Part shown: in pieces, positions 1 to 64,000 of the stretch
Numbering within the stretch: the stretch's first letter is position 1
Layout: every line of letters begins with the position of its first letter
Assembly: GCA_050015075.1 (NCBI GenBank)
Contig: JBEKCB010000025.1
Location: 1-64,000, forward strand
DNA length: 64,000 bases
Origin: Candidatus Brocadiia bacterium
GTDB lineage: Bacteria; Planctomycetota; Brocadiia; CAIUPP01
Direction of reading: 5' to 3'
Program-made: the position numbers and the translations under genes
The notes under the pieces: model-generated
Told to the model about the DNA's origin: nothing
Databases searched by the model: none
The model's input: only the letters and a program-made list of their open reading frames with translations

Positions 1-94
1 AAGGCCCGGCCCTCCAGTACCTTGGTCAGTTTACCCACTGGCACGATACTGAATGTCGGGCCTTCTTTCTACTCGAAAAGTGCGAAACTATAGA

Positions 95-240
95 CTAGTG
101 CTTCCTTGCGGAAATAGACGTCCTATTTCCGCAAGGAAGCATGACCGCAATGAACCGCGTCGTTATACCGAGTTATGAGTTCCGTTGGGCCGTGTTTAGT
201 TGCGTAAATTGGTACGCCAATTTACGCAACTAAACACTAG
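95..240. mobile_element. 146-bp MITE-like element, copy 1
   Basis: CTAGTG...CACTAG ends; two long hairpins (GCTTCCTTGCGGAAATAG/CTATTTCCGCAAGGAAGC and GTTTAGTTGCGTAAATTGG/CCAATTTACGCAACTAAAC); near-identical copy at 54202-54347. Confidence 0.8.
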
Positions 241-294
241 GGCGATCCCCGCGTGCGCGATCGCCCGCTTCCCGCCGCACGTCCGGCGGGGTTC

Positions 295-795
295 TCAGGC
301 TATGAACTCAATGCCGCCGCTCTGCGCCGGCGCTGATTGCGCCGTCGCGTTCTGGTTGCCGGCGGCAAGGATTTGCTGAAGCCACGTCGTGGGATTGCTC
401 GCGGCCGTCACGGTGGCGCCCGTTGGCGCTGTGCTGCTGTTGACCGTCCCGCCGGCGCCCGCACCGTGATGAAGATGATATTGTCCTTGGGCCTTCTGAG
501 ACATCATCAGCTTGACGGCGGTCCCAAATTGGTTCAGCGTGAGCCCGTTGCCTGTGGTGTTCAACTGCTGATAGAGCTGGTCCGCGGCGGCCGTCGTCGA
601 GGACGAAGGCGCTGAATTCGAGTTCGCCCCCATGAACTGGTTATAGAAGTTCTCGAACTCGGTCTTGGAAATCGTGCCGCTGCCGTTCGTGTCCGCGGAT
701 TGGAACATCTGCTGTATCAGCATTTGCTGCATCGCTGCGAAGTTGGCTTGATACGTCCCCGAAGTCCCCTGCGTCGCCGATATGGCCTCTACCAC
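295..795 (-). CDS. EF-hand domain protein with Q/S/T/A-rich low-complexity regions
   Basis: ADTNGSGTISKTEF EF-hand loop; GGAGG RBS before GTG start. Confidence 0.75.
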   Translation of the reverse strand: MVEAISATQGTSGTYQANFAAMQQMLIQQMFQSADTNGSGTISKTEFENFYNQFMGANSNSAPSSSTTAAADQLYQQLNTTGNGLTLNQFGTAVKLMMSQKAQGQYHLHHGAGAGGTVNSSTAPTGATVTAASNPTTWLQQILAAGNQNATAQSAPAQSGGIEFIA

Positions 796-880
796 GGTCC
801 TCCCTCCCCAAATTGTGTTGCGCCAAAGTACAGCATGACCCCGCGACCCTCTCGCATTTCCGAGGGTGTGTCCACAGTTA

Positions 881-907
881 TTATCGGCATGAACTTCGGA
901 GCCTTTA
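881..907 (-). promoter_or_regulatory. sigma-28 (FliA-type) promoter of the EF-hand gene
   Basis: Minus strand reads TAAA-N15-GCCGATAA, an exact consensus match. Confidence 0.7.
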
Positions 908-969
908 CCCGCTTTTTCGAGGTTTTTCCGACAGGAGGAGCGGCGGGCGGGCGGCGGTCAAGACTGGCT

Positions 970-2310
970 TTAACTAGCGGCTGGAGGCGTACTTATGTCC
1001 GGCGCGGGACAGATTCTGAGCAGCACTTCTCGCGGCAGCGTCGCCGCCAGGACCAGCACCTCGCACACGAGCCGGCGCATCAGCATGCAGCGGCCGGCGT
1101 GCGGCTGGGCCACGGCGCCGCAGAACTCCAGGCTTTCGCTCCGGCACGCGCCACCGCAGACGTGCCGCGCCCAGCACAGGCTGCATTCCTTCCTCGAGCA
1201 GAACCGGTTATCGAGCCACTGCCCGCGCAGCACCTCGTCAATCACCACCTGCGGCCAGGCGATGCCGATGTGCGAGTTCTGCTGCTTGTGGCAAGCGTAG
1301 ATCAGCCCGGTCGGCCCGACGCTGTAATACCCGCGCCCCGCGCCGCATTCGCTCGGCCGGAACTCCTGCCACAGGATGCGCCGGAGCGTCTTCTCGAGGT
1401 ACTGCCAGCGCGGCGGGGCGCCCGACCGCGCGCGCGCGCCGAACCAGTTGCACGCGCTGCGGATTTCGGCGTCGAGCGTATGTCCGTATGCGGCGCCGGC
1501 GACTGGTTCGAGCGCGACGCCGGCGGCGAGTCCCTGATCGCACAGTTCGTTGAGCGCGCCGAGCCGCGCGAGGACGTCCGCCGGCATTCCACTCCAGGTC
1601 CCGCGCAGGACGATCCGTCCGGAGCATCCGGCGCGATGGAGCCGGCTCAGCCCGCGCCGCATCGCCGCGTAACTGCCAGTGCCGCGCGCCTCGTCGTGCA
1701 GTCTGGGCGTCCCGTCGCAACTGACGATGATCGAGAACCCATGCTTGGCCAGGAACCGCGCCACGATCGGCGTCACCAGCGTCGCGTTCGTGGTGACGTG
1801 GAACACGGCGCGGCGTTTATCCATCTCGGCGAGTCGCTGCGCCATTTCAGTAATCGTCGAGAGCATCCCGAAGTGCATCAGCGGCTCGCCGCCGAAAAAC
1901 CCGATCCGCAGGTCGCGGCCGTCGCCAGGGAACATTCTCAGCGCGGCGGAGGCGATGTCGCGGGTCATCACCGGCGGCTCGGCGTCATCCTTGGCAATCC
2001 AGCAGTATTTGCACCGCAGGTTGCACTGATCGGAGAGATGGAGCGTGAGCTGCCGGCAGGACACATCCGGGCTGAGATCGAACTTCGGCCGCCGCTTCGA
2101 GAACAGCAGCCCCGCAGCAAAGCCCTCTGGGACCGCACGCTGAAGGGCCAGCGCCTGGTGCTGCGCCTTCGAGATCTCGACCGCGACCAGCGTGTTCGCG
2201 TCGAACGCGATGACGCTGTCCTCGCCCACCGTGACGTAATGCACGTCCGGCGCGCAAAGCTCCGTCGCGCCGCGTGGCCGCACCTGCAGATTGAGAATGT
2301 GCGGCGTCAT
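970..2310 (-). CDS. Radical SAM/SPASM protein, ranthipeptide (SCIFF/CteB)-maturase-like
   Basis: CNLRCKYC, FFGGEPL, TTNATL and SPASM motifs CGAG...IYACH...CSLCWARHVCGGAC; short N-terminal RRE-like beta segment; ATGA overlap with the upstream gene places the start at 2310. Confidence 0.85.
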   Translation of the reverse strand: MTPHILNLQVRPRGATELCAPDVHYVTVGEDSVIAFDANTLVAVEISKAQHQALALQRAVPEGFAAGLLFSKRRPKFDLSPDVSCRQLTLHLSDQCNLRCKYCWIAKDDAEPPVMTRDIASAALRMFPGDGRDLRIGFFGGEPLMHFGMLSTITEMAQRLAEMDKRRAVFHVTTNATLVTPIVARFLAKHGFSIIVSCDGTPRLHDEARGTGSYAAMRRGLSRLHRAGCSGRIVLRGTWSGMPADVLARLGALNELCDQGLAAGVALEPVAGAAYGHTLDAEIRSACNWFGARARSGAPPRWQYLEKTLRRILWQEFRPSECGAGRGYYSVGPTGLIYACHKQQNSHIGIAWPQVVIDEVLRGQWLDNRFCSRKECSLCWARHVCGGACRSESLEFCGAVAQPHAGRCMLMRRLVCEVLVLAATLPREVLLRICPAPDISTPPAAS

Positions 2311-3095
2311 GCCGTCCTCATCCTTCCCATACACTCCCATTCCTCCCACGTCCGTTTCGGATCGTACTCGACCACGTTCCACGGCTGGACCATCCACGGC
2401 TGCGGCTTGAAAGTGTAGCGCGCGCGCCAGGCGGCCGGCGTGGCGACGTACAGATGCCGCTTCGGCCAGGGCGAGACGATGCCGCGCCCGACGTAGTCCT
2501 CGCCGGGATAGTTGAACCCGCGCTTCGCGTCGAACTTCATTCCCGGCCGCCAGACCGCGAGCGTGACCTGCGGCCTGTGATACTTCGCATGGATCGAGGC
2601 GTCGCGGATGACGTGATCGCCGTCGCCGACGCAGACGAGCACCGGGAACTCCACACAGAGCGCGGGCTTTTTCACCGCAGAGGCGCGGAGGTCGCTGAGA
2701 ACGGCGGCTTTTGCATTATCAGGAACGCCGTCCTCTGCGTTCTCCGCGCCTCCGCGGTCCATCAAAGCAATGATCTCCTCGATGTTCGGCGGCAGCAGCT
2801 CGTCGGCGTCGGGAAAGAGCACCATCTCCGGCCGCGCCTTGTCCATCAGCGCGAACAGCCGCGCGTGCAGCTCGTGCCCGACCGCGATCGCGTTGGCGGC
2901 GTTGTAGGGAATATCCACGCGGGCGACCTCTGCGAGTTTCGGACAGAGCTGGACGTTGCACATCACTTCCCGCGGCGGTTCGCCGTTGACGAGAATGAAC
3001 AGCGCATCCACGTGCCGCGCCAGGTCGGAGATGATCTGCTCCGCAAACTGCGCCTGCACGCCCTGGTGAATCGTCATCGCGCCGGCGAGTCTCAT
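2307..3095 (-). CDS. Putative GT-A fold glycosyltransferase
   Basis: VLFPDADE DxD motif; operon context; contains an in-frame palindromic insert at about 2673-2758. Confidence 0.55.
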   Translation of the reverse strand: MRLAGAMTIHQGVQAQFAEQIISDLARHVDALFILVNGEPPREVMCNVQLCPKLAEVARVDIPYNAANAIAVGHELHARLFALMDKARPEMVLFPDADELLPPNIEEIIALMDRGGAENAEDGVPDNAKAAVLSDLRASAVKKPALCVEFPVLVCVGDGDHVIRDASIHAKYHRPQVTLAVWRPGMKFDAKRGFNYPGEDYVGRGIVSPWPKRHLYVATPAAWRARYTFKPQPWMVQPWNVVEYDPKRTWEEWECMGRMRTA

Positions 3096-3118
3096 CGCTT
3101 CTCCCTCAATCCAGGCTT

Positions 3119-3197
3119 AACCACGGAATACACGGAACACACGGAAGCTGTTTTTCTCCGTCCCTTCATTTCCGTGTTTTCCGTGTATTCCGTGGTT
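3119..3197. repeat. Intergenic palindromic element (AACCACGGAATACACGGAA...TTCCGTGTATTCCGTGGTT)
   Basis: 19-bp perfect inverted arms built from ~9-bp subrepeats. Confidence 0.75.
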
Positions 3198-3201
3198 GAC
3201 A

Positions 3202-4089
3202 TCAGTCGTTTCCGTCACAGTAGCGCGCGAGCAGTTGATGCAGTTCCAGCGCCTCGTACTCGCTTAATCCGGACCGGCAGTGCGCGAGCAGATCACGGTA
3301 GCGCGGGCGGATGTCGGCCGGCGTCAGCGGCGTCTTGCCGTCGCCCGGATCGGTCTGTAGCTTTCGCCACGCCGCGTCGCGCTGCGCCAGCGTCGCATCC
3401 CAGGTCTCGCGCGGCGAGGAGCCCAGCGGCGCGCTCGCATGCGTGAAGTCGCCGCGCCAGCTATAAATGTAACTCGCGCGCGCACCGACCTCCGTCGTCG
3501 CCAGCCCGAACTCACCGAGCGCGTCGAGCAGCTTCCGGTGTTCGTTGCCGCTGGCAGTTCCATAACCATGGTGCTTCACGAAGCCGCGCGCGAGAATCAT
3601 TGAGGCTTCGTAATTGTTCACGTTCAGTTTGTACTCGCCGGTTGCCGTGAAGTGAATCCACGATCGCGCCGGCTTCCAGCCGAAAGGAATGGTGGAATGC
3701 ACGTCAATCCGATCGTAGCCCTTAGCGAGATCCTCGCCCCTCCTTGCTGCGGCTAACTGCTGCACTGCCTGCGAAAGATGCCACGGCAACCAGGCGTCGT
3801 CATCATCCCACGTGTGCACGAACTCGAACTCGTCGCCGACCTTCCCGAGAAGCCGGTTTCGCGGGATGCCCGGCTCGTCGCTCGGCTCGTTGAAGACCGT
3901 CACATCAGGCAGCTCGCAGCGAAGCGGCACGGGATGATTGTTGAGGATGAACAGCCGCTTCGCCGGATAATCCTGCGCCAGGAAAAACGCCAGGCATTCC
4001 CGCATCCGCTGGAAGCGGCCGTACGTGCAGGTCAGGCACGCGACCAGAGGAAGTGCAGACTGCGGACTGCGGACTGCGGGATCGGTCAT
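3202..4089 (-). CDS. Glycosyltransferase family 2
   Basis: VACLTCTYGR...FLAQDYP...RN...TWDDDDAWLPWHL; ATGA overlap places the start at 4089. Confidence 0.85.
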   Translation of the reverse strand: MTDPAVRSPQSALPLVACLTCTYGRFQRMRECLAFFLAQDYPAKRLFILNNHPVPLRCELPDVTVFNEPSDEPGIPRNRLLGKVGDEFEFVHTWDDDDAWLPWHLSQAVQQLAAARRGEDLAKGYDRIDVHSTIPFGWKPARSWIHFTATGEYKLNVNNYEASMILARGFVKHHGYGTASGNEHRKLLDALGEFGLATTEVGARASYIYSWRGDFTHASAPLGSSPRETWDATLAQRDAAWRKLQTDPGDGKTPLTPADIRPRYRDLLAHCRSGLSEYEALELHQLLARYCDGND

Positions 4090-6101
4090 GGCTTCTCCAT
4101 CCTCCATTTCGCCGCGACGGCGGGATCGTGCGTGTGCTCGTAGGTCAGCGCCGGATCGGTCGGCGTCCACCAATTGGCTTTGCCCTCGAAGCTCTGTCGG
4201 CACGGCAGCGGCAGCCAGAGCTTCGTGAGGCCGAGGCGCTCGATCTTCGCCGTCCAGATGCGCTCGAGGACCGCGCCGGCGCCGAGCGGCGCGACCTCGG
4301 AATCCTCCGGCCAGGTGCGCGCGAGGAAATCCGTCCGCGCGGCGAAGACCTTCGTGACCGTGCATTTGTTGTCGCAGATTCCCGTGACCAGCGCCGCTCC
4401 TTGAGCGGAGGACATCGCGCGCCGCACCATCTCCTGCGCCCAACCCGGACGCGGATGGAACACGTCCGCGCCGATCTTCACGACCCATTCAAATCCACCG
4501 CCGCGGGCCTGCGCAGTGGCGGCGCGGACGGCGCGCCTCTCGCCGACCGGCAGTCCGGGATTGGCGCCGGTTTCGATGACGTTGATGCCGGAGACTTCAG
4601 GCCAGCCGCGAATCGGGCTCGCATCGCCGACGACGCAGAGCGCGATCTCGTCCGCTCCGGAGGCGCGCGCCGATTCCAGGCAGCGGTCGAGAATCTGCCG
4701 CTTCTCCTCCAGCGTCGCCGCGTTGGAGCTCGTGCCGTCATCGGCCGAAATCGTAATCGCCAGAAGAATCTTCTTTCCCTGGTTCAGCGTCTTGTCCTCC
4801 GCGCCCTGGACGCGCGTCTCGCGGTCGGCAGCGATCCGGCGATCCAGCTCGGCGAGCAGTTCGTCGGAGTTCAGCTTGAACCGGCTTTGAGCGTCGGCGC
4901 GGTAGCGGTTAAATTCGTCGGTCTCAACCTGCGCGAGGACGTGCTCGGGGATCGCGCCGTGCGGCCCCTGTCCTGCCGCCAGCCGCGCGCGGTAATCCTC
5001 CCAGTGCGCGTCGTCCAGCACCAGCCGCCACGCGGCCGCGTAGCCGAGCCACGTCCCGTTCTCCATCGTCGTGCCGAACGGCACGCTCACGCCGGTCTTC
5101 GAACCGCGGAAGAGATGCCAGAGCGCGACGCCGTCATGGAACAGGATCGGCACCTGGTGCGCCGCGGCCAGGAGCGCGACGGCGAGTTCCTGCGCGCCGT
5201 GGAAATTCGGCAGCGCCGGCCAGCCGCCGAACCGGTCGAGGACCGTCCTCGGGATCGCGTAGAACGCGCCCATCATCAGCGAGGTCGGCCAGAGCTCGAG
5301 CTTCGGCAGGTCCGGCCGCCGCTTCATCCAGCGTCCGCCGAGCATTCCCTTCTCCGGCACCAGGCACGCGCCGGCGCGCCCGCACGTGAACATGCAGCCG
5401 CCGTACACAATCGCCTGGCGCTCCAGCGCCGCCGCGGCCAGCGTGCGCAGCTTGTGCGGCCGGTCCAGCATCTCCTTGAACTCCGGCCTGACCGGCCCGA
5501 TTTCGGGATACCGCGTCGCGAACCAGCACGCCGTCTCCCAGTCGAGCGCGTTGTGCGCGTCGAGGAAGATCACCACGTCGCCGCTCGCGCGCAGCGCGCC
5601 GAGCCGCCGCGATCGCGGACCGCCGATCCGCGTCGGATTGCGGATGGCCGAGACCGGCTCCGGGACGGTCGAGCCGTCGTCCACCACAATGATCTCGGCG
5701 TCCGGACAATCGTGCTTGACGCTGGCGACGGTCGCGACGAGGTTCTCGCGCTCGTTGAGGCTGGAGATCACAACGGAAATAGACGATGGACGAGAGACGA
5801 TGGACGATTGCACGGCAGCCGATGGCATCTGCGCCGCCTTCATCTCGACCAGCATCTTCTCCTTGCACGGCGCGCAGTTCGTCAGATCCTTCCGGCCTTC
5901 GAAAATGTCCGCGCCGGCCCATTTCTTTTTCGGGCAGTTCGAGTCCGGGCCGCCCATGAACGCGTGGTCCATCACCAGCCACTTCGCGGAGTCCGTCCCC
6001 GGCGCGGCGCAGAGCTTGCGGTGGATTCCCGTCGCCGGGTTCATGCTCTGCTGGTGCTCGAACTCGCATCGGACGCAGATTTGTGCTCGGCTTGGGTTCA
6101 T
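4086..6101 (-). CDS. Multidomain glycosyltransferase: Cys-rich N-terminus, GT2/GT27 (ppGalNAc-T)-like domain, second GT-like domain
   Basis: ISVVISSLNE, IIVVDDGS, RRLGALRASGDVVIFLDAH (DxH), MGAFYAIPR..LDRFGGW, WHLFR; start at 6101 just after the tail-tip gene stop. Confidence 0.8.
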   Translation of the reverse strand: MNPSRAQICVRCEFEHQQSMNPATGIHRKLCAAPGTDSAKWLVMDHAFMGGPDSNCPKKKWAGADIFEGRKDLTNCAPCKEKMLVEMKAAQMPSAAVQSSIVSRPSSISVVISSLNERENLVATVASVKHDCPDAEIIVVDDGSTVPEPVSAIRNPTRIGGPRSRRLGALRASGDVVIFLDAHNALDWETACWFATRYPEIGPVRPEFKEMLDRPHKLRTLAAAALERQAIVYGGCMFTCGRAGACLVPEKGMLGGRWMKRRPDLPKLELWPTSLMMGAFYAIPRTVLDRFGGWPALPNFHGAQELAVALLAAAHQVPILFHDGVALWHLFRGSKTGVSVPFGTTMENGTWLGYAAAWRLVLDDAHWEDYRARLAAGQGPHGAIPEHVLAQVETDEFNRYRADAQSRFKLNSDELLAELDRRIAADRETRVQGAEDKTLNQGKKILLAITISADDGTSSNAATLEEKRQILDRCLESARASGADEIALCVVGDASPIRGWPEVSGINVIETGANPGLPVGERRAVRAATAQARGGGFEWVVKIGADVFHPRPGWAQEMVRRAMSSAQGAALVTGICDNKCTVTKVFAARTDFLARTWPEDSEVAPLGAGAVLERIWTAKIERLGLTKLWLPLPCRQSFEGKANWWTPTDPALTYEHTHDPAVAAKWRMEKP

Positions 6102-6103
6102 GT

Positions 6104-9082
6104 TCAACTCGGGGTTAGCGTGTAGGTGATTCCGTGGACTTCGATCACGAACGTTGACATGCAATCGTACTTGCCGTCGGTGGTTGCCGGAGCGTAGTTG
6201 CCTTCCCAGCCGGCGCCGCCAATCGGAGTTATGCCGAGCCGGACTTCCCAAAGATCGAAGATGACACCTGCGGTGAGGCCATTGCTGAGTTGCGCGGCAA
6301 AGGTGCAGTGGCCTTCGGTCAAAATCAGTGTTCCGCTCGATCCATCCGATCCCGTCAGACGAATACTTGCCGGAGTCGCGCCCGAGCAGGCGTCACAGCC
6401 GACCGGCGAGGTCGGCGGCGAGGTCGGAGCCGACGTGTGCGCCGCGGTATGAGCTGCCGTAGGCGCGGACGTGTGCCCGGCGGTCGGCTCGGAGGTCGCC
6501 CCCGACGTGTGCGCTTCGGTCGGCTCGGACGTGTGCGCTTCGGTCGGCCCCGACGTGTGTTCTTCGGTCGGCGCGCTCGTCGGCGGCGAAGTCGGCGCGC
6601 CGGTGTAGGGCGATGTCGGCGCTGGAGTGCCCGATGGAGTCGTCGCCGGCGGCGTACCCTCCGCCGTCGTCTCCAGAGGCGTCGTGTCGTTCGGTGTCGT
6701 CTCGCCCGGCGTCGTCCCCGGCTCGCTGCCCGGCTCCGTCGAGCCGCGAAGCACGATCCCGTTCAGCTCGAATTGCGTCGTGCAGAAAAGCTCGCAGCCG
6801 ATCTGGCAGCTTGTCTCGCAGGCCCAGCAGCCGCCCGGCGGCATCGCCTCGGCGAGCGTGTCGCAGACGCCGGACGGGAAATACGGGATCTCGGCGCTGA
6901 GCTTGATTCCCGGCACCGCGCGGTTCGATCCGCCGCCGAGCGTGTGCTCGATGCCCACCACGCGCGCGACCTGGCCCGCTCCGAACCAGCCGGCCAGGTC
7001 GAGGTCGAACAGGTCGTACGGTTCCGCGTCGAGCCGCCGCAGCGAGTCCACCAGCGCGATCTGCTGCCAGATGTACTGCCAGCGGTTCAGCCAGAAGTTC
7101 GCCACGCCCTGCACCGGCGCCAGGCTCGCGTACGCCCAGAAGTCAATCGTCTTGGCGATGCGGCCGCCGACGAACTCCTCCGCCGCCGGCGACCGAAGAA
7201 TTATCGTCCGCCGCACCGCGTTGTCAATGTACGAGCCGGTGATCTCCGTGACGATCTGGTTCCATTCCCGGCGCGCGATGTCCAGCGAGCCGAGATAACG
7301 ATCGGCTCCGGACGTCGGCGGCGTGCCGGTTGGGACCATGACGTTGGTCAGGTAGATCAACTGCGCCTGGCCGGCGAAGAAGACCTCGGCGCAACGCGCC
7401 TGGAACGCGAGATCGGCGCAGAGTTCGAGTCCCTTCTTCTGCTCGGTCAGCGCGAAGCCCATCAGCAGCGCCGCCGTCGCCGTCTTCGCCGCGGCGAAAG
7501 AATCGGCGTCAATGTTGTCGCTCGTCATGCCCATCCAGCGCGTGTGGATCGCCTGGATGATGTCGGAGGGATTCTGCAAGAGCGTCCCGGTCCCGTCGCC
7601 GACGCTCTCCACGCCGTCGAGCGTGATCCACAGGTCGTCGTTCTTCATCCGGATATCGAGCTGCGACGGCGGCAGGCTGAACGTGATGCTCGTCACCGCG
7701 CGGCCCGGGCACGTGGCCGTGTCGTTGTAGTTGATCGTGTAGAGCGAAGGATCGAGCGCGAAGTACCATTCCGTCGGCGTCGTCCAGATCTGTCCGTTGA
7801 TCCACAGGCTCAGCGGATGGCCATAGCCCTCGACGCTGTAAACCTTCTTTGAAGGCGCGTCATTGACCACGTAAGTGTAGTTCGAACGCGCGACGTAGAC
7901 CTTCGATCCGCACGGATGTCCGGCCACGTTGCTGCCGATCTGGTACGTCGCGCCGATCGGCAGCGTGTACGTATGGCCGGCGTTCGTGAACGCGTCGCCG
8001 ATCCACGTCGTCTGCGTCGGATCGAGCGGGTTGACGTAGGCGAATCCGCTCAGCATGCCGAAGACGATGGTGTGCGTGGCCGAGTCGTAGCTCTGGATGA
8101 TCTTCCGCTGCACCGTGCCGTCCGGCGACGTGAAGAGAATGTAGTAGCCGACGTAGGTGCCGTCCGGACCGGTGAGCGCGCTGTCCACCAGGTGCTGGCA
8201 ATCCACGCCGAGCGCGGTGACCGTGCCGGTGTAGAGCGGCGCGCCGCGCTCGGTGATGCTGAAGAAGTTGCCGTTGAACTGCCCGTTGATCCGCTCGCCG
8301 CCGATCCAGATCTCCATCGGCGTGAGCTGCGGGAAATACTCCGCGTCGTTCACGTACAGGCCCATGTCGAAGTAGTTGCAGACCCGCGCCAGCTCGGTCA
8401 CCGGCCCGAAATCCACCGCCACCGCGCGCGCACGCATGACGTGGCCGAAGACCAGCGGGATCAGCTTGTTCTCGTCAGTCTGGACCACGTTCGGGCAGTC
8501 CAGCCGGTCGGCGAAATTTCCGACCGTGCGGTTGAAATAGGTCGAGATGTCCGTGATGTCCAGCAGCACCGCGTGGTCCCGCTCGCTCCACGTGCACGGC
8601 GCGTTGATGATGCCGACGTGGAGCTTGACCAGGTCGCTCTCGGCGTTGCCCCGGAACTGCTGATAGATTGCCACCCACGCGCGCTGCGGCTCGATGCTCT
8701 GGAAATAATTGAAGAGGACCTTGTCCTCGTCGCGCAGCTTCACCGTGCAGTCGCCGACGACGTTGACCGCCTTGTCCGCCTTGATCCCGAGCCGCACGAC
8801 GCCCCACTCGAGCACGCGCCCCTGAGCGTTGTCCCAGGACGCCCCATCGCCGGAGCCGAAATCCTCTTGCGCGTACCACTTCACCCCGACCGGCGCGGCC
8901 GGAGGCAGCGTCGGTCCGCCGCTCGTCGTCGCTCCGGTCTCGGAGACCGTCGGCTCGCCCGGCGCAATGAGAATCGGCGCCGTGCTGCCGCCGGCCGCAG
9001 GCCAGGAAATCTGCAGCAGGCAATACGGCTTGCTGCTCTCGGAGTCCGCCGCGGCGATTGTCGAAGATGTTAGTGTGCGCAT
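6104..9082 (-). CDS. Phage tail-tip/baseplate hub-like protein with a C-terminal six-Cys motif and mucin-like stalk
   Basis: Follows the Dit-like gene; IPLVFG and NPSDII motifs typical of tail-tip proteins; TSxPT repeats. Confidence 0.7.
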   Translation of the reverse strand: MRTLTSSTIAAADSESSKPYCLLQISWPAAGGSTAPILIAPGEPTVSETGATTSGGPTLPPAAPVGVKWYAQEDFGSGDGASWDNAQGRVLEWGVVRLGIKADKAVNVVGDCTVKLRDEDKVLFNYFQSIEPQRAWVAIYQQFRGNAESDLVKLHVGIINAPCTWSERDHAVLLDITDISTYFNRTVGNFADRLDCPNVVQTDENKLIPLVFGHVMRARAVAVDFGPVTELARVCNYFDMGLYVNDAEYFPQLTPMEIWIGGERINGQFNGNFFSITERGAPLYTGTVTALGVDCQHLVDSALTGPDGTYVGYYILFTSPDGTVQRKIIQSYDSATHTIVFGMLSGFAYVNPLDPTQTTWIGDAFTNAGHTYTLPIGATYQIGSNVAGHPCGSKVYVARSNYTYVVNDAPSKKVYSVEGYGHPLSLWINGQIWTTPTEWYFALDPSLYTINYNDTATCPGRAVTSITFSLPPSQLDIRMKNDDLWITLDGVESVGDGTGTLLQNPSDIIQAIHTRWMGMTSDNIDADSFAAAKTATAALLMGFALTEQKKGLELCADLAFQARCAEVFFAGQAQLIYLTNVMVPTGTPPTSGADRYLGSLDIARREWNQIVTEITGSYIDNAVRRTIILRSPAAEEFVGGRIAKTIDFWAYASLAPVQGVANFWLNRWQYIWQQIALVDSLRRLDAEPYDLFDLDLAGWFGAGQVARVVGIEHTLGGGSNRAVPGIKLSAEIPYFPSGVCDTLAEAMPPGGCWACETSCQIGCELFCTTQFELNGIVLRGSTEPGSEPGTTPGETTPNDTTPLETTAEGTPPATTPSGTPAPTSPYTGAPTSPPTSAPTEEHTSGPTEAHTSEPTEAHTSGATSEPTAGHTSAPTAAHTAAHTSAPTSPPTSPVGCDACSGATPASIRLTGSDGSSGTLILTEGHCTFAAQLSNGLTAGVIFDLWEVRLGITPIGGAGWEGNYAPATTDGKYDCMSTFVIEVHGITYTLTPS

Positions 9083-9088
9083 TTATCC

Positions 9089-9403
9089 TCACCCCGCCAC
9101 AACGGTTGGAGCAGGACTCTGACCATTGCAGCCAATGAACGTCCACGATCCCACGATGTTGCTCAGAGCGGTTCCGGTCGTAGAGGCCTCATAGAGCGGC
9201 TTCTGATCCGTCAATGTGTTGTCAATCACCCACCTTCCTGACGTGGAATTGTAGTGAAGGTAGATGCCGTTGCTGTTCATCCAGTAGTTCTGGCCATCGT
9301 GAGTCCCGGACTGCCGAGCATAGTTGCCATCTACGTTGGCATTAGCTGATCCGGCGCCTGAAGCGGTGTAGGCGAAGAAGGTTCTGTTGTATCCCACGAT
9401 CAT
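9089..9403 (-). CDS. Small beta-rich tail-associated protein
   Basis: ATGA-coupled to the fibre gene; visibly lower GC than neighbours. Confidence 0.6.
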   Translation of the reverse strand: MIVGYNRTFFAYTASGAGSANANVDGNYARQSGTHDGQNYWMNSNGIYLHYNSTSGRWVIDNTLTDQKPLYEASTTGTALSNIVGSWTFIGCNGQSPAPTVVAG

Positions 9404-11481
9404 GCTCTGACCACCTCCAGGGAAACCGTAACCCTCGTCACCGTGGTCGCGCTGTTCACCTTGAAGGCGATGATGTTGCCGGCGGTGAGGCTCGTGCTCC
9501 AACCGGTCAGCGTCGAGTCCTGGCTCTTCTGCGCGCTCGAGAGCGTCGGCAGGTCGGAGGCCGCGATGGAGGACGTGGTCGGGAATCCCGAATACGTGGA
9601 CGTCTGGACGTCCACGACGATGCTCCCCGACTGGTCCGCCAGCAGCGTCACGCGCTGAATCGTGCAATTGAACGGGATTTCCAGGAATCCCTTCACGCCC
9701 GTCGTGATCGCCGAGCCGCCGCCGTCAATCACGAACTCGATCGCATCCGGAAGGGCCAGCACGTCGTCGCCGCCGGTCAGGTGCGTGCTCTCGTGCGCGG
9801 TCGGCGTCCTCGCGTTGGTCAGCCTCGAATCGGACGATGCCACGATTCCGCCGTGTGCCGTCGTCGTCAAGCCGGCATGCGTGTTCAGGTTGCCCTGCAC
9901 CGTCGCCGCCGCGCCGGCCGCATCGCTCGCGGCTTCAGCCGCGCTTTCCGCAGTCGAGATCGCCGAGCCAAGCGCCGTCCGGACCGCCTTCTCGCTCGGC
10001 ACGTTGCTGTCGCTTCCCGGCGAGCCGACAGTAATGACGAGCGCGCTCGCCGCAATGCTCGCCGCCTCGGCCGCAGACTGCGCCGATGCCGCCGCGCCCG
10101 CCGCGTCGAAGGCGCTGCTGGCCTGGAACGCCGCGGTCCCGAGCGCGCCGCCGTCCTCGAGGGCCTTGCCGGTCGCGTCGGCGAACAGTACGACGTGCCC
10201 GGCCATTGACGAGTCCGGTCCGGTGACATCGCCCGATCCCAAGCCGGAAACGGAGTCCGCGATCGCCGTCCGCACCGCCTTCTCGCTCGGCACGTTGCTG
10301 TCGCTTCCCGGCGAGCCGACAGTAGTAACCAAGTCGGCAATCGGAATGCTCGCCGCCTCGGCCGCAGACTGCGCCGCAGCCGCCGCACCGGAGGCGTCCG
10401 CCCCGACATCGCTCGGACCCAGCGTCACCGCGCCGACTTTGCCGCAGACGCTCGAGACGACCTGCTGGTTGTCTATCCGGTTCCAGGACGCGCCGTTATA
10501 AGTCAACCAGTCGCCCGCGCCGTACGTCGTGCCGCTGATCGTGCCCGCGGCCGAGCAGACCCAATACTGGCCTTTCGCCGGCGATGCCGGATACGAGCCG
10601 CCGGAGCAGTCGAAAGTTCCCTGATAATCCAGCGCGCCGACAATGGCCGCCGGGAGCTGGCTCGTCGGCACCTTGCCGCTCGCATCCAGCGTGGCAACGC
10701 CGCTGTCCGCGCCGGCAGATGTCAGCGGGATGCTCGCCGCCTCCGCCGCGGCCTGGGCCGCAGCCGCCGCGCCGGCGACATCCGCGCCGATGCTCGCCGG
10801 ACTGATCGGATCGGAACCGGTGGATGCGTGCGTCGAGGCGTGCGCGGTCGGCGTCCGGGCGTTGGTGAGCCTCGAATCCGTCGCAGCCACGATCCCGCCG
10901 TGCGCCGTCGTCGTCAGGTCCGCGTGCGCGAGCAGATCGTCTTCAAGCGCGTACTCCGGCGGCGAGGTCGGCGGCGAGGTCGGGCCTGAAGTGCCCGCCT
11001 CGGTCGGCGAACTCGTCGCCCTGCCCGTCGCCGACGAAGTGGAGGCCGATCCGCTGGAAAGGTGCAGCTTGATCGTCAGTTCGTAGAATCCGCCGGAGCG
11101 CACGGTGGTCGCCACCGTGTCGCCGCCGGTGACGAAGCTGCCGGTGGAAGCCGCCTCGTCGGCGACGGTGACCGGAGCGAGCGTCGCGCTGAGGAAATAC
11201 GCCGCCCATGCGACGTTTCGCTCGTCGGTGAACGTGAACTCGTTCAGCGTGCCCTGCGCCTGGTTCTTGAAGAAACTCTGAACGTCGTTCAATTCGCTCA
11301 GGCGCAGGTTCGACCACTTCAACTCGCGCCGCGTGTCCGTCGCGTCCGCCAGCGCGAAGCGGTAGAACCCGCCGCTCGCCTTCGGCTGCACGACCTGGTG
11401 CGGATCGAGATCGAGCTGGTCGTTCAGGTCCGGGTTCTGGACCGTCGCCGTCACGCCGCCGAGAGAAAAGGAAACGCTCAT
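9400..11481 (-). CDS. Distal tail (Dit)-like domain fused to a tail-fibre-like protein
   Basis: N-terminal ...VQSFFKNQAQGTLNEFTFTD; internal duplications (TTTAHGGIVA..DSRLTNARTPTAH x2, GSPGSDSNVPSEKAVRTA x2); GVATLDASGKVP fibre motif. Confidence 0.65.
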   Translation of the reverse strand: MSVSFSLGGVTATVQNPDLNDQLDLDPHQVVQPKASGGFYRFALADATDTRRELKWSNLRLSELNDVQSFFKNQAQGTLNEFTFTDERNVAWAAYFLSATLAPVTVADEAASTGSFVTGGDTVATTVRSGGFYELTIKLHLSSGSASTSSATGRATSSPTEAGTSGPTSPPTSPPEYALEDDLLAHADLTTTAHGGIVAATDSRLTNARTPTAHASTHASTGSDPISPASIGADVAGAAAAAQAAAEAASIPLTSAGADSGVATLDASGKVPTSQLPAAIVGALDYQGTFDCSGGSYPASPAKGQYWVCSAAGTISGTTYGAGDWLTYNGASWNRIDNQQVVSSVCGKVGAVTLGPSDVGADASGAAAAAQSAAEAASIPIADLVTTVGSPGSDSNVPSEKAVRTAIADSVSGLGSGDVTGPDSSMAGHVVLFADATGKALEDGGALGTAAFQASSAFDAAGAAASAQSAAEAASIAASALVITVGSPGSDSNVPSEKAVRTALGSAISTAESAAEAASDAAGAAATVQGNLNTHAGLTTTAHGGIVASSDSRLTNARTPTAHESTHLTGGDDVLALPDAIEFVIDGGGSAITTGVKGFLEIPFNCTIQRVTLLADQSGSIVVDVQTSTYSGFPTTSSIAASDLPTLSSAQKSQDSTLTGWSTSLTAGNIIAFKVNSATTVTRVTVSLEVVRA

Positions 11482-11614
11482 TTAATTATTCCTGTAACCT
11501 CCGATGGACGCCGATGAATGCAGATAAGGCAAACGACCGAGTAATAATCCGTATCTGCGTTCATCACGCGCGCAGTACACTGCGCGCTCTGGGTCCCTCG
11601 GCGGTTAAAAAATA

Positions 11615-12166
11615 TTAAGCTGCCGTGGTCTGTTCCGAACTCGGCTCGTTCGTCGGGTTCGCCGAAGTCCGCTTGGCGACGGTCGGGCGCTCCTCGAAGT
11701 CCTTGAAGGCGACCGCCAGGATGTCGGCGTCGGCTTTTTCGGAGAACGTTTCGTTCAGTTCGTAGCACTTCTCGAAGACGATATCCTCGGCCTGCTCGCC
11801 GGTGATCGGCGAGACGCACGTGAACCGGATGCGGACGGTCCGCACGCCGCCGTCGTTGCTGGTCGAAAGCCAGGAACTCGCCGCGCCGACGCCGAACAGC
11901 GCCTCGTGCGGCGTGACCGGATAGCCCGTCGCGCTGAGGAATTCCTTGAACTTCACCTGGAACTTGCCGCTGCACGGCCTGGCCTTGCCGGCCCGGAGCG
12001 AGCTGAGATCCGTCCGGTCCATGATGGCGACGGACTCGCGCTGGGCCACGTCGAAGCACATGTCGCCTTCGTCCACGACGAGCTGGACGGCGTTGGCCGG
12101 GCTCGACCCGTCCTCGATGGTGATGATCCCATCGGCCATGTTCTTTACCACCGTCTGCTTCGCCAC
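11615..12166 (-). CDS. Putative tail tube protein
   Basis: Size (~183 aa), position, beta-rich sequence; GGAGGTGA RBS before GTG at 12166; ends ...SSEQTTAA. Confidence 0.55.
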   Translation of the reverse strand: MAKQTVVKNMADGIITIEDGSSPANAVQLVVDEGDMCFDVAQRESVAIMDRTDLSSLRAGKARPCSGKFQVKFKEFLSATGYPVTPHEALFGVGAASSWLSTSNDGGVRTVRIRFTCVSPITGEQAEDIVFEKCYELNETFSEKADADILAVAFKDFEERPTVAKRTSANPTNEPSSEQTTAA

Positions 12167-12233
12167 AACTCTCACCTCCAAAAAACGTTTTCACCACTAC
12201 GACCCGACGCGCGCGACGTACGGATTTACCAAC

Positions 12234-12545
12234 CTAGTCTTGCGTCGTGGGTTCGTCAGTCGTGGAGCCGTTCGTCGTGTCCGTAGTGGTGAGTTCCGGC
12301 GTCGTCGCGGCGGCCGGCGTGTTGGCCGAGACGGAGGCGACCAGCGCGGCCTTGTTCGTCGCCATCTGGTTCGCCAGCGACTGGATCTGGGCCTGCAGCG
12401 CCGCGACCGACTGGGCCGGCTGAGAGGCGACCGTCTGGAGCTGCGCGGTGAGCTGGTCGAGGAGCGCTTCGGCGCTCGCATCCACCGTCGTCTCGGCCGC
12501 CACAGCCTGAATGATCGGGGTAAGATCAATGCTGACCGTTGCCAT
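12234..12545 (-). CDS. Small coiled-coil phage protein with a Thr-rich tail
   Basis: AAGGAG RBS; Ala/Gln helix, then TTPELTTTDTTNGSTTDEPTTQD. Confidence 0.65.
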   Translation of the reverse strand: MATVSIDLTPIIQAVAAETTVDASAEALLDQLTAQLQTVASQPAQSVAALQAQIQSLANQMATNKAALVASVSANTPAAATTPELTTTDTTNGSTTDEPTTQD

Positions 12546-12717
12546 AGCACCAACTCCTTCCATCAAAAAGAGGATCCGTTCCACCTTCCTTCGGTCACTG
12601 CGCTTGAACACGGTACGCTCCGCGACGATGGACTATGGACGATAGACCACGCGCGGCAATCGTCCATCGTCTATCGTCCATCGTCTGCCTCCATCGTTTC
12701 TCGTCCATCGTCGCCGC

Positions 12718-12933
12718 TCACTTCGGCGCCGCCGGCGGCGAAGCGGGCGGCACAGCCGCCTTCGGCTTGAACAGCGCGATCAGCCCGACCAGCTTCGCCC
12801 AGATCCACGAGATGATGGCGCCGATCTTCGCCAGGACGTGGTCCGCGAGCACCTGGTGCAGCGCGGCGAGGATCCCGAGCACGACGCTGCTCAGCACGCA
12901 GCCGAGCAGGAACGCCACGATCAGTTGCAGCAT
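12718..12933 (-). CDS. Small membrane protein (holin-like)
   Basis: GGAGG RBS before ATG at 12933; two hydrophobic segments in 71 aa. Confidence 0.55.
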   Translation of the reverse strand: MLQLIVAFLLGCVLSSVVLGILAALHQVLADHVLAKIGAIISWIWAKLVGLIALFKPKAAVPPASPPAAPK

Positions 12934-12989
12934 CGTCGGCCTCCATTTCACAGGACGATTGACCATGGACGATGGACGATCGTCAGTGG

Positions 12990-13500
12990 CTAAAACTGCG
13001 CCTTTTGCGTCAGCACCAGCAGCGGCGCTCCGAGCATCAGGCCCAGAAGAATCACGCACACGATCAGGTCCGACCACCAGTTCAGGTCCAGCTTCCCCAG
13101 CAGGACGATAAGGAGCACACCCAAGCATTCGCAGCCGCCAACTGTCAGAAACTTCAGCCAGCCAGGACTCAAACCGAAACTGCACCTGCGTCAGAGACGC
13201 AATGCTTCCTTTCACCTGGTCGCGGAACTGGTCGGTGTCCTGCGAGGACTTCTGGATCGCATTGATGATCGCCGTGTTCTGCTGCGCGAGCGAGAGGACC
13301 TGCGCCTGGACGTCCTTGAGCGTCGAGGCGGTGGTCGAGTCCGGAGCGACCGTCTGCGCCGCCTTCTGCGCCGGCGCGGACGAACAGCCGACGGCCAAGA
13401 TCACCGCAGAGGCGCAGAGGACGCCGAGAGCGGCGAAACGCCTCAAGGCCTGATTGCCAGAACTTTCCGTCTCCGCGTTCTCCGCGTCTCTGCGGTGCAT
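12990..13500 (-). pseudogene. Lipoprotein/coiled-coil/transmembrane protein with an apparent frameshift near 13177
   Basis: Lipobox ILAVGC and coiled coil; removing one T from CAGTTTCGGTTTG joins it to the 2-TM ORF 12990-13172. Confidence 0.5.
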
Positions 13501-13512
13501 CGCCGCCTCCTT

Positions 13513-13989
13513 TCAAGAAATCCTGAACTTGCAGACCATCGTCGTCGTGAACTGCCAGAGTTCGATGTGCTTCTGCAGGGCGATCTTCGGCGCGTAGGAC
13601 GGGTTCGCGTACTCCGCCTCGGCGAACGTCGCCCCGAGGCCGAAATTGTCCGCCTGGAACTGCCGGCTCATGAAGTCCTCGAAGCCTTCGGCGAGGTCCA
13701 CGATACGGCGCGAGTCCTCGCCGGCGGTCGCCATCTCGATCAGGAACGCGGTCCGGCGCTCGAGTACGGCCGCCGGGCCGCGCTTGCACTTCGCCGGCGG
13801 CCAGTGATGCAAGTCCTCCGCCGGCCCCATCGCGAAGACCGGGCAGACCGCTGGCATGATCTCCATGCGCGTCAACACGCCCTGGCCGTTGAACCGGAAC
13901 ATCGTTCCGCCCTTCAGCAGCGCGGACATCGCGGAGTCGGCCTGCAGGCGGCTCCAGACGGCGTTCAAGACATCGGTCGAAAGGCCCAT
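13513..13989 (-). CDS. Tail completion/terminator-like protein
   Basis: AVWSRLQADSAMSALL N-terminus; lies between the gp36-like gene and the tail genes. Confidence 0.55.
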   Translation of the reverse strand: MGLSTDVLNAVWSRLQADSAMSALLKGGTMFRFNGQGVLTRMEIMPAVCPVFAMGPAEDLHHWPPAKCKRGPAAVLERRTAFLIEMATAGEDSRRIVDLAEGFEDFMSRQFQADNFGLGATFAEAEYANPSYAPKIALQKHIELWQFTTTMVCKFRIS

Positions 13990-14030
13990 CAGAATCTCTC
14001 CCAAAGCCGAGTGCGAATCCGGTGCGGCAT

Positions 14031-14456
14031 TCAAAAACCACGAGTCTGGCGGCGCGTGAACTGCCGCCGGCGGCCGGAGGCCTTTGCGCCGTGGAAGCGG
14101 TCGCCGCGGTCGTCGGCCTTCGGCTCGCCGAGCGACGCCTGGCCCTGGCCGACTTGCTCCAGGAACGCCACGTCGCGGTCATAACCGTTCTTCACCTCGT
14201 CGGGCAGCGACTGCCGGCCGAGGTACAGGTAGTACAGCGCCAGGCGGACGGCGATGCTCAGCAGCATCGGCGGCACGGTCGCCAGCGGCAGCGGATACTG
14301 CGGCGAGATCAAGCCGTCAATCAGCGACGACGCCTGGTCGCACGCGGCCTGCAGGACCGTGTTGTTCGGCGAGCCGGTCCCGCCCAGGTCGCTGAGTTGC
14401 GTCAGTTCGGCGGTGGTCTTGACGTTCGCCAAGTCAGTCGGAGCGCAATAGCTCAT
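14031..14456 (-). CDS. Mu gp36-like head-tail connector (DUF1320)
   Basis: MSYC..DL...EL.QL, ASSLIDG...YPLPL..VP..L...A..LALYYLY, Y...FLEQV..G..SLG pattern. Confidence 0.85.
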   Translation of the reverse strand: MSYCAPTDLANVKTTAELTQLSDLGGTGSPNNTVLQAACDQASSLIDGLISPQYPLPLATVPPMLLSIAVRLALYYLYLGRQSLPDEVKNGYDRDVAFLEQVGQGQASLGEPKADDRGDRFHGAKASGRRRQFTRRQTRGF

Positions 14457-14539
14457 CGGTTACTCCATTGCGGATTTCGGAATGCGGACTGCGGAATTCA
14501 ATCCGCAATCCGCACTCCGCACTCTGCACTCTGCACTCG

Positions 14540-15481
14540 TTACGCCGCGGTCGTCGGGGCGCCGGAAGTGCCCTGCGAGCCGTAGGCGAGCCACCACGCG
14601 ATGGCCTTCACTGCGCCGCGGTAATCCATGCCGAAGTCGAAGCGCTTCTGGTAGAAAACGTTCGGGTCGTCGAGCTTCACCATCGGCGTCAGCGCCAGCG
14701 GCCGGCGCACCTGGTTGACCACCGGCTTGATCGGCTTCGAGCAGTCCAGCATCATCCACTGGTTGCCGGTCCACATCGGCATCTTGATCTGGTTCTCTTT
14801 CGGGAACTTCCCGTAGAGCGTCTGGCTGATCTGGCTGGAGTTGGCCAGCGGCACGTTGAAGAGCTGGTCCACGGCCTGCTCCAGCGCCGGCGAGAACAGG
14901 AAGTGCGTCGGCTGGACCAGGAGCACGATGCCGTCCGGTCCGACGAAGGTGCTCATCTGCTTGATGCCCGCGTAGACCGCCGCGGCCGAGAGGTATGCCG
15001 TCGTCAGGTTCGACTGCGGAGCGCCGGCGGCGCCTTTCATCCCCTGCCAGACGTGCGAGCTGGAGAAGAACGGCACGCCGTCGAAACCGACCGACTCGGC
15101 GAAGGCGCCGACGCCGAGTTCGTCCTGCACCTGCAGCCACGGCTCGAGCACGCCGAGCGCGGCCTGCTGCTGGATCGCCAGCGCGTATGCCCCCGTCACG
15201 TCGTCCTCGATGTCCTCGCGCGGCACGCCGATCGTGTGCTCGAAGGTCAGGTTGCGGACGCTCGCCTCGAACGCGGCCAGGTCCTGGATCACGCGGTCCT
15301 TCACCCACTCGCGCATGCGTCCGGTCAGCGCGGCGACCGGGTAGTGCTCGATGCGCGTGGACGACGGCACCGCCGAGGCGATGTCGTCAATCCGGGTCTT
15401 CGTGCGCTCGAGCGTCTGCTGAAAAATGGTGTTGAACGACACCCACAACGCCTCCAGCGTTGCGGCATTGACTACTGCCAT
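14540..15481 (-). CDS. Mu-like major capsid protein (gpT family)
   Basis: VPSST..EHY...MREWV.DR, FEHTIGVPREDIEDD..G.Y, FDGVPFFS..H, W.MLD.SKPIKP, W.LAYGS; AGGAG RBS. Confidence 0.92.
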   Translation of the reverse strand: MAVVNAATLEALWVSFNTIFQQTLERTKTRIDDIASAVPSSTRIEHYPVAALTGRMREWVKDRVIQDLAAFEASVRNLTFEHTIGVPREDIEDDVTGAYALAIQQQAALGVLEPWLQVQDELGVGAFAESVGFDGVPFFSSSHVWQGMKGAAGAPQSNLTTAYLSAAAVYAGIKQMSTFVGPDGIVLLVQPTHFLFSPALEQAVDQLFNVPLANSSQISQTLYGKFPKENQIKMPMWTGNQWMMLDCSKPIKPVVNQVRRPLALTPMVKLDDPNVFYQKRFDFGMDYRGAVKAIAWWLAYGSQGTSGAPTTAA

Positions 15482-15571
15482 TGCGTCATCTCCTAAAAAA
15501 ATTCCTGTGCTACACAATCGGCAATCGGCATTCCTGTCGCGCAAGCGCGACACGGGCAATCTGCAATTCCG

Positions 15572-16024
15572 TTAGGCCGCCGTCGTCGGCGCACTGGTCA
15601 CCGGCAGCGCCGGCTCGACGTACGCGCCGCGCATGTCCACCAGCACTCCGTATCGGTCCACCGACTTGATGCGGCCCGCATACGTGTTCGTGCCGGCGGT
15701 CAGCGTCACGGTGTGATCGTCGGCGAAGTACGCCGGCTGGCCGACGCTCGCCTGCGTCAGCGTCGCGGCCGAATCCCAGTACGCGGCCTCCGGCGTGATG
15801 ATCTCCACGGTCTCAGCGCCGGCCGCGCCGGCGGAATTGTCCACCGTCTCGTCGGCGATGCCGCGGAAATGCCTCACGCCCGGGCCGGCCGGAACCGCAA
15901 AGCCGCCCGAGTTCAGCCCCACCGCGGCGCCGTTGAAGATCTGCGTCGCGGCGGCCACGGGCGCCTCGTCGCGGTGCAGCTCGTCCACGAACTCCGTGTC
16001 CCGATCCGACGTCAAGTTGCTCAT
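15572..16024 (-). CDS. Capsid cement/decoration protein
   Basis: PVAAAT.IF.GA.V...G.AVP, GIADETVDN..GAAG, VGQPAYFADDHTV; lies between protease and capsid. Confidence 0.8.
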   Translation of the reverse strand: MSNLTSDRDTEFVDELHRDEAPVAAATQIFNGAAVGLNSGGFAVPAGPGVRHFRGIADETVDNSAGAAGAETVEIITPEAAYWDSAATLTQASVGQPAYFADDHTVTLTAGTNTYAGRIKSVDRYGVLVDMRGAYVEPALPVTSAPTTAA

Positions 16025-16075
16025 GCGACTGCTCCTAAAAAAGAGACCATTGACCATAGACGACAGACGATGTCC

Positions 16076-17350
16076 TTACCCAACCATCCGCCGCTTCGTC
16101 GCCAGGAACTCCGCCTCCTTCAGCCCCGCCTGCTCGCAGGCCCAGCGGTCGGCGTCGGAGAGGACCGGCGTCTCGGCGGCGGCCTGGGCGCCGGCGGCGC
16201 TCGTCGCGCCTCCGAGCACCGGCGGCATGCTGTTGAGGATTTCCCGTGCGCCCTCGAAGTCCTGCATCGCCAGCCGGATGAACGCCTCCCGGTTCGCCGG
16301 GGTGATCTTCCGCTCGACGGAGATCGCGTTCTCGATGAGCTTCTCGGCCGCCGACTGCGCCGGCATCGCCCGGCTCGCGCCGATCAGCGCCAGCAGCTCG
16401 GCCAGCGGCCTGTCCGGCGTCGCGCCGAGCGCGTTGCAGATCGAGAGCAGCTTCACATCCGCATCGCTCGTAGAGGCGCCGTCAGGCGCTACTTTGAGCT
16501 TGTCGAGTGCCGCCTTGATCGCGGCCTCGTCGGCCGTCTCCGCCACGCCGAGCGAGCTGGCGAAGACCTTCACCTGGATGGACGCGCGCGTGCCGGCGTC
16601 CATCAGGGTCATGAGCGCTCTGCCGATTACGTCCGCCTTGGCGTCTTCCGCGACGCCCAGGCTGTTGGCGACGGTCTTCGCGTCAAGCGCGGGAGCGCCT
16701 GCGCGCCCCTCGTTCATGGCCGCCGCCAGCAAGGCGAGCAAATTCTGCATGGCTCCGCCCTCCTCTTCTGCGACGGCTGAATCGGGAGCGCCGGTGCGCT
16801 CCTCTGCCAATCCGGCGGCGGCGGCGTCGCTGTTCGCCACGGCCGGAAGCGCCTTCTTGAACGGACGGTTCGTCAGCGCCACGGAATCGAGCACCCACCG
16901 GATGATCCGGCCGGTGACCGGGTCCTTGTAATCCTTCAGCAGGTGCGAGCTGAGGTAGCGGAATTTCCTCTCGCGGATCAGCGCGCGCGCGTCGGCCACC
17001 CACTTGATGTGCGCCCACAGTTCGGTATCGTTGTTCCGCCCTTCGAGGGAATTGATCCAGCCGCCGGACTCGGCGCTCTTGCCGAGCAGCTTGGCGACCA
17101 CGCCCTGATGCTCGTAGTCCACCGGCAGGTCCACGCCGTTCGCGCGGCAGGCCTGGTTGAAGTACTCGACGATGCAGCGGATGTCCGCCGGCGTCAACCG
17201 GTACGCGCCGGCCGGGTGGCCTTCCCACTCGCCTTGCAAATCCACCTGGTACCAGCCTTCGGCCGGGACGCCGTTCGGCCCTGAGCTCACGTCCGAAGGG
17301 TCGGCGGGAAGCGCACCGGCGGAGTTGCTGAGCTGTTCCCGGTTTTCCAT
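16076..17350 (-). CDS. Mu-like prohead protease/scaffold (gpI)
   Basis: LPVDYEH, GWI..LE, LWAHIKW, RYLS, SVALTNRP motifs; helical scaffold C-terminus. Confidence 0.9.
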   Translation of the reverse strand: MENREQLSNSAGALPADPSDVSSGPNGVPAEGWYQVDLQGEWEGHPAGAYRLTPADIRCIVEYFNQACRANGVDLPVDYEHQGVVAKLLGKSAESGGWINSLEGRNNDTELWAHIKWVADARALIRERKFRYLSSHLLKDYKDPVTGRIIRWVLDSVALTNRPFKKALPAVANSDAAAAGLAEERTGAPDSAVAEEEGGAMQNLLALLAAAMNEGRAGAPALDAKTVANSLGVAEDAKADVIGRALMTLMDAGTRASIQVKVFASSLGVAETADEAAIKAALDKLKVAPDGASTSDADVKLLSICNALGATPDRPLAELLALIGASRAMPAQSAAEKLIENAISVERKITPANREAFIRLAMQDFEGAREILNSMPPVLGGATSAAGAQAAAETPVLSDADRWACEQAGLKEAEFLATKRRMVG

Positions 17351-17352
17351 GG

Positions 17353-18795
17353 TCAGTCACCCGCCTTTCCATCGGTTGTCGTCGCGGAAGACGCGTTCGT
17401 CCGATCCGCCGCAATCGGCGCCAGCACTTCCTCGCCGTCGGCAGGCGCGGGAATCCCGAACTTCCTCCGCGCCCATTTCGCCGGCACGCGCAGCCCGACA
17501 CTGACGAGCGTCAAGACGCTCGTCGCCAGCCGCTGCAAGTCCACCGGCTCCTCGACCAGCGTGCGATAGACCGGCGCGGCGACCTCCGGCCCGAAGTTCA
17601 GCAGCGTGATCGGCCCGAAGAACTGCCGGTTCAGCGTCTCGTCGAGCGCCCGCGCGTCCGAATCCACCAGGTCGAAGCGCACCGCCTCGTGCGCCCGGCC
17701 GCTGTACCCGAGCGTGTGCCCTTCGCCGTTGCCGCCGGTGAACGTCTGGCCGAGCACCGCAAGCGCCATCTCCTCGCCCGCGCGCTGGCGCAACTGGTCG
17801 TACATCGCGCCGTCGCTCGACGCGCGCGCCGCGTCGGCGAACGTGATCTTTCCGCCGGCGGGCACCATCCCCGCCGCCGCGCTGCCGAGGGACGTCAGCG
17901 CGCGCCACATCAGGTCGGCGTCCTCCTGCGTCGCGCCCGGCGGCAACTCGCCGAGGCGGACGGGAATCCCGCAGAGTTCCGCCAGTTGCAGCCAGTCGCG
18001 TAGCGCGTAGTTGCGAACCAGGAACGGTCGCGCGCAGGCGAGCGAAATGCCGCCGCGCTGGAGCGATCCGCTGAGCGCGTTGTGCCGGTGGAGAATGAAA
18101 TTGAACGGGTTCACCGGCAGCCCGAGCGGCGCCGATACGTCGCGCAGGAGCAGCTTCTGCCGGTCCACCAGGTCGAGCGTCCACCAGCGCTGCGGGCGGA
18201 ACTTCAGGTCGCTCGGCAGCCACTGCCGCTGGCTGGTCTCCCAGAGGATTTCGAGGCAGGCGAATCCCTTGGCGACCGCGTCGAGCAGGTCGCGGAGGCG
18301 GTCGCTCCAGGACTGGATGCGTCCGAGGCGCTTGCCGTCGGGCGCGGGCAGCAGCGCGGCGCAGAAATCGCGCGCCCGGAGCGATGCGCTCGAATCGTCG
18401 CCCGGCTCCAGCGCGAACTCGCAGCTCGTCACGCCCGCCTTGCGCTGCGTGAAGAGGCCGGAGAGGCGCGCGTCGCGCTCCTCCATCGCCTCGAACAGCT
18501 CCATCTGGTGGAGGATGTTGCCCTGCTCGGCCTCGCGGAGCAGGTTCACCAGGCGCGCCGGGGTCAGCAGATCGGCGACGGTATTCGCCATGTAATACCG
18601 CCAGCCGCCGAGCGTGGCCGGGGCGATCTCGCGCGTCTCCGGCTTCGTGTACGGCTTGCCGTACTGATCGAGGATCGCGTGCGGATCGCGCATTGCGGCC
18701 GGCTGCGGCTGCTGCCGTTCGGCGCTGCTCACGGCAGGCAGGCCATACTTGTCGAGGCCGGTCGGCAGCATCGTCATCAGCGTGACATCGCTCAT
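17353..18795 (-). CDS. Mu gp29-like portal protein (DUF935)
   Basis: L.EAEQG....Q.ELFE.MEERD, DLLDAVAKGF..LEI.W, DW...AE..GIPVRLG, AVLGQT, AHE.VR.DL..SDA. Confidence 0.92.
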   Translation of the reverse strand: MSDVTLMTMLPTGLDKYGLPAVSSAERQQPQPAAMRDPHAILDQYGKPYTKPETREIAPATLGGWRYYMANTVADLLTPARLVNLLREAEQGNILHQMELFEAMEERDARLSGLFTQRKAGVTSCEFALEPGDDSSASLRARDFCAALLPAPDGKRLGRIQSWSDRLRDLLDAVAKGFACLEILWETSQRQWLPSDLKFRPQRWWTLDLVDRQKLLLRDVSAPLGLPVNPFNFILHRHNALSGSLQRGGISLACARPFLVRNYALRDWLQLAELCGIPVRLGELPPGATQEDADLMWRALTSLGSAAAGMVPAGGKITFADAARASSDGAMYDQLRQRAGEEMALAVLGQTFTGGNGEGHTLGYSGRAHEAVRFDLVDSDARALDETLNRQFFGPITLLNFGPEVAAPVYRTLVEEPVDLQRLATSVLTLVSVGLRVPAKWARRKFGIPAPADGEEVLAPIAADRTNASSATTTDGKAGD

Positions 18796-18842
18796 CGAAG
18801 AATCCCTCAGCAATTAACTTCCGGCTCCTCGCTCGCTCTCCC

Positions 18843-18991
18843 GATTATAAGGGTGAAATTCCGCTCCGGAGCCGCGCGACAAAGTGAGTGCGCTTGCGAG
18901 TGGTTTCAGTGCGCTTCGGAGTGGTTTGAGTGCGCTTCAGTGCGCTTCGCAGCGGTTTCAGTGCGCTTATTTTCGCGAGCTGGATTTGACA
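18843..18991 (-). promoter_or_regulatory. Phased-repeat late promoter, copy upstream of the portal gene
   Basis: Five AAGCGCACT boxes (spacing 21/21/10/21) and TATAAT at 18844-18849; twin at 22092-22240. Confidence 0.75.
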
Positions 18992-19046
18992 CCCCTCGGC
19001 AAACGAGCGCGGATTAGCATAATCAGGGATGCGCGCTCGGACTTCA

Positions 19047-20732
19047 TCATTCATCATTCTGCCCTCTGACTTCCAAGCCTCCGCCTCCCGCGAACGCGAC
19101 GGCGAAATTGTTGCGCGGCTGAAGGCGCATCAGCGGCTCGCGCGGTTTTCCGCCGGGGCGGGAATCCGTGAAAAGCCGGCGCGCCATCTCAAAAGCGTCC
19201 GGGCCGTCGTCGTGGACGCCCGGCTTGCCGAAATCGAGGAACTGGTCGAGCAGCAGCCGCTGATCGCCCTCGCCCTCGTCGAAATAACAAAGGCCCCGCT
19301 CGAAGTCGGGCTGCAAGGAAAGGATCCGGTCCTCCTTCGAGGCGGCGTTCGTGACCGGGAACAGCCCGACCCGGTTCACGCGCCCGCGGATCTCCTCATT
19401 CGCCTCGAGCAGGGGCCAGAGGAACGCCTGGAAGCCGTTCGCCTCGCAGCCGATGCGGCCGGGCGAGAAGGCGTCGTACACGCGGAGGATCTCCGCGATC
19501 AGTTCGTTGGGCGAGGCGCGGCGCAGCCAGGCGTGGAGGCAGCGCAGCTCGCGCGTGCCCCGCGGCCGCGCCAGGACGACGAGCGCCTTGTAGTCGCTGG
19601 TCTCCTTCGCCGTAGCGCTCGGGTCCACGGCCGCGCGGACCTCGGCGGTCGAGCGGTCGAACTCCGCCGCGCGAAAATCGCGCACCCAGTCCGGGCGGAA
19701 TACCTCGTCGTCGGAAAACGACTTGCCGAGCATCTCGCGGCCGTAGAGCCCGCGCCCCATGATCGCGGACATGCGCCGGAGGACGGCGGTCGGAAAACGC
19801 TCCGGCCAGGCGGATTCGCCGCGCTCGTCCTCGGCCAGGTACTCGACGTAGCGGCAGATCGGCCGGCCGGCCGCATCGCGCTGCGCGGCGGCTTCCTGGA
19901 AGCGCGCCTTCAGGCCGTGGCGCGTGCCATAGTTGTTCAGCAGGATCTCGCACCACGCGCCGCCGGTATTCACCGCAGAGGCGCGGAGGTCGCGGAGTGT
20001 TTCACCAGGAATAGGTTTTCCGTCTCCGTGCAGTTCTCCGCGTTCTCTGCGTCTCTGCGGTGAAACCGCGTGCTCAACGGAGAGCGCGGGGAAGACGTTG
20101 CCGAAGAGCCATTCCCAGAGATGCTTTTCGCGCTGCGGGTTCCGCGCGAGGAAGTCGTCCTCCAGGTCGTCGCCGAGAAAATCGTCCGGCCGGTGTGGGC
20201 CGTGGAGCAGGCCGCGGCAGGATTGCCCCGTGCCGCGCGCGAGCACGCGCGTCTCGACGGCGACAAAATCCGTGTCGGTGTCGCTGCCGCCGCGCGGGCC
20301 GATCCGGTCGCCGTAGTCCCGGCGCAGTCGCTGGTTGTTGACCAGTTCCAGCTTGATCAGGTCGAGCTTCTCCGCCGCGTTCTCCTCGGTCTGGCCGCCG
20401 ACGATGATGAAATGCGCCCGGCGTTCGACGATCCGCCGGACGCGCCGCAGCAGCGCGCGCGTCGTCTTGCCGGCGCCGCGGAACCAGTACTCGGCGATCG
20501 GGATGCCCTTCTCCTCGACGATCTCGTCGGCCGCCAGGTGCAGGGGCGAGGACTCGCAGAAGATGTAATGCGGGAAGTAGGCGTGGATCCACGCGTCGAA
20601 CGGCAGCGCCCGGCGCGCAGCGATTGCCTTGTGGGACGAGTCCTCGAACGGCCGCGCCTCGCGCAGCACGGCGGCGAGAATCCTTCCGCGCTGCGCCTCA
20701 TAAGCCTTTGTCCAGCGGTCAGCCACGTTCAC
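19047..20732 (-). CDS. Terminase large subunit
   Basis: FRGAGKTT (Walker A), RGL.HGPHRPD...DDLEDD (Walker B), AAVDPS..DY.A, EANGFQ, KEDRI, HDDGPDA nuclease motifs. Confidence 0.92.
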   Translation of the reverse strand: MNVADRWTKAYEAQRGRILAAVLREARPFEDSSHKAIAARRALPFDAWIHAYFPHYIFCESSPLHLAADEIVEEKGIPIAEYWFRGAGKTTRALLRRVRRIVERRAHFIIVGGQTEENAAEKLDLIKLELVNNQRLRRDYGDRIGPRGGSDTDTDFVAVETRVLARGTGQSCRGLLHGPHRPDDFLGDDLEDDFLARNPQREKHLWEWLFGNVFPALSVEHAVSPQRRRERGELHGDGKPIPGETLRDLRASAVNTGGAWCEILLNNYGTRHGLKARFQEAAAQRDAAGRPICRYVEYLAEDERGESAWPERFPTAVLRRMSAIMGRGLYGREMLGKSFSDDEVFRPDWVRDFRAAEFDRSTAEVRAAVDPSATAKETSDYKALVVLARPRGTRELRCLHAWLRRASPNELIAEILRVYDAFSPGRIGCEANGFQAFLWPLLEANEEIRGRVNRVGLFPVTNAASKEDRILSLQPDFERGLCYFDEGEGDQRLLLDQFLDFGKPGVHDDGPDAFEMARRLFTDSRPGGKPREPLMRLQPRNNFAVAFAGGGGLEVRGQNDE

Positions 20733-20814
20733 CTCACCACCAAGTCACCAAGACACCAAGGACGGCAACGCTTCACTTTTCATTTTGCATTTTGCATTTT
20801 GCACTATTCACGTT

Positions 20815-21069
20815 TCACTCCTCGCCCAGCGTCGCACGAAGCTCCTGCTTCTTCTTCAGCGCGCTGATGTACGCCTGGCGCGCGTCTCGGACGTCGGCCA
20901 CGGCGGCCTCGACCACGTCGAGGTCAATGTCCATCGGCGAATTGAACAGCACTGTCGCCCGGCTGACGTGCCGGACCGCGTCGGCGGCGCGCTCCGTCGC
21001 GCGCTTCATGTCCGTATCGCACGCCGAAATTTGCCGCCGGATTTCAAGTTGCATCGCAATGTCTGCCAC
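20815..21069 (-). CDS. Small helical phage protein
   Basis: GAGG RBS; 84-aa ORF between the terminase genes. Confidence 0.6.
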   Translation of the reverse strand: MADIAMQLEIRRQISACDTDMKRATERAADAVRHVSRATVLFNSPMDIDLDVVEAAVADVRDARQAYISALKKKQELRATLGEE

Positions 21070-21119
21070 AATTTTTCCTCACCACGACGGGCACGACGGG
21101 ACACGACGAAAAGTAAACC

Positions 21120-21563
21120 TTATGAGTGCTTGCGCCGCTGTTCATCGAGGAACTGCTCGGTCCACTTGTAGAGCACCGCACACTCCTCCGACTCGGCGCG
21201 CGCGCCGACGAACTGCGCGAAACGCTCGAGCGTGTCGAGCATCGGCCCGATCGCCTCGACGTGCGACTCCAGCCTCTCGACGAGCAGCGTGATCTTGTTC
21301 AGCGCCTCAAGCGCCTCTGGGGTGGCCGCGGCCTTCTTGCCGACGGCGTCCATATGGAACTGGCGCTGCTTCTTGAGGATATCGAGGGCGGCCCGCGGCG
21401 ACTCGTACTGCCACTCCAGCCGTTTCCTCATCCAGTCGGCCTTGCTCGACCACCGGGCCAGCGTACGCCGGCTAAAGCCCGTCTGAAGAGCAATCTCGTC
21501 AAGGGTTTTCACCTCGCGCACGAAAAGATGCTCAGCCGTCCGGCGGACCTCCTGCAGATTCAT
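21120..21563 (-). CDS. Terminase small subunit (HTH, Mu gp27/DUF1804-like)
   Basis: AEHLFV.....LDEIA..TG.SRRTL.RW....DW; upstream of terL. Confidence 0.75.
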   Translation of the reverse strand: MNLQEVRRTAEHLFVREVKTLDEIALQTGFSRRTLARWSSKADWMRKRLEWQYESPRAALDILKKQRQFHMDAVGKKAAATPEALEALNKITLLVERLESHVEAIGPMLDTLERFAQFVGARAESEECAVLYKWTEQFLDEQRRKHS

Positions 21564-21594
21564 CGCGCGCTCCCGAAAAAAACTCGGACCGTTC

Positions 21595-22002
21595 CTACAG
21601 GATGTGCAGCAGGCCCAGGAACCACGCCAGGCCTTTGCCGACGATCACGAGCGCGACGATGATGTAGACCGCCAGCACCGCCTTCTCCAGCTTCGCGAGG
21701 CGTCGGAAGATTTCCTTGAAATCCTCGCCGCCCTTATCGAGAGTGCGGTCCAGCTCGCTGCGCTCCTTGGCGATCTGCGCGGCCACCTCCTTCGGCAGTG
21801 CGACCACCAGCTCGCGCAGCTCGCCCACGAGCCGTTCGAGCGCCGCGTACTCCGCCGAGGCTTTCTGCTTGAACCCCTCGAACTCGATCTTGATCCGCGA
21901 GAGATTGATGCAATACGCCTCCGGCGGGCACCGACGGCGCTCCGGCCCGGCGTAATCCGCCGCGCGGTGGTTGTCAGCGTCGAGCGGAGCGTCATGTGGC
22001 AT
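21595..22002 (-). CDS. Coiled-coil protein with C-terminal TM helix (first gene of the module)
   Basis: AAGGAG RBS; YAGPERR motif; C-terminal hydrophobic helix. Confidence 0.65.
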   Translation of the reverse strand: MPHDAPLDADNHRAADYAGPERRRCPPEAYCINLSRIKIEFEGFKQKASAEYAALERLVGELRELVVALPKEVAAQIAKERSELDRTLDKGGEDFKEIFRRLAKLEKAVLAVYIIVALVIVGKGLAWFLGLLHIL

Positions 22003-22091
22003 CAATAACTCCTTCCAGGCTTTGGAGCACCCTCTGCACCCGCCTTCGCTAAAGCTACGGCGGGCAAGCTCTGCACTCATGAAGCTCTCTG

Positions 22092-22240
22092 GATTATAAG
22101 GCCGTATTTTCGCCGCGATGGCCGCAGTGAAAGTGAGTGCGCTTGCGAGCGGTTTCAGTGCGCTTCGCAGCGGTTTGAGTGCGCTTGAGTGCGCTTCGGA
22201 GCGGTTTCAGTGCGCTTATTTTCGCGAGCTGGATTTGACA
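22092..22240 (-). promoter_or_regulatory. Phased-repeat late promoter, copy at the start of the module
   Basis: Same five boxes and spacing as 18843-18991; TATAAT at 22093-22098. Confidence 0.75.
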
Positions 22241-22333
22241 GGCCCGCGGAAAATGCGAGAATTGCGGGGAGACCATGCCGGACTCATTCGGCTAATTGCG
22301 TATGGCGTCCGCAACTTCAAGGAGGAACGCCGT

Positions 22334-23500
22334 ATGGCCGGGAAAATGAGGCTGGGCGTTGCGGGCTGCGGCCCTCGGGGCACGTACATCGGCGGGCTTT
22401 TCAAGGACCATTCCGGATGTGAACTGACGGCCGTCATGGACAAATACCCGGCGCCGGCGCAGAAGGCCGCGGAAAAGCTACACCTGCCCGAGGCGCGCGT
22501 CTTCACCGACTTCGACCGGATGCTCCGCGACGCGCCCATGGACGCCATCTATCTCGCGTGCGACCCGATGGTTCAGGTGGACATGGCCTGCCGCGCCATG
22601 GCGGCGGGAAAACATGTCTGCACCGACGTCCCCGCCGCATTCTCCATTGACGAGTGCTGGGAGCTGGTCCGAACGGTGGAAAAAACCGGGCGCAAGTACA
22701 TGCTCATGGAGCAGGTGCGCTACAGCGGCTTCGCCGAAACCTGGAAACGGATGCGCGAACGGGGCGAGTTCGGCCACGTCTGCTTCGCGCAGGGCGAGTA
22801 CATCCACTTCATCGAAAACTGCAACTACTGGATTGACCCGGCGACGGGTGAGAACATCTGCGAACCGGCGCGCCCCACGGATCGGACCGTGATCCCGAGC
22901 TGGCGTCTCAAGCTGTTTGCCGATCCGATCTACTACCTGCCGCACACGCTGAGTCCCCTCCTTTACATCCTGGGCGATCGCGTCGATCGCGTCTCCTGCA
23001 TGGGCACGCAGCAGATCAGTTACACCTGGCCCGACATCAACCTGCCCGTCAGGGACATCGAGTACGCGCTCATGCACACGGCCAAGGACACGGTGTTGGC
23101 CACAGGCGCGGGATTCAGTTTTCCTTATCCTCACCGGCACGCCGAAACGGAGCACCACTGGTACGAATTGCGCGGGACCAGGGCCAGCGTGGAATCGCCG
23201 CGGCGCCCGGACGACAAGTTCTGGCGCTGGCAGGAATCCACCTCCGCGCACGAGCCGATGGACCTGCATTCCTCCCCGCAGGATGCGACTGCGGAGCAAC
23301 TGAAATCCGGACACGGAGGGCGGGACTTCAAGCCGGTGGACCTTTTCGTCACATGCGTTCTGAACGATACGCTTCCGGCGATGGACGTGTATCTGGCCGT
23401 CGAAACCGCCGCGCCGGCGATCCTCGCCGCCGAATCGGCTCGACGCGACGGCGTCATGCTCACCGTGCCCGACTTCCGGCCCGGTGCGCGCCCCGCCTGA
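22334..23500 (+). CDS. Gfo/Idh/MocA oxidoreductase
   Basis: RLGVAGCGPRG Rossmann motif; AGKHV.TDVPAA; GHGGRD; GGAGG RBS. Confidence 0.9.
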   Translation: MAGKMRLGVAGCGPRGTYIGGLFKDHSGCELTAVMDKYPAPAQKAAEKLHLPEARVFTDFDRMLRDAPMDAIYLACDPMVQVDMACRAMAAGKHVCTDVPAAFSIDECWELVRTVEKTGRKYMLMEQVRYSGFAETWKRMRERGEFGHVCFAQGEYIHFIENCNYWIDPATGENICEPARPTDRTVIPSWRLKLFADPIYYLPHTLSPLLYILGDRVDRVSCMGTQQISYTWPDINLPVRDIEYALMHTAKDTVLATGAGFSFPYPHRHAETEHHWYELRGTRASVESPRRPDDKFWRWQESTSAHEPMDLHSSPQDATAEQLKSGHGGRDFKPVDLFVTCVLNDTLPAMDVYLAVETAAPAILAAESARRDGVMLTVPDFRPGARPA

Positions 23501-23732
23501 AAAATAGTGGACAGCCGCCTATTCCAGGAGCGAAGGACAGACGGCGACGGAAATGGTGTTGACAATGGCCGGCTCGGGCGTACAATCTCAACTGCGGGAG
23601 GTGGCCGTTCTCGGAGGGACGGTCAAATGGCAAATGCCGAATCAGAGGCCCACGGCGGTCGTGGGCAGAGCCATCCGGGAAATCCCGGATCAGATAGTCC
23701 CGTACCGGTCAGTTTGAGCCAGGGAGAAAGCC

Positions 23733-24599
23733 ATGAATCCAATCACCGCGAAGATGCGTCGTACTGCAATGCCTGTTATCGCCGCGTTATTCCTGTCAAT
23801 GATATGCGTATCGTGCGCCAATCGCGATCCGGGAGATACAACGGGTGCGCTTCCTCAGCAGGGAGGAGCTGTGAAACCGGCCCTCTTCCAGGATTTTAAT
23901 CCGGGCTGGACCAACAATACGTCGCAGGATGGCCTCTGGAAAATCAATGGGATTTGGGTAGGCACCGGGCAAAACACGTTCGACCCTGCCAACGTCACCT
24001 TTACGGAAACCTATCCTGGCGAGAAGAGCAAAGGCTTCATGCATTTCAAGTCCAAAGCCAATACGACTAATGGATCTGAAATACAGACGATCTCTTCGGG
24101 CCCGTGTTATGGCTACGGCTATTACGAGGTGAGGATGAAAGTAACCAGCGTCGGCGACCCTGCAACCAACCGGGGCGTTTGCGCTTCTTTTTTCTGGAAG
24201 AAAAAAGACTATGCCGCGGCCGAATGGGATTTCGAGTTCCTGACCAACGATAAATGGATCACCTCTCCCGACAGCGGCCAGGTCACCATGAACTATCACC
24301 TGGATGATAACCGGAGCAAAGTTCACTACCAGGAGCTTCCATTCAATCCCTCCAAGGGATTTCACCGGTACGGGTTTCTCTGGCAGCCGACCCGCCTGGA
24401 CTGGACCGTTGACGGAAAAATTGTCTACAGCTTCGAGGATCCGGGAGTCGCCAGCGAGCCCGGCTGGATCATGATGAACAGTTGGACCGGCAACAAAAAC
24501 TGGGGCGGCCTGCCCCCGACAGAAGATGCGGTGACGGTATACGACTGGGTAAAGTTCTATCCAAACGTTACCTCCGTGCCCAATGACGGGAAGGAATAA
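23733..24599 (+). CDS. Glycoside hydrolase family 16 lipoprotein
   Basis: YGYGYYEVRMK, catalytic EWDFEF, FHRYGF.W......WTVDG; signal peptide with Cys. Confidence 0.88.
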   Translation: MNPITAKMRRTAMPVIAALFLSMICVSCANRDPGDTTGALPQQGGAVKPALFQDFNPGWTNNTSQDGLWKINGIWVGTGQNTFDPANVTFTETYPGEKSKGFMHFKSKANTTNGSEIQTISSGPCYGYGYYEVRMKVTSVGDPATNRGVCASFFWKKKDYAAAEWDFEFLTNDKWITSPDSGQVTMNYHLDDNRSKVHYQELPFNPSKGFHRYGFLWQPTRLDWTVDGKIVYSFEDPGVASEPGWIMMNSWTGNKNWGGLPPTEDAVTVYDWVKFYPNVTSVPNDGKE

Positions 24600-24773
24600 G
24601 CAGCTCGACGCGCGCGCCCGCTCGCGGGTCTTCCCGGATGACCGGCTTGATCCAGCGGGAGTTCCCGGGAAAGGCACAGTCGCTGAAACACTCAGATCAG
24701 AACGCAATTGGAGGAAGCGGCGCAAGTTATTTCCGGGACGCCGCACTGGGATGTCACGAGTTTCGGGGCGCGA

Positions 24774-25913
24774 ATGGATTCCAGAGAACGCGTTTTCCTG
24801 GCCCTGAATTTCGAGGAGCCGGACCGTGTGCCGGTGGATTTTTGGGGCTCGGAGGGGTTTTACCGGTCGCTTCAGCAGGGACTGGATAAGGCGGCGTTTC
24901 TCGACCGGCACGATGTGGATTTCCGGTACATCGAGGGACCGCGCTACGTCGGGCCGCCGCCGGCGGTTTCCGCTGATGGAATCCGGACGGATATCTGGGG
25001 CGTGCCGAGGCAAACGGTGCGCGTGCCAACCCAGTTCGGCGAAGAAATCTACCAGGAGGTCGCACGCTCTCCGCTGGCCGCCGCGCAGACGGCCGAGGAG
25101 ATTGACGCTTACGCCCACTGGCCTTCCCCTGACTGGTTCGACTATGGACCGGTCAAAGCGCAATGCGAGGCGATCCGCAGCAAGGGGCGCGTGGCCGTGT
25201 TCATGGGAGACCGGCTCAACCGCGTCGCGCAGCTCAAGCCGGCCATGTACTTGCGCGGCGTGGAGCGGATCTTCATGGACCTGGCCGAAGCGCCGGAGAT
25301 AGCCCAGGCCATTCTTCGCCACCTTCGGCGGTTCTATGTCGAATACCTTTCCCGCGTGCTGGAAGCCGCCGACGGCGGAGTTGACATCGTGGTCACCGGC
25401 GACGACTTCGGCTCGCAGAATGCTCCGCTCTTGTCCCCCGCGATGTGGCGGCAATTCCTGGGCGATGGGTTCGAGGAGTACATGACGATCATCCGAACCG
25501 GCGGCGCGCGCTCCATGCACCACACCTGCGGAAGGGTCACTCCGCTGGTCGGGGAGATGGCCGCCCGAGGCTTGCAGATCCTTCAATCACTCCAGCCGGA
25601 AGCGATGGCCGCCGATTATGCCTTCCTGAAATCAACCTATGGCCGGCGCCTGGCCTTTCAGGGCGGCGTATCCATTCAACAGACGCTGCCTCGCGGCACC
25701 CCCGAGCAGGTGCGCGAAGAGGTCCGCCGGCGCGTTGAAACACTGGCCCCGGGCGGCGGGTATATCCTTTGCACCGCGCACAACATCCAGGCGGACTGTC
25801 CCCCTGCGAACGTCGAGGCCCTGCTGCAGGCGTATCGGCAGGAGGGCAAGCGGTGTCATCCCAGGCGAAACGGAACGGAGGAATATCACGTTCGGCAATC
25901 TGGGGACACATGA
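24774..25913 (+). CDS. Uroporphyrinogen decarboxylase-family protein
   Basis: MDSRERV..AL..EEPDRVP, GDDFGSQ, HTCG, QPE, GGGYIL..AHNIQ. Confidence 0.88.
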   Translation: MDSRERVFLALNFEEPDRVPVDFWGSEGFYRSLQQGLDKAAFLDRHDVDFRYIEGPRYVGPPPAVSADGIRTDIWGVPRQTVRVPTQFGEEIYQEVARSPLAAAQTAEEIDAYAHWPSPDWFDYGPVKAQCEAIRSKGRVAVFMGDRLNRVAQLKPAMYLRGVERIFMDLAEAPEIAQAILRHLRRFYVEYLSRVLEAADGGVDIVVTGDDFGSQNAPLLSPAMWRQFLGDGFEEYMTIIRTGGARSMHHTCGRVTPLVGEMAARGLQILQSLQPEAMAADYAFLKSTYGRRLAFQGGVSIQQTLPRGTPEQVREEVRRRVETLAPGGGYILCTAHNIQADCPPANVEALLQAYRQEGKRCHPRRNGTEEYHVRQSGDT

Positions 25914-25981
25914 CCAGTTATTTCCCCCTGCTGCAGCGCCAGGGCGCTCTTTCCGCGGGCGGCTGAGGTCCAAAACACGCC

Positions 25982-26100
25982 TGGCCATCCGGGTCCTCCG
26001 GTAAACCGCACCGGCTACTCTTTCCCATCAGGCGCGCGAGGGCCGCGCGTGGGCGTATCTTTTTACGAATGGCGGAGAAACCACTTGAAAGTAATCAGGC
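25982..26100. repeat. Dispersed ~110-bp repeat (TCAGGCGCGCGAGGGCCGCGCGTGGGC family), copy A
   Basis: Further copies at about 26816-26932, 60028-60130 and 62752-62852. Confidence 0.7.
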
Positions 26101-26270
26101 TTATGTCCCCGGCATTTGGGGCGTGAAACTGGGCTCAGCCGGTCAATGGTCAATAGGATCAGATGCGGTGAATGACGCTTTGACCCATGAGTTCGCCATT
26201 CCCGCGGCTTGACTTGCCGTGCTTACTAGTGTATTCTAAACGTAGCTATACGAATACAGGAGGACAAGCG

Positions 26271-26510
26271 ATGTCCAGGATGGTGACGCTGCGGCTGGAC
26301 GATCCCGCTTACCGGATGTTCCGGGCGATGGCGGAGCGGGAGAACCGGCCGCTGTCGAACTTCATCGAGACGGCTGCGATGCGTTTCGTCGAGGAGCACG
26401 GCCTCGTGGACGAATTCGAGATGGCCGAAATCCTCGGCAACGTGGAATTGAACCGCAGCCTGAAGCGAGGGCTGGCTGATGCCGTGAGGAAGCGGGGCCG
26501 CTTTGTCTAA
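26271..26510 (+). CDS. Ribbon-helix-helix antitoxin
   Basis: VTLRLDD......AERENRPLSNFIE; AGGAGG RBS; TTGACT-17-TATTCT promoter with a GTATTC/GAATAC inverted repeat. Confidence 0.8.
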   Translation: MSRMVTLRLDDPAYRMFRAMAERENRPLSNFIETAAMRFVEEHGLVDEFEMAEILGNVELNRSLKRGLADAVRKRGRFV

Positions 26511-26784
26511 GTTCCGCATCTTCAAGACGTCCGAATTTCAGAAGGCGCTCGCAAGATTGCCCGCCGCGCAGTCGGCATTCCTCGAGAACAAACTCAACGC
26601 GCATGTCTATCCCCAGTTTCGCCAGCAACCATACTTCGGGCCGAACATCAAGAAACTGCGGGGCTATTCGCCGGAGACTTGGCGCTACCGACTAGGGCGC
26701 TATCGGCTTTTCTATCTGGTTGACGGAGATGAACGGATCATCTACCTGCTCACGCTTGATGACCGCAAAGACGCGTATCGGTAA
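26503..26784 (+). CDS. RelE/ParE-family toxin
   Basis: NIKKLRG...WRYRLGRYRLFY.VD......LTLDDRKDAYR; overlaps the antitoxin gene. Confidence 0.88.
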   Translation: MSKFRIFKTSEFQKALARLPAAQSAFLENKLNAHVYPQFRQQPYFGPNIKKLRGYSPETWRYRLGRYRLFYLVDGDERIIYLLTLDDRKDAYR

Positions 26785-27020
26785 GGCTCCGGTTTGTCGT
26801 AACGCCATCAATAGCTGGCCACATAGGTCCTACAGTAAACCAATTAGGTTACTTGTCCACATCAGGCGCGCGAGGGCCGCGCGTGGGCATATCTCTTTAC
26901 GAACGGCTGAGAAACCACTTGAAAATAATCAGGTTTATGTCCGCGGAATACCCCAGAACAGCCGCAAAACTTTGAAAACAGACGCTGTAAGAGTACAATA
27001 CTGTCGGCGCGAGGGGAAAG

Positions 27021-27287
27021 GTGGTGCCTGCCGTGGCGACATGTCCAAGAAAGTATGCCGGTGCATTTATACTCGCGATTTCCATTACCTATGTGATATC
27101 CTATTTTGCTGTTTCTCGAATCTACATCGGCAACGACGAAGGGGAGAGAATAACGTTTCGCCTTTTCGACCATGAATGGGAACGAGAACTATGGAGCCCA
27201 TTGGCTGGTCTTGAAAACGCGCTTAGACAAGGGGAATTCGAAGGGCATACGAGAAATGGAGCGTCGTTGCCGCCCGCGGCTGAATAA
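27021..27287 (+). CDS. Small membrane protein (YxxSY...PL type)
   Basis: N-terminal TM ending YVISYF; resembles 27544-27969; start uncertain. Confidence 0.5.
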   Translation: MVPAVATCPRKYAGAFILAISITYVISYFAVSRIYIGNDEGERITFRLFDHEWERELWSPLAGLENALRQGEFEGHTRNGASLPPAAE

Positions 27288-27543
27288 TCACAGGAGCATT
27301 CGCGCATTACAGGCGCGAAGTGCAGACGGCGATGTAACCGGCGTCAGAAGAGGACAGCGTAACACAATAATAGGTCACCGCCCCTTATTATTCGCCCCCT
27401 ATTATTAAGGCTCCTCATTCCATTCAGCCGCGCGTGGGGTGCGCTTGGGCGCATCATTTTCCGGAATAGCCGGTACAAACTTGAGGCCGGCCATTTCGAG
27501 CGTATGATGTAGTGCTTGGGGCTGGCGTCTTGAGGGAGCGCAA

Positions 27544-27969
27544 ATGGGAAAAGGCTGGCGGGCGAAGCTAAAGAAGTGCACCGCCATCCTCCTTGTCGGC
27601 CTCATCACATATATAGCGTCTTACTGCTTTTTGTCCCTTCGCGGCCAGTATTGTTTTGAACAGTCTGGCCGGCTGCGATGGAATTATGCTCTTTCGGCTA
27701 GCGACATGATTGAATGGCGACCGCCCTGCATGTACTATCATCACTATCTGGACATCTACGGCAAAGAAGCAGTCCGAGAGGATGACATGGGGATTATCTT
27801 CTCGCCCCTTCTGAGACTTGACCGCAGGTTCGTGCATAAGACGCGCAAGGTGTTGGACGAGGAGGAAACGCTGGGGAGAAAAAAGGGACAGGCCCGTTTT
27901 CAGTGCGCGCAGAAAACGGGGCCTGTCCCGAATAAAACCGGCATGATCGGCCAGGGCCGGGAAGAATAA
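27544..27969 (+). CDS. Small membrane protein (YxxSY...FxPL type)
   Basis: GAGGGAG RBS; TM ending YIASYC; IIFSPLLRLD. Confidence 0.6.
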   Translation: MGKGWRAKLKKCTAILLVGLITYIASYCFLSLRGQYCFEQSGRLRWNYALSASDMIEWRPPCMYYHHYLDIYGKEAVREDDMGIIFSPLLRLDRRFVHKTRKVLDEEETLGRKKGQARFQCAQKTGPVPNKTGMIGQGREE

Positions 27970-28452
27970 TTACTGCCTGGATTCCTTGTCTTTGTCTTTA
28001 GACTCCTTGCTGTCCTTGGAACCCTTTGCGGGCGCCTTTTCCACGGGATGGGCAGGCTTGCCGGCTTGTGGATGGCCTCCGGTCTTTTTGTATTCGGTTG
28101 CGTGCTGCACCTTAATCCGCTCGCCGGCCCTCCGGTTTTCTTCGACGTTGACGTAGCGGTGTTCCCGGATATTGACGGTGACGATATCGCGGACGAAGAC
28201 GTCGTGCGTGTAGCGACGCCCCCCATAAAAGTAGAAGCCCCCGTACAAATAACAACCCGGCGGATACCCCGTGTCGTAGATGTACACTCTATCGTCCGGC
28301 GGCGGCTCGACGACTTCCACGTCGCCCGTGACGACTACTGCCGGCGCGGGCGCGACGAAGCCCACCCGCGGCCCCTGAATCACGCAGCCGCCGCAAAGAA
28401 GTGAAATAAAACCACTAGCGGCGCAGGCCACGACGACGACCCTGGACTTCAT
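27970..28452 (-). CDS. Hypothetical lipoprotein
   Basis: Signal peptide with LCGGC; Tyr/Gly-rich core; basic tail. Confidence 0.7.
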   Translation of the reverse strand: MKSRVVVVACAASGFISLLCGGCVIQGPRVGFVAPAPAVVVTGDVEVVEPPPDDRVYIYDTGYPPGCYLYGGFYFYGGRRYTHDVFVRDIVTVNIREHRYVNVEENRRAGERIKVQHATEYKKTGGHPQAGKPAHPVEKAPAKGSKDSKESKDKDKESRQ

Positions 28453-28810
28453 GATAGCTTCTCCTTTTTTTCAGCTTAACCGGGACTCGCCCCAGGCCAG
28501 CCCGTTCCCCGACGGTCGGGCATGAAGTGTCGTATTGTGACGACTGAACTCACGCGTGTCAACCGGGGTTTCCCATTTGGCCGCGCCATGCGGGAAGGCC
28601 GCCTGATCTAATTCGAAGGACACCATGCGCAGTTGCGGATGAACTTCGAACACCCAACATCGGACGTCCAACGCCCAAGTGCTCGCGCGACCCGTTCCGC
28701 TGACTTGGATGTTGGGCGTTCGTCCGTTCTTGCCTTGACAAGCGGGATTCCGGCGGGCAGAATGCGGCTGTGTCGGGCTCATCCGAGGCGGAACAAAAAG
28801 GAGGAGTATT

Positions 28811-30409
28811 ATGTTCGGAAAGATTTTAGCGGTCGGTCTTTCTGCGGCGGCGGTGGCGGGCCTGGCGGCTCCGGCCTGGAGCCAGGAAAAGCCGGTCGTC
28901 ATTTACACGCAGGCCAACGCGCCGGCGGCGCCGAAGCTCGACGACCTGCCGATGAAGGACAGCGTGTCGCAGTACGGCATGACCTGGACGTTCGAGAAGC
29001 CGGCGCGCGTCGGGCAATTCGTCAACGGGGACTTTTACGTCGTCGGGCCGGTGACGATCGCCGCGATTGCGCCCAAGCCTCTTTACGGCGCCGAGATTCC
29101 CGCCAACCAGCTTGACGCCAGGGACAAAGAACACCCGGTGAACGACCGCGTCCGCAACGGCTTCATGCTCAACCCGCCCGCCGCGCAGAAGATCTCCTAT
29201 GACAGCGGCGTCCGGAACTGGTTCGCCCCGTCCCTGATCCAGAAGCTGCCGGTCTCCATGAAGCCGGGCGATTCGCTCGTCTCGACCATCAGCATGCCGC
29301 TCGGGCTGTCGCTGCGGGCCGCGATCGCCAACGGGCCGGAAGTCCGCGGCGACGAGGATGCCAGCCCCATCAAGGACGCCGCCGTGCTGACGTGCGTCGC
29401 CGATCCGCAACCGCCCGACGCCTTCCGCCCGGCGTTCTGCGACCGCACTCAGAAAATCTACCTGGCGCGCAACCTGAAGCGCGAGCTGCTGCCCGACCTG
29501 GTCCGCCCCGGCGACACGTCCAAAATCACGGACTACATCCGCTACACCCAGCGCCCTTGGGTGAATACCTGCTTCTTCGGCTTCGAAGAGCCCGTGGAGA
29601 ACATGCCGTGGTACGGCCGCGAGGTCGGCCGCGTCGTCGGCAACGCGGGGCTGCTGCTGTGCTCGAACTTCGCGGCGCAGCAGAAAGAACCGCTCCTCGA
29701 CAATCTCGTCCAGGTCGGCATTGACTACGGCGGCATGATCCGCGCCGGGCATCCCGGGTTTGCCGGCTTCGGCGGCCACGGCACCGGCCGAAAGTTCCCC
29801 ATCGTCTTCGCCGGATTGCTCCTCGGCGACGAGGAACTCGCGAACATTAATAAATCATTCCCCAAAGCCGCCTTCAGCGAAGATGAGCAGACCGCCTACG
29901 GCGACTCCTGGACCGGCGCCAAGGTCGTCTTCACCGGGCACTCCGGCATTGACGTAGTCACCGGGATCGGCCGCGACTACGCGCGTGGTCCCGGCGCCTG
30001 GGGCCCCTACGAGCACACGCCGCCCACCACTTGGGGACCGGGCCAGAACACCAGCGAAGGGTACCGCCGCACGAGCACCACGAACGGCTGGGTCTCGGAG
30101 GCCCTGGTGCTCCGCTTGCTGCACGCCGAAAAGGCCTGGAACCACGATCCGTTCCTCGATTACGTGGATCGCTGGATGTACGAAAAAGACGACGACTTCA
30201 TTCAGAAGATCAAGGCCGCCACCGGCGGGAACTTCGACCATGACTGGTCCAAGCAAGGGTTCGCCTGGCCCGACGACAACTTCGTCAACGAGATGTGGCA
30301 TGAATATCGCGCGGGGCCGGGCATGCCGCCGACCAACGGCTGGACGAAGCAGCACGACGACTCCTATTACAAAAACGCCATCGCAAAAGAACTCAAGAGA
30401 CCCAACTAA
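28811..30409 (+). CDS. Secreted protein of unknown function, paralog 1
   Basis: Signal peptide; long identical blocks shared with 38645-40261 and 48207-49808. Confidence 0.9.
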   Translation: MFGKILAVGLSAAAVAGLAAPAWSQEKPVVIYTQANAPAAPKLDDLPMKDSVSQYGMTWTFEKPARVGQFVNGDFYVVGPVTIAAIAPKPLYGAEIPANQLDARDKEHPVNDRVRNGFMLNPPAAQKISYDSGVRNWFAPSLIQKLPVSMKPGDSLVSTISMPLGLSLRAAIANGPEVRGDEDASPIKDAAVLTCVADPQPPDAFRPAFCDRTQKIYLARNLKRELLPDLVRPGDTSKITDYIRYTQRPWVNTCFFGFEEPVENMPWYGREVGRVVGNAGLLLCSNFAAQQKEPLLDNLVQVGIDYGGMIRAGHPGFAGFGGHGTGRKFPIVFAGLLLGDEELANINKSFPKAAFSEDEQTAYGDSWTGAKVVFTGHSGIDVVTGIGRDYARGPGAWGPYEHTPPTTWGPGQNTSEGYRRTSTTNGWVSEALVLRLLHAEKAWNHDPFLDYVDRWMYEKDDDFIQKIKAATGGNFDHDWSKQGFAWPDDNFVNEMWHEYRAGPGMPPTNGWTKQHDDSYYKNAIAKELKRPN

Positions 30410-30632
30410 AGCGGCAGGTCAAACCGCCGCCGTGGCGCCGGGCGCAGGTCGAATTCGCGATGCCGGGTGATCGCCGGGTCGTTATGTGGAGCCGACGCGA
30501 CACGGCGGCCGGGAAATGTTGAGAGCCGGCAACACAGGGCTGCCGCATGAATCGGCGGCAAGCTCGCCTTATCGCATCAACACTCCCGTATTCATTGAGC
30601 CAACCGGCTCCGCAACGCGCGAGCCCTGAGTC

Positions 30633-30648
30633 CGGCACGCGAATTGCA
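30633..30648 (+). promoter_or_regulatory. sigma-54 -24/-12 site upstream of PEP-CTERM gene
   Basis: CGGCACGCGAATTGCA (GG-N10-GC). Confidence 0.55.
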
Positions 30649-30874
30649 GCGGGAAATCCAGCTACTCGGCTGGGGTGCCGGGAGGCCTTCTGGGGAAGGC
30701 TCGAGTGGTATTCTTTGCCTGCGAACTCTGCGGGCATTTATTGGGAAAGGAAGCTGACGCGGAGATCCAGGATCTCGTAAAAGGGCAGCCACCGGGTTTT
30801 GCGGAACCTCTGATCAGCGTGGCGCGTTCGTCCATTTCGCTCTGAACCAGAACATGCAATGGGGGGCCAATGCA

Positions 30875-31714
30875 ATGAGCCGCAAAAATGGTTTCGTCGG
30901 TTCGATTCTCGCTCTCACCGTAATCCTCGCAGCCTTCGCGCCCGGCGCGCTTGGGATACCCATCGGCTACGTCGTGGACAACGAGGACAACCTTTACACC
31001 ATAGACCTGTCCAACGCGAATACGACCCTTATCGGCACTACAGGCGTCTTTTTTGAAGGCCTCGCCCTTTCGCCCGGCGGGACCCTCTACGGCACCGATA
31101 CATCGGGCCAACTCTGGACCATTAACACAACCACCGCGGCGCCCACCCTCATCGGCGGCACCGGATTAGGCGACCTCGAGGCCCTCGCTTTCGATGGCTC
31201 GACGCTCATCACCGCCACGAATGCAGGAGCCGGAGTCGTCCTTTACTCCCTTAACACCAGCACCGCCGCGCCGACCTTCCTGGCCAACACCAGCCCGCTC
31301 ATTGTTGACCAGGGCGCCACGGCCATGACCGACATCGACAGCACAAACGCCTACATCATTGCCGGGTATGAGCACACGCCGCAGACGCTTGATTCCGTTA
31401 ACTTGAGCACCGGCGCCGTCACGACGATCGGCTCGACCGGCCTGACCGACGTCGCGGGGATCTTCGGACTAGCTTTATCCGGCGGCACGCTTTATGGAGT
31501 CGGCGACATCGGGAATGAATATACCCTGAATCAGACAACCGGCGCCGCCACGCCCCTCGCCGAATCAAGTGGTGATCAGTTCTTCCTCGACCTCACCCTC
31601 GCCCCGGCAACCGGCCCGGCGGGCGGCGTTCCCGAACCGGCCACACTCAGCCTTCTCGGACTCGGGCTGGCCGGGCTGATCGGCCGCCGGATGCGTCGGA
31701 GCAGCGGCAGGTAA
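30875..31714 (+). CDS. PEP-CTERM protein with beta-propeller-like repeats
   Basis: Signal peptide; C-terminal VPEPATLSLLGLGLAGLIGRR. Confidence 0.92.
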   Translation: MSRKNGFVGSILALTVILAAFAPGALGIPIGYVVDNEDNLYTIDLSNANTTLIGTTGVFFEGLALSPGGTLYGTDTSGQLWTINTTTAAPTLIGGTGLGDLEALAFDGSTLITATNAGAGVVLYSLNTSTAAPTFLANTSPLIVDQGATAMTDIDSTNAYIIAGYEHTPQTLDSVNLSTGAVTTIGSTGLTDVAGIFGLALSGGTLYGVGDIGNEYTLNQTTGAATPLAESSGDQFFLDLTLAPATGPAGGVPEPATLSLLGLGLAGLIGRRMRRSSGR

Positions 31715-32008
31715 CCGACGCTTCGTTCTTTCGATCTGCGCCTTTTGCGCCGCGCGCTGTTCTCCAGGAACATCGCGCGGCGTTTTTTTGTAGGCGCTTA
31801 CCGAGGAAACCATTCCTATCCGATTTAGCCGGAACAAGGGATGTTGAAAAACCGCCATTCCGAACGAAGGGCCGTATCCTCTTGCGGAATATTGAGAGGA
31901 TGGCTCATGGGTGGCTTGTATTGCGCTGTTCGCATCGGCGTCTCGCGCAGGACCTAAAGGGGAAAAAAGATAAGTCGTGTTTCTCCGGAACTCGGAGGTC
32001 TGAAATCT

Positions 32009-32863
32009 ATGATCCATGACGATGTGGACGCCGGGACCAGCATCACGGACATTTATTTTGTGGACGCCGATGAACTATTGCGGGAGAGGATGAAAACGGA
32101 ACAACCCTTCTGGGCGAAGTACATGTGCATAGAGGGCGGCTTCTCCATCGTAGCGTTCTGCAGAGATACGGCCGTCGGCATCCTTTCCGTGAAATGGCAG
32201 GAACTCCCGCCGCCGCTGCCGCCCAGCCGCGAAGGATATATCAACGATATTGAGGTCGTCGCGGAGCACCGGCGTAAAGGCATCGCCCGGCGGCTCACAA
32301 TCTTAGCGGCCACCCTTGTGGTAGGCTGCGGCATCGCGTGGACCGTTCAGCCAACCTTAATCATTCATGTGCTTTACAGGACCCCTCAGGATCAGGTACG
32401 CATGCTCGTCCAAGCGCTCCATAGCTATCAGCTCGACTACGGACGCTACCCGACACGCGAAGAGGGGTTGCGCGTACTCGTCGAAGGGCCGCCAAAATCG
32501 AGCGGTCAAGTACGCTGGAGCGGTCCGTACATTGACAACAAGCTTCTCAAGGACCCTTGGGGCCGTCCCTACGACTATCGTTGCCCCGGCCGCAACGGCA
32601 GGCCGTTCGACATATCTTCGCCGGGTAAGGACGGCATCTATGGGACAGATGACGATGTATACAGTTGGGAACTGGAGAAGCTGGACAAGATATATCCTAG
32701 TAGCGGCGTCCGCTGGCAGAGGGAAGCAGGGCCGATCAGCGACGTGTTCGCGCTGGGTTTCTGGCTGGGCGCAGGGACCTTGACGGTGCTTTGGATTCTG
32801 GCGCCGAGACTGAAGAATAAAAGTACGACGAAGGATAATAATTCGGGACAGTGGGGCCGTTGA
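32009..32863 (+). CDS. Chimeric ORF: partial GNAT acetyltransferase joined to a GspG-like pseudopilin domain
   Basis: GYINDIEV..EHRRKGIARRL, then TM and ALHSYQLDYGRYPT.EEGL..L...WSGPY....KDPWGRPY.Y..PG. Confidence 0.65.
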   Translation: MIHDDVDAGTSITDIYFVDADELLRERMKTEQPFWAKYMCIEGGFSIVAFCRDTAVGILSVKWQELPPPLPPSREGYINDIEVVAEHRRKGIARRLTILAATLVVGCGIAWTVQPTLIIHVLYRTPQDQVRMLVQALHSYQLDYGRYPTREEGLRVLVEGPPKSSGQVRWSGPYIDNKLLKDPWGRPYDYRCPGRNGRPFDISSPGKDGIYGTDDDVYSWELEKLDKIYPSSGVRWQREAGPISDVFALGFWLGAGTLTVLWILAPRLKNKSTTKDNNSGQWGR

Positions 32864-33000
32864 AAAAGGCGTCGGACGCGCCAGGTCCGGCGCACATCTC
32901 CACTCGGTCATTCCCGCGCAAGCGGGAATCCAAGGTTTCAGCGCGCGGTTCCGGATTCCCGCCTTCGCGGGAATGACCAGGAGCATTTTTCAACAGCCCC
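32853..33000. mobile_element. MITE-like element with an internal REP pair
   Basis: Terminal GGGGCCGTTGAAAAA/TTTTTCAACAGCCCC; inner GTCATTCCCGCG..GCGGGAATC inverted pair; relative at 40743-40847. Confidence 0.7.
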
Positions 33001-33121
33001 ACTGACGGTTGTTATAAAAAATCCACTTGACGGCGGCGAGTTAGAGAGTAGAATCTACCTTTGAAGGCCGACTGTCCTTTGGAGCACGGTCACATAGGGA
33101 ATTCCGGCGAGGGGGTCGCAC

Positions 33122-33520
33122 ATGCCAAAAATCCGGTGCGAGTGCAAACGCGTTCTGGCGTATCGTGAGGACCAGGCCGGCAAACGCGTCAAGTGTCCGG
33201 CGTGCTCCGCGAAGATCGTCCTGCCCGGCGTCGCACCGGCGAAGGCGGAACCGCCCGGCGCGGCCGAGGCTTCCGCCCTGCTCAGCCGGCGGTTGTCGGC
33301 GCAAGTCGCCGCCTTGACGCCGACCCTGGCGCCGCGGAAACAGCCGCCGCTCGCCGCGCAGCCGGGTCGGACGACTCCAGCGCACGTCATGCCGAAAGAC
33401 ACCTTGAATGTGGAGCCGGCGGACGCAGACATCCCGCTCGCAGGAGACGTGCCGACTTGGGGAAGCGGACCGCAGCCCGACGCGCCGTCGGCGGAGCCCG
33501 GTCCGCGCGCAACTCCGTGA
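33122..33520 (+). CDS. Zn-ribbon protein with a Pro/Ala-rich tail (possibly truncated)
   Basis: IRCEC......AGKRVKCPAC. Confidence 0.65.
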   Translation: MPKIRCECKRVLAYREDQAGKRVKCPACSAKIVLPGVAPAKAEPPGAAEASALLSRRLSAQVAALTPTLAPRKQPPLAAQPGRTTPAHVMPKDTLNVEPADADIPLAGDVPTWGSGPQPDAPSAEPGPRATP

Positions 33521-33589
33521 GCGTCCGTTCGGATCGGCCGCGCCGCTGAGCCGCGGAAGGTTGCGATGCGGTACGCCGCCGCGCCCGCC

Positions 33590-33856
33590 TCAAACCTGCA
33601 CGATGCAGGCGTATTGAGCGCAGCCTTGCTCGTCGAGCCAGCCGAACACCCGCGCCGTCTCATTCTGGATGCGGCCCCGGATGTCCTCGATGCCTTCCGG
33701 CAACTCGTCAACGCCCAACTCGTACAAGTCCGCAGGCGTGACGTCATTGCGCATGGCGTCCAGCAGGTCGCTCTCATCGTCCCATGCTTCGGCGTCGGAC
33801 TCGCCCGCCTGATACTCGCCCGCGTACGGCAGTATGCGACACTCCTTATACGCCAT
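33590..33856 (-). CDS. Small acidic hypothetical protein
   Basis: GAGGAGG RBS; 88 aa. Confidence 0.55.
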   Translation of the reverse strand: MAYKECRILPYAGEYQAGESDAEAWDDESDLLDAMRNDVTPADLYELGVDELPEGIEDIRGRIQNETARVFGWLDEQGCAQYACIVQV

Positions 33857-33911
33857 CTTTCGTCCTCCTCATACTCTCCCGATGCCTTAATAAAGCAGCC
33901 GCACTGCGCGC

Positions 33912-35024
33912 TCAGCGAGCATAGAGCCGTTGGATCAGTTCCTTCGGCTGCGTGCTCTGTTGAATCGCATCCTCACGCGAGATCTGCCCTTGCCGATACA
34001 GGTAAAGCAGAGAGGCGTTGAGCGTGGTCATGCCCTCTGCGTTGCCGCCCTCCATGGCCGCATAGAGCTGCTGTATCTCGCCGGTCCGGATGAGGTTTCG
34101 CACCGCCGGCGTTGCGACGAGGAGTTCCATCGCCATCACGCGCCCCGGCTGGTCGCGCCGGCGCATGAGCCCCTGCGCCATGATCCCGGCCAGAACGAAA
34201 GACAACTGGGACCGGGCCAGGAGCTGCTGCTGGGGCGGATACGAATCAATGATGCGGTTCGCCGTCTGGATGGCGTCGGTCGTGTGAAGGGTCGAGAGCA
34301 CCAGGTGCCCTGTTTCGGCCAGCGTCATGGCCATCTGAATGGTCTCGAGGTCCCGCAACTCGCCTACGAGTATGACATCGGGGTCCTGCCGCAGCACGCG
34401 CCGCAGCGCCTGGGCGAAGGACCGCGTGTCCTGGTTCATCTCGCGCTGGCTGATCAGCGCTCTCTTGTGTTTGTGCAGGAACTCGATCGGGTCCTCAATC
34501 GTGATGATGTTGCAGGACCTGCGCTCGTTGATCCAGTCCAACATGGCCGCGAGCGTCGTGGACTTGCCGCTGCCGGTGGGACCGGTGACCAGGAAGAGGC
34601 CGTGCTCCATCATGGCGAACTTTTCCAGTTGCTTCGGCAGTCCCAGCTCCGCAAAGGTGGCGATGTGCTCGGGAATGAGCCGCAGCGCTATGGCCACCGA
34701 ATCGCGCTGCCAGTAGAGGTTGGCCCGGAATCGCGCCAGGCCCGGGCGCGATACGGAGAAGTCCAGGTCGCGCTCCGCCACGAACTGTTCCCACTGCGCC
34801 TTGCTGGTCAACTCCTGACCGGCCGCGGAGGTCTGCGCGGGCGACATGGGCGGCAATCCCTCCACCGCGACCATGTCTCCGTGAATGCGCATAATGGGGG
34901 CCTGGCCGGCCACCAGATGAATGTCGGACGCCTTCTTGCCGACAGCGTCGCGCATCAGGTCTTCGATGCGGATCGTTGCCTGCTCTTCGGCGTTCTGTGT
35001 CGCGATCATCTCCCTTGTCTCCAC
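33912..35024 (-). CDS. pilT: Type IV pilus retraction ATPase
   Basis: ASDIHL, GPTGSGKSTT, TIEDPIE, LRQDPDVILVGELRD, GHLVLSTLHT, AVRNLIR. Confidence 0.92.
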   Translation of the reverse strand: METREMIATQNAEEQATIRIEDLMRDAVGKKASDIHLVAGQAPIMRIHGDMVAVEGLPPMSPAQTSAAGQELTSKAQWEQFVAERDLDFSVSRPGLARFRANLYWQRDSVAIALRLIPEHIATFAELGLPKQLEKFAMMEHGLFLVTGPTGSGKSTTLAAMLDWINERRSCNIITIEDPIEFLHKHKRALISQREMNQDTRSFAQALRRVLRQDPDVILVGELRDLETIQMAMTLAETGHLVLSTLHTTDAIQTANRIIDSYPPQQQLLARSQLSFVLAGIMAQGLMRRRDQPGRVMAMELLVATPAVRNLIRTGEIQQLYAAMEGGNAEGMTTLNASLLYLYRQGQISREDAIQQSTQPKELIQRLYAR

Positions 35025-35030
35025 AGGCCG

Positions 35031-36245
35031 CTACACGATTCCCGAGGCCGCCTCGAAGCTCCGCACAGCGTACTGCACCGCTTCCAGATAAAGCGCGGGC
35101 GGTTCGGTCTCCGGCGGCGCCACGGCCGCGCCTCGGTCCGCCAGCGCGTCCCAGTCTCCCGCTTCGTAGGCGATGACGTAGTCCAGGAAAACCCGCACGG
35201 GATTGTCTTCGCCCAGGAGCGCCGCCTTCACGTCCTCCTCCATCGGCAGAAATTCCAGGGCCTGCTCGATCGGACGGTCCACCACGGCATCCAGCAGAGA
35301 GAACATCCCCGCGAAGTACAGGCTTTGACTGCGCTTCTTCAACCCCGTTCCACCGGCCAGCAGCTCGCAGAACTTTCCGCGGACGAGCGACTGCACGAGC
35401 AGCTCGTTGGGCTTGTCGTTGGCCATTCCCGCCATCGCCAGCAGCGTGGCCCAGCGCCGGACATCGTACAGCCCCAGCAGCGCCATGGCGTGCATGACCG
35501 ACTTGACCTTGGTCCCCAGGCCGAAGAATGCGGAGTTGACATACTGAAGGAGCTTGTAGGAGAGCACGACGTCCCGTTTGACGATCTTCTCGACCTCCTC
35601 GAACTCCACGTTCGGCGACAGCAGGGCGTTGATCATCTGCAAAAGGTTCAGTTTGTTTTCCGGCACGCTGCCGGTGGACAGGGCCAGCGGCTTGCAGAAG
35701 AAACGTCCCTCAAAGTAGTCATATCCCGCGTTCAGCGCCTCATGGAAGGCCTCGCGGGTCTCCACTCTTGTGGCCAGAAAGCGCGGGCTGGACAGCGATT
35801 GCCGAGGCAGAGCATGCTGCCGCGCCTCCGCAGAAGCGGAGAAGTCCACCCTCACGATATCGGCCGACTCCGCCAGTCCCTCATGACGGCCATCCGCGCC
35901 GTCGCCCAGGACCAGCGTGTAGCCTGAGTCCTTGAGCCTGCGGCAGGCCTCCGCCAACTCGGTCCCGGCATCGGCGGAGTCCCGCAACTCGATGGCCAGC
36001 CACTCGCGCGGCAGCAGCACGGCGTAGTCGTTGAGCAGCGCGTCGCGCGTCGCGGGGATGAATGCCCGCTTGCCGGAACTCAGGGCCTGGACGTCTGCCA
36101 GCACCGAATCATTGACCACCATCCCGGCGCCCGCCTGGTCCGATTGCGCAAAAAGGCTCATCGGCCCGGATCGGAGCCGCATCTCGTAGCCATAGACTTC
36201 CCGGCTCCGATCGAAGATCGGTTGGCGCGCAATGAACGACTTCAT
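35031..36245 (-). CDS. EAL/HDOD domain signalling protein (degenerate EAL)
   Basis: FIARQPIFD....YGYE.RLR, GYDYFEG.FF.KP, LSYKLL.YVNS, GMFSLLDA. Confidence 0.88.
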   Translation of the reverse strand: MKSFIARQPIFDRSREVYGYEMRLRSGPMSLFAQSDQAGAGMVVNDSVLADVQALSSGKRAFIPATRDALLNDYAVLLPREWLAIELRDSADAGTELAEACRRLKDSGYTLVLGDGADGRHEGLAESADIVRVDFSASAEARQHALPRQSLSSPRFLATRVETREAFHEALNAGYDYFEGRFFCKPLALSTGSVPENKLNLLQMINALLSPNVEFEEVEKIVKRDVVLSYKLLQYVNSAFFGLGTKVKSVMHAMALLGLYDVRRWATLLAMAGMANDKPNELLVQSLVRGKFCELLAGGTGLKKRSQSLYFAGMFSLLDAVVDRPIEQALEFLPMEEDVKAALLGEDNPVRVFLDYVIAYEAGDWDALADRGAAVAPPETEPPALYLEAVQYAVRSFEAASGIV

Positions 36246-36502
36246 CGTGCGATGGCCCTTTCAGTCATGCGCGAGACTCCGGGGAGGAACGCTGCCTCAA
36301 GATTATCGAGGGATTTGCTGGAGAATTTAGCCGTCCGTCACGCCACCAGCGGAGAGGTGCGTCGGTCCAGCGCCCTTAGTTTGCCGCGCAGCGTCCTCTT
36401 GACAAGCAGGATTCTGAGGGTCAGAATCCGACAGTTGACGGCTGACCACAATATGGACGGCTTGCCCGCCGGTCGTGTGGCGGGTCGCGCGAAAGGCGGC
36501 AT

Positions 36503-37534
36503 ATGGAAAATTCCGGGCTGTCCGCAGGGACTGGAATGCCGAACGGAAGCATGGCGAAGGGTTGGGCATCGCCGGAGCGCCCGAAATGGACGTTCCTCGA
36601 AGTCGGCATCGGGGTCGGGCTGGTGATGGCCTTAGCTGCCTTTGCGTCCGTCCGCTGGAAATGGGTCGTGGCGGCGCCCGCCCTGACCTGGATTATCGCG
36701 GCGGTCGTTACTCACGCGTTTTTGCTTGCTTATCCGCTCGCCCTTGCGAAACGCCGCAGATTTACAGCCATATATGCCTGGCCCGGCTGGAGGAAAGTGC
36801 TGGTTGAGGCCGGCCTCTCGATCCCCATCGTCATCGGCATGCTGATCCTGCTCTGCGTCGCCACGTACTTGATCAGGCTTGCTTCGCCGGACACGTCGCT
36901 TACTACGGTATGGCAGCGTGCAGCTTCGGCTCCAATCACCTGGCAAATGGTTCTCATCTTGCTGATTGCCTTCACGCTTGGGCCGGTTACCGAAGAGATC
37001 TTTTTTCGCGGCTTCCTGCAGAACGCTTTGCGTTCGCGCCTGGCCGTGGTTCCGGCGACATTGCTTCAGGGGGCGATTTTCGCGCTCCTTCACATAGGTT
37101 ACGGCCTGATGTATATGGTCGCTGTTTTCTTCATCGGCTTGATACTCACGGCCGTCTACGAGTGGCGAAAATCGCTTCTGACCCCGGTATTCGTTCATAC
37201 GGGCTGGAACATGCTTTTCGCCGTCGGCATTTTTGTAATGATGATTGTCAACGCGAACAGCCCGCTGCTTGGAGTCGCCATGCAGGAGAGCTCAGACCGC
37301 TGCCTGGTCACCCAGGTCATTCCTGAATCGGCGGCCGAAAAAGCCGGTCTCCGCCAAGGCGATGTAATAACGCAGCTTGGCAAGTATTCCGTCCGCAACT
37401 CTGAGGAACTGCTACAAGCGGTTCGTCTTTACCGGGTTGGAGACGCCGTCACCGTTGGGATCACCCGCAACGGAACTCCCATGGAATTGCAGGCAGTCCT
37501 GCAGAAGCGGTCGCAGGCAAGGCCGGTCCCGTAA
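36503..37534 (+). CDS. CPBP (Abi/CAAX) intramembrane protease with a PDZ domain
   Basis: EEIFFRG, FALLH, H..WN; PDZ V.PESAAEKAGL..GDVI; start uncertain. Confidence 0.88.
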   Translation: MENSGLSAGTGMPNGSMAKGWASPERPKWTFLEVGIGVGLVMALAAFASVRWKWVVAAPALTWIIAAVVTHAFLLAYPLALAKRRRFTAIYAWPGWRKVLVEAGLSIPIVIGMLILLCVATYLIRLASPDTSLTTVWQRAASAPITWQMVLILLIAFTLGPVTEEIFFRGFLQNALRSRLAVVPATLLQGAIFALLHIGYGLMYMVAVFFIGLILTAVYEWRKSLLTPVFVHTGWNMLFAVGIFVMMIVNANSPLLGVAMQESSDRCLVTQVIPESAAEKAGLRQGDVITQLGKYSVRNSEELLQAVRLYRVGDAVTVGITRNGTPMELQAVLQKRSQARPVP

Positions 37535-37611
37535 CAATGCCGCCGCAGATGGTCGGCCGTGCACAATACCGGTTCTTTCTTGACGCTGGTGCGGAGCCGT
37601 GGTACGGTTCG

Positions 37612-37812
37612 CGCACGGGAAGAATCGCCAGAGTAGTCGTGCCGGCCTGCGCGTATCACATAACGCAACGGGGAGACCGTGCAGATCCGCGGTGTTTATC
37701 TCACGGCAGGAGCGGCGGACGGGACGGCGGCTCGTGCCGAGCAGCGGTGGCCGGCCGCGCAAAGACGGCGCTGGCGCACGAAAAGGAGGAAAATAACTGG
37801 TATTGTGTCCTC
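37612..37812 (+). pseudogene. Internally deleted REP-associated tyrosine transposase (RAYT) remnant
   Basis: RIARVVVP.CAYHITQRG (N-terminus) joined to GRRL.P..GGRPRK (C-terminus-like), followed by AATAACTGGTATTGTGTCC. Confidence 0.6.
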
Positions 37813-37870
37813 ACTTTCCCTTGAAGTGGCGGCGTGGCTTGGGCTAGTTGCTTAAGACGATTGGGTACCA

Positions 37871-38347
37871 ATGATGAGCAGGACGCGAATGAGGCCAAGA
37901 CCCGGAGATGTCTTTGAACTCGCAACCTCGAAAGGGTACGCATACATCCAATGTTGTCTTAAGCATCCTCGATACACGTATCTGATCAGGATCCTTCCGG
38001 GCATGTACGAGACGCAACCTTCCTCATTAAAGGACCTGGCCACTCGGAGGGAAGCGTTCTTCGTATTTTTTCCCTTGGGTGCTGCCGCACGCCGTGGTAT
38101 AGTGCGCTGGGTAACAAATGAAGCCCTTCCTAAGTGGGCGCAGAAACAACCTCTGATGCGGCTTGAGGGCGGAAGTGCCCCTGGAGGGAAGGTTCTGAAT
38201 TGGCGGCTATGGGATGGCGGGACGAAGGAAACGCTCGTTCAGAAGCTCACTGATGATCAAAAGAAGGTGTCCATTGCTGAAATATGGAACGACACATTAT
38301 TGATTGAGCGGATATGTCAGGGGTGGAAGCCAGAAGTCGATGTGTGA
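37871..38347 (+). CDS. Imm26-like immunity protein
   Basis: RPGDVFEL.TSKGYAY.Q...; lower GC; no cognate toxin seen. Confidence 0.6.
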   Translation: MMSRTRMRPRPGDVFELATSKGYAYIQCCLKHPRYTYLIRILPGMYETQPSSLKDLATRREAFFVFFPLGAAARRGIVRWVTNEALPKWAQKQPLMRLEGGSAPGGKVLNWRLWDGGTKETLVQKLTDDQKKVSIAEIWNDTLLIERICQGWKPEVDV

Positions 38348-38644
38348 GAGCAAATCGCAAATGTAGATTCGCTGGGGATTCGCTGGGGACAGAATACCAG
38401 TTATTTCCTTCCTTAATAATTGCCGCAACGTCTGCAGGATTCCCATGCCGGCCCGGAGCGCGAGGGCGACGCATGGGCGCGCCGTTTTCCAAAACAACGC
38501 GCTGAAGCCGGCCACGGCCTTGTCGCCGCAGTGCGGACGGCCGGAATTGAGGCCTTCGTCCGCCGTGCGACCTCTCCTTGACAAGCGGGATTCGGACGGT
38601 CAGAATGCGGCATCGGTTGGCTGCCCTTGAAATGGAGGAACATC

Positions 38645-40261
38645 ATGCTCGCAAAGATTTTGGCGCTCGGTCTCTCTGCCGCGGCGGTCGCGGGGCTGGC
38701 GACTCCCTGTTGGAGCCAGGAAAAGACGGTCGTGATCTACACCCGGGACAATGCGCCGGCGGCGCCGAAGCTCGATGAGCTGCCGTTGAAGGACAGCGTG
38801 TCGCAGTACGGCATGACCTGGACGTTCGACAAGCCGGCGCGGGTCGGGCAGTTCGTCAACGGCGACTTCTACGTCGTCGGGCCGGTGACGATCACCGCGA
38901 TCACGCCCAAGCCGCTTTACGGCGCGGAAATCCCCGCCGCTCAACTGGACGCACAGGATAAGCGCCAGGCGGAGAAGGACCGCGTCCGCAACGGCTTCAT
39001 GCTCAATCCGCCGGCCGCTCGAGAAGTCTCGTACGACAGCGGCGTCAAAAACTGGTTTCGCCCGTCGCTGATCCAGAAGCTCCCGGTCTCCATGAAGCCG
39101 GGCGATTCCCTCGTCTCGACGATCAGCATGACGCTGGGAGTGGTCCTGCAGGCGCCGCTTCAGATGAATAGCGCCGAGACGGAATCCCGCGGCGTGGAGG
39201 ACGCCAGTCCGGTCAAGGACGCCGCCGTGCTGACCTGCGTAGCCGAGCCGCAACCGCCCGATGCGTTCCGCCCGGCGTTCTGCGACCGCACTCACAAAAT
39301 CTACCTGGCGCGCAATCTGAAGCGCGAGCTGCTGCCCGCCGTCGCGGCGCCCGGCGACACGCCCAAACTCCAGCAATACATCGGCTGGACGCGGCGCCCG
39401 TGGGTCAACACCGGCTTCTTCGGCTTCGAGGAACCGGCCGACAACATGCCGTGGTACGGCCGCGAGGTCGGCCGCGTCGTCGGCAACGCGGCGCTGCTGC
39501 TGTGCTCCAACTTCACGCCGCAGGAAAAGGAACCGCTCCTCGACGATTTCGTCCAGGTGGGCATAGACCTGGGCGGCATGGTCCGCTCCGGACATCCCGG
39601 CTGGTACTGCTTCGGCGGCCACGGCAGCGGCCGCAAGCTGCCGATCGTCTTCGCAGGACTGCTCCTGGGCGACGAGGAACTTGCCCGCGTCAACAAGTCC
39701 TTCCCCAAAGCCTGTTTCGGCGAAGATGAGCAGACCGCCTACGGCGATTCCTGGACCGGGGCCAAGGTCGTCTTCACCGGCCACTCCGGGATAGATGGCC
39801 TCACCGGGATCGGCCGCGACTACGCTCGAGGGCCTAACGCGTGGGGTCCCTACGAACACACGCCGCCAACCACGTGGGGCCCGGGCCAGAAAACCAGCGA
39901 AAGCTACCGCCGCGGCAGCACCAGCGTCGGCTGGGTGGCGCAGGCGCTGGCCCTCCGCCTGCTGCACGCCGAAAAAGTCTGGGACCACGACGCGTTCTTC
40001 GATTACGTTGACCGCTGGATGTACGAAAAGGACGACGGCTTCCGGCAGGCGATCAAGGCCGGCGCCGGTGTTGACTATCCCAGGATGGAGTGGTGCTGGC
40101 AAGGCCAATGCCCGGAACAGTTCGTCAACGAGATGTGGGCCAAATACCGCGTCGGCCCCGGCATGCCGCCGACCGACGGATGGAAACAGCAGCACGACGA
40201 GAGCTACTACAAGAACGCCATCGCCAAAGAACTCAAAGGACCCGCGCAGAACGAGAGATAG
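38645..40261 (+). CDS. Secreted protein of unknown function, paralog 2
   Basis: GGAGG RBS; paralog of 28811-30409. Confidence 0.9.
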   Translation: MLAKILALGLSAAAVAGLATPCWSQEKTVVIYTRDNAPAAPKLDELPLKDSVSQYGMTWTFDKPARVGQFVNGDFYVVGPVTITAITPKPLYGAEIPAAQLDAQDKRQAEKDRVRNGFMLNPPAAREVSYDSGVKNWFRPSLIQKLPVSMKPGDSLVSTISMTLGVVLQAPLQMNSAETESRGVEDASPVKDAAVLTCVAEPQPPDAFRPAFCDRTHKIYLARNLKRELLPAVAAPGDTPKLQQYIGWTRRPWVNTGFFGFEEPADNMPWYGREVGRVVGNAALLLCSNFTPQEKEPLLDDFVQVGIDLGGMVRSGHPGWYCFGGHGSGRKLPIVFAGLLLGDEELARVNKSFPKACFGEDEQTAYGDSWTGAKVVFTGHSGIDGLTGIGRDYARGPNAWGPYEHTPPTTWGPGQKTSESYRRGSTSVGWVAQALALRLLHAEKVWDHDAFFDYVDRWMYEKDDGFRQAIKAGAGVDYPRMEWCWQGQCPEQFVNEMWAKYRVGPGMPPTDGWKQQHDESYYKNAIAKELKGPAQNER

Positions 40262-40264
40262 CCT

Positions 40265-40741
40265 GTGACGATAATGGCGGAACTCATCCTGGTAAACCTG
40301 ATCACAATAATAGTGATCGGGGCCGCGATGATTGCTGCCTGCCGTTCGATCTGCCGAGTCGCTCGCTGGATAAGTATGCCGAGCGCGCTCGTGGGGCTCC
40401 ACGTGGTGGTTGTCGTCGCCACAATCATTCCTTCACTCTTCGGCGTGGGCGGCGTCCCGTTTGAGCCGCTGTACATCCCCTTCTTACTCTATCCTGGAGT
40501 GCTACTGGACTTTGCGAATGGACGCTTCGCCTATCTTTTCTGGCCATGGTTGCAAGACAAGGTTGGCTTTCACCAAGCATGTTACCTGACCATCGTCGGA
40601 ATTCCGGCTTCGTTGACACTCCTCGCCGGCGCTGCAGCCTGGATGCTCGTTGCACGATTGCTCCAGCGGAGGCTGAAGAAGCCATCAGCCGACCAAGCAC
40701 CGCACAGTATGATTCCCGGCGCGCCTGAGAATGGAGGATAG
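40265..40741 (+). CDS. Hypothetical membrane protein
   Basis: Three to four hydrophobic segments. Confidence 0.6.
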   Translation: MTIMAELILVNLITIIVIGAAMIAACRSICRVARWISMPSALVGLHVVVVVATIIPSLFGVGGVPFEPLYIPFLLYPGVLLDFANGRFAYLFWPWLQDKVGFHQACYLTIVGIPASLTLLAGAAAWMLVARLLQRRLKKPSADQAPHSMIPGAPENGG

Positions 40742-40974
40742 CGGGGCTGTTGGACAAGCCGGCGGGGAAGAGCCCGCTCCTCGCGCGTCTCCGCTGCGTC
40801 ATTCCCGCGTTCGCGGGAATGACAGAGAGGCTTTTTCAACAGCACCCATCTTTCGCCGCGCGACTTTTCCTTGACAAGCGGGATTCGGAGGGTCAGAATT
40901 CGATACTTGATGGCTGATTGTCATGCGAGCGGCCATCCGGGAAATGCCGGATTACCCGTTCAAGCGGGCGGCTC

Positions 40975-43674
40975 ATGTCTCGAAGAATGCTCGTCCTCCT
41001 CTGCACGCTGGTCCTGATCGGCTGCGCCGCGTGCTCGACTCCCGCCGGCAAAGGCGGCGCGCAGGACGGGCCGGCGCCGGCCGACAACGCTTCCACCCCG
41101 CCTGAAAAGCACGTTGAGATCACCGACAGAGTCGCCCTGGCGCCGCTCCTTGACTACACGCGCCAGTCCGACGGCGCGCAGCGGACGGAGATTCTCTACG
41201 GCGCCTTCGCCTATCACACTTCCGCCTCCGGCGAGACCGGCGGGAATCTCTTCCCGGTGTTCTGGGGCCGCGACTACTTTGACGTCTTCCCGCTCCTGTG
41301 GCATTGGGGCGGGAACACCGTCGTGTTCCCCGTGGTCTGGGTGATGGATTCCGGGCGCGTCATCGGGCCACTGATGTGGGGCGACGGCTACCTGTACGTC
41401 GTTCCGCTCTACTGGCGCTGGGACGGCAATCAACTGCTCTTCCCCATCGCATGGAAGATCGGCGACGATAAGGGGATCGGGCCGGTCTGGTGGGGCAAGG
41501 AATATTTCGACGTGTTTCCTCTCTATTGGAGCGTGGGCGGCAACAGGTTGCTTTTCCCGCTCGCCTGGGACACGGAGCGGGGCAACAAGGCCATCCTGCC
41601 GGTGCTCTGGGGCGAGAACTATTTCCACGTGGTCCCGATTTACTGGAGTTGGGACGGCAACCAGGTCCTGTTCCCAATCGCGTGGAAAATCGGCGGCGGC
41701 AAGGGCGTCGGCCCGGTGTGGTGGGGCGAGGATTACTTCCACGTTTTCCCGGTTTGCTGGAACTGGGACGATAACCATCTGCTGCTCCCGCTCGCCTGGA
41801 AGATCGGCGACAGCAAAGGGATCGGGCCGGTCTGGTGGGGAAACGGTTACTTTGACGTGTTCCCCCTCTACTGGCGCTGGGGCGACAACCAGTTGCTGCT
41901 CCCGCTCGGCTGGGACATCGGCGACAGCAAAGGGATCGGGCCGGTCTGGTGGGGCAAGAGTTACTTTGACGTGTTCCCTCTTTACTGGCGCTGGGGCGAT
42001 AACCAGTTGCTGCTCCCGCTCGGCTGGGACATCGGCCACAGCAAAGGGATCGGGCCGGTCTGGTGGGGCAAGGGCTACTTCGACGTGTTCCCTCTCTACT
42101 GGCGCTTGGGCGAGAATCAGTTGCTTATCCCGCTCGCCTGGGACATCGGCGGCAGCAAGGCCATCTTGCCGGCGTTCTGGGGCGAGGGGTATTTCCACGT
42201 GCTCCCGCTCTACTGGAGCTGGGGCGGCGACAGAGTCCTCTTCCCGATCGGCTGGAAGCTCGGCGACGACAAAGGAATCGGGCCGGTCTGGTGGGGCAAA
42301 GACTACTTCCACGTTTTCCCGGTTTACTGGAACTGGGACGGCAACCGTCTGCTCTTCCCGATCGCGTGGAAGATCGGCGATAACAAGGGCGTGGGGCCGG
42401 TCTGGTGGAGCGAAGATCATTTTTACGTCTTCCCCATTTACTGGCGCTGGGGTGAGAACCAGGCGCTTTTCCCGCTCGCCTGGGACATCGGGGGCGACAA
42501 GGCCATCCTGCCGGTGTTCTGGGGCGAAGGCTATTTCCACGTCGCCCCGCTTTACTGGAGCTGGGGGAGCAACAGTATCCTCTTCCCGATCGGCTGGAAG
42601 ATCGGGGACGACAAAGGCGTCGGCCCAGTCTGGTGGGGCAAGAATTACTTCGACGTGTTTCCGCTCTACTGGAAATGGAAGCAGAACCAATTGCTCCTGC
42701 CCATCGCATGGAAGATCGGCGACGACAAGGGCGTCGGTCCGGTCTGGTGGGGTAAGGATTACTTCGACGTGTTTCCGCTTTACTGGAAATGGAACCACAA
42801 CCAACTGCTCCTGCCCGCCGCCTGGAAGATCGGCGACAGCAAAGGGATCGGTCCGGTCTGGTGGGGCAAGGATTATTTTGACGTGTTCCCGCTTTACTGG
42901 AAATGGAGGCAGAACCAATTGCTCCTGCCCATCGCATGGAAGATCGGCGAGGACAAGGGCGTCGGTCCGGTCTGGTGGGGCAAGGATTACTTCGACGTGT
43001 TCCCGCTTTACTGGAAATGGAAGCAGAACCAATTGCTCCTGCCCATCGCATGGAAGATCGGCGACAGCAAAGGGATCGGTCCGGTCTGGTGGGGCAAGGA
43101 TTACTTCGACGTGTTCCCGCTTTACTGGCACTGGCGGGATAACCATCTGCTGCTGCCCATCGGCTGGAGCATCAACGGCAACAAAGGGATCGGCCCGGTC
43201 TGGTGGGGCAAGGACTACGTCAACGTCTTCCCCCTTTACTGGAAGTCGGGAAACGATCAGGCCCTCTTTCCGCTCGCGTGGAACGTTTCGGGGAACAAGG
43301 GCATCGGCCCGGTCTGGTGGGGCCGGAACTACTTTCACGTGTTCCCGCTCTACTGGCAATGGAACGACAAGAAACTCATCCTTCCGTTCATCTACGAGCA
43401 GGCCGGGAAAGACAGCTACGACTTCCGTTTTCTCTGGCGGTTGGTGCACTATCAGCGCGACGCCGACGGGCGGCTGTTCGAGCTTCAGCCGCTGATGACC
43501 TCCGAACGCACGGAGACAACCCGGCGCTTTTCCGTCCTAGGGATCGGTTGGGAGAAAACCCCGTCCGGCCGCGCGCTGACGATCCTCTGGTGGAAAATCC
43601 CCCTCGGTGGCGCGAGCCAGGACCCGCCGAAGAAGCCGGTGACGCTGATGAGCAATCCCGCCTCCGGCGGGTGA
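40975..43674 (+). CDS. Trp-rich lipoprotein with about 19 x 38-aa tandem repeats
   Basis: Lipobox-like GCAAC; unit DKGIGPVWWGKDYFDVFPLYWKWKQNQLLLPIAWKIGD; 114-bp DNA period. Confidence 0.9.
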   Translation: MSRRMLVLLCTLVLIGCAACSTPAGKGGAQDGPAPADNASTPPEKHVEITDRVALAPLLDYTRQSDGAQRTEILYGAFAYHTSASGETGGNLFPVFWGRDYFDVFPLLWHWGGNTVVFPVVWVMDSGRVIGPLMWGDGYLYVVPLYWRWDGNQLLFPIAWKIGDDKGIGPVWWGKEYFDVFPLYWSVGGNRLLFPLAWDTERGNKAILPVLWGENYFHVVPIYWSWDGNQVLFPIAWKIGGGKGVGPVWWGEDYFHVFPVCWNWDDNHLLLPLAWKIGDSKGIGPVWWGNGYFDVFPLYWRWGDNQLLLPLGWDIGDSKGIGPVWWGKSYFDVFPLYWRWGDNQLLLPLGWDIGHSKGIGPVWWGKGYFDVFPLYWRLGENQLLIPLAWDIGGSKAILPAFWGEGYFHVLPLYWSWGGDRVLFPIGWKLGDDKGIGPVWWGKDYFHVFPVYWNWDGNRLLFPIAWKIGDNKGVGPVWWSEDHFYVFPIYWRWGENQALFPLAWDIGGDKAILPVFWGEGYFHVAPLYWSWGSNSILFPIGWKIGDDKGVGPVWWGKNYFDVFPLYWKWKQNQLLLPIAWKIGDDKGVGPVWWGKDYFDVFPLYWKWNHNQLLLPAAWKIGDSKGIGPVWWGKDYFDVFPLYWKWRQNQLLLPIAWKIGEDKGVGPVWWGKDYFDVFPLYWKWKQNQLLLPIAWKIGDSKGIGPVWWGKDYFDVFPLYWHWRDNHLLLPIGWSINGNKGIGPVWWGKDYVNVFPLYWKSGNDQALFPLAWNVSGNKGIGPVWWGRNYFHVFPLYWQWNDKKLILPFIYEQAGKDSYDFRFLWRLVHYQRDADGRLFELQPLMTSERTETTRRFSVLGIGWEKTPSGRALTILWWKIPLGGASQDPPKKPVTLMSNPASGG

Positions 43675-43714
43675 AGTCATTCATGACCGCCGCGCCGGCG
43701 CAACCTTTTTGCGC

Positions 43715-46700
43715 TCACCGGAGATCCCCGGTGTGGGGCGCTTGCGGGCTGGCCGGAGTCCCCTTCGCCTTTTCCGCCGGCGGAGCCTCCATGGGGTTTT
43801 CGGGCACTGCGTTCACATCCGATACCGTCGCTGTAACGCTGACTCCTGCCGCGTCGAAAGACTCGGCCAGGTGGTCCAGAATCCAGGCCTTTCCGCCCAA
43901 CGTGGTGAACCTCATGTCGAATTCCGCGACTCCGTGGGTGTCTGGATAGCTCGGCGGCAGAGAGACCGTAACGTGCGTCGGCGCTCTTCCTCCATCGGGG
44001 AGCGCCTCCCAATCACCGTATTCGATAACGAATTCGCACCGGCCCTCAAGAAATCCTTCCTCTCGAAGCACGTCGCCGGTTTCCTTGTCAATCCAAACCT
44101 GATCAAGATCCGCATGGCTGTCCCTGAATCCATACCAACGATCCCAGATTCCGCAGGCTACGCGCATCGGCAAAGTCAATTTCGGCCCGGGATTCCTGGC
44201 CTTGAGCTCACGGTAGTATGCTTCGTTCATCATCCGCTCGCCTTCCCCCAGAAACAAATCCGGCGTGCCGTTTTCTCCGCCGGCCCAGTAGTTTAGGACT
44301 GTGATTGAGCTCTTGCCGGTAAACTTTAGATTATACTCCCGGACGATGACGGGGCGAGTCTCGCCGTGCAAATCGCGCATGCTTAAACTGATGATCTCCT
44401 CACCCCATTCGATGCGCGCGGGATTCGCACGCTGAGCGGCCAGGAGTGCCTTCCAGCTTGGCCCTTCCTCGCGGAGGCACTTCAGCCCGATTACAGTTCG
44501 TTTCACTCCCCCGATCTCCTGCTCGGCCGGGAAAAACTCGTATTCATACTTGGCCCCTGTGGCCGCCGCCCTCAGACCTGCGTCCCACTGCTGGATTGCT
44601 TTTTCGCTGGGCCGGCCGATGGGCTTGATGTGCAGCACGAACGCCTCCCTGCCGGAGGCCGCCTCTTCGCCGATCATGGAGACGCCATAACGCTGAGGGG
44701 CTGCCTGAAATTCCTCCAGGGGCGAGACGAAGGTCACGCCTTGAACAATAGTGCGCAGCCCGATCGGGTAGGGAGTGTTGCGCGGGTCGTAAGTGTCGTC
44801 CGCCTTGCCGCTGTAGATCTTCTCTTTGGGGAAAGCTATGGTGAGGTCGTTCGGCGCGGTGTACGCCACTTCGGCCTCCCATGTGTTGTCCTTGCCCGTA
44901 TGCGCCATTGAAAACGTATACGCTAGGCTCCTCAACGGCGGCCTGAGCCACGGGCTGTTCTCTTTCAGCATCTTTGAGATCAGTTCCTGCGACGCGGGTT
45001 GTCCGGGCCCCTGCTTCAGAATTGCGTCTAACCCGATCGTTTTCGCTTCCTTCGTCCCTGTGAGGTTACTGCCGCCTTCCGCCGGCTTTTCCGTTGACGC
45101 CGGCGGGGAACTGCTCGGCAGCGGTGAAGCGCTCTGAGGCTTTCCCATTGTGCTGCGCAGTTCGAGGTTGGAGGCTATGTCCGAAAGAAAGACATAGTCC
45201 GGCCCCTTCCAATAATATGGTCCTCTACGCAACGCCTCCGGGGTTTCATCGCTGACGCCGCCGTGGTCCACGTTGTCCTCTCCAACGCTCCAAACCTTCC
45301 AGCCGGTCTCCGTCCGCGCATAGCGCATCGGCTCGCCGGAGAAGGGGTCAATCCGCCTCGAGGGCAGGATGCCGGGACAGAGCAAGTCAAGGCTGTCGGG
45401 CGGCGCGCCATGGGCCTTTTGATAAAGTGCAATCGCGGCCCGAATCTCCGTCGCGCGCAGACGCACGTCCAGTCTGCCGAGTTCGCCGAAAGCCCGAACA
45501 ATGGGCCGAAATATGGGATCGGGAACCGCGCCAGGCTCTTTCGTCCCAATCTCCACGATCTCCTTTGCCGTGTTCTGCTGGAGCAGTTCCGCAAGAGTTT
45601 TCTTCTCGATGATCCGGGACAATGCGGCGCGCTGCTTGCGCCACTGGTCGTAGATGATGGCATTGCCCGCCGGATTCTTCTCCAGCGACATCAAGACTTC
45701 ACCGTAAGCGACCTCCGTCGCCCAACACGTCGCCGGTTCGTCCGGACGGACCTCAGCCTCGCGGCACTGGCGGATAACCGTTCGCAAAGCCGCCTCGTCG
45801 AGTCCGCCGTTCGCGACCAACGCGTCCATGTTTCTCTGGCCGATCGCCATGATGGCCATGGCGACGAGTTCCTGGATCAGTGGGCCGTGCTGCCGCAGCG
45901 CTGTTCCCAGTTGCAGGCACTCTGCGTACGTCCTCGCCGCGTCGTCGGGCCTTCCTTGCAGTTCCGCCAGAAAGCCGGCGTCCGCGCAGGTCCGGGCCAG
46001 GTTCCTCACCGCGGCGAGGAACTCGACGTCGGCTACGGGCTGTCCCTCCTTCTTCGAGATAAGGAAGATGGGACGATAGACTTTCTGCTTGAGCCCTTCT
46101 CGCATGAGTTTGAACGCGGGCTGATTCAACTCCACCCACTTTTCGAACGCCGCGACGTTGCCGGTATATGGCTCGATTCCCCTCAATGACCCGGCCGGCC
46201 TTTCCTCAAAGGGCGCGACTGCCTTCGCGGCCTTCGCAAAGTAATACGCCGCATTCTGCTCCGCCGGGACGTCCGGCCAAAGAGCGCCGAATTTTCTGAT
46301 CTCCTCCGGCGTCGGCGCGCGCAGCGCGTCGTCGGTCGCCGGCACCTCATGCAGGCGGGAATACTCATCGAGCGGCGTTACTATCTCGCTGCCATTCGCC
46401 GCCGGCGCTTCCGCCTTCTGCTCGCCGCCGGCCTTCGACGCGCCCAGGGCGACGACGCACGCCAGCAAGGCGGCGATCAGCACCGTCCCGCCCACCCACA
46501 CGGATGCGCGGCGGTCTCGGCGCGCGTCCGCCGACAGAAGCCGCCGTATTCGCCCAAGCAGTTGCCCGCCTGCGGCCGGGACAAGTCTCGGAGCGGCGAC
46601 GCTCATCTCGGCGAGCCGGGCCAGCGCGCGGGCGTAGAGGGCGGGATCGCCGCAGGCGGAGACGGCCAGGTCGTCGCAACAATGCTCGCGCTCGACGCGC

Positions 46701-47518
46701 ACGCGGCGCGAGACCCAGTGCACGGCGGGATGGTAGAAGAGGAGCGTTTCGGCGACGGTCTGGAAAAGGTTGACGAGGTAGTCATGGCGGCGGACGTGCG
46801 CCAGCTCATGGGCCAGGATCGCCTCCAACTGCTGCGGCGACAATTGAGTCAGGACGCTGGCGGGGAAGAGGATCACGGGCCGGAACCAGCCGATCACGAC
46901 CGGCGCGTCGGCGATGGCGGATGTCAGCAGGCGGACGGGGCGCGCTACGCTCAGTTTGCGGGTGAGATCTTTCAGGCGATCCTGGAGCGTTTCGGACGCC
47001 CCGACGCCGGACCGCCGGATTCGCCTCACGCCGCTCCAGCCGAAGAGCAGACGGATCGAAAGGCACAGCACGCCACAGAACCACGCGCCGACGAACCATC
47101 GCAGGTTGGCCTCGATCCAATGCATCGCCCGCGCTTGCCAGGGGCGAGGCGCGGCCGGCGGGAGAAGCGGCGGCGGCCTGGGAGAAACACGCGCCGCAGA
47201 AGGATCAGCGGCCGGCGCGGAAACGGCGACGTTTCCCGATGGAGCGTTATCCGGCAGTTCAGGAAGTCCGGCCAACGCTCGCTGCGGGCTTCCCGGCAGC
47301 GGCGCGAGATGCCAATACGTGAGGACCGGCGCGGCGGTCATGAGCAGCAGCGCGCCGCACGCGGCCACGTATCGCGCGCCGGCGGTTGCGCGACGCAGCA
47401 GAAGCAGCGTCAGCGTCAGCAGCACCGCAACCGCCGCACCCTGCCACAGGAAGTGAATCAACGCCCAGCCGAACCGCACGACCGCCGGATGCGACAGGAG
47501 AGATTGCAGCCCGCTCAT
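43715..47518 (-). CDS. BlaR1-like M56 peptidase sensor with large extracytoplasmic domains
   Basis: GW.LIHFLWQG, AHELAHVRRHD, FYHPAV.W......EREHCCDD. Confidence 0.92.
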   Translation of the reverse strand: MSGLQSLLSHPAVVRFGWALIHFLWQGAAVAVLLTLTLLLLRRATAGARYVAACGALLLMTAAPVLTYWHLAPLPGSPQRALAGLPELPDNAPSGNVAVSAPAADPSAARVSPRPPPLLPPAAPRPWQARAMHWIEANLRWFVGAWFCGVLCLSIRLLFGWSGVRRIRRSGVGASETLQDRLKDLTRKLSVARPVRLLTSAIADAPVVIGWFRPVILFPASVLTQLSPQQLEAILAHELAHVRRHDYLVNLFQTVAETLLFYHPAVHWVSRRVRVEREHCCDDLAVSACGDPALYARALARLAEMSVAAPRLVPAAGGQLLGRIRRLLSADARRDRRASVWVGGTVLIAALLACVVALGASKAGGEQKAEAPAANGSEIVTPLDEYSRLHEVPATDDALRAPTPEEIRKFGALWPDVPAEQNAAYYFAKAAKAVAPFEERPAGSLRGIEPYTGNVAAFEKWVELNQPAFKLMREGLKQKVYRPIFLISKKEGQPVADVEFLAAVRNLARTCADAGFLAELQGRPDDAARTYAECLQLGTALRQHGPLIQELVAMAIMAIGQRNMDALVANGGLDEAALRTVIRQCREAEVRPDEPATCWATEVAYGEVLMSLEKNPAGNAIIYDQWRKQRAALSRIIEKKTLAELLQQNTAKEIVEIGTKEPGAVPDPIFRPIVRAFGELGRLDVRLRATEIRAAIALYQKAHGAPPDSLDLLCPGILPSRRIDPFSGEPMRYARTETGWKVWSVGEDNVDHGGVSDETPEALRRGPYYWKGPDYVFLSDIASNLELRSTMGKPQSASPLPSSSPPASTEKPAEGGSNLTGTKEAKTIGLDAILKQGPGQPASQELISKMLKENSPWLRPPLRSLAYTFSMAHTGKDNTWEAEVAYTAPNDLTIAFPKEKIYSGKADDTYDPRNTPYPIGLRTIVQGVTFVSPLEEFQAAPQRYGVSMIGEEAASGREAFVLHIKPIGRPSEKAIQQWDAGLRAAATGAKYEYEFFPAEQEIGGVKRTVIGLKCLREEGPSWKALLAAQRANPARIEWGEEIISLSMRDLHGETRPVIVREYNLKFTGKSSITVLNYWAGGENGTPDLFLGEGERMMNEAYYRELKARNPGPKLTLPMRVACGIWDRWYGFRDSHADLDQVWIDKETGDVLREEGFLEGRCEFVIEYGDWEALPDGGRAPTHVTVSLPPSYPDTHGVAEFDMRFTTLGGKAWILDHLAESFDAAGVSVTATVSDVNAVPENPMEAPPAEKAKGTPASPQAPHTGDLR

Positions 47519-47907
47519 TTTCGGCCCTCCTCGAATTCATCCAGAAGCTTGCGGATTCTCGCGATCTCGCCGCGCGACATCTTCCTGGCATGGAGCGCGT
47601 GCATCAGGAGCTTCTCCGCCGATCCCCCGAAGGCGCGCTCGAGCATGTCCTCAGCCAGCCGGCGAAGGGTTCGTTCCCTGGGCATGGCCGCGCGGCAGAC
47701 GTGCGCGCGCTGCGACTCGTCGCGCAGCACCAGGCCCTTCTCCGTCATGATCTGGATGAGCTTGAGCGTGGTCGTATAGCGCGTGTCGCGGTCCGCGCTG
47801 AGCGCCTCGTGCACGTCCCGGACCGTGCACGGGCCGCGCTCCCAAAGCACGTTGAGGATCTCGAGTTCCGCGTCGGTGGGTCGCCGCAAACCCCTCTCGG
47901 CCATCAT
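47515..47907 (-). CDS. BlaI/MecI/CopY-family repressor
   Basis: PTDAELEIL.VLW.RGP.TVR.V......YTT.LK..Q.M.EKG. Confidence 0.93.
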   Translation of the reverse strand: MMAERGLRRPTDAELEILNVLWERGPCTVRDVHEALSADRDTRYTTTLKLIQIMTEKGLVLRDESQRAHVCRAAMPRERTLRRLAEDMLERAFGGSAEKLLMHALHARKMSRGEIARIRKLLDEFEEGRK

Positions 47908-47938
47908 CGTTCCTCCCCTGGAATCATCACCTGACGGA

Positions 47939-47981
47939 ATTATATACGACGAGCTTCGTATTGTCAACGAAGATTTTCGTA
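47939..47981 (-). promoter_or_regulatory. sigma-70 promoter with two operator palindromes
   Basis: TTGACA (47962-67)-17-TATAAT (47939-44); ACGA-N6-TCGT twice (47944-61, 47966-81). Confidence 0.8.
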
Positions 47982-48206
47982 TTTCTTAACCGCGTTGCGC
48001 CTTTTGCCGTCGCCGGTCCACCGGAAAGCCCCGGCTCCGGCCTCATCAACGGCGCGACGTGACGAGCGCGCAGGGGCCGATCGTTTTCCAGTGTCGCCTT
48101 AGTCCGGGCGGCCGGAGAAGAGGCCTCCTTGACAAGCGAGATTCCGAGGGTCAGAATGCGACGCGGGATGGCTGACCGTCGAGGTGCAAAGGAACGGAGG
48201 AATATC

Positions 48207-49808
48207 ATGTTCAGAAAGATCTTAGCGTTCGGTCTCTCTGCGGCGGCAGTCGCGTGTCTGGCGACTCCGGGTTGGAGCCAGGAGAAGCCGGTCGTCATTT
48301 ACACCAGGGACAACGCCCCGGCGGCGCCGAAGCTCGATGAGCTGCCGTTGAAAGACAGCCTCTCGCAATACGGCATGACCTGGACGTTCGCCAAGCCGGC
48401 GCGGGTCGGGCAATTCGTCAACGGCGACTTCTACGTCGTCGGCGTCGTGACGATCACCGCGATCGCGCCCCGGCCTCTTTACGGCGCCGAGATCCCCGCG
48501 GACCAGCTCGACCCGACCGACAAGGAGGTGCGGGAAAAGGACCGCGTCCGCAACGGCTTCATGATCAATCCGCCCGCCGAGGAAAAAGTCGCTTACGACA
48601 GCGGCGTCAAGCACTTTTTCGACCCGGCGCTGGTCCGGAAGCTCCCGGTCTCCATGAAGCCGGGCGATTGCCTCGTCTCGACGATCAGCATGCCGATGGG
48701 CCTGGCGCTTCCGGTCTGGCTGAGGAACGCGACCGAACACCGCGCCGAGTCGGATTACAGCCCCGTCAAAGACGCTGCCGTGCTGACCTGCGTCGCCGAG
48801 CCGCAGCCGCTCGACGCGTTCCGCCCGGCGTTCTGCGACCGCACTCAGAAAATCTACCTGGCCCGCAACCTGAAGCGCGAGCTGCTGCCCGCCCTCGCCG
48901 CTCCCGCCGACATGCCCAAGCCCGAGGAATATGTCCGCTACACGCAGCGGCCGTGGGTCAACACGTGCTACTTCGGCTTCGAGGAACCTAATAACAACAT
49001 GCCCTCGTACGGCCGCGAGATCGGCCGCGTCGTCGGCAATTCGGCGCTGCTCCTGTGCTCGAACCTCACGCCTCAGCAGAAAGAACCGCTCCTCGACAAC
49101 CTCGTCCAGATCGGGATAGACCTCGGCGGCATCATCCGCGGCGGACATTCCGGATGGCCCTGCTGGGGCGGACACGGCACCGGCCGCAAGCTTCCCATCG
49201 TCTTTGCCGGATTCCTTCTCGGCGACGAGGAGCTTGCCCATATCAATAAATCCTTCCCCAAAGCCAGCTTCAGCGAAGACGAACAGACCGCCTACGGCGA
49301 CTGCTGGACCGGCGCCAAGGTCGTGTTCACCGGGCACTCCGGCATTGAAGAAGCCACCGGGATCGGCCGCGACTACGTCCGGGAATCCAGAACCTGGGGC
49401 CCCTACGAACACACGCAGCCTTCGACCTGGGGAAGCGGCCAGGTGACCAGCGAAAACTATCGCCGCAGCAGCACCACCCACGGCTGGGTCGCGCAGGCGT
49501 TGGCCCTCCGCCTGCTGCACGCCGAAAAAGCCTGGGACCACGACGCGTTCTTCGACTACGTTGACCGCTGGATGTACGAGAACGACGACTCGCCGATCAA
49601 GGTCCTCAAAGCCGCCGGCCATGACTACGACCAGGACTGGTCGCGACAAGGCTCATGCTGGGAACAGTTCGTCAACGAAATGTGGGCGCAATACCGCGCC
49701 GCTCCCGGCATGCCGCCGACCGACGGCTGGAAGCAGCAGCACGACGATAGCTATTACAGGAACGCCATCGCCAAGGAACTCAAAGGCCCTGCGCAGCGCG
49801 GCAGATAG
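48207..49808 (+). CDS. Secreted protein of unknown function, paralog 3
   Basis: GGAGG RBS; paralog of 28811-30409. Confidence 0.9.
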   Translation: MFRKILAFGLSAAAVACLATPGWSQEKPVVIYTRDNAPAAPKLDELPLKDSLSQYGMTWTFAKPARVGQFVNGDFYVVGVVTITAIAPRPLYGAEIPADQLDPTDKEVREKDRVRNGFMINPPAEEKVAYDSGVKHFFDPALVRKLPVSMKPGDCLVSTISMPMGLALPVWLRNATEHRAESDYSPVKDAAVLTCVAEPQPLDAFRPAFCDRTQKIYLARNLKRELLPALAAPADMPKPEEYVRYTQRPWVNTCYFGFEEPNNNMPSYGREIGRVVGNSALLLCSNLTPQQKEPLLDNLVQIGIDLGGIIRGGHSGWPCWGGHGTGRKLPIVFAGFLLGDEELAHINKSFPKASFSEDEQTAYGDCWTGAKVVFTGHSGIEEATGIGRDYVRESRTWGPYEHTQPSTWGSGQVTSENYRRSSTTHGWVAQALALRLLHAEKAWDHDAFFDYVDRWMYENDDSPIKVLKAAGHDYDQDWSRQGSCWEQFVNEMWAQYRAAPGMPPTDGWKQQHDDSYYRNAIAKELKGPAQRGR

Positions 49809-49966
49809 CTTCTGATGATGCGAACGGAGCCATTTGAAAAACTCCAGTCCAATGGGCTATTCTAGGCAGGATGCTCCTGTGGAGCGCTGTTGCCGCTCAA
49901 TCCCTGCGCCCATCGGCCGAACATTAATGCAGGGCTGTTGACCGCGCCGGACTGGAGGAAAAGTCG

Positions 49967-51418
49967 TTGCTCTTCACCGAACCTGCATTCCTGTTCTTCT
50001 TCCTGCCCATCGTGCTGGCCATTTATTTCATCCCGATGCGCTGGCACCGCAACGCGGTGCTGCTGCTGTCGAGCCTGCTCTTCTACGCCTGGGGCGAGCC
50101 GCGGTTCGTGGTCGTGCTGTTCGGCTCGTTCATCCTGAATTACTTCATGGGATTGTGGGTCGGCCGGACGCTCGGCACGCCGCGCGCCAAAAAGGTCCTG
50201 GCCCTCGCCGTCGCGCTCAACCTCCTGATCCTGGCCACGTGGAAATACGCGAACTTCTTCGTGGCCAACCTCGACGCGGCGCTGATCGCCGCCGGCGTCC
50301 GCCCGTTCCACCTCGCGCACATCACCCTGCCGCTCGGCATTTCGTTCTTCACGTTCCACGCGATGTCCTACGTAATTGACGTCTACCGCCGGAACGCGCC
50401 GGCGCAGAAGAACCCGCTGAACATCGCGATGTATCTCTCGCTCTTCCCGCAGCTCATCGCCGGGCCGATCGTGCGGTACAAGGACATCGCCGGCCAGCTC
50501 GACGAAAGGACCGTGACCGCGGAGCGCTTCGCGTACGGCATCCAGCGCTTTGTGCTGGGGCTGGGCAAGAAGATGCTCATCGCGAATACGGTGGCCGTCG
50601 TCGCGGACAAGGTCTTCGCGCTGCCGACCGGCCAGATGACCGCCGCCCTGGCGTGGCTGGGCGCGGTCTGCTACGCGCTGCAGATCTATTTCGACTTCTC
50701 CGGCTATTCCGACATGGCCGTCGGGCTCGGGCACATGTTCGGGTTCAAGTTCATCGAGAACTTCAACTACCCGTACATCTCGCGCTCGATCACGGAATTC
50801 TGGCGGCGGTGGCACATCTCGCTCTCGACCTGGTTCCGCGATTATCTCTACATACCGCTCGGCGGGAACCGCTGCGCGCCGTGGCGGGTATACTTCAACC
50901 TCGTCACCGTCTTCGCGCTCTGCGGACTGTGGCACGGAGCGAGCTGGACCTTCCTCGTCTGGGGGCTTTTCCACGGCGCGTTCCTGGTGATCGAGCGCGT
51001 GGGATTCGGCCGCGTGCTGGAGAAGCTCTGGTCGCCGTTGAGCCACGTCTACGCCATGCTCGCGGTCCTGGTCGGCTGGGTGCTCTTCCGCTCCGACACG
51101 CTCGGTTACGCGTTGAGCTATCTTAAAGTCATGGCCGGCCTCGCGCAGCCGTCGCCCGTCCACGACACCGTGGGCATGTATCTCGATCGCGAACTGGCGC
51201 AGGCGCTTTGCGCGGGAATCCTCTTCAGCACGCCGGTGGTGCCGGCGCTGATCGGATGGTGGCAGCGCACCTCGGAAAAAATCCCTGTGGCCGTCCGGCC
51301 GTGGGCTGGAATCGCCGCCACGTCCACCGGGATGTTCTGCCTTGGCGCCATTTTCGTGCTGTGCGCGATCCTGACGGCCGCCGGCACGTACAACCCGTTC
51401 ATCTACTTCAGGTTTTAG
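49967..51418 (+). CDS. MBOAT O-acyltransferase, AlgI-like
   Basis: LPLGISFFTF, FPQLIAGPIVR, QIYFDFSGYSDMA, FWRRWHISLS, GLWHGA, YNPFIYFRF. Confidence 0.93.
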   Translation: MLFTEPAFLFFFLPIVLAIYFIPMRWHRNAVLLLSSLLFYAWGEPRFVVVLFGSFILNYFMGLWVGRTLGTPRAKKVLALAVALNLLILATWKYANFFVANLDAALIAAGVRPFHLAHITLPLGISFFTFHAMSYVIDVYRRNAPAQKNPLNIAMYLSLFPQLIAGPIVRYKDIAGQLDERTVTAERFAYGIQRFVLGLGKKMLIANTVAVVADKVFALPTGQMTAALAWLGAVCYALQIYFDFSGYSDMAVGLGHMFGFKFIENFNYPYISRSITEFWRRWHISLSTWFRDYLYIPLGGNRCAPWRVYFNLVTVFALCGLWHGASWTFLVWGLFHGAFLVIERVGFGRVLEKLWSPLSHVYAMLAVLVGWVLFRSDTLGYALSYLKVMAGLAQPSPVHDTVGMYLDRELAQALCAGILFSTPVVPALIGWWQRTSEKIPVAVRPWAGIAATSTGMFCLGAIFVLCAILTAAGTYNPFIYFRF

Positions 51419-51595
51419 CACGGCGGGCCGGAAAAAAGATGCGTAATCTCTGGTCATTCCGAGCGGAGCGAGGAATCTCATGCGCTGCTTGTAATGGCGC
51501 CGTCAGGCGCTACTTCGTATGCCCTGACGGGCACACTACGAGCAGCATGACGCAGGTTGAACTTACGTGAGTAATTTGCAGGACGCGATACCAGC

Positions 51596-52765
51596 ATGGG
51601 CGAGAGACAGAACCGAATCGGCCGCGGCGCGCGGAACTACGTCCTGATCGCCGCATTCGTCGCGGCGACCTGGCTGCCGATGGCCGGCATGCTCTTCCGC
51701 CCGACGACGGCGCGCCCGCTTTCCGAAAACCGGGAGATGGCGCCCCTGCCGAAATTCGGCTGGCGCCCGGCTGCTTTGAAGTTATTCGTGTTCGACCTCA
51801 AGCCTTATCTGCGCGACAACTTCGGCTTCCGGCCCGAACTGATCCATTGGTACCACCTCCTCAAGGGCCGGCTGCTGGGCGCGTCCTCCTCGCCGCTGGT
51901 CCTGTTCGGGAAACAGGGTTGGCTTTTCTATGCCGGCGAGCACGCCGTGGACGACTACCGGTGCGTGACGCCCTACACAAACGAGGAACTCGACGGCATG
52001 CAGCGGCAGTTCGAGCAGGAACGCGACTGGCTTGCCCAGCGCGGCATCAAGTACCTTCTCGTCTTCGTCCCGAACAACCAGACGCTCTACCCGGAATTCC
52101 TTCCGGACGGGTTGACGCGACTGCGCCCTGAATCCCGCCTGGACCAGTTTGTCGCTCACATGCGCAAGAACTCCACGGTCGAACTCCTCGACCTGCGGCC
52201 GGTTCTGCTGGAAGCCAAGGAGAAGATGCGCGTCTCCCGCCGCACGGACTCGCACTGGACCGAGTACGGCGCGTTCATCGGCTACCAGGCCATCATGCAG
52301 AAACTCTGCGCCTGGTTCCCGGCGCTGAAACCGCCCCGGATCGAAGACTTCACCATCGTGACCCGAATGCGCCCGGGCGGCGACCTCACGGAAATGATTG
52401 ACGCCGAAGACGAGCGCCAGGAGGAAAGCATCGAGTTGATTCCGCTTACGCCGCGGCGAGCCGTCCAGAGCAAAATCCGCGACACGGCGCGGGTGAACGG
52501 CAAGCTGGTCCCCGCCATCAGCGTCGCTGAAGTCCCGCAGCCCGGCTGGCCGAGGGCCGTCATGTTGCACGACTCCAGCGGCGGCATGCGCGGCCTGATG
52601 CCGTTCCTTTCCGAGGACTTCAGCCGCATCGCCTTCGTGGCCACGAGGCGGTTTCAGCGCAAAATCATCGAGGCCGAAAAGCCCGACGTGGTCATCCGCC
52701 AATTCACGGAACGGTTTTTGATGTTGGACCTGGAGAACTTTCTCGACCAGGACGACGCGCCCTGA
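51596..52765 (+). CDS. AlgJ/AlgX-like O-acetyltransferase
   Basis: DNFGFR, GKQGWLFY, YPEFLP, TDSHWT.YGA, GDL..M; follows the AlgI-like gene. Confidence 0.88.
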   Translation: MGERQNRIGRGARNYVLIAAFVAATWLPMAGMLFRPTTARPLSENREMAPLPKFGWRPAALKLFVFDLKPYLRDNFGFRPELIHWYHLLKGRLLGASSSPLVLFGKQGWLFYAGEHAVDDYRCVTPYTNEELDGMQRQFEQERDWLAQRGIKYLLVFVPNNQTLYPEFLPDGLTRLRPESRLDQFVAHMRKNSTVELLDLRPVLLEAKEKMRVSRRTDSHWTEYGAFIGYQAIMQKLCAWFPALKPPRIEDFTIVTRMRPGGDLTEMIDAEDERQEESIELIPLTPRRAVQSKIRDTARVNGKLVPAISVAEVPQPGWPRAVMLHDSSGGMRGLMPFLSEDFSRIAFVATRRFQRKIIEAEKPDVVIRQFTERFLMLDLENFLDQDDAP

Positions 52766-52868
52766 GCCTCCCAGGGCCAACGCCTGCCGGCCTTTTTCCC
52801 ACGCGCTCCGAACTTGTGAGTTCCGGGGCGAGTTCCAGAACTCCCCGCGGCGTCTGCAGCCGCTCCTG

Positions 52869-54050
52869 TCACGCGAGCGGTATCTCCGTCTCTTTCCCCT
52901 TTCGCTCGTCGGAGAGATACGCCGCGTAGATCGAGCTGATCGTGTCGCAGGCGAGTCCCAGGTCGGACTGCGGCACGCGCTTCTCCACCACGCACGCCAG
53001 GAAATCCTGCATCTCCGCGATGTATCCCAGGGTGATATTCTCGTCGGGGCTGATGGCGGTCCAGCCTTCCTTGGTGCTGATCTTCTCGACGGTGTAGATG
53101 TCCTTGAACTGCTCCGCCTTCGGATTGAACGCATCCACCATGTTGATCGGGCTGAGATTGCAGCGCGTCCGGTGGTTGTTGGCGAAAATCTCGACGTAGT
53201 TGTGGATGCCGCCCAGGACGATCTCGCCGCTGATGACGTCGGCCACGGTTCCATCTTCAAAGGTGATATGCATCCACCCCTGGTCTTCGGTATCGTGGTA
53301 CTTGGTCCGGATAAATCCTCGGTCCTGGTAGCCGGGCAGGCGCGTGATCCGCTCGCAGCGCGAAGTCACGCTCTTCGGGCGGATGGGTTTGCCGTTGCGA
53401 TGGAGGCCCTCCACGCGTTTCAGGTACAGCGCGGCGGAAAGCGGGTGGCAGATTTTGCCCATGAGCGACCCGCCGCCCTGAAAGCGCCAGATGCCATAGA
53501 AGGCGGAGCCGGAGCCGTTGTGCGATTCCTCGCCCAGGATGCGCAGCACCTGGGCGCCGGTTTTCTCGATGATCTCGCGCTCTTTCTGGATGGCCGGCGC
53601 ATAGACGAAGTTCTCCGCGTAGCAGAAGACGACGCCCGACCGGCGGATGGTCTCGGCGAGTCTCGCCAGACTCCGGCCGACCTTCTTCAGCATCGGCCCT
53701 TTGGGGTCCCGGTCGCCGCGATACTCCTGCCCGCAGCCTTTCGGCCCGAAGTAGCCGGTGAGCGGCTTTTCGCAGATGATGTGGACTCCGCGTTCGGCGG
53801 CGAGGAGCATCCCTTCCTCGTGCGCGGCCGGCGGCGAGACGATGTCCAGCACGTCAACGTGCGGCAGCATTGAGGCGACGTCGTCGAAGGCCGGAATGCC
53901 GTGCCGTTTGCCGAAGGCCTTGCGGCTCTCCGGACGCAACGAGGTCACACCCGTCATTTGCACCTGCACACCGTGCACTTGAAGCAGCGATTCCAGATGA
54001 AACTTTGCCGCGACCCCAGCGCCCACGAGGCCCACGCGGATGGTTTCCAC
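52869..54050 (-). CDS. Gfo/Idh/MocA oxidoreductase
   Basis: VGLVGAG, CEKPLTG, YAEN.VYAP, GGGSL. Confidence 0.9.
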   Translation of the reverse strand: METIRVGLVGAGVAAKFHLESLLQVHGVQVQMTGVTSLRPESRKAFGKRHGIPAFDDVASMLPHVDVLDIVSPPAAHEEGMLLAAERGVHIICEKPLTGYFGPKGCGQEYRGDRDPKGPMLKKVGRSLARLAETIRRSGVVFCYAENFVYAPAIQKEREIIEKTGAQVLRILGEESHNGSGSAFYGIWRFQGGGSLMGKICHPLSAALYLKRVEGLHRNGKPIRPKSVTSRCERITRLPGYQDRGFIRTKYHDTEDQGWMHITFEDGTVADVISGEIVLGGIHNYVEIFANNHRTRCNLSPINMVDAFNPKAEQFKDIYTVEKISTKEGWTAISPDENITLGYIAEMQDFLACVVEKRVPQSDLGLACDTISSIYAAYLSDERKGKETEIPLA

Positions 54051-54201
54051 GGATTTTCCCTTTCATTGCGGAGCATGAAAGGCATTAATGTAATCGCAGA
54101 AGGGAGAACCTGTCAAAGGCCGCGCCGACCCGCAGCCGCGCCTCCATCAGCTTTCGGCCGCGCCGTCCACTTTGCAGAACTTCCGGATCAGGCGCGCGCT
54201 C

Positions 54202-54347
54202 CTAGTGCTTCCTTGCGGAAATAGGCGTCCTATTTCCGCAAGGAAGCATGACGGCAATAAACCGCGTCGTTATACCGAGTTATGAGTTCCGTTGGGCCAT
54301 GTTTAGTTGCGTAAATTGGTACGCCAATTTACGCAACTAAACACTAG
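54202..54347. mobile_element. 146-bp MITE-like element, copy 2
   Basis: Near-identical to 95-240; its terminal CTAG is the stop codon of the neighbouring gene. Confidence 0.8.
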
Positions 54348-55699
54348 GGCGGGAAGAGTTCGTTGATCGCCATGAGCGTCTCCGCGACGAGTTGCGCGCC
54401 GCCCTCGGGGCCGACGGAGGAAACCGCAGGAATGACGCTGTATCCGCCTCCCTGCATGGAGCGCGCGGTGGGCAGGTACATGCCGTGCCCGACGAGCTGG
54501 ATCAGCATCGTCTGCGCGGCGGGGCTGCGCGCTTTGATCTGCAGGCCGTAGTCGAGGAACAGCTCAAACGGGTTCGTCGCAATCGCCATGTCGCCCAGTC
54601 GCAGGATGTGCAGATCCACCGGAACGGGCATGAGTTCGCGCGGGTGATCGAAGGCGTCCACCACCGCCTGCTGACGGCTCGGCCACCAGGACTGCGACTC
54701 GGCCTTCTTCGCGATCCACTCCGCGCGGGTCTTCTCGGCCCAGTCGCGCTCGGCGCGGGTGATCCGGCGCGGGGCCAGGCCCGGCCGCCGCGTGCGGAAT
54801 GTCAGCGGCCACTCCTTGTCTTTCTCCGGCCGCGTACAGGCGAGCGCGCGCCCCATCGCGTCGGCCACGCGCTGGGCGATCTCCTGCCGCTCCGTCAGGC
54901 CGCGCCGCTGGAGCATCTCGAGTTCCTGCTCCTGGTAAAGCAGCATGTGCGGCGACTGGTCGCCGGCGGGACTGCACAGGCCGACGACGTGCAGGCGCTC
55001 GCCGAAGCGCCGCCGCAGCTCCAGGCGGACATCGTGCCAGTAGTCGGCGGAGAATTCCTCAAGCTGCTCAGTCACCTGCGAGGAGCACGGGATCGCCAGG
55101 ACCGCGCCGGCGAGGGTGCCATCCGGCTCATAGACGAAGAGCATGTCCAGGCTGTGGTCCTCGTAGCCGGCGATGCAGACGAAGTCGTCGCGGTGCGTCC
55201 GGCCGTACATCTGCGCGCTGCCGTCGGCGTAGACCGCCAGGCGATTGTGGCCGACGACGGCATGCCCGAAGGCGCGGGCGAGGAGGCGCGGCTTGCGCGT
55301 TTCCCATGCCTCGACGACGGCCTGCGCGACGCGCTCGGCGATCCAGTCGCGGCATTCCGTCGGCGTCATCACCTCGCCGCCGGGGTGGTCGTAAGAGCCA
55401 TCCTCGAAGACGAAGGAGGTGTGCGTGTGGGTGCCGGCCAGGATCACGCGGTCGGCGAGGACCGCCGGCGCGCGCGCGGCCAGCAGGTCGCGCACGGCGC
55501 GGAGGAGTCCGTCCGAGGAAGAGACCAGGTCGCAGGAGACGAGGACGGCGCTTCCGCCGGACTTCGCGTCCTCCAGCGCCAGCGCATTGACCGTGACCGG
55601 ATCGAGCGCTTTCGTCGCAACCCGCCGGTGCATCTGTCCGGCCAGCATCGCCGGCCGGGTCGGCGTCATGTCCCGCGAAGCGAAACCTATGTTCAGCAT
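54344..55699 (-). CDS. Neutral/alkaline ceramidase-like hydrolase
   Basis: THTHT, GHNR, SADYW, AGDQSP, PFELF.DYG..IK.RS, YLPT......GGY. Confidence 0.75.
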   Translation of the reverse strand: MLNIGFASRDMTPTRPAMLAGQMHRRVATKALDPVTVNALALEDAKSGGSAVLVSCDLVSSSDGLLRAVRDLLAARAPAVLADRVILAGTHTHTSFVFEDGSYDHPGGEVMTPTECRDWIAERVAQAVVEAWETRKPRLLARAFGHAVVGHNRLAVYADGSAQMYGRTHRDDFVCIAGYEDHSLDMLFVYEPDGTLAGAVLAIPCSSQVTEQLEEFSADYWHDVRLELRRRFGERLHVVGLCSPAGDQSPHMLLYQEQELEMLQRRGLTERQEIAQRVADAMGRALACTRPEKDKEWPLTFRTRRPGLAPRRITRAERDWAEKTRAEWIAKKAESQSWWPSRQQAVVDAFDHPRELMPVPVDLHILRLGDMAIATNPFELFLDYGLQIKARSPAAQTMLIQLVGHGMYLPTARSMQGGGYSVIPAVSSVGPEGGAQLVAETLMAINELFPP

Positions 55700-56220
55700 G
55701 AACCTTATCCCCAATCCACAATTTTCCACGCGCCTGGCGGTTCACGCCCACCGTGAACCTGCTGGCTGGTATCATCCGGAATTTGCCAGAGCGTCGCCTT
55801 CCACGCGACAGCCAGGCATCCCAGCCGTATTTTGACAACCAGGGTCACCGCAATCAAGCAAGTCTTCTGCGGAGTCCGGCAGGACTTCCGGAGTTCGGCC
55901 GGAGTTCGAGTTCCGGTTTGCTGCGGACCGGTCCGCTTCTCCCCAGTCCTGGAACCCTGTACAAGACCTGTAGCCCGCCGAAAATTTCCCTGACATACGG
56001 GTGGACTCGGTCCACGGGCTTAAGAGGGACAAGCCCGTTTCCACGCGAGAGGTGCAGTAAACTGTTGAGTATCCTGAACACGGCGAATATCGTCCTGAGG
56101 AGATTTCTCAACACAGGATCCCCACTTTGGCGAAACAGATTGGGCATTCTTCTGGTCGTAAGATACGAGAAGTAATGCGATTAGGCCTGAATGTGGAGAT
56201 TCTGAAACTGGGTGTATAGG

Positions 56221-56236
56221 CGGCACGGCGATTGCT
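56221..56236 (+). promoter_or_regulatory. sigma-54 -24/-12 site upstream of PEP-CTERM gene
   Basis: CGGCACGGCGATTGCT (GG-N10-GC), about 50 bp before the start. Confidence 0.65.
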
Positions 56237-56286
56237 GTGCTTCACGCGCATATTACAAGATCGTTTATGCTATTCTTTTTGGAGGG

Positions 56287-56976
56287 ATGCGTATGCCTAG
56301 TCTGCGCCGAGGTGTTCTGGCTGTCGCGTTCGTGGCGGCGCTTCTCGGCCTCTTGGCGAGCAACGCCGTTGCCGTTGTCATCGCGGACCAGCCGTGGGAT
56401 GGGACGTCGCAGGCTGTCGTCGCACAAGTTTTTCCCGACAACCCAACCTTTTCAACGTACCAGTTCGACAATTTCGCGACCGGCGTTCCGTACGACATAA
56501 CAACCCTGACGATCTACGGCGATGAGCTGGGCGACCCTACGGGCAACGTGGCCGTGACCGGGGAAATCTGGACGAACCTTCCGGACAAGGGCGGCACGCT
56601 CGTGATGAGCGGCACCGGAACCGAGGATGCGAGCCATAATCTCGACATCAGCTTCGCCGACCAACTCCTTGGCCCGGGCAGCTACTTCGTCACCGCCTAC
56701 GTGACCCGACCCATCTCGAGCGGACAGTGGTTCTGGTATCAGACAACTCCGGTTAATGCTCCGGAGGAATACTTCTATAACCCCGGCGGCGGGTTTGGCG
56801 CGGGTACCAGTTCGATTCCGGCTTCTGAATTCTTTGGTGGATCGCCGGCCGATATGGCCTTTACCCTCGACGGCGACACCGCCGGCGCGTTCGTCCCCGA
56901 GCCGGCGACGATGACGTTGCTCGGCCTCGGCCTGACAGGACTCGTCGCAAAAGTCGCAAGGCGGAGGAATCGGTAG
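56287..56976 (+). CDS. PEP-CTERM protein
   Basis: Signal peptide; VPEPATMTLLGLGLTGLVAKVARRR. Confidence 0.92.
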   Translation: MRMPSLRRGVLAVAFVAALLGLLASNAVAVVIADQPWDGTSQAVVAQVFPDNPTFSTYQFDNFATGVPYDITTLTIYGDELGDPTGNVAVTGEIWTNLPDKGGTLVMSGTGTEDASHNLDISFADQLLGPGSYFVTAYVTRPISSGQWFWYQTTPVNAPEEYFYNPGGGFGAGTSSIPASEFFGGSPADMAFTLDGDTAGAFVPEPATMTLLGLGLTGLVAKVARRRNR

Positions 56977-57014
56977 TCCGGCGATCCGTGCAGTCTTCTC
57001 GCCGCTCTGTTTCT

Positions 57015-57050
57015 AAAGAAGCGCTCCTTTCGGGGAGCGCTTCTTTTTTT
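57015..57050 (+). terminator. Intrinsic terminator
   Basis: AAGAAGCGCTCC-loop-GGAGCGCTTC followed by T7. Confidence 0.8.
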
Positions 57051-57290
57051 GGCGCGCGCCGGCGCATCGTTTTCCAGAACACCGAGAACGCAGTTGACTG
57101 CCGGCACTTTAAGCGTAGAATCTCACTTTCGAATGCGGACTGTCCTCCGGCGGACGGGCAAGGCAAACCCCGGCTGATGTCCGACCGTTCGGGCAGTGCG
57201 GCGATATGGAAAACTCCGGGTAAAATCATGGCAACTCCCGGTGGCGGTTGTCGCCGCGGAATCTTGAGGAGAAGCGCAATAAAGGCGATA

Positions 57291-58169
57291 GTGCCCGTCA
57301 AATCGGCTTGTGCGGTCCTGGCGATGGTGTGGATGTGCTCCGCCGCAGCCCCGGCCGCCGACACGGCGCCGGCGGTCGGCGCACAACCTGCCGTCACCCC
57401 GCAGCCGGAGTTGCGGCCGGGACGGACCTTCGCCATCCAGTTCCCCGAACTGCCGCCGACCTTTGAGGAACTGGTGGATGCCAAGGGCATCCAGCCGCAG
57501 ATGACGGTCTTTCTGCCCAGGAACTACGACCCCGCCCGCAAGCACCCGCTGCTGATTTTCCTCAACGGCGGCGCCGGCGGGCGCGGGGGTAATCCCGGTG
57601 TAGCCCGCGGGCTGACCGGGGAGATGGACTTCATCTGTTTGAGCCTGCCGCTGTTCCATAAGCTCGCCCCGGGTTCCGCCGGCTACGATTTCCTCATTCG
57701 CGATACCGACGGCAAGTACATGTGGCCGCTCCACAAGCGGATGCTGGCGGAACTGGAACGGATCGTGCCCAACATTGATCCGGGCCGCCGGATCATCGGC
57801 GGCTTCTCCAACGGCGCCCACGCTACGCAGGCGATGATCGAGCAATCGGACGGCGAGGCGGCCCGCATGTTCTCGGCATTTCTTTTCGTCAACGGCGGCG
57901 GGCGGATGGGGCGGTATGACCTGATCAAGAACAAGCCGCTGCTGATTGCCTATGGCGGCGCCGCCCTCCGCCCGCAGCGGCTGGCGGAGATCGTCGCAGC
58001 GGCCCAGGCCGGCGGCGTGGAGCTGACCACGTACGAGATGAAGGATATCGGCCACGCCTTTCCCGAGTCGGAGTACCCGGCCGTGCGCAAGTGGCTCTTC
58101 GGGCCGGCGATCGGCCTGCCGACGCCGGCGACTTCTTCCCGGCCGCCGCCAGGGCCGGCCGGTCCGTAG
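57291..58169 (+). CDS. Secreted alpha/beta hydrolase
   Basis: FLP.NYDP..KHPLLIFL.GG, GGFSNGA nucleophile elbow, GHAF. Confidence 0.8.
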   Translation: MPVKSACAVLAMVWMCSAAAPAADTAPAVGAQPAVTPQPELRPGRTFAIQFPELPPTFEELVDAKGIQPQMTVFLPRNYDPARKHPLLIFLNGGAGGRGGNPGVARGLTGEMDFICLSLPLFHKLAPGSAGYDFLIRDTDGKYMWPLHKRMLAELERIVPNIDPGRRIIGGFSNGAHATQAMIEQSDGEAARMFSAFLFVNGGGRMGRYDLIKNKPLLIAYGGAALRPQRLAEIVAAAQAGGVELTTYEMKDIGHAFPESEYPAVRKWLFGPAIGLPTPATSSRPPPGPAGP

Positions 58170-58249
58170 GGCGACGGCGCGGGGCCGCGGCTTCTGCGCG
58201 CCGGCGACGGAGACAATCCGGTCTCAGAATTCCCCGGGATGGATTTTCC

Positions 58250-59755
58250 ATGGCTCAACGAACCCTTTGCTGCGCGGCCGCCCTCCTTCTCACAGTCGTT
58301 CTCAAAGTTGCAGGCGCCGATCTGTCGCCGGCGGCCGGGGAAGTGTCGGTCAGGGTCGCCGAGCCCGCCATGAATGAGGTCTTCGCTGAAGGCGCGACGA
58401 TGACGCTCATCGCCGAAGCAAGCGCCCCGCCGGGGCGGATCGCTAAAGTGGAATTCTACAACAACGATCAGCTCATCGGCGTCAGTGCGACGGCGCCCTA
58501 CCAGCTCTCATACGGCCGCGGCGGTCTGTTGCCAGGCAACTACAGCATCCACGCCAAGGCGTACGACGACCGGGGCCGATCGGCCGTTTCTCCGGCGGTC
58601 ACGGTCACGGCCAGGCGCCGCGCTCAGTGGACGGCCAGGAGCTACGACTATGAGGAAACGAACGAAGGGGCGCTCAAGCAGGCGCGCCTCACCATTCCCG
58701 ACGGGCTTGGCGTAGTGCGCGGAGTCCTGGTCTTTTCCAACGCAGCCGGCGGCGACACGCGAGAGGCCTGGAAGCAAAGCTGGTGCCGGGAGTTCCTTTA
58801 TATGCACGACTTCGCCTTTCTCGGCACCAAGGCGTTCAACTCGCATTCTGAAACCTTGATCGTCTTCCACAACGCCCTCCGGCAGTTTGCCGGGGACAGC
58901 GGCCACCGGGAGATCGAGTCGGCGCCCTTCGCCATCTTCGGCTTCTCCGCCGGCGCCGGGTTTGCCATGACGCTCCTGGACGACAGGCCCGATCGCGTGA
59001 TCGCCTGCGCGGCGGTATCGGCAAGGAACGTCAGGATGGACTCCAACGATGCCGTGGCTGCCACGCCTCTTTGCCTGATCTCCGGAGAGATGGAGACAAC
59101 CCTGAACGCATGGATCGTGCCCCTGATGGAAGCGAGCCGGCCGAAAGGCGCGCTCTTCTCATGGATGAGCGTCCAGGGCTTTGCCCACCGGTTCGCGGGG
59201 CAACAGGTGCTTGCGATTCCCTTGCTCGATCAAGCCATTCGCCTGCGGTATCCCGTCGGCCAGGACCCGCTCAAGGGCCCGGTCCAGCTCTTGCCGGTTG
59301 ATCCCAGGAACGGCTGGATAGCGGATCACACGACCTGGAAAAGCGGGCTGACAACGATCACTCCTTATGCGGACTTCAAAGGCCCTCTGGGCACGTCCAG
59401 TTGGCTTTTGAATAAGGACATTGCCTTCATCTACCGGGCCTTCGCCACCTATGACAACCCGTTGAAGATCACATCCCTGCCGCCAACCACCGGCGAGCCG
59501 CCGGTCCTTGATCCCGGCGCGCGCCTGACTCTGCTCGTTGACGACAGCGCCTTCCCCCACTGGCGGAGCATGGAGTTCTTCGCGGGCGCGCAGAAGCTGG
59601 GCGAAGCGCATGCGCCCCCGGCCCGGTTCACCGTGTCCGACCTCAAGACAGGGGTCTATGCGTTCACCGTCCTGGCGACGGACGCCAAGGGGATCGCAAG
59701 GACGTCGAATCCGGCGCTGGTTCTCGTGCGAAAACTGCCGAAAGAAGCGCCGTGA
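58250..59755 (+). CDS. Secreted alpha/beta hydrolase flanked by Ig-like domains
   Basis: IAKVEFY....IG..TAPY...G.Y..AKAYD (Ig-like); GFSAG; second Ig-like domain at the C-terminus. Confidence 0.75.
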   Translation: MAQRTLCCAAALLLTVVLKVAGADLSPAAGEVSVRVAEPAMNEVFAEGATMTLIAEASAPPGRIAKVEFYNNDQLIGVSATAPYQLSYGRGGLLPGNYSIHAKAYDDRGRSAVSPAVTVTARRRAQWTARSYDYEETNEGALKQARLTIPDGLGVVRGVLVFSNAAGGDTREAWKQSWCREFLYMHDFAFLGTKAFNSHSETLIVFHNALRQFAGDSGHREIESAPFAIFGFSAGAGFAMTLLDDRPDRVIACAAVSARNVRMDSNDAVAATPLCLISGEMETTLNAWIVPLMEASRPKGALFSWMSVQGFAHRFAGQQVLAIPLLDQAIRLRYPVGQDPLKGPVQLLPVDPRNGWIADHTTWKSGLTTITPYADFKGPLGTSSWLLNKDIAFIYRAFATYDNPLKITSLPPTTGEPPVLDPGARLTLLVDDSAFPHWRSMEFFAGAQKLGEAHAPPARFTVSDLKTGVYAFTVLATDAKGIARTSNPALVLVRKLPKEAP

Positions 59756-60303
59756 GAGACAGGCGGGCCGGTCCGCGAGTTCCGGCAAAGCACAACCTGT
59801 CCTCGCGACGGTCGCCTCGCCTTCGCCAGGTCCGTTTTCACATCCGCAAGTGCCGGTCGTTGCGACAAGCAGACGATCCCCAACCCGAAGTCTGCGACGA
59901 CCGTATACGGATAAACATCGAACGCTCAACATCGAACTTCCAACGCCCAAGTATTTCCGCGCTCGGAGCCGAGGGACTTGGACGTTGGGCGTTTGGCGTT
60001 GGATGTTGGGCGTTCATCCGTTCACGGCTGGCCAAATAAGTCCTAGGACAAACCGATCCGGCGCCTCTTTCCAATCAGCCGCGCGAGGGCCGCGCGTGGG
60101 CGTACCTACTATAGAACAACGGCTTACGCGCTTTTTCACCGACAACTCCCCGGAATACCACGCGCGAATTTCGCTTGACAAGCGGGATTCTCGCGGGCAG
60201 AATCCGATGTTTGATGACTGACCATCGTGTGGGCGGCGGCCATCTGGCAAATCCCGAACCACCTATTATTCGCCCCTGCTGCAGGGACAGGAGGGCAACT
60301 CAG

Positions 60304-61653
60304 ATGCTCAAGATCGAATTCTGTGCTGCGGCGGTTTTCGCGGCGCTGGTCGCAACGGCCGCTCGCGGCGGCGAAGAGAAGAGCGTTCTCCCGCGCTCGG
60401 ACAACGCGGCCATCCTGTATCTGGAGGGCGCTGCGACACGAGCAGTCCCGCAATCGGCGGGGGAACTGGAAGCGCTCAAGTTCATGGACGAGGAGTTCGG
60501 CAAGCTGCCGCCCGCCGCGCTGAGCGACAGACCCGACGCCGTGGCCCTGCTCTCGCGCGACCTGGATTCCGACGGCGCCATGAGCCTGCTTCACGACGGC
60601 GCCCAACGGGGACCCTGCGCCTTCGACCTGAACTGGGATGCCGGCCCCGATATGGAAATGCCGCATCTCGGGCTTTTGAGGCTGTTCGCGTTCCGCTGCG
60701 TCGCGGCGGCCAAGTGCGCGGAGTTCCGAGGCGATCCCGTTCGCGCCGCCGAAATCTGCGGGGACCTCGCTCGGATGGGCGCGCACGTCGGCCGGGAGCC
60801 GGTCCTCATGTCCGGCCTCGTCGCGGCGCTAATTCAGAATGTGGCCGCGTCCGAGGCGGAGGGCTTGCTCTCGCGCAGTCCGGGCCGCGAGTCCGTGGAG
60901 AAACTGCTCCGGGCGCTCCAGAGCCTGCCCGAGCCGCTCAGGATGGATTCCTACTGCCGCGTCGACGCCGAATTCTGGGGAGAATGGGTCATTCGCAAGG
61001 CCCAAGCGCCTGAGAAGGAACTAATGGACTTCATCCGGGATTACCTGCACGGCGAGGGTCCCCCTTCGAAAATGGCGACTCATGAGCTGGAAGGCCTGAA
61101 GGAGCCGGAAATCAGGGCTCGTATCCTTGAATGGGCACGCGGCTACCAGCAGCACATGCGACGGTTGGCCAGAAATGTCGCCGGCCCCTACCATGAGGCA
61201 GCGCCGGCCATCACGGATGAAGAGCGCGGACTGAATAACACGATTCTTGAAATGACGTCCCGTGAGCTCCAGGGGGATCGGGACTTAGGGAACCCACTCC
61301 TGCAGATCTTCGTGCCGGCGTTGACAGTCAGCGCCCTGCCCTCTCTCGCCAATGCCGAGGCCCGGATCGGGATGATGCGCGTGTTGTGCGCCGCGATGCT
61401 GCTGAAAGAGGAGACCGGCAGCTATCCGGCGAACCTCGAGGAGCTTCGCCGCTACTTCCCCGATGGCTTTCCCAAAGACCCGTTCACGGGCAAAGACTAC
61501 ACGCTATCCATGAGCGGCGGCCTTCCCGCCGTAAGCTGCGGCGCGCCGGAGGAGGTCAGGAAGAAATCGCCGAATGACTTCTCGTTTGACCTCGCGCGAC
61601 AGCGCAGACTGGACGCCGAAGCCTTGAAGAATTTCCGGGGCCACGCGAGGTAA
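60304..61653 (+). CDS. Secreted helical protein with a pseudopilin-like C-terminal motif
   Basis: Signal peptide; DNAA..Y..A, LMSGLVA..I, GSYP.NL.EL......PKDPFTG; similar to the BlaR1 central domain. Confidence 0.75.
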   Translation: MLKIEFCAAAVFAALVATAARGGEEKSVLPRSDNAAILYLEGAATRAVPQSAGELEALKFMDEEFGKLPPAALSDRPDAVALLSRDLDSDGAMSLLHDGAQRGPCAFDLNWDAGPDMEMPHLGLLRLFAFRCVAAAKCAEFRGDPVRAAEICGDLARMGAHVGREPVLMSGLVAALIQNVAASEAEGLLSRSPGRESVEKLLRALQSLPEPLRMDSYCRVDAEFWGEWVIRKAQAPEKELMDFIRDYLHGEGPPSKMATHELEGLKEPEIRARILEWARGYQQHMRRLARNVAGPYHEAAPAITDEERGLNNTILEMTSRELQGDRDLGNPLLQIFVPALTVSALPSLANAEARIGMMRVLCAAMLLKEETGSYPANLEELRRYFPDGFPKDPFTGKDYTLSMSGGLPAVSCGAPEEVRKKSPNDFSFDLARQRRLDAEALKNFRGHAR

Positions 61654-62022
61654 GACTCAGAGCCAACCAAGCCCGCCCGCGAAGACGCGAAAGATCTCCG
61701 GGGGATTCGCTGGGGAAATAATACCAATTATTTCCTGCCCAGCGGGGCATATGATCTGGTCGTTTGGCTGGCCATACCATACCTACAGCAAACCGCTCCG
61801 GCTCCTGGTGCCCTTCAGCCGTGTCAAAATGGCACACGGACGCATCGGTTTCCATAGCAAGGGCACGCTGCAATTCACCTGACAAATGACTCCGACGGAT
61901 TGAACCGCCAGGACGCCAAGAGGGCTAGGGCCCTGGTTGACGCTTCTATGCGTCGAGCGTAGAATGCCAGCTCTACGAGGAAGCGCTCGTGGAGAGACGG
62001 TCAATGCAGGAGCCCGACGGAA

Positions 62023-62661
62023 ATGATCAGAGTCGGTGGCGCACGAATCGGTTGGGTTAACGCTACCTGGCCGTTTGCAATACTGACTGTACAACGGGAT
62101 CGGCTTGTGTTGAACGCCACGCTGATCGGCAAGTACTCTTTTTGTCCCGACCAGGTTGTGGGGATTGAAAGGTACTCAATCATACCCTTTCTTGGCTGGG
62201 GCATCAGGATTCAACACAACGTCTCGACCTACCCCAAGAGGATAGTCTACTGGTGTTTCGGCAGTCCCGCTTCGCTTCTCCGAAGAATCCGAGAAAGCGG
62301 ATTTGTCCCCACGGCATGCCCGGATTCGGTTCCGGCTGGACGGGGGCTACCCGTCAGATGGCAGGCAATCGTGGCAATGGTCCTTTTGTGGAACGGCTTG
62401 TGCTTCTTAGACATGTACACCGTTCTAGGCCGGCTCGCCTGGCAAGCGACGTGGAAGCCAGGGATTTTTGCTCTCCTCGCGCTGCTCTTTGTGTTCGCGG
62501 GTTCGCTCGCAATATGGCGGTCTCGCGTCCTGCAACACTTGATCCTAAGACCGGGGCACAGTTGCAGCGAGATTAAGGCATGGCTCTACCTGCTTGCCGA
62601 GGTTTCGTGCGGCCTGGTTATATTCTTCACCTACTTTTCGTTTGTTGGTCGCAATCAGTAA
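62023..62661 (+). CDS. Hypothetical membrane protein
   Basis: GGARIGW.NATWPFA.L N-terminus plus three TM segments; lower GC. Confidence 0.65.
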   Translation: MIRVGGARIGWVNATWPFAILTVQRDRLVLNATLIGKYSFCPDQVVGIERYSIIPFLGWGIRIQHNVSTYPKRIVYWCFGSPASLLRRIRESGFVPTACPDSVPAGRGLPVRWQAIVAMVLLWNGLCFLDMYTVLGRLAWQATWKPGIFALLALLFVFAGSLAIWRSRVLQHLILRPGHSCSEIKAWLYLLAEVSCGLVIFFTYFSFVGRNQ

Positions 62662-62964
62662 CGCCCCTCGTGAGTTCCGCGGACGCACGACTTATCCGTA
62701 CGTCCGTCTTGCAGCCGCTACAACAACTGGGTTCGACCGGAGAGAGACGTTGGCCAAATAGGTCCTACGCCGAACCACTCAGGATTCTCGTCCCAATCAG
62801 GCGCGCGAGGGGCGCGCACGGGCGTATCGTCTTACAGGACGGGGGTTTACGCGCCTGCTGATAGACAACACTCAGGAGAGCCGCGTGCAACTTCCGCTTG
62901 ACAGGCGGGCTTCTGATGGTCAAAATCCTAGAGCGGACCGCAAGCACAATTGAACAAAGGGGAG

Positions 62965-64000
62965 ATGAGAAGGAACATGATGAACCGGATTGCCGCTTGC
63001 GCGGCGGTCGTACTGAGCTTGCTGGCGACAACATCCTGCCGTCCTGCCAGGTACAAGGTTCAAGAGACTCGGCTCGGGCCTTGCGACAAGAGTGTGGACT
63101 TGGCCTATATTGCAGCCTTTTCCAGGGATAGCTCTCATCTGGCGTACTTTCTTAGACATGGCGCAAAGGTTCGTGTCGTCGCCGACGGCCGGCCGGACAC
63201 GGAGTACGATGAGATCGCTGAGGGAAGTCTGACATTCAGTCCCGATGGCGGACGGCTGGCTTATGCGGCCAGGACGGGCTCTAAGTGGTTCGCCGTCGTG
63301 GACGGTCAAACGAGTGTGGGATACGACAAGATTGGACCGAGGCATGGGATACACTTCTTCGCCGTTCAATTCAGCCCCGATGGCAAGCGCGTTGCGTATG
63401 TGGCGCAGAAGGGTGAGAAGTCGTTGATGGTGGTGGATGGCCAAGCAGGCCCGGAATATGACGATGTCGGTTACCAACAATTCAGCCCCGACAGTAATCA
63501 CGTGGCATATGCGGCCAGCAAGGGGCAAAAGTGGACCGTGGTGGAGGACGGCCAACCGGGCGCAGAGTACGACGGAATCGGTTTTGGCTACATGGTGACG
63601 TTCAGCAACGACGGCAAACACCTGGCGTACACTGCTCGAAAGGATAAGAAGGTTATTGCTGTAGTTGACGGTCGCCCTGCCGTGGAGTACGACGAAATCC
63701 TTTACGATGACCTGACCTTTAGCCCCGACAGCAAGCACATAACCTATGCAGCCAAGAAGGACGGGAAGTGGTTTGTGGTTGTGGATGGCCAGCCAGGCTT
63801 GGAATACGACAAAGTTTCTGTTCCTGTCTTCAGCACGGACGGCAAGCGGATGGCATATGTGGCCGACAAAGGCGGAAAGAGCCGGCTTGTTATGGACGGC
63901 AAGCCGGGCGCAGAGTACAACCATGTTGACCGGCCATTCTTCAGCCCTGATGGCGAACGCTTCGCTTACGCGGCCACAAGGGGAACAAAGAGCTTCGCCG
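62965..64000 (+). CDS. TolB/PD40-repeat beta-propeller lipoprotein (runs off the window end)
   Basis: Read directly (absent from the ORF track because no stop is in the window): MRRNMMNRIAAC...LATTSC, repeated FSPDG.R.AY.A.....W.VV.DG..G.EYD. Confidence 0.88.
   Translation, partial: MRRNMMNRIAACAAVVLSLLATTSCRPARYKVQETRLGPCDKSVDLAYIAAFSRDSSHLAYFLRHGAKVRVVADGRPDTEYDEIAEGSLTFSPDGGRLAYAARTGSKWFAVVDGQTSVGYDKIGPRHGIHFFAVQFSPDGKRVAYVAQKGEKSLMVVDGQAGPEYDDVGYQQFSPDSNHVAYAASKGQKWTVVEDGQPGAEYDGIGFGYMVTFSNDGKHLAYTARKDKKVIAVVDGRPAVEYDEILYDDLTFSPDSKHITYAAKKDGKWFVVVDGQPGLEYDKVSVPVFSTDGKRMAYVADKGGKSRLVMDGKPGAEYNHVDRPFFSPDGERFAYAATRGTKSFA

What the first reader, a model, noticed from the sequence alone, without database searches (positions are those of the whole stretch)
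970..16024. Candidate new system: a phage-derived particle that O-glycosylates and thioether-cross-links its own virion proteins
Seen: the structural operon continues directly into a modification cassette (GT 4086-6101, GT 3202-4089, GT-like 2307-3095, radical SAM/SPASM 970-2310), with two ATGA overlaps. Both candidate substrate classes are written into the structural genes: Ser/Thr/Pro tails and a six-Cys SCIFF-like motif. Known: some mycobacteriophages O-glycosylate the C-termini of capsid and tail tube proteins, and SCIFF maturases install Cys-to-carbon thioethers on short peptides. Inference: both chemistries are applied to one Mu-like virion, a combination I do not know to be described.
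Basis: partly seen in the sequence, partly recalled or inferred. Interest (0 to 1): 0.93.

Follow-up and report, generated by a model that had tools for sequence, protein, structure and literature searches.

The report
Phage tail operon with protein-modifying enzymes
A phage-like gene cluster in a planctomycete genome ends in three sugar-adding enzymes and a radical enzyme that probably decorate and cross-link the particle's own proteins, which would be a new way for a virus to finish its coat, but no modification has been shown yet.

Summary
On the minus strand a late operon runs from portal to tail tip and, without a break, into GT671 (4086-6101), GT295 (3202-4089), g262 (2307-3095) and a radical SAM/SPASM enzyme (970-2310), with ATGA overlaps at 4086-4089 and 2307-2310.

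- **Enzyme.** It is CteB/PapB-like.
- **Tails.** Capsid, decoration protein and p188 (a possible tail tube) all end in TTAA (P about 5e-10).
- **Cys motif.** The 992-aa tail hub carries CX11CX2CX3CX3CX3C at aa 740-767. Its only HMM hit is SCIFF, below the cut-offs.
- **Conservation.** The gene order recurs in a Candidatus Brocadiia MAG under purifying selection.

- Only the head is Mu-like. The tail tip resembles siphophage and GTA hubs.
- The Cys motif is an old feature of a large hub family. It is usually expanded into long C-[E/Q]-x-x arrays. I could link it to the rSAM only in the window's own clade.
- Metal or Fe-S binding, known in tail tips, is a live rival.
- No modification is demonstrated.

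Verdict: a real and interesting candidate, and a new variant of known kinds.

The parts
22134..22217 (-). Promoter-like array 1: five AAGCGCACTSA sites (spacing 21, 21, 10, 21), then CCTTATAAT at 22093-22101. It marks the right edge of the element.
   Evidence: 14 matches in the window against 2.48 expected
21595..22080 (-). First gene after array 1 (ATG 22080, 161 aa). It has a C-terminal membrane segment and a weak XhlA/'hemolysin' PHROG hit.
   Evidence: (phrog_937, E 0.005)
21120..21644 (-). DUF1804 DNA-binding protein, a candidate small terminase
   Evidence: PF08822, E 2.1e-5, below cut-off; phrog_4151, E 1e-9
19047..20732 (-). Large terminase, with an in-frame REP-like palindrome at 19968-20066
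   Evidence: (phrog_38, E 6.6e-54)
18885..18968 (-). Promoter-like array 2, an 85% identical copy of array 1, with CCTTATAAT at 18844-18852, ahead of the portal gene
17353..18813 (-). Mu-type portal
   Evidence: PF06074, E 3.9e-82
16076..17350 (-). Mu gpI-type head protease/scaffold
   Evidence: (PF10123, E 4.7e-35)
15572..16057 (-). Head decoration/virion protein (likely start ATG 16024). Its C-terminus ends ...SAPTTAA, beyond the end of the family profile.
   Evidence: (phrog_1731, E 4.9e-34, protein 12-142)
14540..15484 (-). Mu gpT-type major capsid protein. Its C-terminal extension ends ...GAPTTAA.
   Evidence: (PF10124, E 6.5e-49); phage homologues align only to residue 301-307 of 314
14031..14456 (-). 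Mu gp36-type head-tail adaptor
   Evidence: (PF07030, E 2e-27)
13513..14034 (-). p173, unknown structural-module protein
   Evidence: 92% to L001; no family hit
12718..13389 (-). p260, a membrane protein with up to three hydrophobic segments. Its start is uncertain: a REP-like palindrome at 13401-13501 covers the longest ORF's start.
12234..12611 (-). p125, with a Thr-rich C-terminal tail
11615..12181 (-). p188, ending ...EQTTAA. Its identity as tail tube is a lead only.
   Evidence: Atlas: viral clusters at 0.96; Phi812_tail_tube cluster at 0.95
9400..11481 (-). Tail fiber-like protein with a Ser/Thr/Pro linker at aa 162-178
   Evidence: (tail and virion PHROGs)
9089..9400 (-). p103, a small variable protein. 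A related domain forms the C-terminus of hub homologue P0009 (likeness judged by eye from the printed sequences, no alignment run).
   Evidence: 35% to L001
6104..9082 (-). Tail-tip hub / central fiber protein, 992 aa. It has a folded hub (1-737), a low-confidence neck and linker (738-893) and a folded C-terminal beta domain (894-992).
   Evidence: T5 pb3 E 1.5e-18; lambda gpJ; GTA 6tba_8A
6782..6865 (-). Conserved Cys motif CX11CX2CX3CX3CX3C, with E or Q after three of the Cys. This is the candidate rSAM target or metal site.
6404..6742 (-). Thr/Ser/Pro/His tandem-repeat linker of the hub (aa 781-893). This is a candidate O-glycosylation region.
   Evidence: (12-nt period repeats)
4086..6101 (-). 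GT671: an N-terminal domain with six invariant Cys, a GT2 domain, and a second domain with a weak nucleotidyl-transferase-like hit
3202..4089 (-). GT295, a weak GT2-like protein
3119..3197 (.). Hairpin with 28-nt arms (96% complementary) in the only gap of the cassette. It has no T-run.
2307..3095 (-). g262, of unknown family (GT-like by Atlas lead only). It carries an in-frame REP-like insertion at 2670-2763 that L001 lacks.
970..2310 (-). Radical SAM/SPASM enzyme of the CteB/PapB type

Best explanation
The region is the late operon of a phage-like element in a Planctomycetota genome; the nearest relative is in a Candidatus Brocadiia MAG. The element has a Mu-type head and a siphophage/GTA-type tail tip. 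The operon ends in a four-gene cassette that is made together with the virion proteins and acts on them in the cytoplasm before or during assembly.

Inferred step 1 (more likely, about 0.5): GT671, GT295 and perhaps g262 build O-glycans on Thr. The targets would be the shared C-terminal ...PTTAA tails of the capsid, decoration and p188 proteins, and the Thr-rich repeats of hub, fiber and p125.

Inferred step 2 (less likely, about 0.3): the CteB/PapB-like rSAM makes Cys-to-carbon thioethers, probably to the conserved Glu/Gln beside the Cys. The target would be the non-globular neck of the hub (aa 740-767). This would stiffen the joint between the hub and its glycosylated stalk.

Shown: gene order, coupling, enzyme families, motifs, conservation.
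Inferred: both substrates and both chemistries.
For: Coupling and conservation:
- ATGA overlaps, a 2-nt spacing, and no terminator between tail genes and cassette.
- The order from large terminase to rSAM recurs in L001: 17 of 18 window proteins matched. The miss is the EF-hand protein, which lies beyond the contig end.
- Contig-length fingerprints place hub and GT671 together on two more contigs (76030, 8156), and GT671 and rSAM together on two more (42170, 849415).
- P0048 is an in-frame chimera of capsid and rSAM on yet another contig.
- dN/dS is 0.25-0.38 for the four cassette genes. Their dS (0.29-0.57) matches fiber and hub (0.38-0.47), not the head genes (0.11-0.20).

Enzymes:
- None has a membrane segment.
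- rSAM scores: PapB E 1.6e-47, SCIFF maturase 2.4e-37, QhpD 5.6e-34. CteB gives E 2.2e-29 by sequence and TM 0.78 by fold, from a model with pLDDT 93.6.

Substrates:
- The TTAA tails have P about 5e-10. MCP and the decoration protein keep TTAA in L001; p188 there ends TTAE.
- The tails extend beyond the homologous capsid and decoration folds.
- The motif segment's only hit is SCIFF, in both NCBIfam (E 0.0031) and Pfam (E 0.0025).
- The motif is 93% conserved yet sits in a region with pLDDT below 50.
- E or Q follows the Cys in 76-82 of 88 aligned proteins.
- No separate Cys-rich precursor ORF lies in 1-4200.

Precedents:
- Three tandem phage GTs modify capsid and tail tube in mycobacteriophages (passage in PMC11600133 citing Freeman 2023).
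- rSAM-SPASM enzymes cross-link protein substrates: QhpD/QhpC and CrpC/CrpA, the latter with a C-X-X-Q/D motif (PMC13692751, abstract and section 8).
- PapB makes Cys-Asp/Glu links with 0-6 residues between them (PMC9413430, abstract).
Against: - No modification is observed. Everything about substrates is inference.
- The SCIFF hits are below the curated cut-offs (18.1 against 27; 17.4 against 50). They did not appear when the whole hub was scanned at E 0.01.
- The rSAM reaches no named family's cut-off (162 bits against 340 for PapB).
- The Cys motif is present in 88 of 171 hub-family proteins, most under 40% identical. I could place a related rSAM only beside close relatives.
- None of the 14 Cys-repeat or distant hub contig lengths recurs among the 120 rSAM hits listed. 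This is weak, because the lists are incomplete: the window's own GT671 is missing.
- GT671 relatives on four large contigs (251300, 94726, 328413, 393305) have no listed rSAM or hub partner. The same caveat applies.
- Tail-tip proteins are known to bind Fe-S or metal through Cys.
- GT295 and g262 are only weakly or not at all assignable to GT families.
- None of the three GT-like proteins I searched has a relative in 50,697 phage records: GT671 and g262 gave no match. GT295 was not searched there.
- Ser/Thr/Pro linkers also occur in two host proteins of the window.
Confidence: 0.45

Rival explanations
1. The Cys motif, and the long C-[E/Q]-x-x arrays of its relatives, are a structural element of the trimeric central fiber that works without the rSAM. 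It could be a metal-thiolate or Fe-S site, or a disulfide ladder. The rSAM would then have another target: an unseen peptide, a host protein, or another virion protein.
For: - The motif is ancient and widespread: 88 of 171 proteins compared. 51 of 171 carry 5 or more tandem CXXX units.
- rSAM linkage is documented only for the close clade.
- Lambda gpL and RcGTA gp13 bind Fe-S clusters, and the JBD30 upper baseplate protein binds a putative metal ion, each through four Cys (passages in PMC10721106 and PMC11445458).
- The model places C755, C759, C763 and C767 on one helix (754-766), at low confidence. From the i, i+4 spacing I infer that they would share one face.
Against: - The known Fe-S sites lie in the HDII-insertion domain, not after the hub domains. 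Here the motif follows the last hub domain.
- A conserved Glu/Gln after each Cys is what thioether-forming enzymes use: PapB, QhpD and the CrpA motif.
- SCIFF is the only HMM hit for the segment.
- No other Cys-rich candidate ORF lies near the rSAM.
Confidence: 0.3
2. The glycosyltransferases are cargo genes at the end of the tail operon. They would act on a host glycan or another non-virion target, as in lysogenic conversion, or on DNA. The Thr-rich tails and linkers would be plain spacers.
For: - The PHROG hits of GT671 fall in the 'moron, auxiliary metabolic gene and host takeover' category.
- GT671's best NCBIfam hits are small-molecule or polysaccharide GTs, all far below cut-off.
- GT671 and g262 show no similarity to any phage GT in the phage collection.
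- Ser/Thr/Pro linkers occur in host proteins too.
Against: - There is no membrane segment, flippase, polymerase or sugar-nucleotide gene in the cassette.
- The GTs are translationally coupled to late structural genes.
- A spacer role does not explain three abundant virion proteins sharing an identical TTAA C-terminus.
- The cassette shares its divergence level with fiber and hub.
Confidence: 0.2
3. The cassette is ordinary host DNA that merely abuts a prophage remnant, with no functional link.
For: - The element shows no early, lysogeny or replication genes to the right among the 25 further ORFs scanned.
- It is peppered with host-type REP-like palindromes.
Against: - The same order and overlaps recur in L001.
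- Co-location on further contigs and the capsid-rSAM chimera point the same way.
- There is no terminator or promoter between tail and cassette.
- g262's nearest Atlas clusters are viral.
Confidence: 0.05

Closest known systems
Mycobacteriophage virion glycosylation (Freeman et al. 2023, Cell Host Microbe; paper not held, known here only through citing passages in PMC11600133 and PMC12582341)
   Same: Tandem phage-encoded glycosyltransferases. Targets are abundant virion proteins (capsid and tail tube). That the sites are Ser/Thr-rich C-terminal extensions is recalled, not seen in a call.
   Different: There is no sequence similarity to any GT in 50,697 phage records for GT671 or g262. The host phylum is different. 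The GTs sit at the end of the tail operon. The tail is a defined shared TTAA ending. No methyltransferase is present, and an rSAM is attached.
SCIFF peptide with its maturase CteB, and PapB/freyrasin (ranthipeptides)
   Same: The enzyme has the same fold and cluster-binding cysteines as CteB. The target motif has the same CX2CX3CX3CX3C rhythm and weakly hits the SCIFF HMMs. Acidic or amide residues sit beside the Cys, as in PapB substrates.
   Different: The candidate substrate is an internal segment of a 992-aa virion protein, not a peptide of about 45 residues with a leader. The gene lies 3.8 kb from the enzyme gene. All HMM scores are below the family cut-offs.
Protein thioether cross-linking: QhpD/QhpC and CrpC/CrpA (Dieter et al. 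2026, PMC13692751)
   Same: An rSAM-SPASM enzyme acts on a Cys-repeat protein encoded nearby. The motif pairs Cys with Q/D/E a few residues away.
   Different: Those substrates are a small enzyme subunit and a methanogen protein with a leader-like N-terminus. Here the candidate is a phage tail hub, and the paper does not mention phages (0 occurrences).
Fe-S or metal sites of siphophage and GTA tail tips (lambda gpL, RcGTA gp13, JBD30 upper baseplate protein)
   Same: Conserved cysteines in a tail-tip protein of the same structural class.
   Different: Those sites use four Cys in the HDII-insertion domain. This motif has six Cys in a row after the last hub domain, and in relatives it extends to dozens of CXXX units.
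Baseplate hub / central fiber proteins: T5 pb3, lambda gpJ, RcGTA gp15 ('megatron')
   Same: The fold of residues 1-737 matches. PF13550 is found in relatives. The layout is hub, then stalk, then variable C-terminal domain.
   Different: The stalk here is a Thr/Pro/His repeat or, in relatives, a Cys array, rather than FNIII or beta-helical domains. TM-scores are low (0.38-0.40 over the whole chain).

Membership tests
Radical SAM/SPASM thioether-forming maturases (CteB, PapB, QhpD type) | CX3CX2C radical SAM cluster motif | tested here: met
   C96, C100 and C103 are invariant in 41 sequences; PF04055 at E 2.5e-13
Radical SAM/SPASM thioether-forming maturases (CteB, PapB, QhpD type) | SPASM domain with seven Cys for two auxiliary clusters | tested here: met
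   C322, C340, C376, C379, C385, C389 and C408 are invariant; full-length fold match to CteB, TM 0.78/0.79. Pfam's SPASM model itself did not hit at E 0.01.
Radical SAM/SPASM thioether-forming maturases (CteB, PapB, QhpD type) | Score above the curated cut-off of a named equivalog | tested here: not met
   PapB 162 bits against 340; SCIFF maturase 129 against 425; QhpD 118 against 453
Radical SAM/SPASM thioether-forming maturases (CteB, PapB, QhpD type) | N-terminal peptide-recognition (RRE) domain | tested here: inconclusive
   The model has four strands and one helix in residues 16-57. The Foldseek alignment to CteB spans 454 columns, but the domain was not compared on its own.
Radical SAM/SPASM thioether-forming maturases (CteB, PapB, QhpD type) | Forms Cys-to-carbon thioethers in a co-encoded substrate | not testable with these tools
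   Needs mass spectrometry of the co-expressed proteins
SCIFF precursor (PF13165 / TIGR03973) | HMM score above cut-off | tested here: not met
   18.1 bits against 27 (Pfam) and 17.4 against 50 (NCBIfam). It is nevertheless the only hit for the 71-aa segment in each library.
SCIFF precursor (PF13165 / TIGR03973) | Stand-alone peptide of about 45 residues next to its maturase | tested here: not met
   The motif is internal to a 992-aa protein. No small Cys-rich ORF lies in 1-4200.
Phage virion O-glycosylation system (mycobacteriophage type) | Phage-encoded tandem glycosyltransferases | tested here: met
   GT671 is a firm GT2. GT295 is weak. g262 is a lead only. Profile comparison among them found nothing.
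Phage virion O-glycosylation system (mycobacteriophage type) | Ser/Thr-bearing C-terminal extensions on capsid and tail tube subunits | tested here: inconclusive
   Met for capsid and decoration protein. p188 has the tail, but its identity as tail tube is only an Atlas lead.
Phage virion O-glycosylation system (mycobacteriophage type) | Homology of the GTs to the known phage enzymes | tested here: not met
   No tblastn match for GT671 or g262 in the phage collection. GT295 was not searched there.
Phage virion O-glycosylation system (mycobacteriophage type) | Glycan detected on virion proteins | not testable with these tools
   Needs purified particles or co-expression, then MS
Mu-like phage | Mu-type head module (portal, gpI, gpT, gp36) | tested here: met
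   PF06074, PF10123, PF10124 and PF07030 are all above cut-off
Mu-like phage | Transposase and early region upstream of the late genes; contractile tail | tested here: not met
   Host-type genes begin right of 22240. No transposase or integrase is found among the 25 further ORFs scanned. No sheath or tube family was hit. The hub is siphophage-like. The left side lies beyond the window.
Gene transfer agent / domesticated particle | Structural cluster without replication or lysogeny genes, kept by selection in the host | tested here: inconclusive
   For: no early genes on the right; REP-like palindromes inside genes; dN/dS below 0.4; a weak GTA_megatron hit for relative P0023. Open: the left flank is unseen, and packaging behaviour is untestable.
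gpL-type Fe-S tail-tip site | Four conserved Cys in the HDII-insertion domain binding a [4Fe-4S] cluster | tested here: not met
   The motif lies after the last hub domain, at aa 740-767. Metal binding by this different motif is not testable here.

The most novel reading that the evidence does not exclude
A virus-like particle finishes its own coat with two chemistries at once. Glycosyltransferases cap the capsid, decoration and p188 proteins at a shared TTAA C-terminal tag and coat the Thr-rich stalks. A RiPP-type radical SAM enzyme welds Cys to Glu/Gln in the neck of the tail hub. By extension, the C-[E/Q]-x-x arrays in dozens of related hub lineages (up to 49 units in a row and 166 Cys per protein) would be a hitherto unrecognised class of enzymatically cross-linked phage tail stalks.
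Probability: 0.2. Interest if true: 0.9.

Novelty: new variant of a known kind. Interest (0 to 1): 0.7.

Why it matters
Virion glycosylation is documented for mycobacteriophages only (as far as the passages I saw go). Radical-SAM thioether links on full-size proteins have only just been shown, in a methanogen.

A phage structural operon that carries both enzyme sets, with matching motifs written into its own proteins, would extend both fields. It would take RiPP-type chemistry into virus assembly. It would also point to a testable C-terminal glycosylation tag (TTAA).

The Cys-array hub family found on the way is large and unexplained. Even if it binds metal rather than being cross-linked, it is a new feature of phage tails.

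Tried and rejected
- **Complex prediction.** rSAM with hub residues 705-790: no verdict (score 0.01, mark 0.32). This is not evidence either way.
- **Contig-length matching.** Matching across searches gave four positive links. Its negatives are unreliable, because the window's own GT671 is absent.
- **Phage collection.** No match for the hub, P0014, GT671 or g262. The rSAM found only relatives under 33% identical. One annotated example, Phass-1, showed only hypothetical neighbours.
- **Profile comparison.** GT671 family against g262 and GT295: nothing.
- **PADLOC.** Only generic rSAM-core similarity to pVip. I rejected a defence-system reading.
- **Rfam and tRNA scans.** Empty.
- **Small-ORF search.** No separate precursor: only out-of-frame ORFs.
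- **Long rSAM relatives.** P0064, P0070 and P0074 have no added Pfam domain.
- **Literature.** Four searches for an rSAM or thioether acting on a phage virion found nothing relevant. Freeman 2023 is not held. Supplements were not consulted.

Full report
**What is there.**
The window has 61-69% G+C over its first 24 kb. Between about 22240 and 970 it carries one run of minus-strand genes with high third-position G+C.

Family searches identify these genes:
- a DUF1804 DNA-binding protein, a candidate small terminase (21120-21644);
- the large terminase (19047-20732);
- a Mu-type portal (17353-18813, PF06074, E 3.9e-82);
- a Mu gpI protease/scaffold (16076-17350);
- a decoration-type virion protein (15572-16057, phrog_1731);
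- a Mu gpT capsid protein (14540-15484, PF10124, E 6.5e-49);
- a gp36 adaptor (14031-14456).

Four small unassigned proteins follow (p173, p260, p125, p188). Then come a fiber-like protein (9400-11481), a small variable protein (9089-9400) and a 992-aa protein (6104-9082).

An AlphaFold model of the 992-aa protein (70-row alignment, mean pLDDT 81.2) has three parts: a confident block at 1-737, a low-confidence stretch at 738-893, and a confident beta domain at 894-992. Foldseek matches the model to the baseplate hub / central fiber proteins of T5 (pb3, E 1.5e-18), DT57C, lambda (gpJ), Chi, JBD30 and T1, and to the Rhodobacter GTA (6tba_8A). Relatives of the protein carry PF13550.

So the head is Mu-like but the tail tip is of the siphophage/GTA kind. 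No sheath, tube or tape-measure family was hit. p188 is a tail-tube candidate only by an ESM Atlas lead.

**The cassette.**
The stop of the hub gene (6104-6106) is followed two bases later by the start of GT671. GT671/GT295 and g262/rSAM overlap by ATGA.
- GT671 is a firm GT2 (E 1.5e-17). In 12 relatives its N-terminal stretch holds six invariant cysteines.
- GT295 is only weakly GT2-like (E 0.0074, below cut-off).
- g262 has no family hit. Its nearest Atlas clusters are viral, one with GT2 on 34% of members.
- None of the four enzymes has a membrane segment.
- No flippase, polymerase or sugar-nucleotide gene is present.

The rSAM has the CX3CX2C motif and seven invariant SPASM cysteines.
- Its best NCBIfam hits are PapB (E 1.6e-47), the nif11-type maturase, the SCIFF maturase (2.4e-37) and QhpD (5.6e-34). 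All are below their cut-offs.
- Its best solved relative is CteB, by sequence (E 2.2e-29) and by fold (TM 0.78 over the full length, model pLDDT 93.6).

**The candidate substrates.**
The capsid, decoration and p188 proteins all end in TTAA. The tetrapeptide occurs nowhere else in the element's 20 proteins, so P is about 5e-10 by composition. The capsid tail lies beyond where the 15 listed phage capsid homologues stop aligning (residue 301-307 of 314). The decoration tail lies beyond the end of its PHROG profile. Thr/Ser/Pro-rich stretches also occur in the hub (aa 781-893, built from 12-nt-period DNA repeats), in the fiber (aa 162-178) and at the end of p125.

The hub carries CX11CX2CX3CX3CX3C at aa 740-767. 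A 71-aa segment around it has a single hit in NCBIfam (SCIFF, E 0.0031, 17.4 bits, cut-off 50) and a single hit in Pfam (SCIFF, E 0.0025, 18.1 bits, cut-off 27). These are sub-threshold, and they did not appear when the whole protein was scanned at E 0.01.

In the ten close homologues the motif window is 93% identical, against 64% overall and 31% for the linker that follows. Yet it sits where the model is not confident. No small Cys-rich ORF lies within 1-4200.

**Relatives.**
One genome locus was found: L001, on contig JBKQWE010000014.1 of a Candidatus Brocadiia (Planctomycetota) MAG.
- It has the same order from terminase to rSAM. 17 of 18 window proteins matched. The contig ends inside the rSAM, so the EF-hand gene cannot be seen.
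- It has the same ATGA at g262/rSAM and the same TTAA ends on capsid and decoration protein. p188 there ends TTAE.
- dN/dS is 0.06-0.39 for all 16 gene pairs.
- dS is 0.11-0.20 for head genes but 0.29-0.57 for fiber, hub, the GTs and the rSAM. The cassette therefore shares its history with the tail tip.

In the protein collection the hub has 10 close homologues (57-82% identical), all with the motif and a Thr/Pro-rich linker. The rSAM has about 25 relatives at 60% identity or more. Identity then drops to 48% and below, and named SCIFF maturases sit at 25-29%.

Equal contig lengths place genes together as follows:
- hub and GT671 on two further contigs (76030; 8156);
- GT671 and rSAM on two further contigs (42170; 849415).

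P0048 is an in-frame chimera of capsid residues 2-204 and rSAM residues 223-442.

The negatives of this matching are unreliable, because the window's own GT671 is not's list. They are:
- four GT671 contigs without a listed rSAM or hub;
- no rSAM listed for any Cys-array hub contig.

**The wider hub family.**
An exhaustive profile search found 870 representatives at E 0.001 or better, and 91 at 1e-30 or better.
- Of 171 proteins compared, 88 align across the motif. Cys is present at the five core positions in 82, 84, 77, 75 and 88 of those 88. E or Q follows the Cys in 76-82 of the 88.
- In 51 of 171 the motif continues into 5 or more tandem C-x-x-x units. That makes 1379 units in all. Position 2 is E in 59% and Q in 26%. 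The longest run is 49 units, and one protein holds up to 166 Cys.
- 29 relatives that align up to residue 700 lack the motif.

The window's clade has replaced the Cys array with a Thr/Pro/His repeat and kept only its first unit.

This cuts both ways. C-[E/Q] pairs are what PapB, QhpD and CrpC act on, and CXXX repeats are a recognised rSAM target class (family name). But the motif clearly predates this cassette, and I could not see whether the array-bearing elements carry an rSAM.

Cysteines in tail tips are also known to hold Fe-S or metal: lambda gpL, RcGTA gp13 and JBD30 (passages in PMC10721106 and PMC11445458). Those sites, however, lie in a different domain.

**How it most likely works.**
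The cassette is co-transcribed and co-translated with late structural genes from a promoter-like array ahead of the portal gene. The enzymes would therefore be present in the cytoplasm while virion proteins accumulate.

I judge it most likely (0.45 overall) that they act on those proteins:
- glycosylation of the TTAA tails and Thr-rich stalks, about 0.5;
- thioether formation at the hub neck, about 0.3.

The rivals are:
- a metal or disulfide role for the motif, with another rSAM target (0.3);
- cargo glycosyltransferases aimed at a host glycan or at DNA (0.2);
- mere adjacency (0.05).

**Prophage or domesticated particle?**
This is undecided.
- To the right of the element, host-type genes follow at once: GFO/IDH/MocA oxidoreductases, a PEP-CTERM protein, a BlaR1-type protease and others. 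None of the 25 ORFs scanned there is a phage early gene.
- REP-like palindromes lie inside the element, two of them in frame within genes.
- All genes are under purifying selection.
- Against a firm conclusion, the window ends 970 nt beyond the rSAM, and L001 ends earlier still.

**Literature.**
- Virion glycosylation by three tandem phage GTs is cited for mycobacteriophages (passage in PMC11600133; listed in PMC12582341). The original paper is not held.
- Protein-scale thioether cross-links by an rSAM-SPASM enzyme were reported in 2026 for CrpC/CrpA (PMC13692751; abstract, section 8 and passages read). That paper has 0 occurrences of 'phage'.
- Four full-text searches for an rSAM or thioether acting on phage virion or tail proteins returned nothing relevant. 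The two papers I opened from them concern metabolic rSAM genes of cyanophages and marine viruses.
- Supplementary files were not consulted.

**Verdict.**
I rate the finding a new variant of known kinds, of high but unproven interest.

Noticed in passing
Relatives of window 6104-9082 (P0011-P0023, P0163-P0201 and others): A large family of tail hub proteins carries long tandem C-[E/Q]-x-x arrays right after the conserved motif. 51 of 171 proteins compared have 5 or more units, runs reach 49 units, and one protein has up to 166 Cys. I found no description of this in four literature searches.
   Followed up: partly
window 2670-2763, 19968-20066, 13401-13501; also 3119-3197, 12624-12697, 16045-16071, 5770-5811: REP-like palindromic elements lie inside the phage-like cluster. 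One sits in frame inside g262 and is absent from L001. One sits in frame inside the large terminase, adding about 33 residues. This recalls in-frame palindromic insertions known from other bacteria (recalled).
   Followed up: partly
window 18835-18991 and 22084-22240: Two 85% identical copies of a 157-nt region. Each has five AAGCGCACTSA sites at helical-phase spacing (21, 21, 10, 21) followed by CCTTATAAT. One lies ahead of the packaging genes and one ahead of the portal gene. They look like binding arrays for a regulator that is not encoded in the visible part of the element.
   Followed up: partly
P0048 (protein from another contig): An in-frame fusion of the N-terminal two thirds of a Mu gpT capsid protein (74% identical) to the C-terminal half of the rSAM (89% identical). 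It is a deletion derivative or an assembly chimera that removes all tail and GT genes.
   Followed up: partly
window 295-795 (minus strand): A 166-aa EF-hand calcium-binding protein with Ser/Thr-rich stretches and one internal TTAA. It lies 175 nt downstream of the rSAM and is followed by palindromes. It is unclear whether it is the last gene of the element or a host gene.
   Followed up: no
window 4086-6101, residues 1-80 of GT671: Six cysteines (C9, C12, C31, C56, C76, C79) are invariant in 12 relatives ahead of the GT2 domain. They may form a zinc-binding module, perhaps for recognising the protein substrate.
   Followed up: no
window 9089-9400 and hub homologue P0009: By eye, the small protein p103 resembles the C-terminal domain that replaces the usual hub C-terminus in P0009. 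It is only 35% identical between the window and L001. This looks like shuffling of a receptor-binding module.
   Followed up: no
window 21595-22080: The first gene after the right-hand promoter array encodes a 161-aa protein with a C-terminal membrane segment and a weak XhlA-type ('hemolysin') PHROG hit (E 0.005). It is a possible lysis component.
   Followed up: no
P0045, P0046, P0050, P0051, P0158, P0159: Several relatives of the rSAM and GT671 on large contigs are shortened. P0045 reads out of register with the query in its middle part, as a frameshift would give. This suggests decaying copies of the cassette in other genomes.
   Followed up: no

Follow-up and report, generated by a model that had tools for sequence, protein, structure and literature searches.

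In the genome of a Candidatus Brocadiia bacterium from peat we found a module of phage head and tail-tip genes, with host genes on both flanks, that runs into genes for two kinds of protein modification. It lies in the window, i.e. the whole stretch of 64,000 nucleotides that was analysed (GCA_050015075.1 JBEKCB010000025.1:1-64000). The region would be a domesticated, non-replicating phage structural module from which the tail chaperones and the tape measure were deleted, and its products would form a stub particle carrying both modifications; to this full reading we give an even chance. It is based on genes, homologies, co-occurrence, synteny and selection, from which we infer every chemical step, sugar and linkage, as well as the assembly and the role of the particle. 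The features are:

295..795, minus: EF-hand protein flanking the module; it follows the module in L062 and L063 too
970..2310, minus: radical SAM/SPASM enzyme from a clade that is associated with phage tails and close to CteB (CxxxCxxC motif, seven SPASM cysteines)
2307..3095, minus: glycosyltransferase-like protein with a DAD motif (Atlas features 0.95 to viral clusters; no Pfam match)
3202..4089, minus: GT2b, a GT-A glycosyltransferase with a WDDDD motif, probably chain-extending (GT2 16.7 bits, cut-off 23.3)
4086..6101, minus: GT2a, with a Cys-rich N-terminus, a ppGalNAc-T-like domain (D181, H183, E305, H329) and a second, uncharacterised domain (Pfam GT2 64.5 bits)
6104..9082, minus: predicted tail-tip hub protein, 992 aa (model pLDDT 82.5)
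6404..6757, minus: mucin-like stalk, candidate glycosylation region (31 Thr, 14 Ser and 23 Pro per 120 residues)
6782..6865, minus: six-Cys motif, C740 to C767 (CDTLAE...CWACETSCQIGCELFC), candidate thioether substrate, without a confident fold in the model
9089..9403, minus: small variable protein, 104 aa (37% identity to G001)
9400..11481, minus: distal-tail-like domain (about 140 aa), S/T/P linker and fibre, fused (PHROG tail matches for the rest)
11482..11614, no strand: 133-bp gap, where related phages have 2.3-3.6 kb of chaperone and tape-measure genes
11615..12166, minus: probable tail tube with a 16-residue extension ending in EQTTAA (34-36% identity to a phage-contig gene that precedes chaperones and tape measure)
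12234..12545, minus: small Ala-rich coiled-coil protein with a Thr-rich tail (95% in G001; absent from L062)
12718..13500, minus: putative spanin-like lipobox protein with a coiled coil and C-terminal hydrophobic helices (assigned from its sequence)
13513..13989, minus: probable tail terminator (position, and a homologue between gp36 and tube in modules of family f5; no family match)
14031..14456, minus: Mu gp36 head-tail adaptor (PF07030)
14540..15481, minus: Mu-like major capsid protein gpT, C-terminus GTSGAPTTAA, a candidate glycosylation site (PF10124, 167 bits)
15572..16024, minus: head decoration protein, C-terminus PVTSAPTTAA, a candidate glycosylation site (phrog_1731, E 5e-34; tails in relatives)
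16076..17350, minus: Mu I protease/scaffold (PF10123)
17353..18795, minus: Mu-type portal (PF06074, 277 bits)
18887..18968, minus: five AAGCGCACT copies, then TTATAAT, 5' of the portal gene (second array at 22136-22217)
19047..20732, minus: large terminase, open frame (phrog_38, E 7e-54)
20815..21069, minus: 84-aa helical protein between the terminase genes (90% identity in G001)
21120..21563, minus: DUF1804-like DNA-binding protein resembling a Mu-type small terminase (two paralogues stand alone elsewhere in the genome)
21595..22080, minus: putative holin-like protein, first gene of the module, with a C-terminal hydrophobic helix (weak match to phrog_937, E 0.003; 93% identity in G001)

Composition and inheritance of the structural module

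The head genes are of Mu type (PF06074, PF10123, PF10124 and PF07030), and no transposase or early region goes with them: the Mu transposase domain PF09299 had no match in G000 (94% complete) or in its sister species G001 (91% complete), and no endolysin was recognisable in the module. The tail genes are of siphovirus type. The best folds for the hub model were tail-tip chains of T5, DT57C and lambda (E 2e-18 to 1e-10), with the RcGTA chain 6TBA also among the fold matches, by which the 992-aa protein is predicted to be a siphovirus tail-tip hub; its profile had no match among PDB sequences. The N-terminus of the 9400..11481 protein showed 37% identity to a phage-contig gene located between tape measure and hub. 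These similarities suggest a chimera, in which a Mu-like head and neck would be joined to a siphovirus tube, distal-tail/fibre protein and hub. Neither gpT nor the hub as single query, nor P0035 as query, matched any viral contig.

Tube and distal tail protein are not separated by a tape measure and chaperones as in a siphovirus tail module, the gap being 133 bp in the window, 63 bp in G001 and 115 bp in L062, and in G000 and G001 neither PF10145 nor a related tape measure was found. The evidence on the gap comes from three assemblies, and none of the peat-metagenome pieces listed bridges it; the deletion is common to all three, the capsid proteins of which are 96-98% identical. The 198-aa morphogenesis-type gene found between gp36 and the terminator in the viral contig L191 is missing as well. 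A prophage on contig C48 was considered as a source of the tape measure in trans and ruled out, since it is absent from G001; C48 also carries a 52% paralogue of the 12718..13500 protein, 3' of the radical SAM/GT9 genes there. Without a tape measure, assembly of a normal siphovirus tail would not be expected.

We consider it distinctly improbable that heads and tail-tip parts are expressed and stay unjoined, the glycosylated heads serving as a compartment or as a transfer agent without tails and the hub/tube complexes working on their own at the surface or like tailocins, so that no one particle has both chemistries. The lack of tape measure, chaperones and the L191-type morphogenesis gene agrees with such a separation, but the adaptor, terminator, tube, distal-tail domain and hub have been retained under selection, which fits a joined stub.

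The module was found at the identical chromosomal site in G001, with a dS there that is like that of the host. It is vertically inherited at a fixed site under purifying selection, as observed in two species of one genus and with the EF-hand flank common to L062. Contigs from four other peat metagenomes span all 30 bins of 3500-23400. The frames of all 21 module genes are open, and in the comparison with G001 dN/dS was 0.06-0.39 for 17 of 18 genes (e.g. 0.29 for the large terminase; the small terminase-like gene, at 0.89, is the only one near 1), with capsid (0.06) and portal (0.10) below seven host neighbours (0.13-0.68), all by a simple counting method that does not separate present function from slow decay. 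Host repeats were found inserted into genes of the module. The AAGCGCACT arrays were rejected as module-specific operators, because the repeat is dispersed host-wide in 14 clusters; both module arrays occupy equal places in G001. A scan for consensus promoters and terminators gave no excess over shuffles.

That all this is a slowly decaying prophage remnant, making no particle and with its enzymes idle or acting on host proteins, seems fairly improbable to us. The missing tape measure, chaperones, transposase and recognisable endolysin, the interruption of genes by host repeats and the survival of the glycosyltransferases beyond the structural genes in the genome G039 are in line with decay; against it stand the 21 open frames, the low capsid and portal dN/dS, the near identity of capsids in the three assemblies that have the deletion, and a parallel single-copy module that spans many f5 genera. 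The initial annotation had assumed one Mu-like virion. This was right for head and neck, but needs correction because the module is chimeric, lacks a tape measure and is vertically inherited, and tailed assembly is uncertain.

The glycosyltransferase genes and the Thr-rich tails

As the initial annotation had reported, the structural operon runs straight into the modification cassette: the four cassette ORFs have open frames on the minus strand, the hub stop (6104) and the GT2a start (6101) are 2 bp apart, and ATGA overlaps occur at 4086-4089 and 2307-2310; a third was found at 9400-9403. Three of these ORFs had been labelled as glycosyltransferases or glycosyltransferase-like. GT2a passes the Pfam GT2 cut-off, GT2b gave a weak GT2 match below it and the 2307-3095 protein matched nothing in Pfam. 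GT2b homologues adjoin GT2a-like genes in viral contigs, and the Atlas look-alikes of the 2307-3095 protein are viral clusters, in one of which 34% of the members are GT2. For GT2a, the top 15 PDB matches with two profiles were polypeptide GalNAc-transferases. This points to a ppGalNAc-T-like enzyme, nearer to protein-acceptor enzymes than to polysaccharide GT2s. No match was obtained by tblastn with GT2a or one relative against 50,697 GenBank phage records, and in 400 sampled genomes of the phylum a single-protein GT2a search had matches only in G000.

The Ser/Thr/Pro tails noted before are real. Of the 3,820 ORFs called in the genome, only 3 have TTAA at the C-terminus, where 0.12 would be expected by chance, and these are the structural proteins capsid gpT, decoration protein and tail tube; the extension of the tube is absent from four related phage tubes. 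The hub has the highest S/T/P content per 100-residue window among the called ORFs. Structural proteins with Thr tails were also found in L189 and L191, two tape-measure-bearing viral contigs with GT2a-like genes. Of 31 f5 genomes, 20 have a Mu portal, 19 have GT2a and 17 have the two together; none has a member of the radical SAM clade, and most f5 capsid proteins are tailless although GT2a is present. The proposed co-occurrence of tails and enzymes has further exceptions: L062 and L063 kept TTAA tails and stalk with no glycosyltransferase at the locus, and G039 has kept GT2a and GT2b although its head and tail genes are gone (in the genome G053 they are placed in another context). The initial annotation had named tails without enzymes, or the reverse, as evidence against itself, and in part this has come true. 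Taken together, GT2a appears to travel with Thr-rich tails, which gives independent comparative support to the pairing.

We propose that GT2a, as a soluble enzyme, would transfer a first sugar, probably HexNAc, to Thr/Ser in the exposed tails of PTTAA type (capsid, decoration protein and tube) and in the T/P stalks of hub and fibre, and that GT2b and the glycosyltransferase-like protein would extend it. If the genes are expressed, glycosylation of this kind is quite likely. The enzymes might instead act on the surface of the host, to mask receptors or convert the serotype, with the Thr tails as unmodified linkers, in agreement with the weak glycosyltransferase matches that PHROG places among morons and with the persistence of tails in L062. 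This is very improbable, however, as GT2a is nearest to protein-acceptor enzymes, the glycosyltransferase genes are linked by translational coupling to the structural operon, and GT2a and Thr tails occur together in unrelated phage contigs.

The radical SAM/SPASM enzyme and the Cys motif of the hub

The assignment of 970-2310 to the radical SAM/SPASM enzymes was borne out. Its ten cluster cysteines (C96/100/103 and C322/340/376/379/385/389/408) align to those of CteB and are invariant in 14 sequences, as expected for a ranthisynthase-like enzyme, and CteB is the best match in both sequence and fold (whole-chain TM 0.78). Residues 23-56 form three strands and one helix, which may be an N-terminal RiPP recognition element, with a helical part shorter than expected. 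The enzyme is nested in the tail-associated clade (support 0.993) and reaches none of the NCBIfam maturase cut-offs (128.9 bits against 425 for the SCIFF maturase model TIGR03974; 41.1 against 350 for TIGR04115, which represents another clade), and the target model TIGR04114 had no match on the window contig, hub included. In three comparisons its dN/dS was 0.29-0.37, with all ten cluster cysteines kept.

The candidate substrate had been described as a SCIFF-like six-Cys motif. CxxCxxxCxxxCxxxC was indeed found in only one of 3,820 called ORFs, the hub, with the sixth cysteine, C740, 12 residues N-terminal of the five-Cys run, but the match to the Pfam SCIFF family PF13165 (13.5 bits) was below the cut-off of 27. 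The motif is conserved in 11 of 11 close hubs, under selection no stronger than that on the hub core. Distant hubs have long Cxxx arrays at its place, with up to 50 cysteines, suggesting that the motif is a remnant of such arrays, shrunk from dozens of cysteines to six.

A CteB-like radical SAM gene lies downstream in all 17 assessable Cys-bearing hub loci, a count that omits five repeat-only matches (L082, L085-L088), nine loci being too short to assess (L037, L040/80, L061, L066, L068, L070, L071, L075 and L078). Three Cys-less hubs were found in two genomes, neither with a match to the radical SAM clade; two of these hubs share a genome that has a GT2a-like gene, and their stalks are purely PT. 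In the viral scan, 2 of 9 clade loci (L090 and L094) had no nearby Cys run of at least 5, and six genomes from the class have more distant relatives (221-285 bits) outside any phage context. L062, with no glycosyltransferase at the locus, kept both enzyme and motif. On the whole, the radical SAM clade and the Cys arrays of this one hub family travel together, which gives independent comparative support to the pairing.

The enzyme would form Cys-to-carbon thioethers in the motif, at the junction of hub core and stalk, and thereby stiffen the root of the stalk; on balance we favour this step. The simplest register would link Cys(i) with E, Q or T at i+5 through the gamma-carbon of that residue. 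In the 11 hubs the residues at i+5 are E, T/N, Q, E, T and E/M/Q, and for 110 array-end cysteines E or Q was found at +5 in 51%, compared with 10-24% at +3, +4 and +6. For CteB itself the register (i+5 or i+2) is disputed. A complex prediction for the enzyme and hub residues 715-790 scored 0.00 and has no bearing either way.

Alternatively, glycosylation may be real while the motif is a ligand for a metal or an Fe-S cluster, or is held by disulfides, the enzyme being a passenger from the ancestral long-array phage or doing other chemistry on the motif. We regard this as unlikely, though to be taken seriously. The tail tip of lambda has an Fe-S cluster, bound by gpL, and the motif is short, starts with CxxC and lacks a confident structure in the model, while the enzyme reaches no maturase cut-off. 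However, its ten cysteines are retained at the low dN/dS given above, L062 keeps enzyme and motif although no glycosyltransferase is left at the locus, and the enzyme is missing where hubs are Cys-less.

The predicted particle and its relation to known systems

The product of the module would consist of a glycosylated head and a stub tail, with GTA-like genetics, and we lean towards a particle being made. The two modification systems would derive from different phages. The two enzyme-substrate pairs occur apart elsewhere and, among the loci compared, appear combined only in this lineage. The initial idea of two chemistries on one virion stands for the pairings, both comparatively supported, but the modifications are predicted and each half has precedents, i.e. 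mycobacteriophage glycosylation on the one side and TIGR04114/TIGR04115, QhpD and CrpC on the other. The initial annotation knew of no description of the combination; in a literature search that covered few subscription journals, we found no paper on this element, on thioether-modified virion proteins or on ppGalNAc-T-like phage enzymes. More tentatively, and with less than even confidence, uncultured Brocadiia may repeatedly have domesticated phage modules by tape-measure deletion, this one being a stub-tailed, mucin-coated host organelle with thioether staples at the root of its tail tip, which would combine an initiating O-glycosyltransferase of eukaryote type with RiPP-type chemistry on a structural protein and provide a minimal six-Cys model for a putative, widespread cross-linking of phage tail fibres.

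Virion glycosylation is described for the mycobacteriophages Che8, Corndog and Myrna (PMC12363180, PMC11256854, PMC4351075). There too, phage-type glycosyltransferase genes go together with structural genes, the likely acceptors are capsid and tail tube, and related cassettes contain a methyltransferase; here, in contrast, the host belongs to the Planctomycetota, hub and fibre stalks are extra candidate acceptors, a radical SAM gene is coupled and the element is non-replicating. With the ppGalNAc-Ts (CAZy GT27; GalNAc-T2 2FFU, T1 1XHB), GT2a shares a GT-A catalytic domain that aligns end to end, with DxH, the Gal/GalNAc-T motif with its downstream Glu, and the distal His (H-x-x-R), all invariant. 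It differs in having His for Trp before G-x-x-E and, according to the Pfam scan, no type II membrane anchor or ricin-type lectin domain, in place of which it has the Cys-rich N-terminus and the second domain. If the prediction is true, GT2a is a soluble prokaryotic relative of the mucin-initiating enzymes, with a five-residue tag that marks its acceptors.

The radical SAM enzyme resembles the SCIFF/ranthipeptide maturases CteB (5WGG) and PapB in its three-plus-seven Cys pattern and in a substrate-like motif with SCIFF spacing, but its candidate substrate lies within a virion protein of 992 aa, with no recognised leader and no separate short precursor gene (about 45 aa with six Cys). As in the TIGR04115/TIGR04114 CXXX-repeat system, the radical SAM gene adjoins CXXX repeats; 10 of 31 viral radical SAM enzymes scanned pass TIGR04115, a model whose description mentions long phage proteins. 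QhpD and CrpC are radical SAM enzymes of such kind that act on proteins (PMC8326336, PMC13692751). If true, enzyme-made thioether cross-links join the known ways of building virions, and the pairing of radical SAM genes with long Cys arrays, as seen in many phage contigs, could be studied on something small and soluble, the 28-residue motif with one enzyme.

With gene transfer agents and other domesticated modules the region shares structural and packaging genes without replication genes, a fixed site and purifying selection. RcGTA has a short tape measure. The present module differs in its Mu-like head, the lack of a tape measure and its own modification cassette. A conserved head-plus-tip module of this kind, with a parallel origin in one class, raises the questions if a tail functions when its ruler is missing and to what end these bacteria use such particles.

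Composition and inheritance of the module

Between 22080 and 295 the window has a run of 21 genes, all on the minus strand, on a contig (C25) that is part of a 4.64-Mb genome; its DNA was also found in sequencing runs, which come from peat and wetland metagenomes. Mu-type proteins of the module are portal, protease, gpT and gp36, and the labels tube, distal-tail and terminator come from position and from homologues in phage contigs rather than from family hits. For the 992-aa protein (6104-9082) no family hit was obtained. Its model (pLDDT 82.5 over residues 1-790) matched tail-tip chains of T5, DT57C and lambda (E-values of 2e-18 to 1e-10), which identifies it, as modelled, as a siphovirus hub. 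Of the single Mu-like virion proposed in the initial annotation, only head and neck are Mu-like; the tail genes are of siphovirus type. Past its T/P-rich stalk, the hub ends in a small variable domain (residues 894-992, window 6107-6403) with a CxxC and two further Cys, which is replaced wholesale among relatives and is a possible receptor-binding tip. Other genes of the run include:

12718-13500, minus strand: lipobox/spanin-like gene, with an N-terminal lipobox and C-terminal hydrophobic helices in a single frame
295-795, minus strand: single EF-hand protein, adjoining the module also in the related loci L062/L063

A hydrophobic ORF overlaps the former in another frame, and in L062 the arrangement is divided into separate genes; we take the arrangement to be a spanin-like layout. 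The EF-hand protein has a 48% paralogue on contig C3, and the small terminase-like gene has two stand-alone paralogues amid host genes (L003:7501-8013 and L004:9617-10105; 40% and 34%).

In a sister species of the same genus (G001) the module adjoins the same host genes. By a simple counting method, dS between the two genomes spanned 0.10-0.57 in the 18 module genes compared, and 7 neighbouring host genes gave 0.12-0.37; dN/dS was 0.06-0.39 in 17 of the 18, the one exception being the small terminase-like gene, terS, which is near 1 (0.89). Because the host flanks are the same, dS is host-like, dN/dS is low and the EF-hand flank is common to L062/L063, the module is, on sequence grounds, vertically inherited and under selection. 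Arrays of AAGCGCACT ending in TTATAAT lie at window 18887-18968 and 22136-22217; the genome has 14 clusters of such arrays, one of them preceding a stand-alone terS paralogue on C29, and they may act as portable promoters. Host palindromic repeats are inserted in frame in the terminase (~19961-20075) and in the GT-like gene (~2661-2760).

Loss of the tape measure and tail chaperones

In the viral contigs L037-L041 the gene order is tube, chaperones, tape measure, a small distal-tail gene and then the hub homologue. The window has 133 bp between its tube gene and the next one, a distal-tail homologue fused to a fibre; this gap is 63 bp in the sister species and 115 bp in L062, versus 2.3-3.6 kb in related phages. 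Neither PF10145, nor a related tape measure, nor the Mu transposase family was found in the window genome or that of the sister species (94% and 91% complete). The tape measure is also lost in 7 of the 8 genomes with a visible tube region in f5, one family of the class, and in G041, G002 and G004. Its repeated loss within one class is an argument for these modules having some role.

Besides those of the window and f5, the chromosomal phage modules without a tape measure before the hub are L076/L174 (G002), L176 (G004), L077, L065 and L213 (G041), some of them with HK97-type heads. In the Mu-like module of f5 an 80-aa coiled-coil gene occupies the tape-measure place, and G031 has a version of that module with a tape measure (L208/L209).

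Glycosyltransferase cassette and Thr-rich tails

The four cassette genes lie as initially annotated, i.e. GT2a (4086-6101), GT2b (3202-4089), a GT-like gene (2307-3095) and a radical SAM/SPASM enzyme (970-2310), with ATGA overlaps at 4086-4089 and 2307-2310, and the Ser/Thr/Pro tails and Cys motif proposed as candidate substrates are present as well. Among the 3,820 ORFs of the genome, called by our own gene caller, three end in TTAA (0.12 expected), being those of capsid gpT, the decoration protein and the tail tube; the hub has the highest S/T/P window and the single occurrence of CxxCxxxCxxxCxxxC.

Two GT2a profiles, built with f5 homologues and with 27 stand-alone relatives, both had polypeptide GalNAc-transferases as their top 15 matches (E 1e-15 and 8e-22). 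Residues D181, H183, E305, H329 and R332, invariant in 20 sequences, aligned to the DxH, GGENL and GHVFR motifs, presumably metal and sugar ligands. A 16-residue extension of the window tube is missing from four phage tubes without GT2a. The expected co-occurrence of tails and glycosyltransferases stood in part: two viral contigs with tape measures (L189, L191) combine GT2a-like genes with Thr-tailed structural proteins, the tube among them, but L062/L063 keep tails and stalk with a regulator-like gene and a methyltransferase in place of the three glycosyltransferases, and G039 keeps the glycosyltransferases with head and tail genes gone.

Among the 31 f5 genomes, a single Mu-type portal was found in 20, GT2a in 19 and both in 17, and a radical SAM gene of the phage tail-associated clade in none. 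Each of the 9 distinct decoration ends of f5 type listed contains 5-7 S/T within the last 12 residues; the majority of f5 capsid proteins have no tail. The f5 loci (among them L044/L045, L046, L048, L050, L053, L058 and L059) represent a second single-copy Mu-like module (portal ~42% identical), also with a Thr-tailed decoration protein and GT2a/GT2b homologues and without the radical SAM gene.

The N-terminus of GT2a bears the trace of a fusion. Its residues 1-70 matched, at E 1e-8, a small Cys-rich protein encoded just ahead of GT2a in f5 and L191. For residues 69-94 the match was to an N-terminal extension present on two radical SAM enzymes associated with hubs (E 1e-7 and 4e-5). Among the loci examined, only the window lineage has a clade radical SAM gene together with a ppGalNAc-T-like gene at one locus (L060, L064 and, with a cut gene, G001). 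We infer that the glycosyltransferase cassette joined a hub-radical SAM operon, the T/P stalk meanwhile displacing most of the Cys array.

Cys arrays, the radical SAM enzyme and known systems

For the radical SAM enzyme, CteB was the top match in both sequence (E 2e-29) and fold (TM 0.78); the enzyme shares all ten cluster Cys with each of 14 relatives, and it scores below every NCBIfam cut-off. A FastTree phylogeny with 96 enzymes nests it in the tail-associated clade (support 0.993). Distant hubs have long Cxxx arrays, with runs of up to 50 Cys, at the exact place of the window motif and stalk. The proposed pairing of Cys motif and radical SAM gene was seen, with a gene of the clade, in 17 of 17 distinct Cys-bearing hub loci with enough downstream DNA, the window included and one gene cut by a contig end; the count leaves out 9 loci with too little sequence downstream and 5 repeat-only matches. 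Three hubs lack Cys arrays: one in G028, without a radical SAM gene downstream, and two in G004 with pure PT stalks; neither genome (G004 88% complete) gave a clade match. Against the pairing, the viral scan gave 9 clade loci of which 2 have no array nearby, and more distant relatives of the enzyme occur in non-phage settings.

A separate prophage remnant in the window genome (L001:5652-10747, contig C48) encodes a 736-aa tail protein, unlike the hub, with a very long Cxxx array, together with a clade radical SAM enzyme (32% identical to that of the window), a GT9 and the same lipoprotein as the module; it is absent from G001 and has a related fragment on C60. On contig C73 of G005 (L194/L201/L202), three clade-related radical SAM genes lie in tandem in a non-phage setting. 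Clade domains also lie within much longer frames (L093:10001-11716, L095:10001-14464, L090:9872-12313), possibly inteins or fusions.

The operon product would most likely be a Mu-like head, glycosylated and bearing a short stub built from tube, distal-tail/fibre and hub, in which GT2a would prime Thr/Ser, GT2b and the GT-like protein would extend the glycan and the radical SAM enzyme would staple the six-Cys root of the stalk. We give this whole scheme, of which chemistry, assembly and purpose are all deduced, an even chance of being right.

The six Cys are retained in 11 of 11 close hubs, and the residues five positions on are E, T/N, Q, E, T and E/M/Q. For 110 array-end Cys of distant hubs, which are related and not independent sequences, E or Q occupies position +5 in 51%, versus 10-24% at +3, +4 and +6. 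This pattern agrees with the Cys32-Thr37 link described in SCIFF peptides, for which a Cys32-Thr34 link has been described as well (PMC8326336). QhpD and CrpC are described, in the text available, as installing ranthionine links in proteins (PMC13692751, PMC5682303), phage being unmentioned in that portion of the former account. The idea of a radical SAM/CXXX-repeat pairing is already in databases and not new, since 10 of 31 viral enzymes, selected from the loci at hand, pass TIGR04115 (CXXX-repeat target family); the window enzyme fails it (41 against a cut-off of 350). The virion glycosylation of some mycobacteriophages is O-linked and C-terminal. Glycosylation of their capsid and tube is the precedent for the glycosyltransferase half (PMC12363180, PMC11256854, PMC4351075), and Che8 gp110 may already have been described as ppGalNAc-T-like in Freeman et al. 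2023 or its supplements.

Follow-up and report, generated by a model that had tools for sequence, protein, structure and literature searches.

A prophage with a Mu-like head, located in the window (the whole stretch of 64,000 nucleotides analyzed here), encodes a glycosyltransferase (GT) with a catalytic domain that is almost certainly GT27-like, that is, related to the polypeptide GalNAc-transferases (ppGalNAc-Ts). Because the gene for this enzyme follows the tail genes, and because capsid and tail proteins of the same prophage carry Thr-rich tags, the phage probably decorates its particle with sugars. Virion O-glycosylation, in which the phage glycosylates its own virion proteins via a GT27-like initiating enzyme, is the reading favored here, with a rough probability of 0.55. 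Alternatives in which the target is the host surface, a small secreted peptide, or phage DNA are considered below together with the evidence that bears on each.

The GT Gene and Its Motifs

The GT gene encodes a protein of 671 amino acids and is surrounded by a longer open reading frame, 4086..6251, on the same (minus) strand (Table 1). Its ATG lies 2 nt past the stop codon of the upstream tail gene. Seventeen homologs of the GT, with identities of 40-93%, were found, and the N-terminus of the protein is common to 13 of the 16 rows in an alignment of the close homologs (alignment A1). The initial annotation had listed several motif strings between positions 5090 and 5790 but had given no strand; the strings are genuine, all fall within these limits, and all are read in a single minus-strand frame, that of the longer open reading frame. 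Judged from sequence, the motif match lies far beyond chance, as indicated by the Pfam score, the invariant residues, and the family profile.

The protein begins with a Cys-rich region to which Pfam assigned no family at E ≤ 1 and which was modeled with a pLDDT below 50; similar Cys-rich N-termini occur in the relatives P0034, P0036, and P0040. No membrane anchor or hydrophobic segment is present in the GT, the maximal Kyte-Doolittle mean over 19 residues being 1.39, within the catalytic domain. Likewise, Pfam revealed no ricin-type lectin family in the GT, and the C-terminal domain folds otherwise.

TABLE 1. Positions in the window of the GT gene, its motifs, neighboring genes, and candidate acceptors
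Feature	Position	Strand	Basis
Radical SAM/SPASM peptide-maturase-like gene (rSAM)	970..2310	-	PF04055, phrog_1802; ATGA overlap with gene 3
Gene 3, 262 aa, PDADE motif	2307..3095	-	Translation
Gene 2, 295 aa, WDDDD motif, weakly GT-A-like	3202..4089	-	ATGA overlap with GT gene
GT gene	4086..6101	-	Cys-rich N-terminal region, GT27-like catalytic domain, and second GT-A-fold domain
C-terminal domain, residues 441-671, nucleotide-diphospho-sugar-transferase/nucleotidyltransferase fold	4089..4781	-	Predicted model
GT27-like GT-A catalytic domain, residues 95-440	4782..5819	-	PF00535, profile versus PDB, Foldseek, VIA-align
WHLFR (H329, R332), counterpart of GHVFR	5106..5120	-	HMMER alignment to GalNAc-T1
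HGAQEL	5184-5201	-	Translation
MGAFYAIPR..FGGW..HGAQEL with E305, counterpart of Gal/GalNAc-T motif (AGGLF..WGGENLE)	5184..5273	-	HMMER alignment
MGAFYAIPRTVLDRFGGW	5220-5273	-	Translation
GPRSRRLGALRASGDVVIFLDAH, DxH metal motif (D181, H183)	5553..5621	-	Alignment to GalNAc-T1/T2
Cys-rich N-terminal region, residues 1-93, CxxC...C...C...CxxC	5822..6101	-	Conserved Cys columns (alignment A1)
992-aa tail-module protein, directly upstream of GT, candidate acceptor	6104..9082	-	Translation
Mucin-like Thr/Ser/Pro-rich linker of 992-aa protein, residues ~778-906, HTSxPTEA-type repeats	6365..6751	-	Composition scan
693-aa tail-fiber-like protein, Ser/Thr/Pro linker at 10933-11067	9400..11481	-	PHROG tail/minor tail protein matches
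188-aa tail-module protein ending EPSSEQTTAA (11618-11647)	11615..12181	-	Translation
Mu gpT-like major capsid protein, with SQGTSGAPTTAA as its C-terminal tag (14543-14578)	14540..15481	-	phrog_371; PF10124 in homologs
Head-module virion protein ending PVTSAPTTAA (15575-15604)	15572..16057	-	phrog_1731

Relatedness of the Catalytic Domain to GT27

The Pfam family PF00535 (Glycos_transf_2) matched the GT with 64.2 bits against a cutoff of 23.3, covering only the N-terminal half of the catalytic domain, and it also matched 34 of the 35 relatives in a family alignment of this domain (alignment A2). Comparison of the A1 profile with the PDB returned ppGalNAc-Ts as all 15 of the 15 best sequences (E 8.7e-8 to 1.6e-3), and the first match outside GT27 was DPMS at E 7.4e-3. 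With the A2 profile, GT27 enzymes took all 16 of the best 16 places at E values of 3.1e-25 (ppGalNAc-T1) to 1.9e-18, in alignments that spanned positions 6-237 of the 305 in the profile. A different family first appeared at E 1.8e-12, and it aligned over the N-terminal half only.

Structure prediction, which the initial annotation had named as a check on its GT27 proposal, led to the same enzymes. Foldseek searches with the predicted catalytic domain gave ppGalNAc-Ts as 31 of the 32 among the matches listed (best E 4.4e-14). In VIA-align, 29 ppGalNAc-T entries were found at Z scores of 27.1-22.6 (267-311 residues aligned; rmsd 3.0-6.4), followed by B4GALNT1 at 18.8 and by GT2 enzymes at 18.3 or less. 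By profile and predicted fold, the nearest solved relatives of the catalytic domain are therefore the eukaryotic GT27 polypeptide GalNAc-transferases. The GT27-like hallmarks annotated at the outset are borne out to the extent that the domain is nearer to ppGalNAc-Ts than to any polysaccharide, lipid, or DNA glycosyltransferase with a solved structure.

Inspection of the 35 sequences in A2 reveals that H183, E305, and H329 are invariant and that D181 is nearly so. The FLDAH of the GT, which contains D181 and H183, pairs with FLDAH of GalNAc-T1 and with FLDSH of GalNAc-T2, and HMMER aligned WHLFR with VGHVFR of GalNAc-T1 such that the His, Phe, and Arg residues are each paired. The equivalences to DxH and GH[VI]FR proposed in the initial annotation were thus reproduced. 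H329 pairs with chain residue 257 of 1xhb, which by an offset calculated from the DxH position corresponds to His344, the third metal ligand of GT27 enzymes; Asp209, His211, and His344 are given as key residues of mouse GALNT1 (PMC4202792). One source describes the use of DxH instead of DxD as peculiar to two families of polypeptide Ser/Thr O-glycosyltransferases, GT27 and GT60 (PMC7185993).

A further equivalence had been drawn, to AGGLF...WGGEN. The Gal/GalNAc-T motif region does align, but WGGEN is degenerate in the GT, where HGAQEL is found and WGG is not kept, and the invariant E305 pairs with the residue that directly follows the Glu of WGGE. WGGSE is retained by some relatives, such as P0178. 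Because it has no lectin domain, no membrane anchor, and a degenerate WGGEN, the GT is best described as GT27-like and not as a demonstrated member of GT27.

A Wider Family of DxH Enzymes

A profile search retrieved 2243 cluster representatives at E ≤ 1e-3, which together form a large, uncultured group of prokaryotic and viral DxH GT-A enzymes for which Pfam offers PF00535 only. Among the 148 nearest of these 2243 representatives, 133 domain rows covered the positions of both D181 and H183, and 128 of these rows contained DxH there; 131 covered all three key positions, and in 124 of them D-x-H was accompanied by the C-terminal His. The nearest Atlas clusters of the GT domain are mostly Uroviricota, and one relative is labeled as originating from a Verrucomicrobia MAG. 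A literature search found no characterized member of this prokaryotic and viral family. Compared with the family at large, the GT subfamily (17 proteins) adds the Cys-rich N-terminus, an insertion after DxH (∼30 residues in the GT relative to stand-alone relatives), and the fused C-terminal domain.

P0178, encoded in genome G270, was the sole other match among 401 genomes of the phylum. This protein contains DxH and YHRFK in addition to its WGGSE, and its gene adjoins that for a cytidylyltransferase, a setting that is read as a cellular glycan context; an adjoining gene may, at a guess, encode a Kdo-transferase. That the DxH family extends beyond phages, and beyond proteins with an obvious acceptor of their own kind, counts against virion O-glycosylation.

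Prophage Context

The structural module is ordered terminase, portal, protease, capsid, adaptor, and tail proteins, as part of a prophage of the Mu-like-head type, and the genes downstream of the GT are joined by ATGA overlaps. Translational coupling of the GT to the tail gene points to late, not lysogenic, expression. In 4/4 other loci (L002, L005, L006, and L007), the tail protein is again followed by the GT, gene 2, gene 3, and rSAM, and the GT is 68-100% identical. Among relatives with the cassette, the nearest to this genome is a MAG that carries the label Candidatus Brocadiia; the synteny of these loci is not independent because all represent one phage lineage. Genes 2 and 3 are both conserved in L002, L006, and L007. 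A scan for promoters and terminators yielded counts at or under the shuffle means.

The capsid protein gave a single distant match, at 30% identity, among 400 other genomes of the phylum. Searches of 50,697 cultured-phage records by tblastn returned no match for the GT domain, P0032, or P0050, and no relative was found among IMG/VR viral contigs with A1, A3 (a poor pattern), the capsid protein, P0034, or P0050. The sole IMG/VR match to a degenerate MGAFY-N30-GGW pattern (L004) lies in an unrelated 133-aa open reading frame and was rejected as a chance occurrence.

DNA glycosylation is a well-known activity of phage glycosyltransferases (PMC12619734, which cites Pyle et al. 2024), and the GT might act on hypermodified bases of phage DNA and thereby evade restriction. 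The position of its gene within the structural operon and a fold nearest to that of polypeptide glycosyltransferases make this most improbable. Moreover, no base-hypermodification genes were present among the open reading frames examined in 1-22 kb, although such genes could lie elsewhere because the contig does not include the remainder of the prophage.

Candidate Acceptors in the Virion Module

The 992-aa tail protein is 81% identical to its homolog in L002, and the length of the linker varies between the two. The Atlas clusters closest to it are viral without exception, and in one of them 15% of members carry Phage-tail_3. The linker is built of tandem repeats with a period of 24/48. A family search with the 188-aa tail-module protein gave none.

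C-termini of the form TTA[A/E] are rare: only 3 of the 20,951 stop-to-stop open reading frames of at least 100 aa in the whole genome end in this way, and all three are virion-module genes of the prophage, located within 4.5 kb of each other. In close homologs of the capsid protein, a variable, Thr-containing extension past the conserved AWWLAYG was observed in every case (10/10) and was duplicated in one (APTTAAPTTAA). None of the five distant homologs with at least 92% coverage ends in TT[A/G]A. Against a role as acceptors, Ser/Thr/Pro linkers are common in phage fibers without known glycosylation. Genomic context suggests that the peptide acceptors of the GT would be the Thr/Ser/Pro-rich linker and the Thr-rich C-terminal tags.

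The Thr tags on virion proteins are left unexplained if the cassette instead serves lysogenic conversion, in which it would alter a glycan of the host envelope or a protein on the host surface (blocking of superinfection being one possible purpose), with no role in the virion. Temperate phages do carry serotype-converting glycosyltransferases (PMC12619734), the cassette occupies the distal end of the structural operon, which is a frequent site of morons, and P0178 provides a family member in a cellular context. Such a function is nonetheless unlikely for an enzyme that has no membrane segment or signal, that is coupled to a tail gene in a manner indicative of late expression, and whose closest characterized relatives act on polypeptides.

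The C-terminal Domain and Downstream Genes

The C-terminal domain of the GT was modeled with a pLDDT of 95.2 and gave a top Foldseek E value of 6.7e-8. In a wide VIA comparison, Z scores of 15.3-12.2 were spread across glycosyltransferases and sugar nucleotidyltransferases, and the fold predicted by the model is a generic GT-A/nucleotidyltransferase one. D106 and H109 of this domain, the D..H in GADVFHP, are invariant. The domain also occurs by itself in P0057, and in P0038 and P0046 it precedes the GT domain.

Gene 2 appears marginally GT-A-like, with a PF00535 match at E 0.0074 that is under the cutoff and PglI-like matches at E 0.057-0.13; an hhalign comparison with A2 gave no significant match. 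For gene 3, no significant family, PDB, or glycosyltransferase similarity was detected. Genes 2 and 3 are at most putative glycosyltransferases, the similarity being marginal in the former and not significant in the latter. Of the earlier suggestion that other glycosyltransferase domains extend the chain, what survives is weak, namely the generic fold of the C-terminal domain and the marginal similarity of gene 2, with no significant similarity in gene 3.

The best NCBIfam match of the rSAM gene was the ranthipeptide maturase PapB (E 1.9e-47; 162 bits against a cutoff of 340), followed by other peptide maturases, including nif11-type (4.1e-46) and SCIFF (3.1e-37). That peptide maturases score best would suit a RiPP-type pathway, glycocin- or ranthipeptide-like, in which a small secreted peptide is the target of the rSAM maturase and of one or more glycosyltransferases, and the virion proteins play no part. 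In keeping with this pathway, SunS, a peptide glycosyltransferase encoded by a prophage, appears among the weak PDB matches (E 0.0089), and in the relative P0069 a radical SAM domain is fused to GT2 domains. However, all of the rSAM scores are far under the family cutoffs, and no small Cys-rich precursor was found in the cassette among the open reading frames listed (at least 50-60 aa). The obvious Cys cluster, CWACETSCQIGCELFC, belongs to the 992-aa tail protein, in keeping with a virion protein that is itself the one modified, and a RiPP-type pathway is considered quite improbable.

Proposed Mechanism of Virion O-Glycosylation

Under virion O-glycosylation, the GT would be a soluble, phage-encoded, Mn2+-type GT-A enzyme of the DxH/C-terminal-His kind, typified by GT27, and would be expressed along with the tail genes in the late phase of infection. 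A UDP-sugar would be bound via D181-x-H183, H329, and R332, and the first sugar would be moved to hydroxyl groups of Thr/Ser in virion proteins that the phage itself encodes. The acceptors may be the ...TTAA tags of the major capsid protein, the head-module protein, and the 188-aa tail-module protein. Further candidates are the Ser/Thr/Pro linkers of the tail-fiber-like protein and, in the 992-aa tail protein, the mucin-like linker. Lengthening of the glycan or supply of the donor could then fall to the fused C-terminal domain of GT-A fold, perhaps with gene 2. The analysis establishes the gene structure, family, and fold, the conservation of residues for metal and pyrophosphate, the lack of a membrane segment, the late-operon setting in the prophage, and the unusual tags; the acceptor proteins, the sugar that is donated, a retaining mode of transfer, and what the neighboring genes contribute are inferred.

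A fuller version can be envisaged in which a prokaryotic virus performs mucin-type O-glycosylation from start to finish within the cytoplasm. Glycans would be initiated by a GT27/GT60 (DxH) clade enzyme on Thr of the portable TTAA tags of capsid, head, and tail proteins and on a ∼115-residue mucin-like linker in the distal tail protein, the second domain and neighboring genes would extend the glycan, the rSAM protein would staple the Cys knot next to that linker in the same tail protein, and the DxH family would be the prokaryotic reservoir that gave rise to the eukaryotic initiating enzymes. This version is tentative and, taken as a whole, doubtful.

If virion O-glycosylation is correct, mucin-like glycoproteins could be produced in bacteria with short, portable C-terminal tags (…APTTAA) and a soluble enzyme of the bacterial type, and Thr-rich virion tags could serve to recognize phages with glycosylated particles in metagenomic data. 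A prokaryotic and viral sister group would also be at hand for testing the origin of GT27 and GT60.

Comparison with Known Systems

The GT resembles eukaryotic GT27 enzymes (human GalNAc-T2, mouse GalNAc-T1, and Toxoplasma gondii GalNAc-T3) over ∼270-310 residues at 16-22% identity, the C-terminal helices included. It shares with them DxH, the C-terminal His-x-Phe-Arg, and an acidic residue in the Gal/GalNAc-T motif region, and its candidate acceptors are likewise rich in Thr, Ser, and Pro. By contrast, the GT has neither the ricin-type lectin domain nor the signal anchor, does not conserve WGGEN, possesses a Cys-rich N-terminal region and a fused second GT-A-fold domain, and is prokaryotic-viral and cytoplasmic.

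GT60 polypeptide α-GlcNAc-transferases are described as DxH enzymes of prokaryotes and protists that have no lectin domain and O-glycosylate Ser/Thr (PMC7185993, PMC8724618). The GT is similar in having DxH in place of DxD and no lectin domain, but it differs in that PF11397, the GT60 model of Pfam, did not match it at E ≤ 0.01; this model matched one of the 35 A2 members, at 0.0081. No solved GT60 structure was among the matches listed.

The documented cases of phage virion glycosylation so far come from mycobacteriophages, in which it has an effect on recognition by antibodies. These phages glycosylate the C-termini of the proteins of the capsid and tail tube with their own glycosyltransferases (Freeman et al. 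2023, via PMC12363180 and PMC12619734). Che8 (gp108-110), Corndog, and Myrna resemble the present prophage in that the glycosyltransferases are phage-encoded and a C-terminal tag is common to the capsid and other virion proteins. In Che8, however, the glycosyltransferase genes lie at the right genome end, away from the structural genes, whereas here the GT is coupled to tail genes. The capsid and tail-tube proteins of Che8 end in ...TGS and ...DGS; the tags are GS there and TTAA here, and the present prophage is further set apart by its long mucin-like linker and its radical SAM gene. Alignment of the GT with the Che8 proteins by hhalign gave E 0.0084 (probability 4.8%) for gp108, E 1.1e-4 (56.6%) for gp109, and E 0.31 (0.2%) for gp110; neither gp108 nor gp110 is a significant match, and the GT and the Che8 glycosyltransferases are not close relatives. 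The prophage appears to do a job of the mycobacteriophage type with a different enzyme, one whose best-characterized relatives are the animal enzymes that start O-glycosylation of the mucin type.

Identity of the encoded glycosyltransferase

The initial annotation had read hallmarks of polypeptide GalNAc-transferases (ppGalNAc-Ts, family GT27) in a glycosyltransferase domain of the window. All of the strings that it quoted were found in a single frame of the minus strand, within a gene for a 671-residue protein (GT) whose N-terminus is common to 13 of the 16 rows in an alignment of close homologues. Of a GT2-type domain, Pfam detected the N-terminal half alone (PF00535, 64.2 bits against a cut-off of 23.3). 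The protein opens with a Cys-rich stretch, residues 1-93 (CxxC...C...C...CxxC), for which no Pfam family gave a match.

Coordinates of features in the window
Feature	Position	Strand	Remark
GPRSRRLGALRASGDVVIFLDAH	5553-5621	-	translated GT frame
MGAFYAIPRTVLDRFGGW	5220-5273	-	translated GT frame
HGAQEL	5184-5201	-	translated GT frame
WHLFR	5106-5120	-	translated GT frame
GT gene, 671 aa	4086-6101	-	ATG 2 nt past stop of upstream 992-aa gene
Gene 2, 295 aa	3202-4089	-	
Gene 3, 262 aa	2307-3095	-	
Radical SAM gene	970-2310	-	
EF-hand-like ORF	295-795	-	EF-hand_5, E 1.8e-7; Ser/Thr/Ala/Gln-rich stretches; after radical SAM gene
992-aa tail-module protein	6104-9082	-	
Five-Cys cluster CWACETSCQIGCELFC	6746-6835	-	in 992-aa protein
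693-aa fibre-like protein	9400-11481	-	
125-aa ORF	12234-12611	-	
Capsid	14540-15481	-	
Large terminase	19047-20732	-	heads the structural module

A single-sequence phmmer search of the PDB gave eight matches, all to ppGalNAc-Ts (E 0.044-0.59). With a profile of 16 close homologues the best match improved to 8.7e-8 and the top 15 sequences were again all ppGalNAc-Ts, followed by dolichol-phosphate mannose synthase at 7.4e-3. A profile of 35 domain sequences, 25-42% identical to the window enzyme, placed GT27 proteins in the top 16 positions (E 3.1e-25 to 1.9e-18). These matches span profile positions 6-237 of 305, which takes in the two conserved halves of the catalytic domain. The family ranked next, represented by an archaeal GT2 mannosyltransferase (1.8e-12), aligned over the N-terminal nucleotide-binding half only, as did all later matches.

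Within the 35 sequences H183, E305 and H329 (full-length numbering) are invariant, and D181 and D141-D142 nearly so. Alignment to GalNAc-T1 paired flDaH with FLDAH, mmGAlYvi...GGw with MAGGLFSI...GTY, wgldEe with WGGENLE and twHeFr with VGHVFR. The DxH and GH[IV]FR motifs invoked by the initial annotation therefore have their counterparts here, the His of the WHLFR type pairing with that of VGHVFR. The invariant Glu sits one position past the Glu of WGGE, so the two are only putative equivalents. The key residues of mouse GALNT1 are given in a passage of PMC4202792 as Asp209, His211 and His344, and the aligned His corresponds to His344 by the 1xhb chain offset calculated here. The window enzyme is almost certainly a GT27-like GT-A glycosyltransferase.

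Predicted fold and departures from GT27

An AlphaFold2 model built with the 16-sequence alignment was confident for the catalytic domain (block pLDDT mostly 80-97, residues ~104-430), moderate for the C-terminal domain and unconfident for residues 1-103. In a Foldseek search of the PDB, 31 of the 32 matches listed were ppGalNAc-Ts (best E 4.4e-14). Re-examination of 998 chains with the structure aligner VIA-align ranked 29 ppGalNAc-T entries first (Z 27.1-22.6; 267-311 residues aligned at 16-22% identity), with a step down to B4GALNT1 (Z 18.8) and then bacterial GT2 enzymes (≤18.3). The alignment reaches residue ~425-443, so that the helical portion at the C-terminus of the GT27 catalytic domain is covered too. 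By predicted fold the nearest solved relatives of the domain are ppGalNAc-Ts, and the grouping with polysaccharide, lipid or DNA glycosyltransferases that the initial annotation had named as the contrary outcome was not seen among solved structures. Glycosylation of DNA by this enzyme is considered extremely improbable.

The constellation of DxH, C-terminal His and Arg, with which GT27 enzymes hold Mn2+ and the UDP pyrophosphate, is present in the window enzyme, a soluble GT-A protein. In contrast to GT27, WGG is not retained, and the Cys-rich residues 1-93 and a second domain (residues 441-671) are extra; stand-alone relatives lack the ~30-residue insertion that follows DxH. Neither a ricin-type lectin domain (Pfam) nor a membrane anchor (hydropathy) was found.

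Folded alone, the second domain (pLDDT 95.2) adopted a nucleotide-diphospho-sugar-transferase fold of a generic kind. The matches from Foldseek, and from a VIA search independent of it, formed a flat list (Z 15.3-12.2) in which glycosyltransferases (hyaluronan synthase, GpgS, WrtF) stand beside sugar nucleotidyltransferases (GlmU, IspD, CofC-like). The domain may be either another transferase or a donor-making enzyme. The same domain occurs solo in protein P0057 and N-terminal to a DxH domain, in swapped order, in P0038 and P0046, which speaks for the two domains being functionally linked.

The wider DxH family

A whole-library profile search returned 2243 cluster representatives at E ≤ 1e-3, of which 228 reached ≤1e-10 and 37 reached ≤1e-30; many are stand-alone proteins of ~300 residues. 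The three key positions were covered in 131 of the best 148 representatives (the last listed domain being used for multi-domain proteins), and 124 of these 131 carry D-x-H and the C-terminal His. Another relative, P0069 (1122 aa), has a radical SAM domain fused to GT2 domains. According to passages of Taujale et al. (PMC7185993), DxH replaces DxD specifically in GT27 and GT60, both of which perform polypeptide Ser/Thr O-glycosylation, and GT60 is found in prokaryotes and protists. The Pfam GT60 model did not match the window protein and matched one of the 35 relatives (E 0.0081). As a lead only, look-alikes in the Atlas were PF00535 proteins of ~290-350 residues, mostly from Uroviricota, with PF02709 also present in some clusters.

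Few genomes of the host phylum carry the family: 2 of 401 had matches at E ≤ 1e-25, the window's own included. The second match, P0178, keeps DxH, WGGSE and YHRFK and adjoins a cytidylyltransferase in a cellular context; the DxH family is therefore not phage-restricted, and its acceptors may vary. At its locus, L011 (17891-18826, +; genome G270, 47% GC), this stand-alone member with intact WGGSE has a giant kinase/STAND/FGE-domain gene on one side and the cytidylyltransferase gene on the other; repeated transposase-like ORFs lie nearby, and the context is cellular rather than that of a prophage.

Prophage setting and conserved cassette

A phage structural module, encoded on the minus strand, occupies the window's initial ~22 kb. 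Its order is large terminase, portal, protease, major capsid protein, head-tail adaptor, head-module virion protein, the 693-aa and 992-aa proteins, GT, two conserved ORFs (genes 2 and 3), a radical SAM/SPASM gene and an EF-hand-like ORF. The capsid belongs to the Mu gpT type, its homologues carrying PF10124, and the 693-aa protein matched tail and minor-tail PHROGs. No tape-measure, tube or sheath genes were recognised between the adaptor and fibre-like genes (9400-14500, -). Past ~22 kb the genes are cellular-looking (oxidoreductases, type II secretion pseudopilin, PEP-CTERM proteins, BlaR1-type peptidase); the module is therefore a prophage truncated at the contig start. The assembly comprises 4.64 Mb in 66 contigs (window, G000:C25:1-64000), and the sole related locus in the species-genome collection, at 79% identity, is in a MAG labelled Candidatus Brocadiia bacterium. 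Sequence breaks lie 2-4 kb downstream of GT in three assemblies (window contig start, 1-300; loci L005 and L002). The head genes are Mu-like, and the break may coincide with the terminus of a transposable-phage genome or with a repeat.

GT begins 2 nt after the tail-gene stop, and ATGA overlaps join GT to gene 2 and gene 3 to the radical SAM gene. This arrangement (tail protein, GT, gene 2, gene 3, radical SAM) is found again in L002, L005 (100% identity), L006 (73%) and L007 (68%); in L007 alone, gene 3 is followed by an additional 246-aa ORF (4411-5148, +) before the radical SAM gene. Because all these loci derive from one phage lineage, their synteny is evidence of conservation but not of an independent association. 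After its radical SAM gene L007 also carries an ORF (6660-7244, +) similar to the EF-hand-like ORF, ending in LEFIA.

Gene 2 is weakly GT-A-like (PF00535, E 0.0074). The radical SAM protein best matched the PapB type of ranthipeptide (thioether) maturase, at E 1.9e-47 but with a score well short of the family cut-off. Its gene closes the cassette, and the tail protein adjoining GT upstream carries a conserved five-Cys cluster just before a mucin-like linker. The maturase substrate may be a virion protein. A RiPP-type peptide pathway as the function of the cassette is held to be improbable.

Candidate acceptors

In the 992-aa protein, residues 1-779 form a conserved body, visibly above the 81% overall identity to the L002 homologue. 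The Cys cluster follows, then a ~115-residue Thr/Ser/Pro/Glu/His-rich region that differs from locus to locus in length and repeat units; the last ~95 residues are divergent. The 693-aa protein has a 45-residue Ser/Thr/Pro linker. A C-terminal tag is common to the capsid (...GSQGTSGAPTTAA), the phrog_1731 head protein (...PVTSAPTTAA) and a 188-aa tail-module protein (...EPSSEQTTAA). In a six-frame whole-genome census, exactly these three of 20,951 stop-to-stop ORFs of at least 100 aa ended in TTA[A/E]. Tags in the L002 prophage are alike (TTGAPTTAA, TTAPTTAA, LELTTAE). The 125-aa ORF also has a Thr-rich C-terminal stretch, TTPELTTTDTTNGSTTDEPTTQD.

Twenty capsid homologues were compared, five being set aside for an unreliable C-terminus (P0189-P0192, 31-68% coverage; P0197, 45%). 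All 10 close homologues (71-100% identity, coverage at least 95%) bear a variable Thr-containing extension past the conserved AWWLAYG, such as APTTAA, PTTGA, TVTTTGA, SETSTGA or a shorter GTVGA. By contrast, none of the five distant ones (28-33% identity, coverage at least 92%) ends in TT[A/G]A, and three end right after the core. By these sequence comparisons the tag is therefore a lineage-specific, fast-evolving addition that retains threonines. Its tandem duplication in P0185 (...APTTAAPTTAA) suggests a modular unit.

Proposed role and comparison with known phage systems

As observed, GT has a late-operon position, and virion proteins carry unusual Thr tags as well as mucin-like linkers. 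We put at roughly 0.55 the probability that the enzyme O-glycosylates the phage's own virion proteins. Modification of the host surface by the cassette is judged unlikely, at well under half that weight, and the remaining probability goes to some other function. If virion proteins are the acceptors, GT would place the first sugar, plausibly a HexNAc, onto Thr/Ser of tags and linkers while the proteins are still in the cytoplasm, either ahead of assembly or in the course of it. The fused second domain would extend the glycan or supply the donor, gene 2 could have a role, and the PapB-like enzyme might staple the tail-protein Cys cluster by thioethers.

The literature searched, outside subscription journals, contained no description of a GT27-like enzyme from a phage or bacterium that acts on virion proteins; the term GT27 occurs in several bacterial comparative-genomics papers. 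According to passages of two papers citing Freeman et al. 2023 (PMC12363180, PMC12619734), mycobacteriophages Che8, Corndog and Myrna use their own glycosyltransferases to glycosylate capsid and tail-tube C-termini, which shields virions from antibodies. The three Che8 enzymes are not close to the window enzyme (best gp109, hhalign E 1.1e-4, probability 57%). As in the window prophage, a short C-terminal tag is common to the Che8 virion proteins (capsid ...TGS, tail tube ...DGS). Phage virion glycosylation as such is already known; a GT27-like enzyme for virion proteins would, if true, be new.
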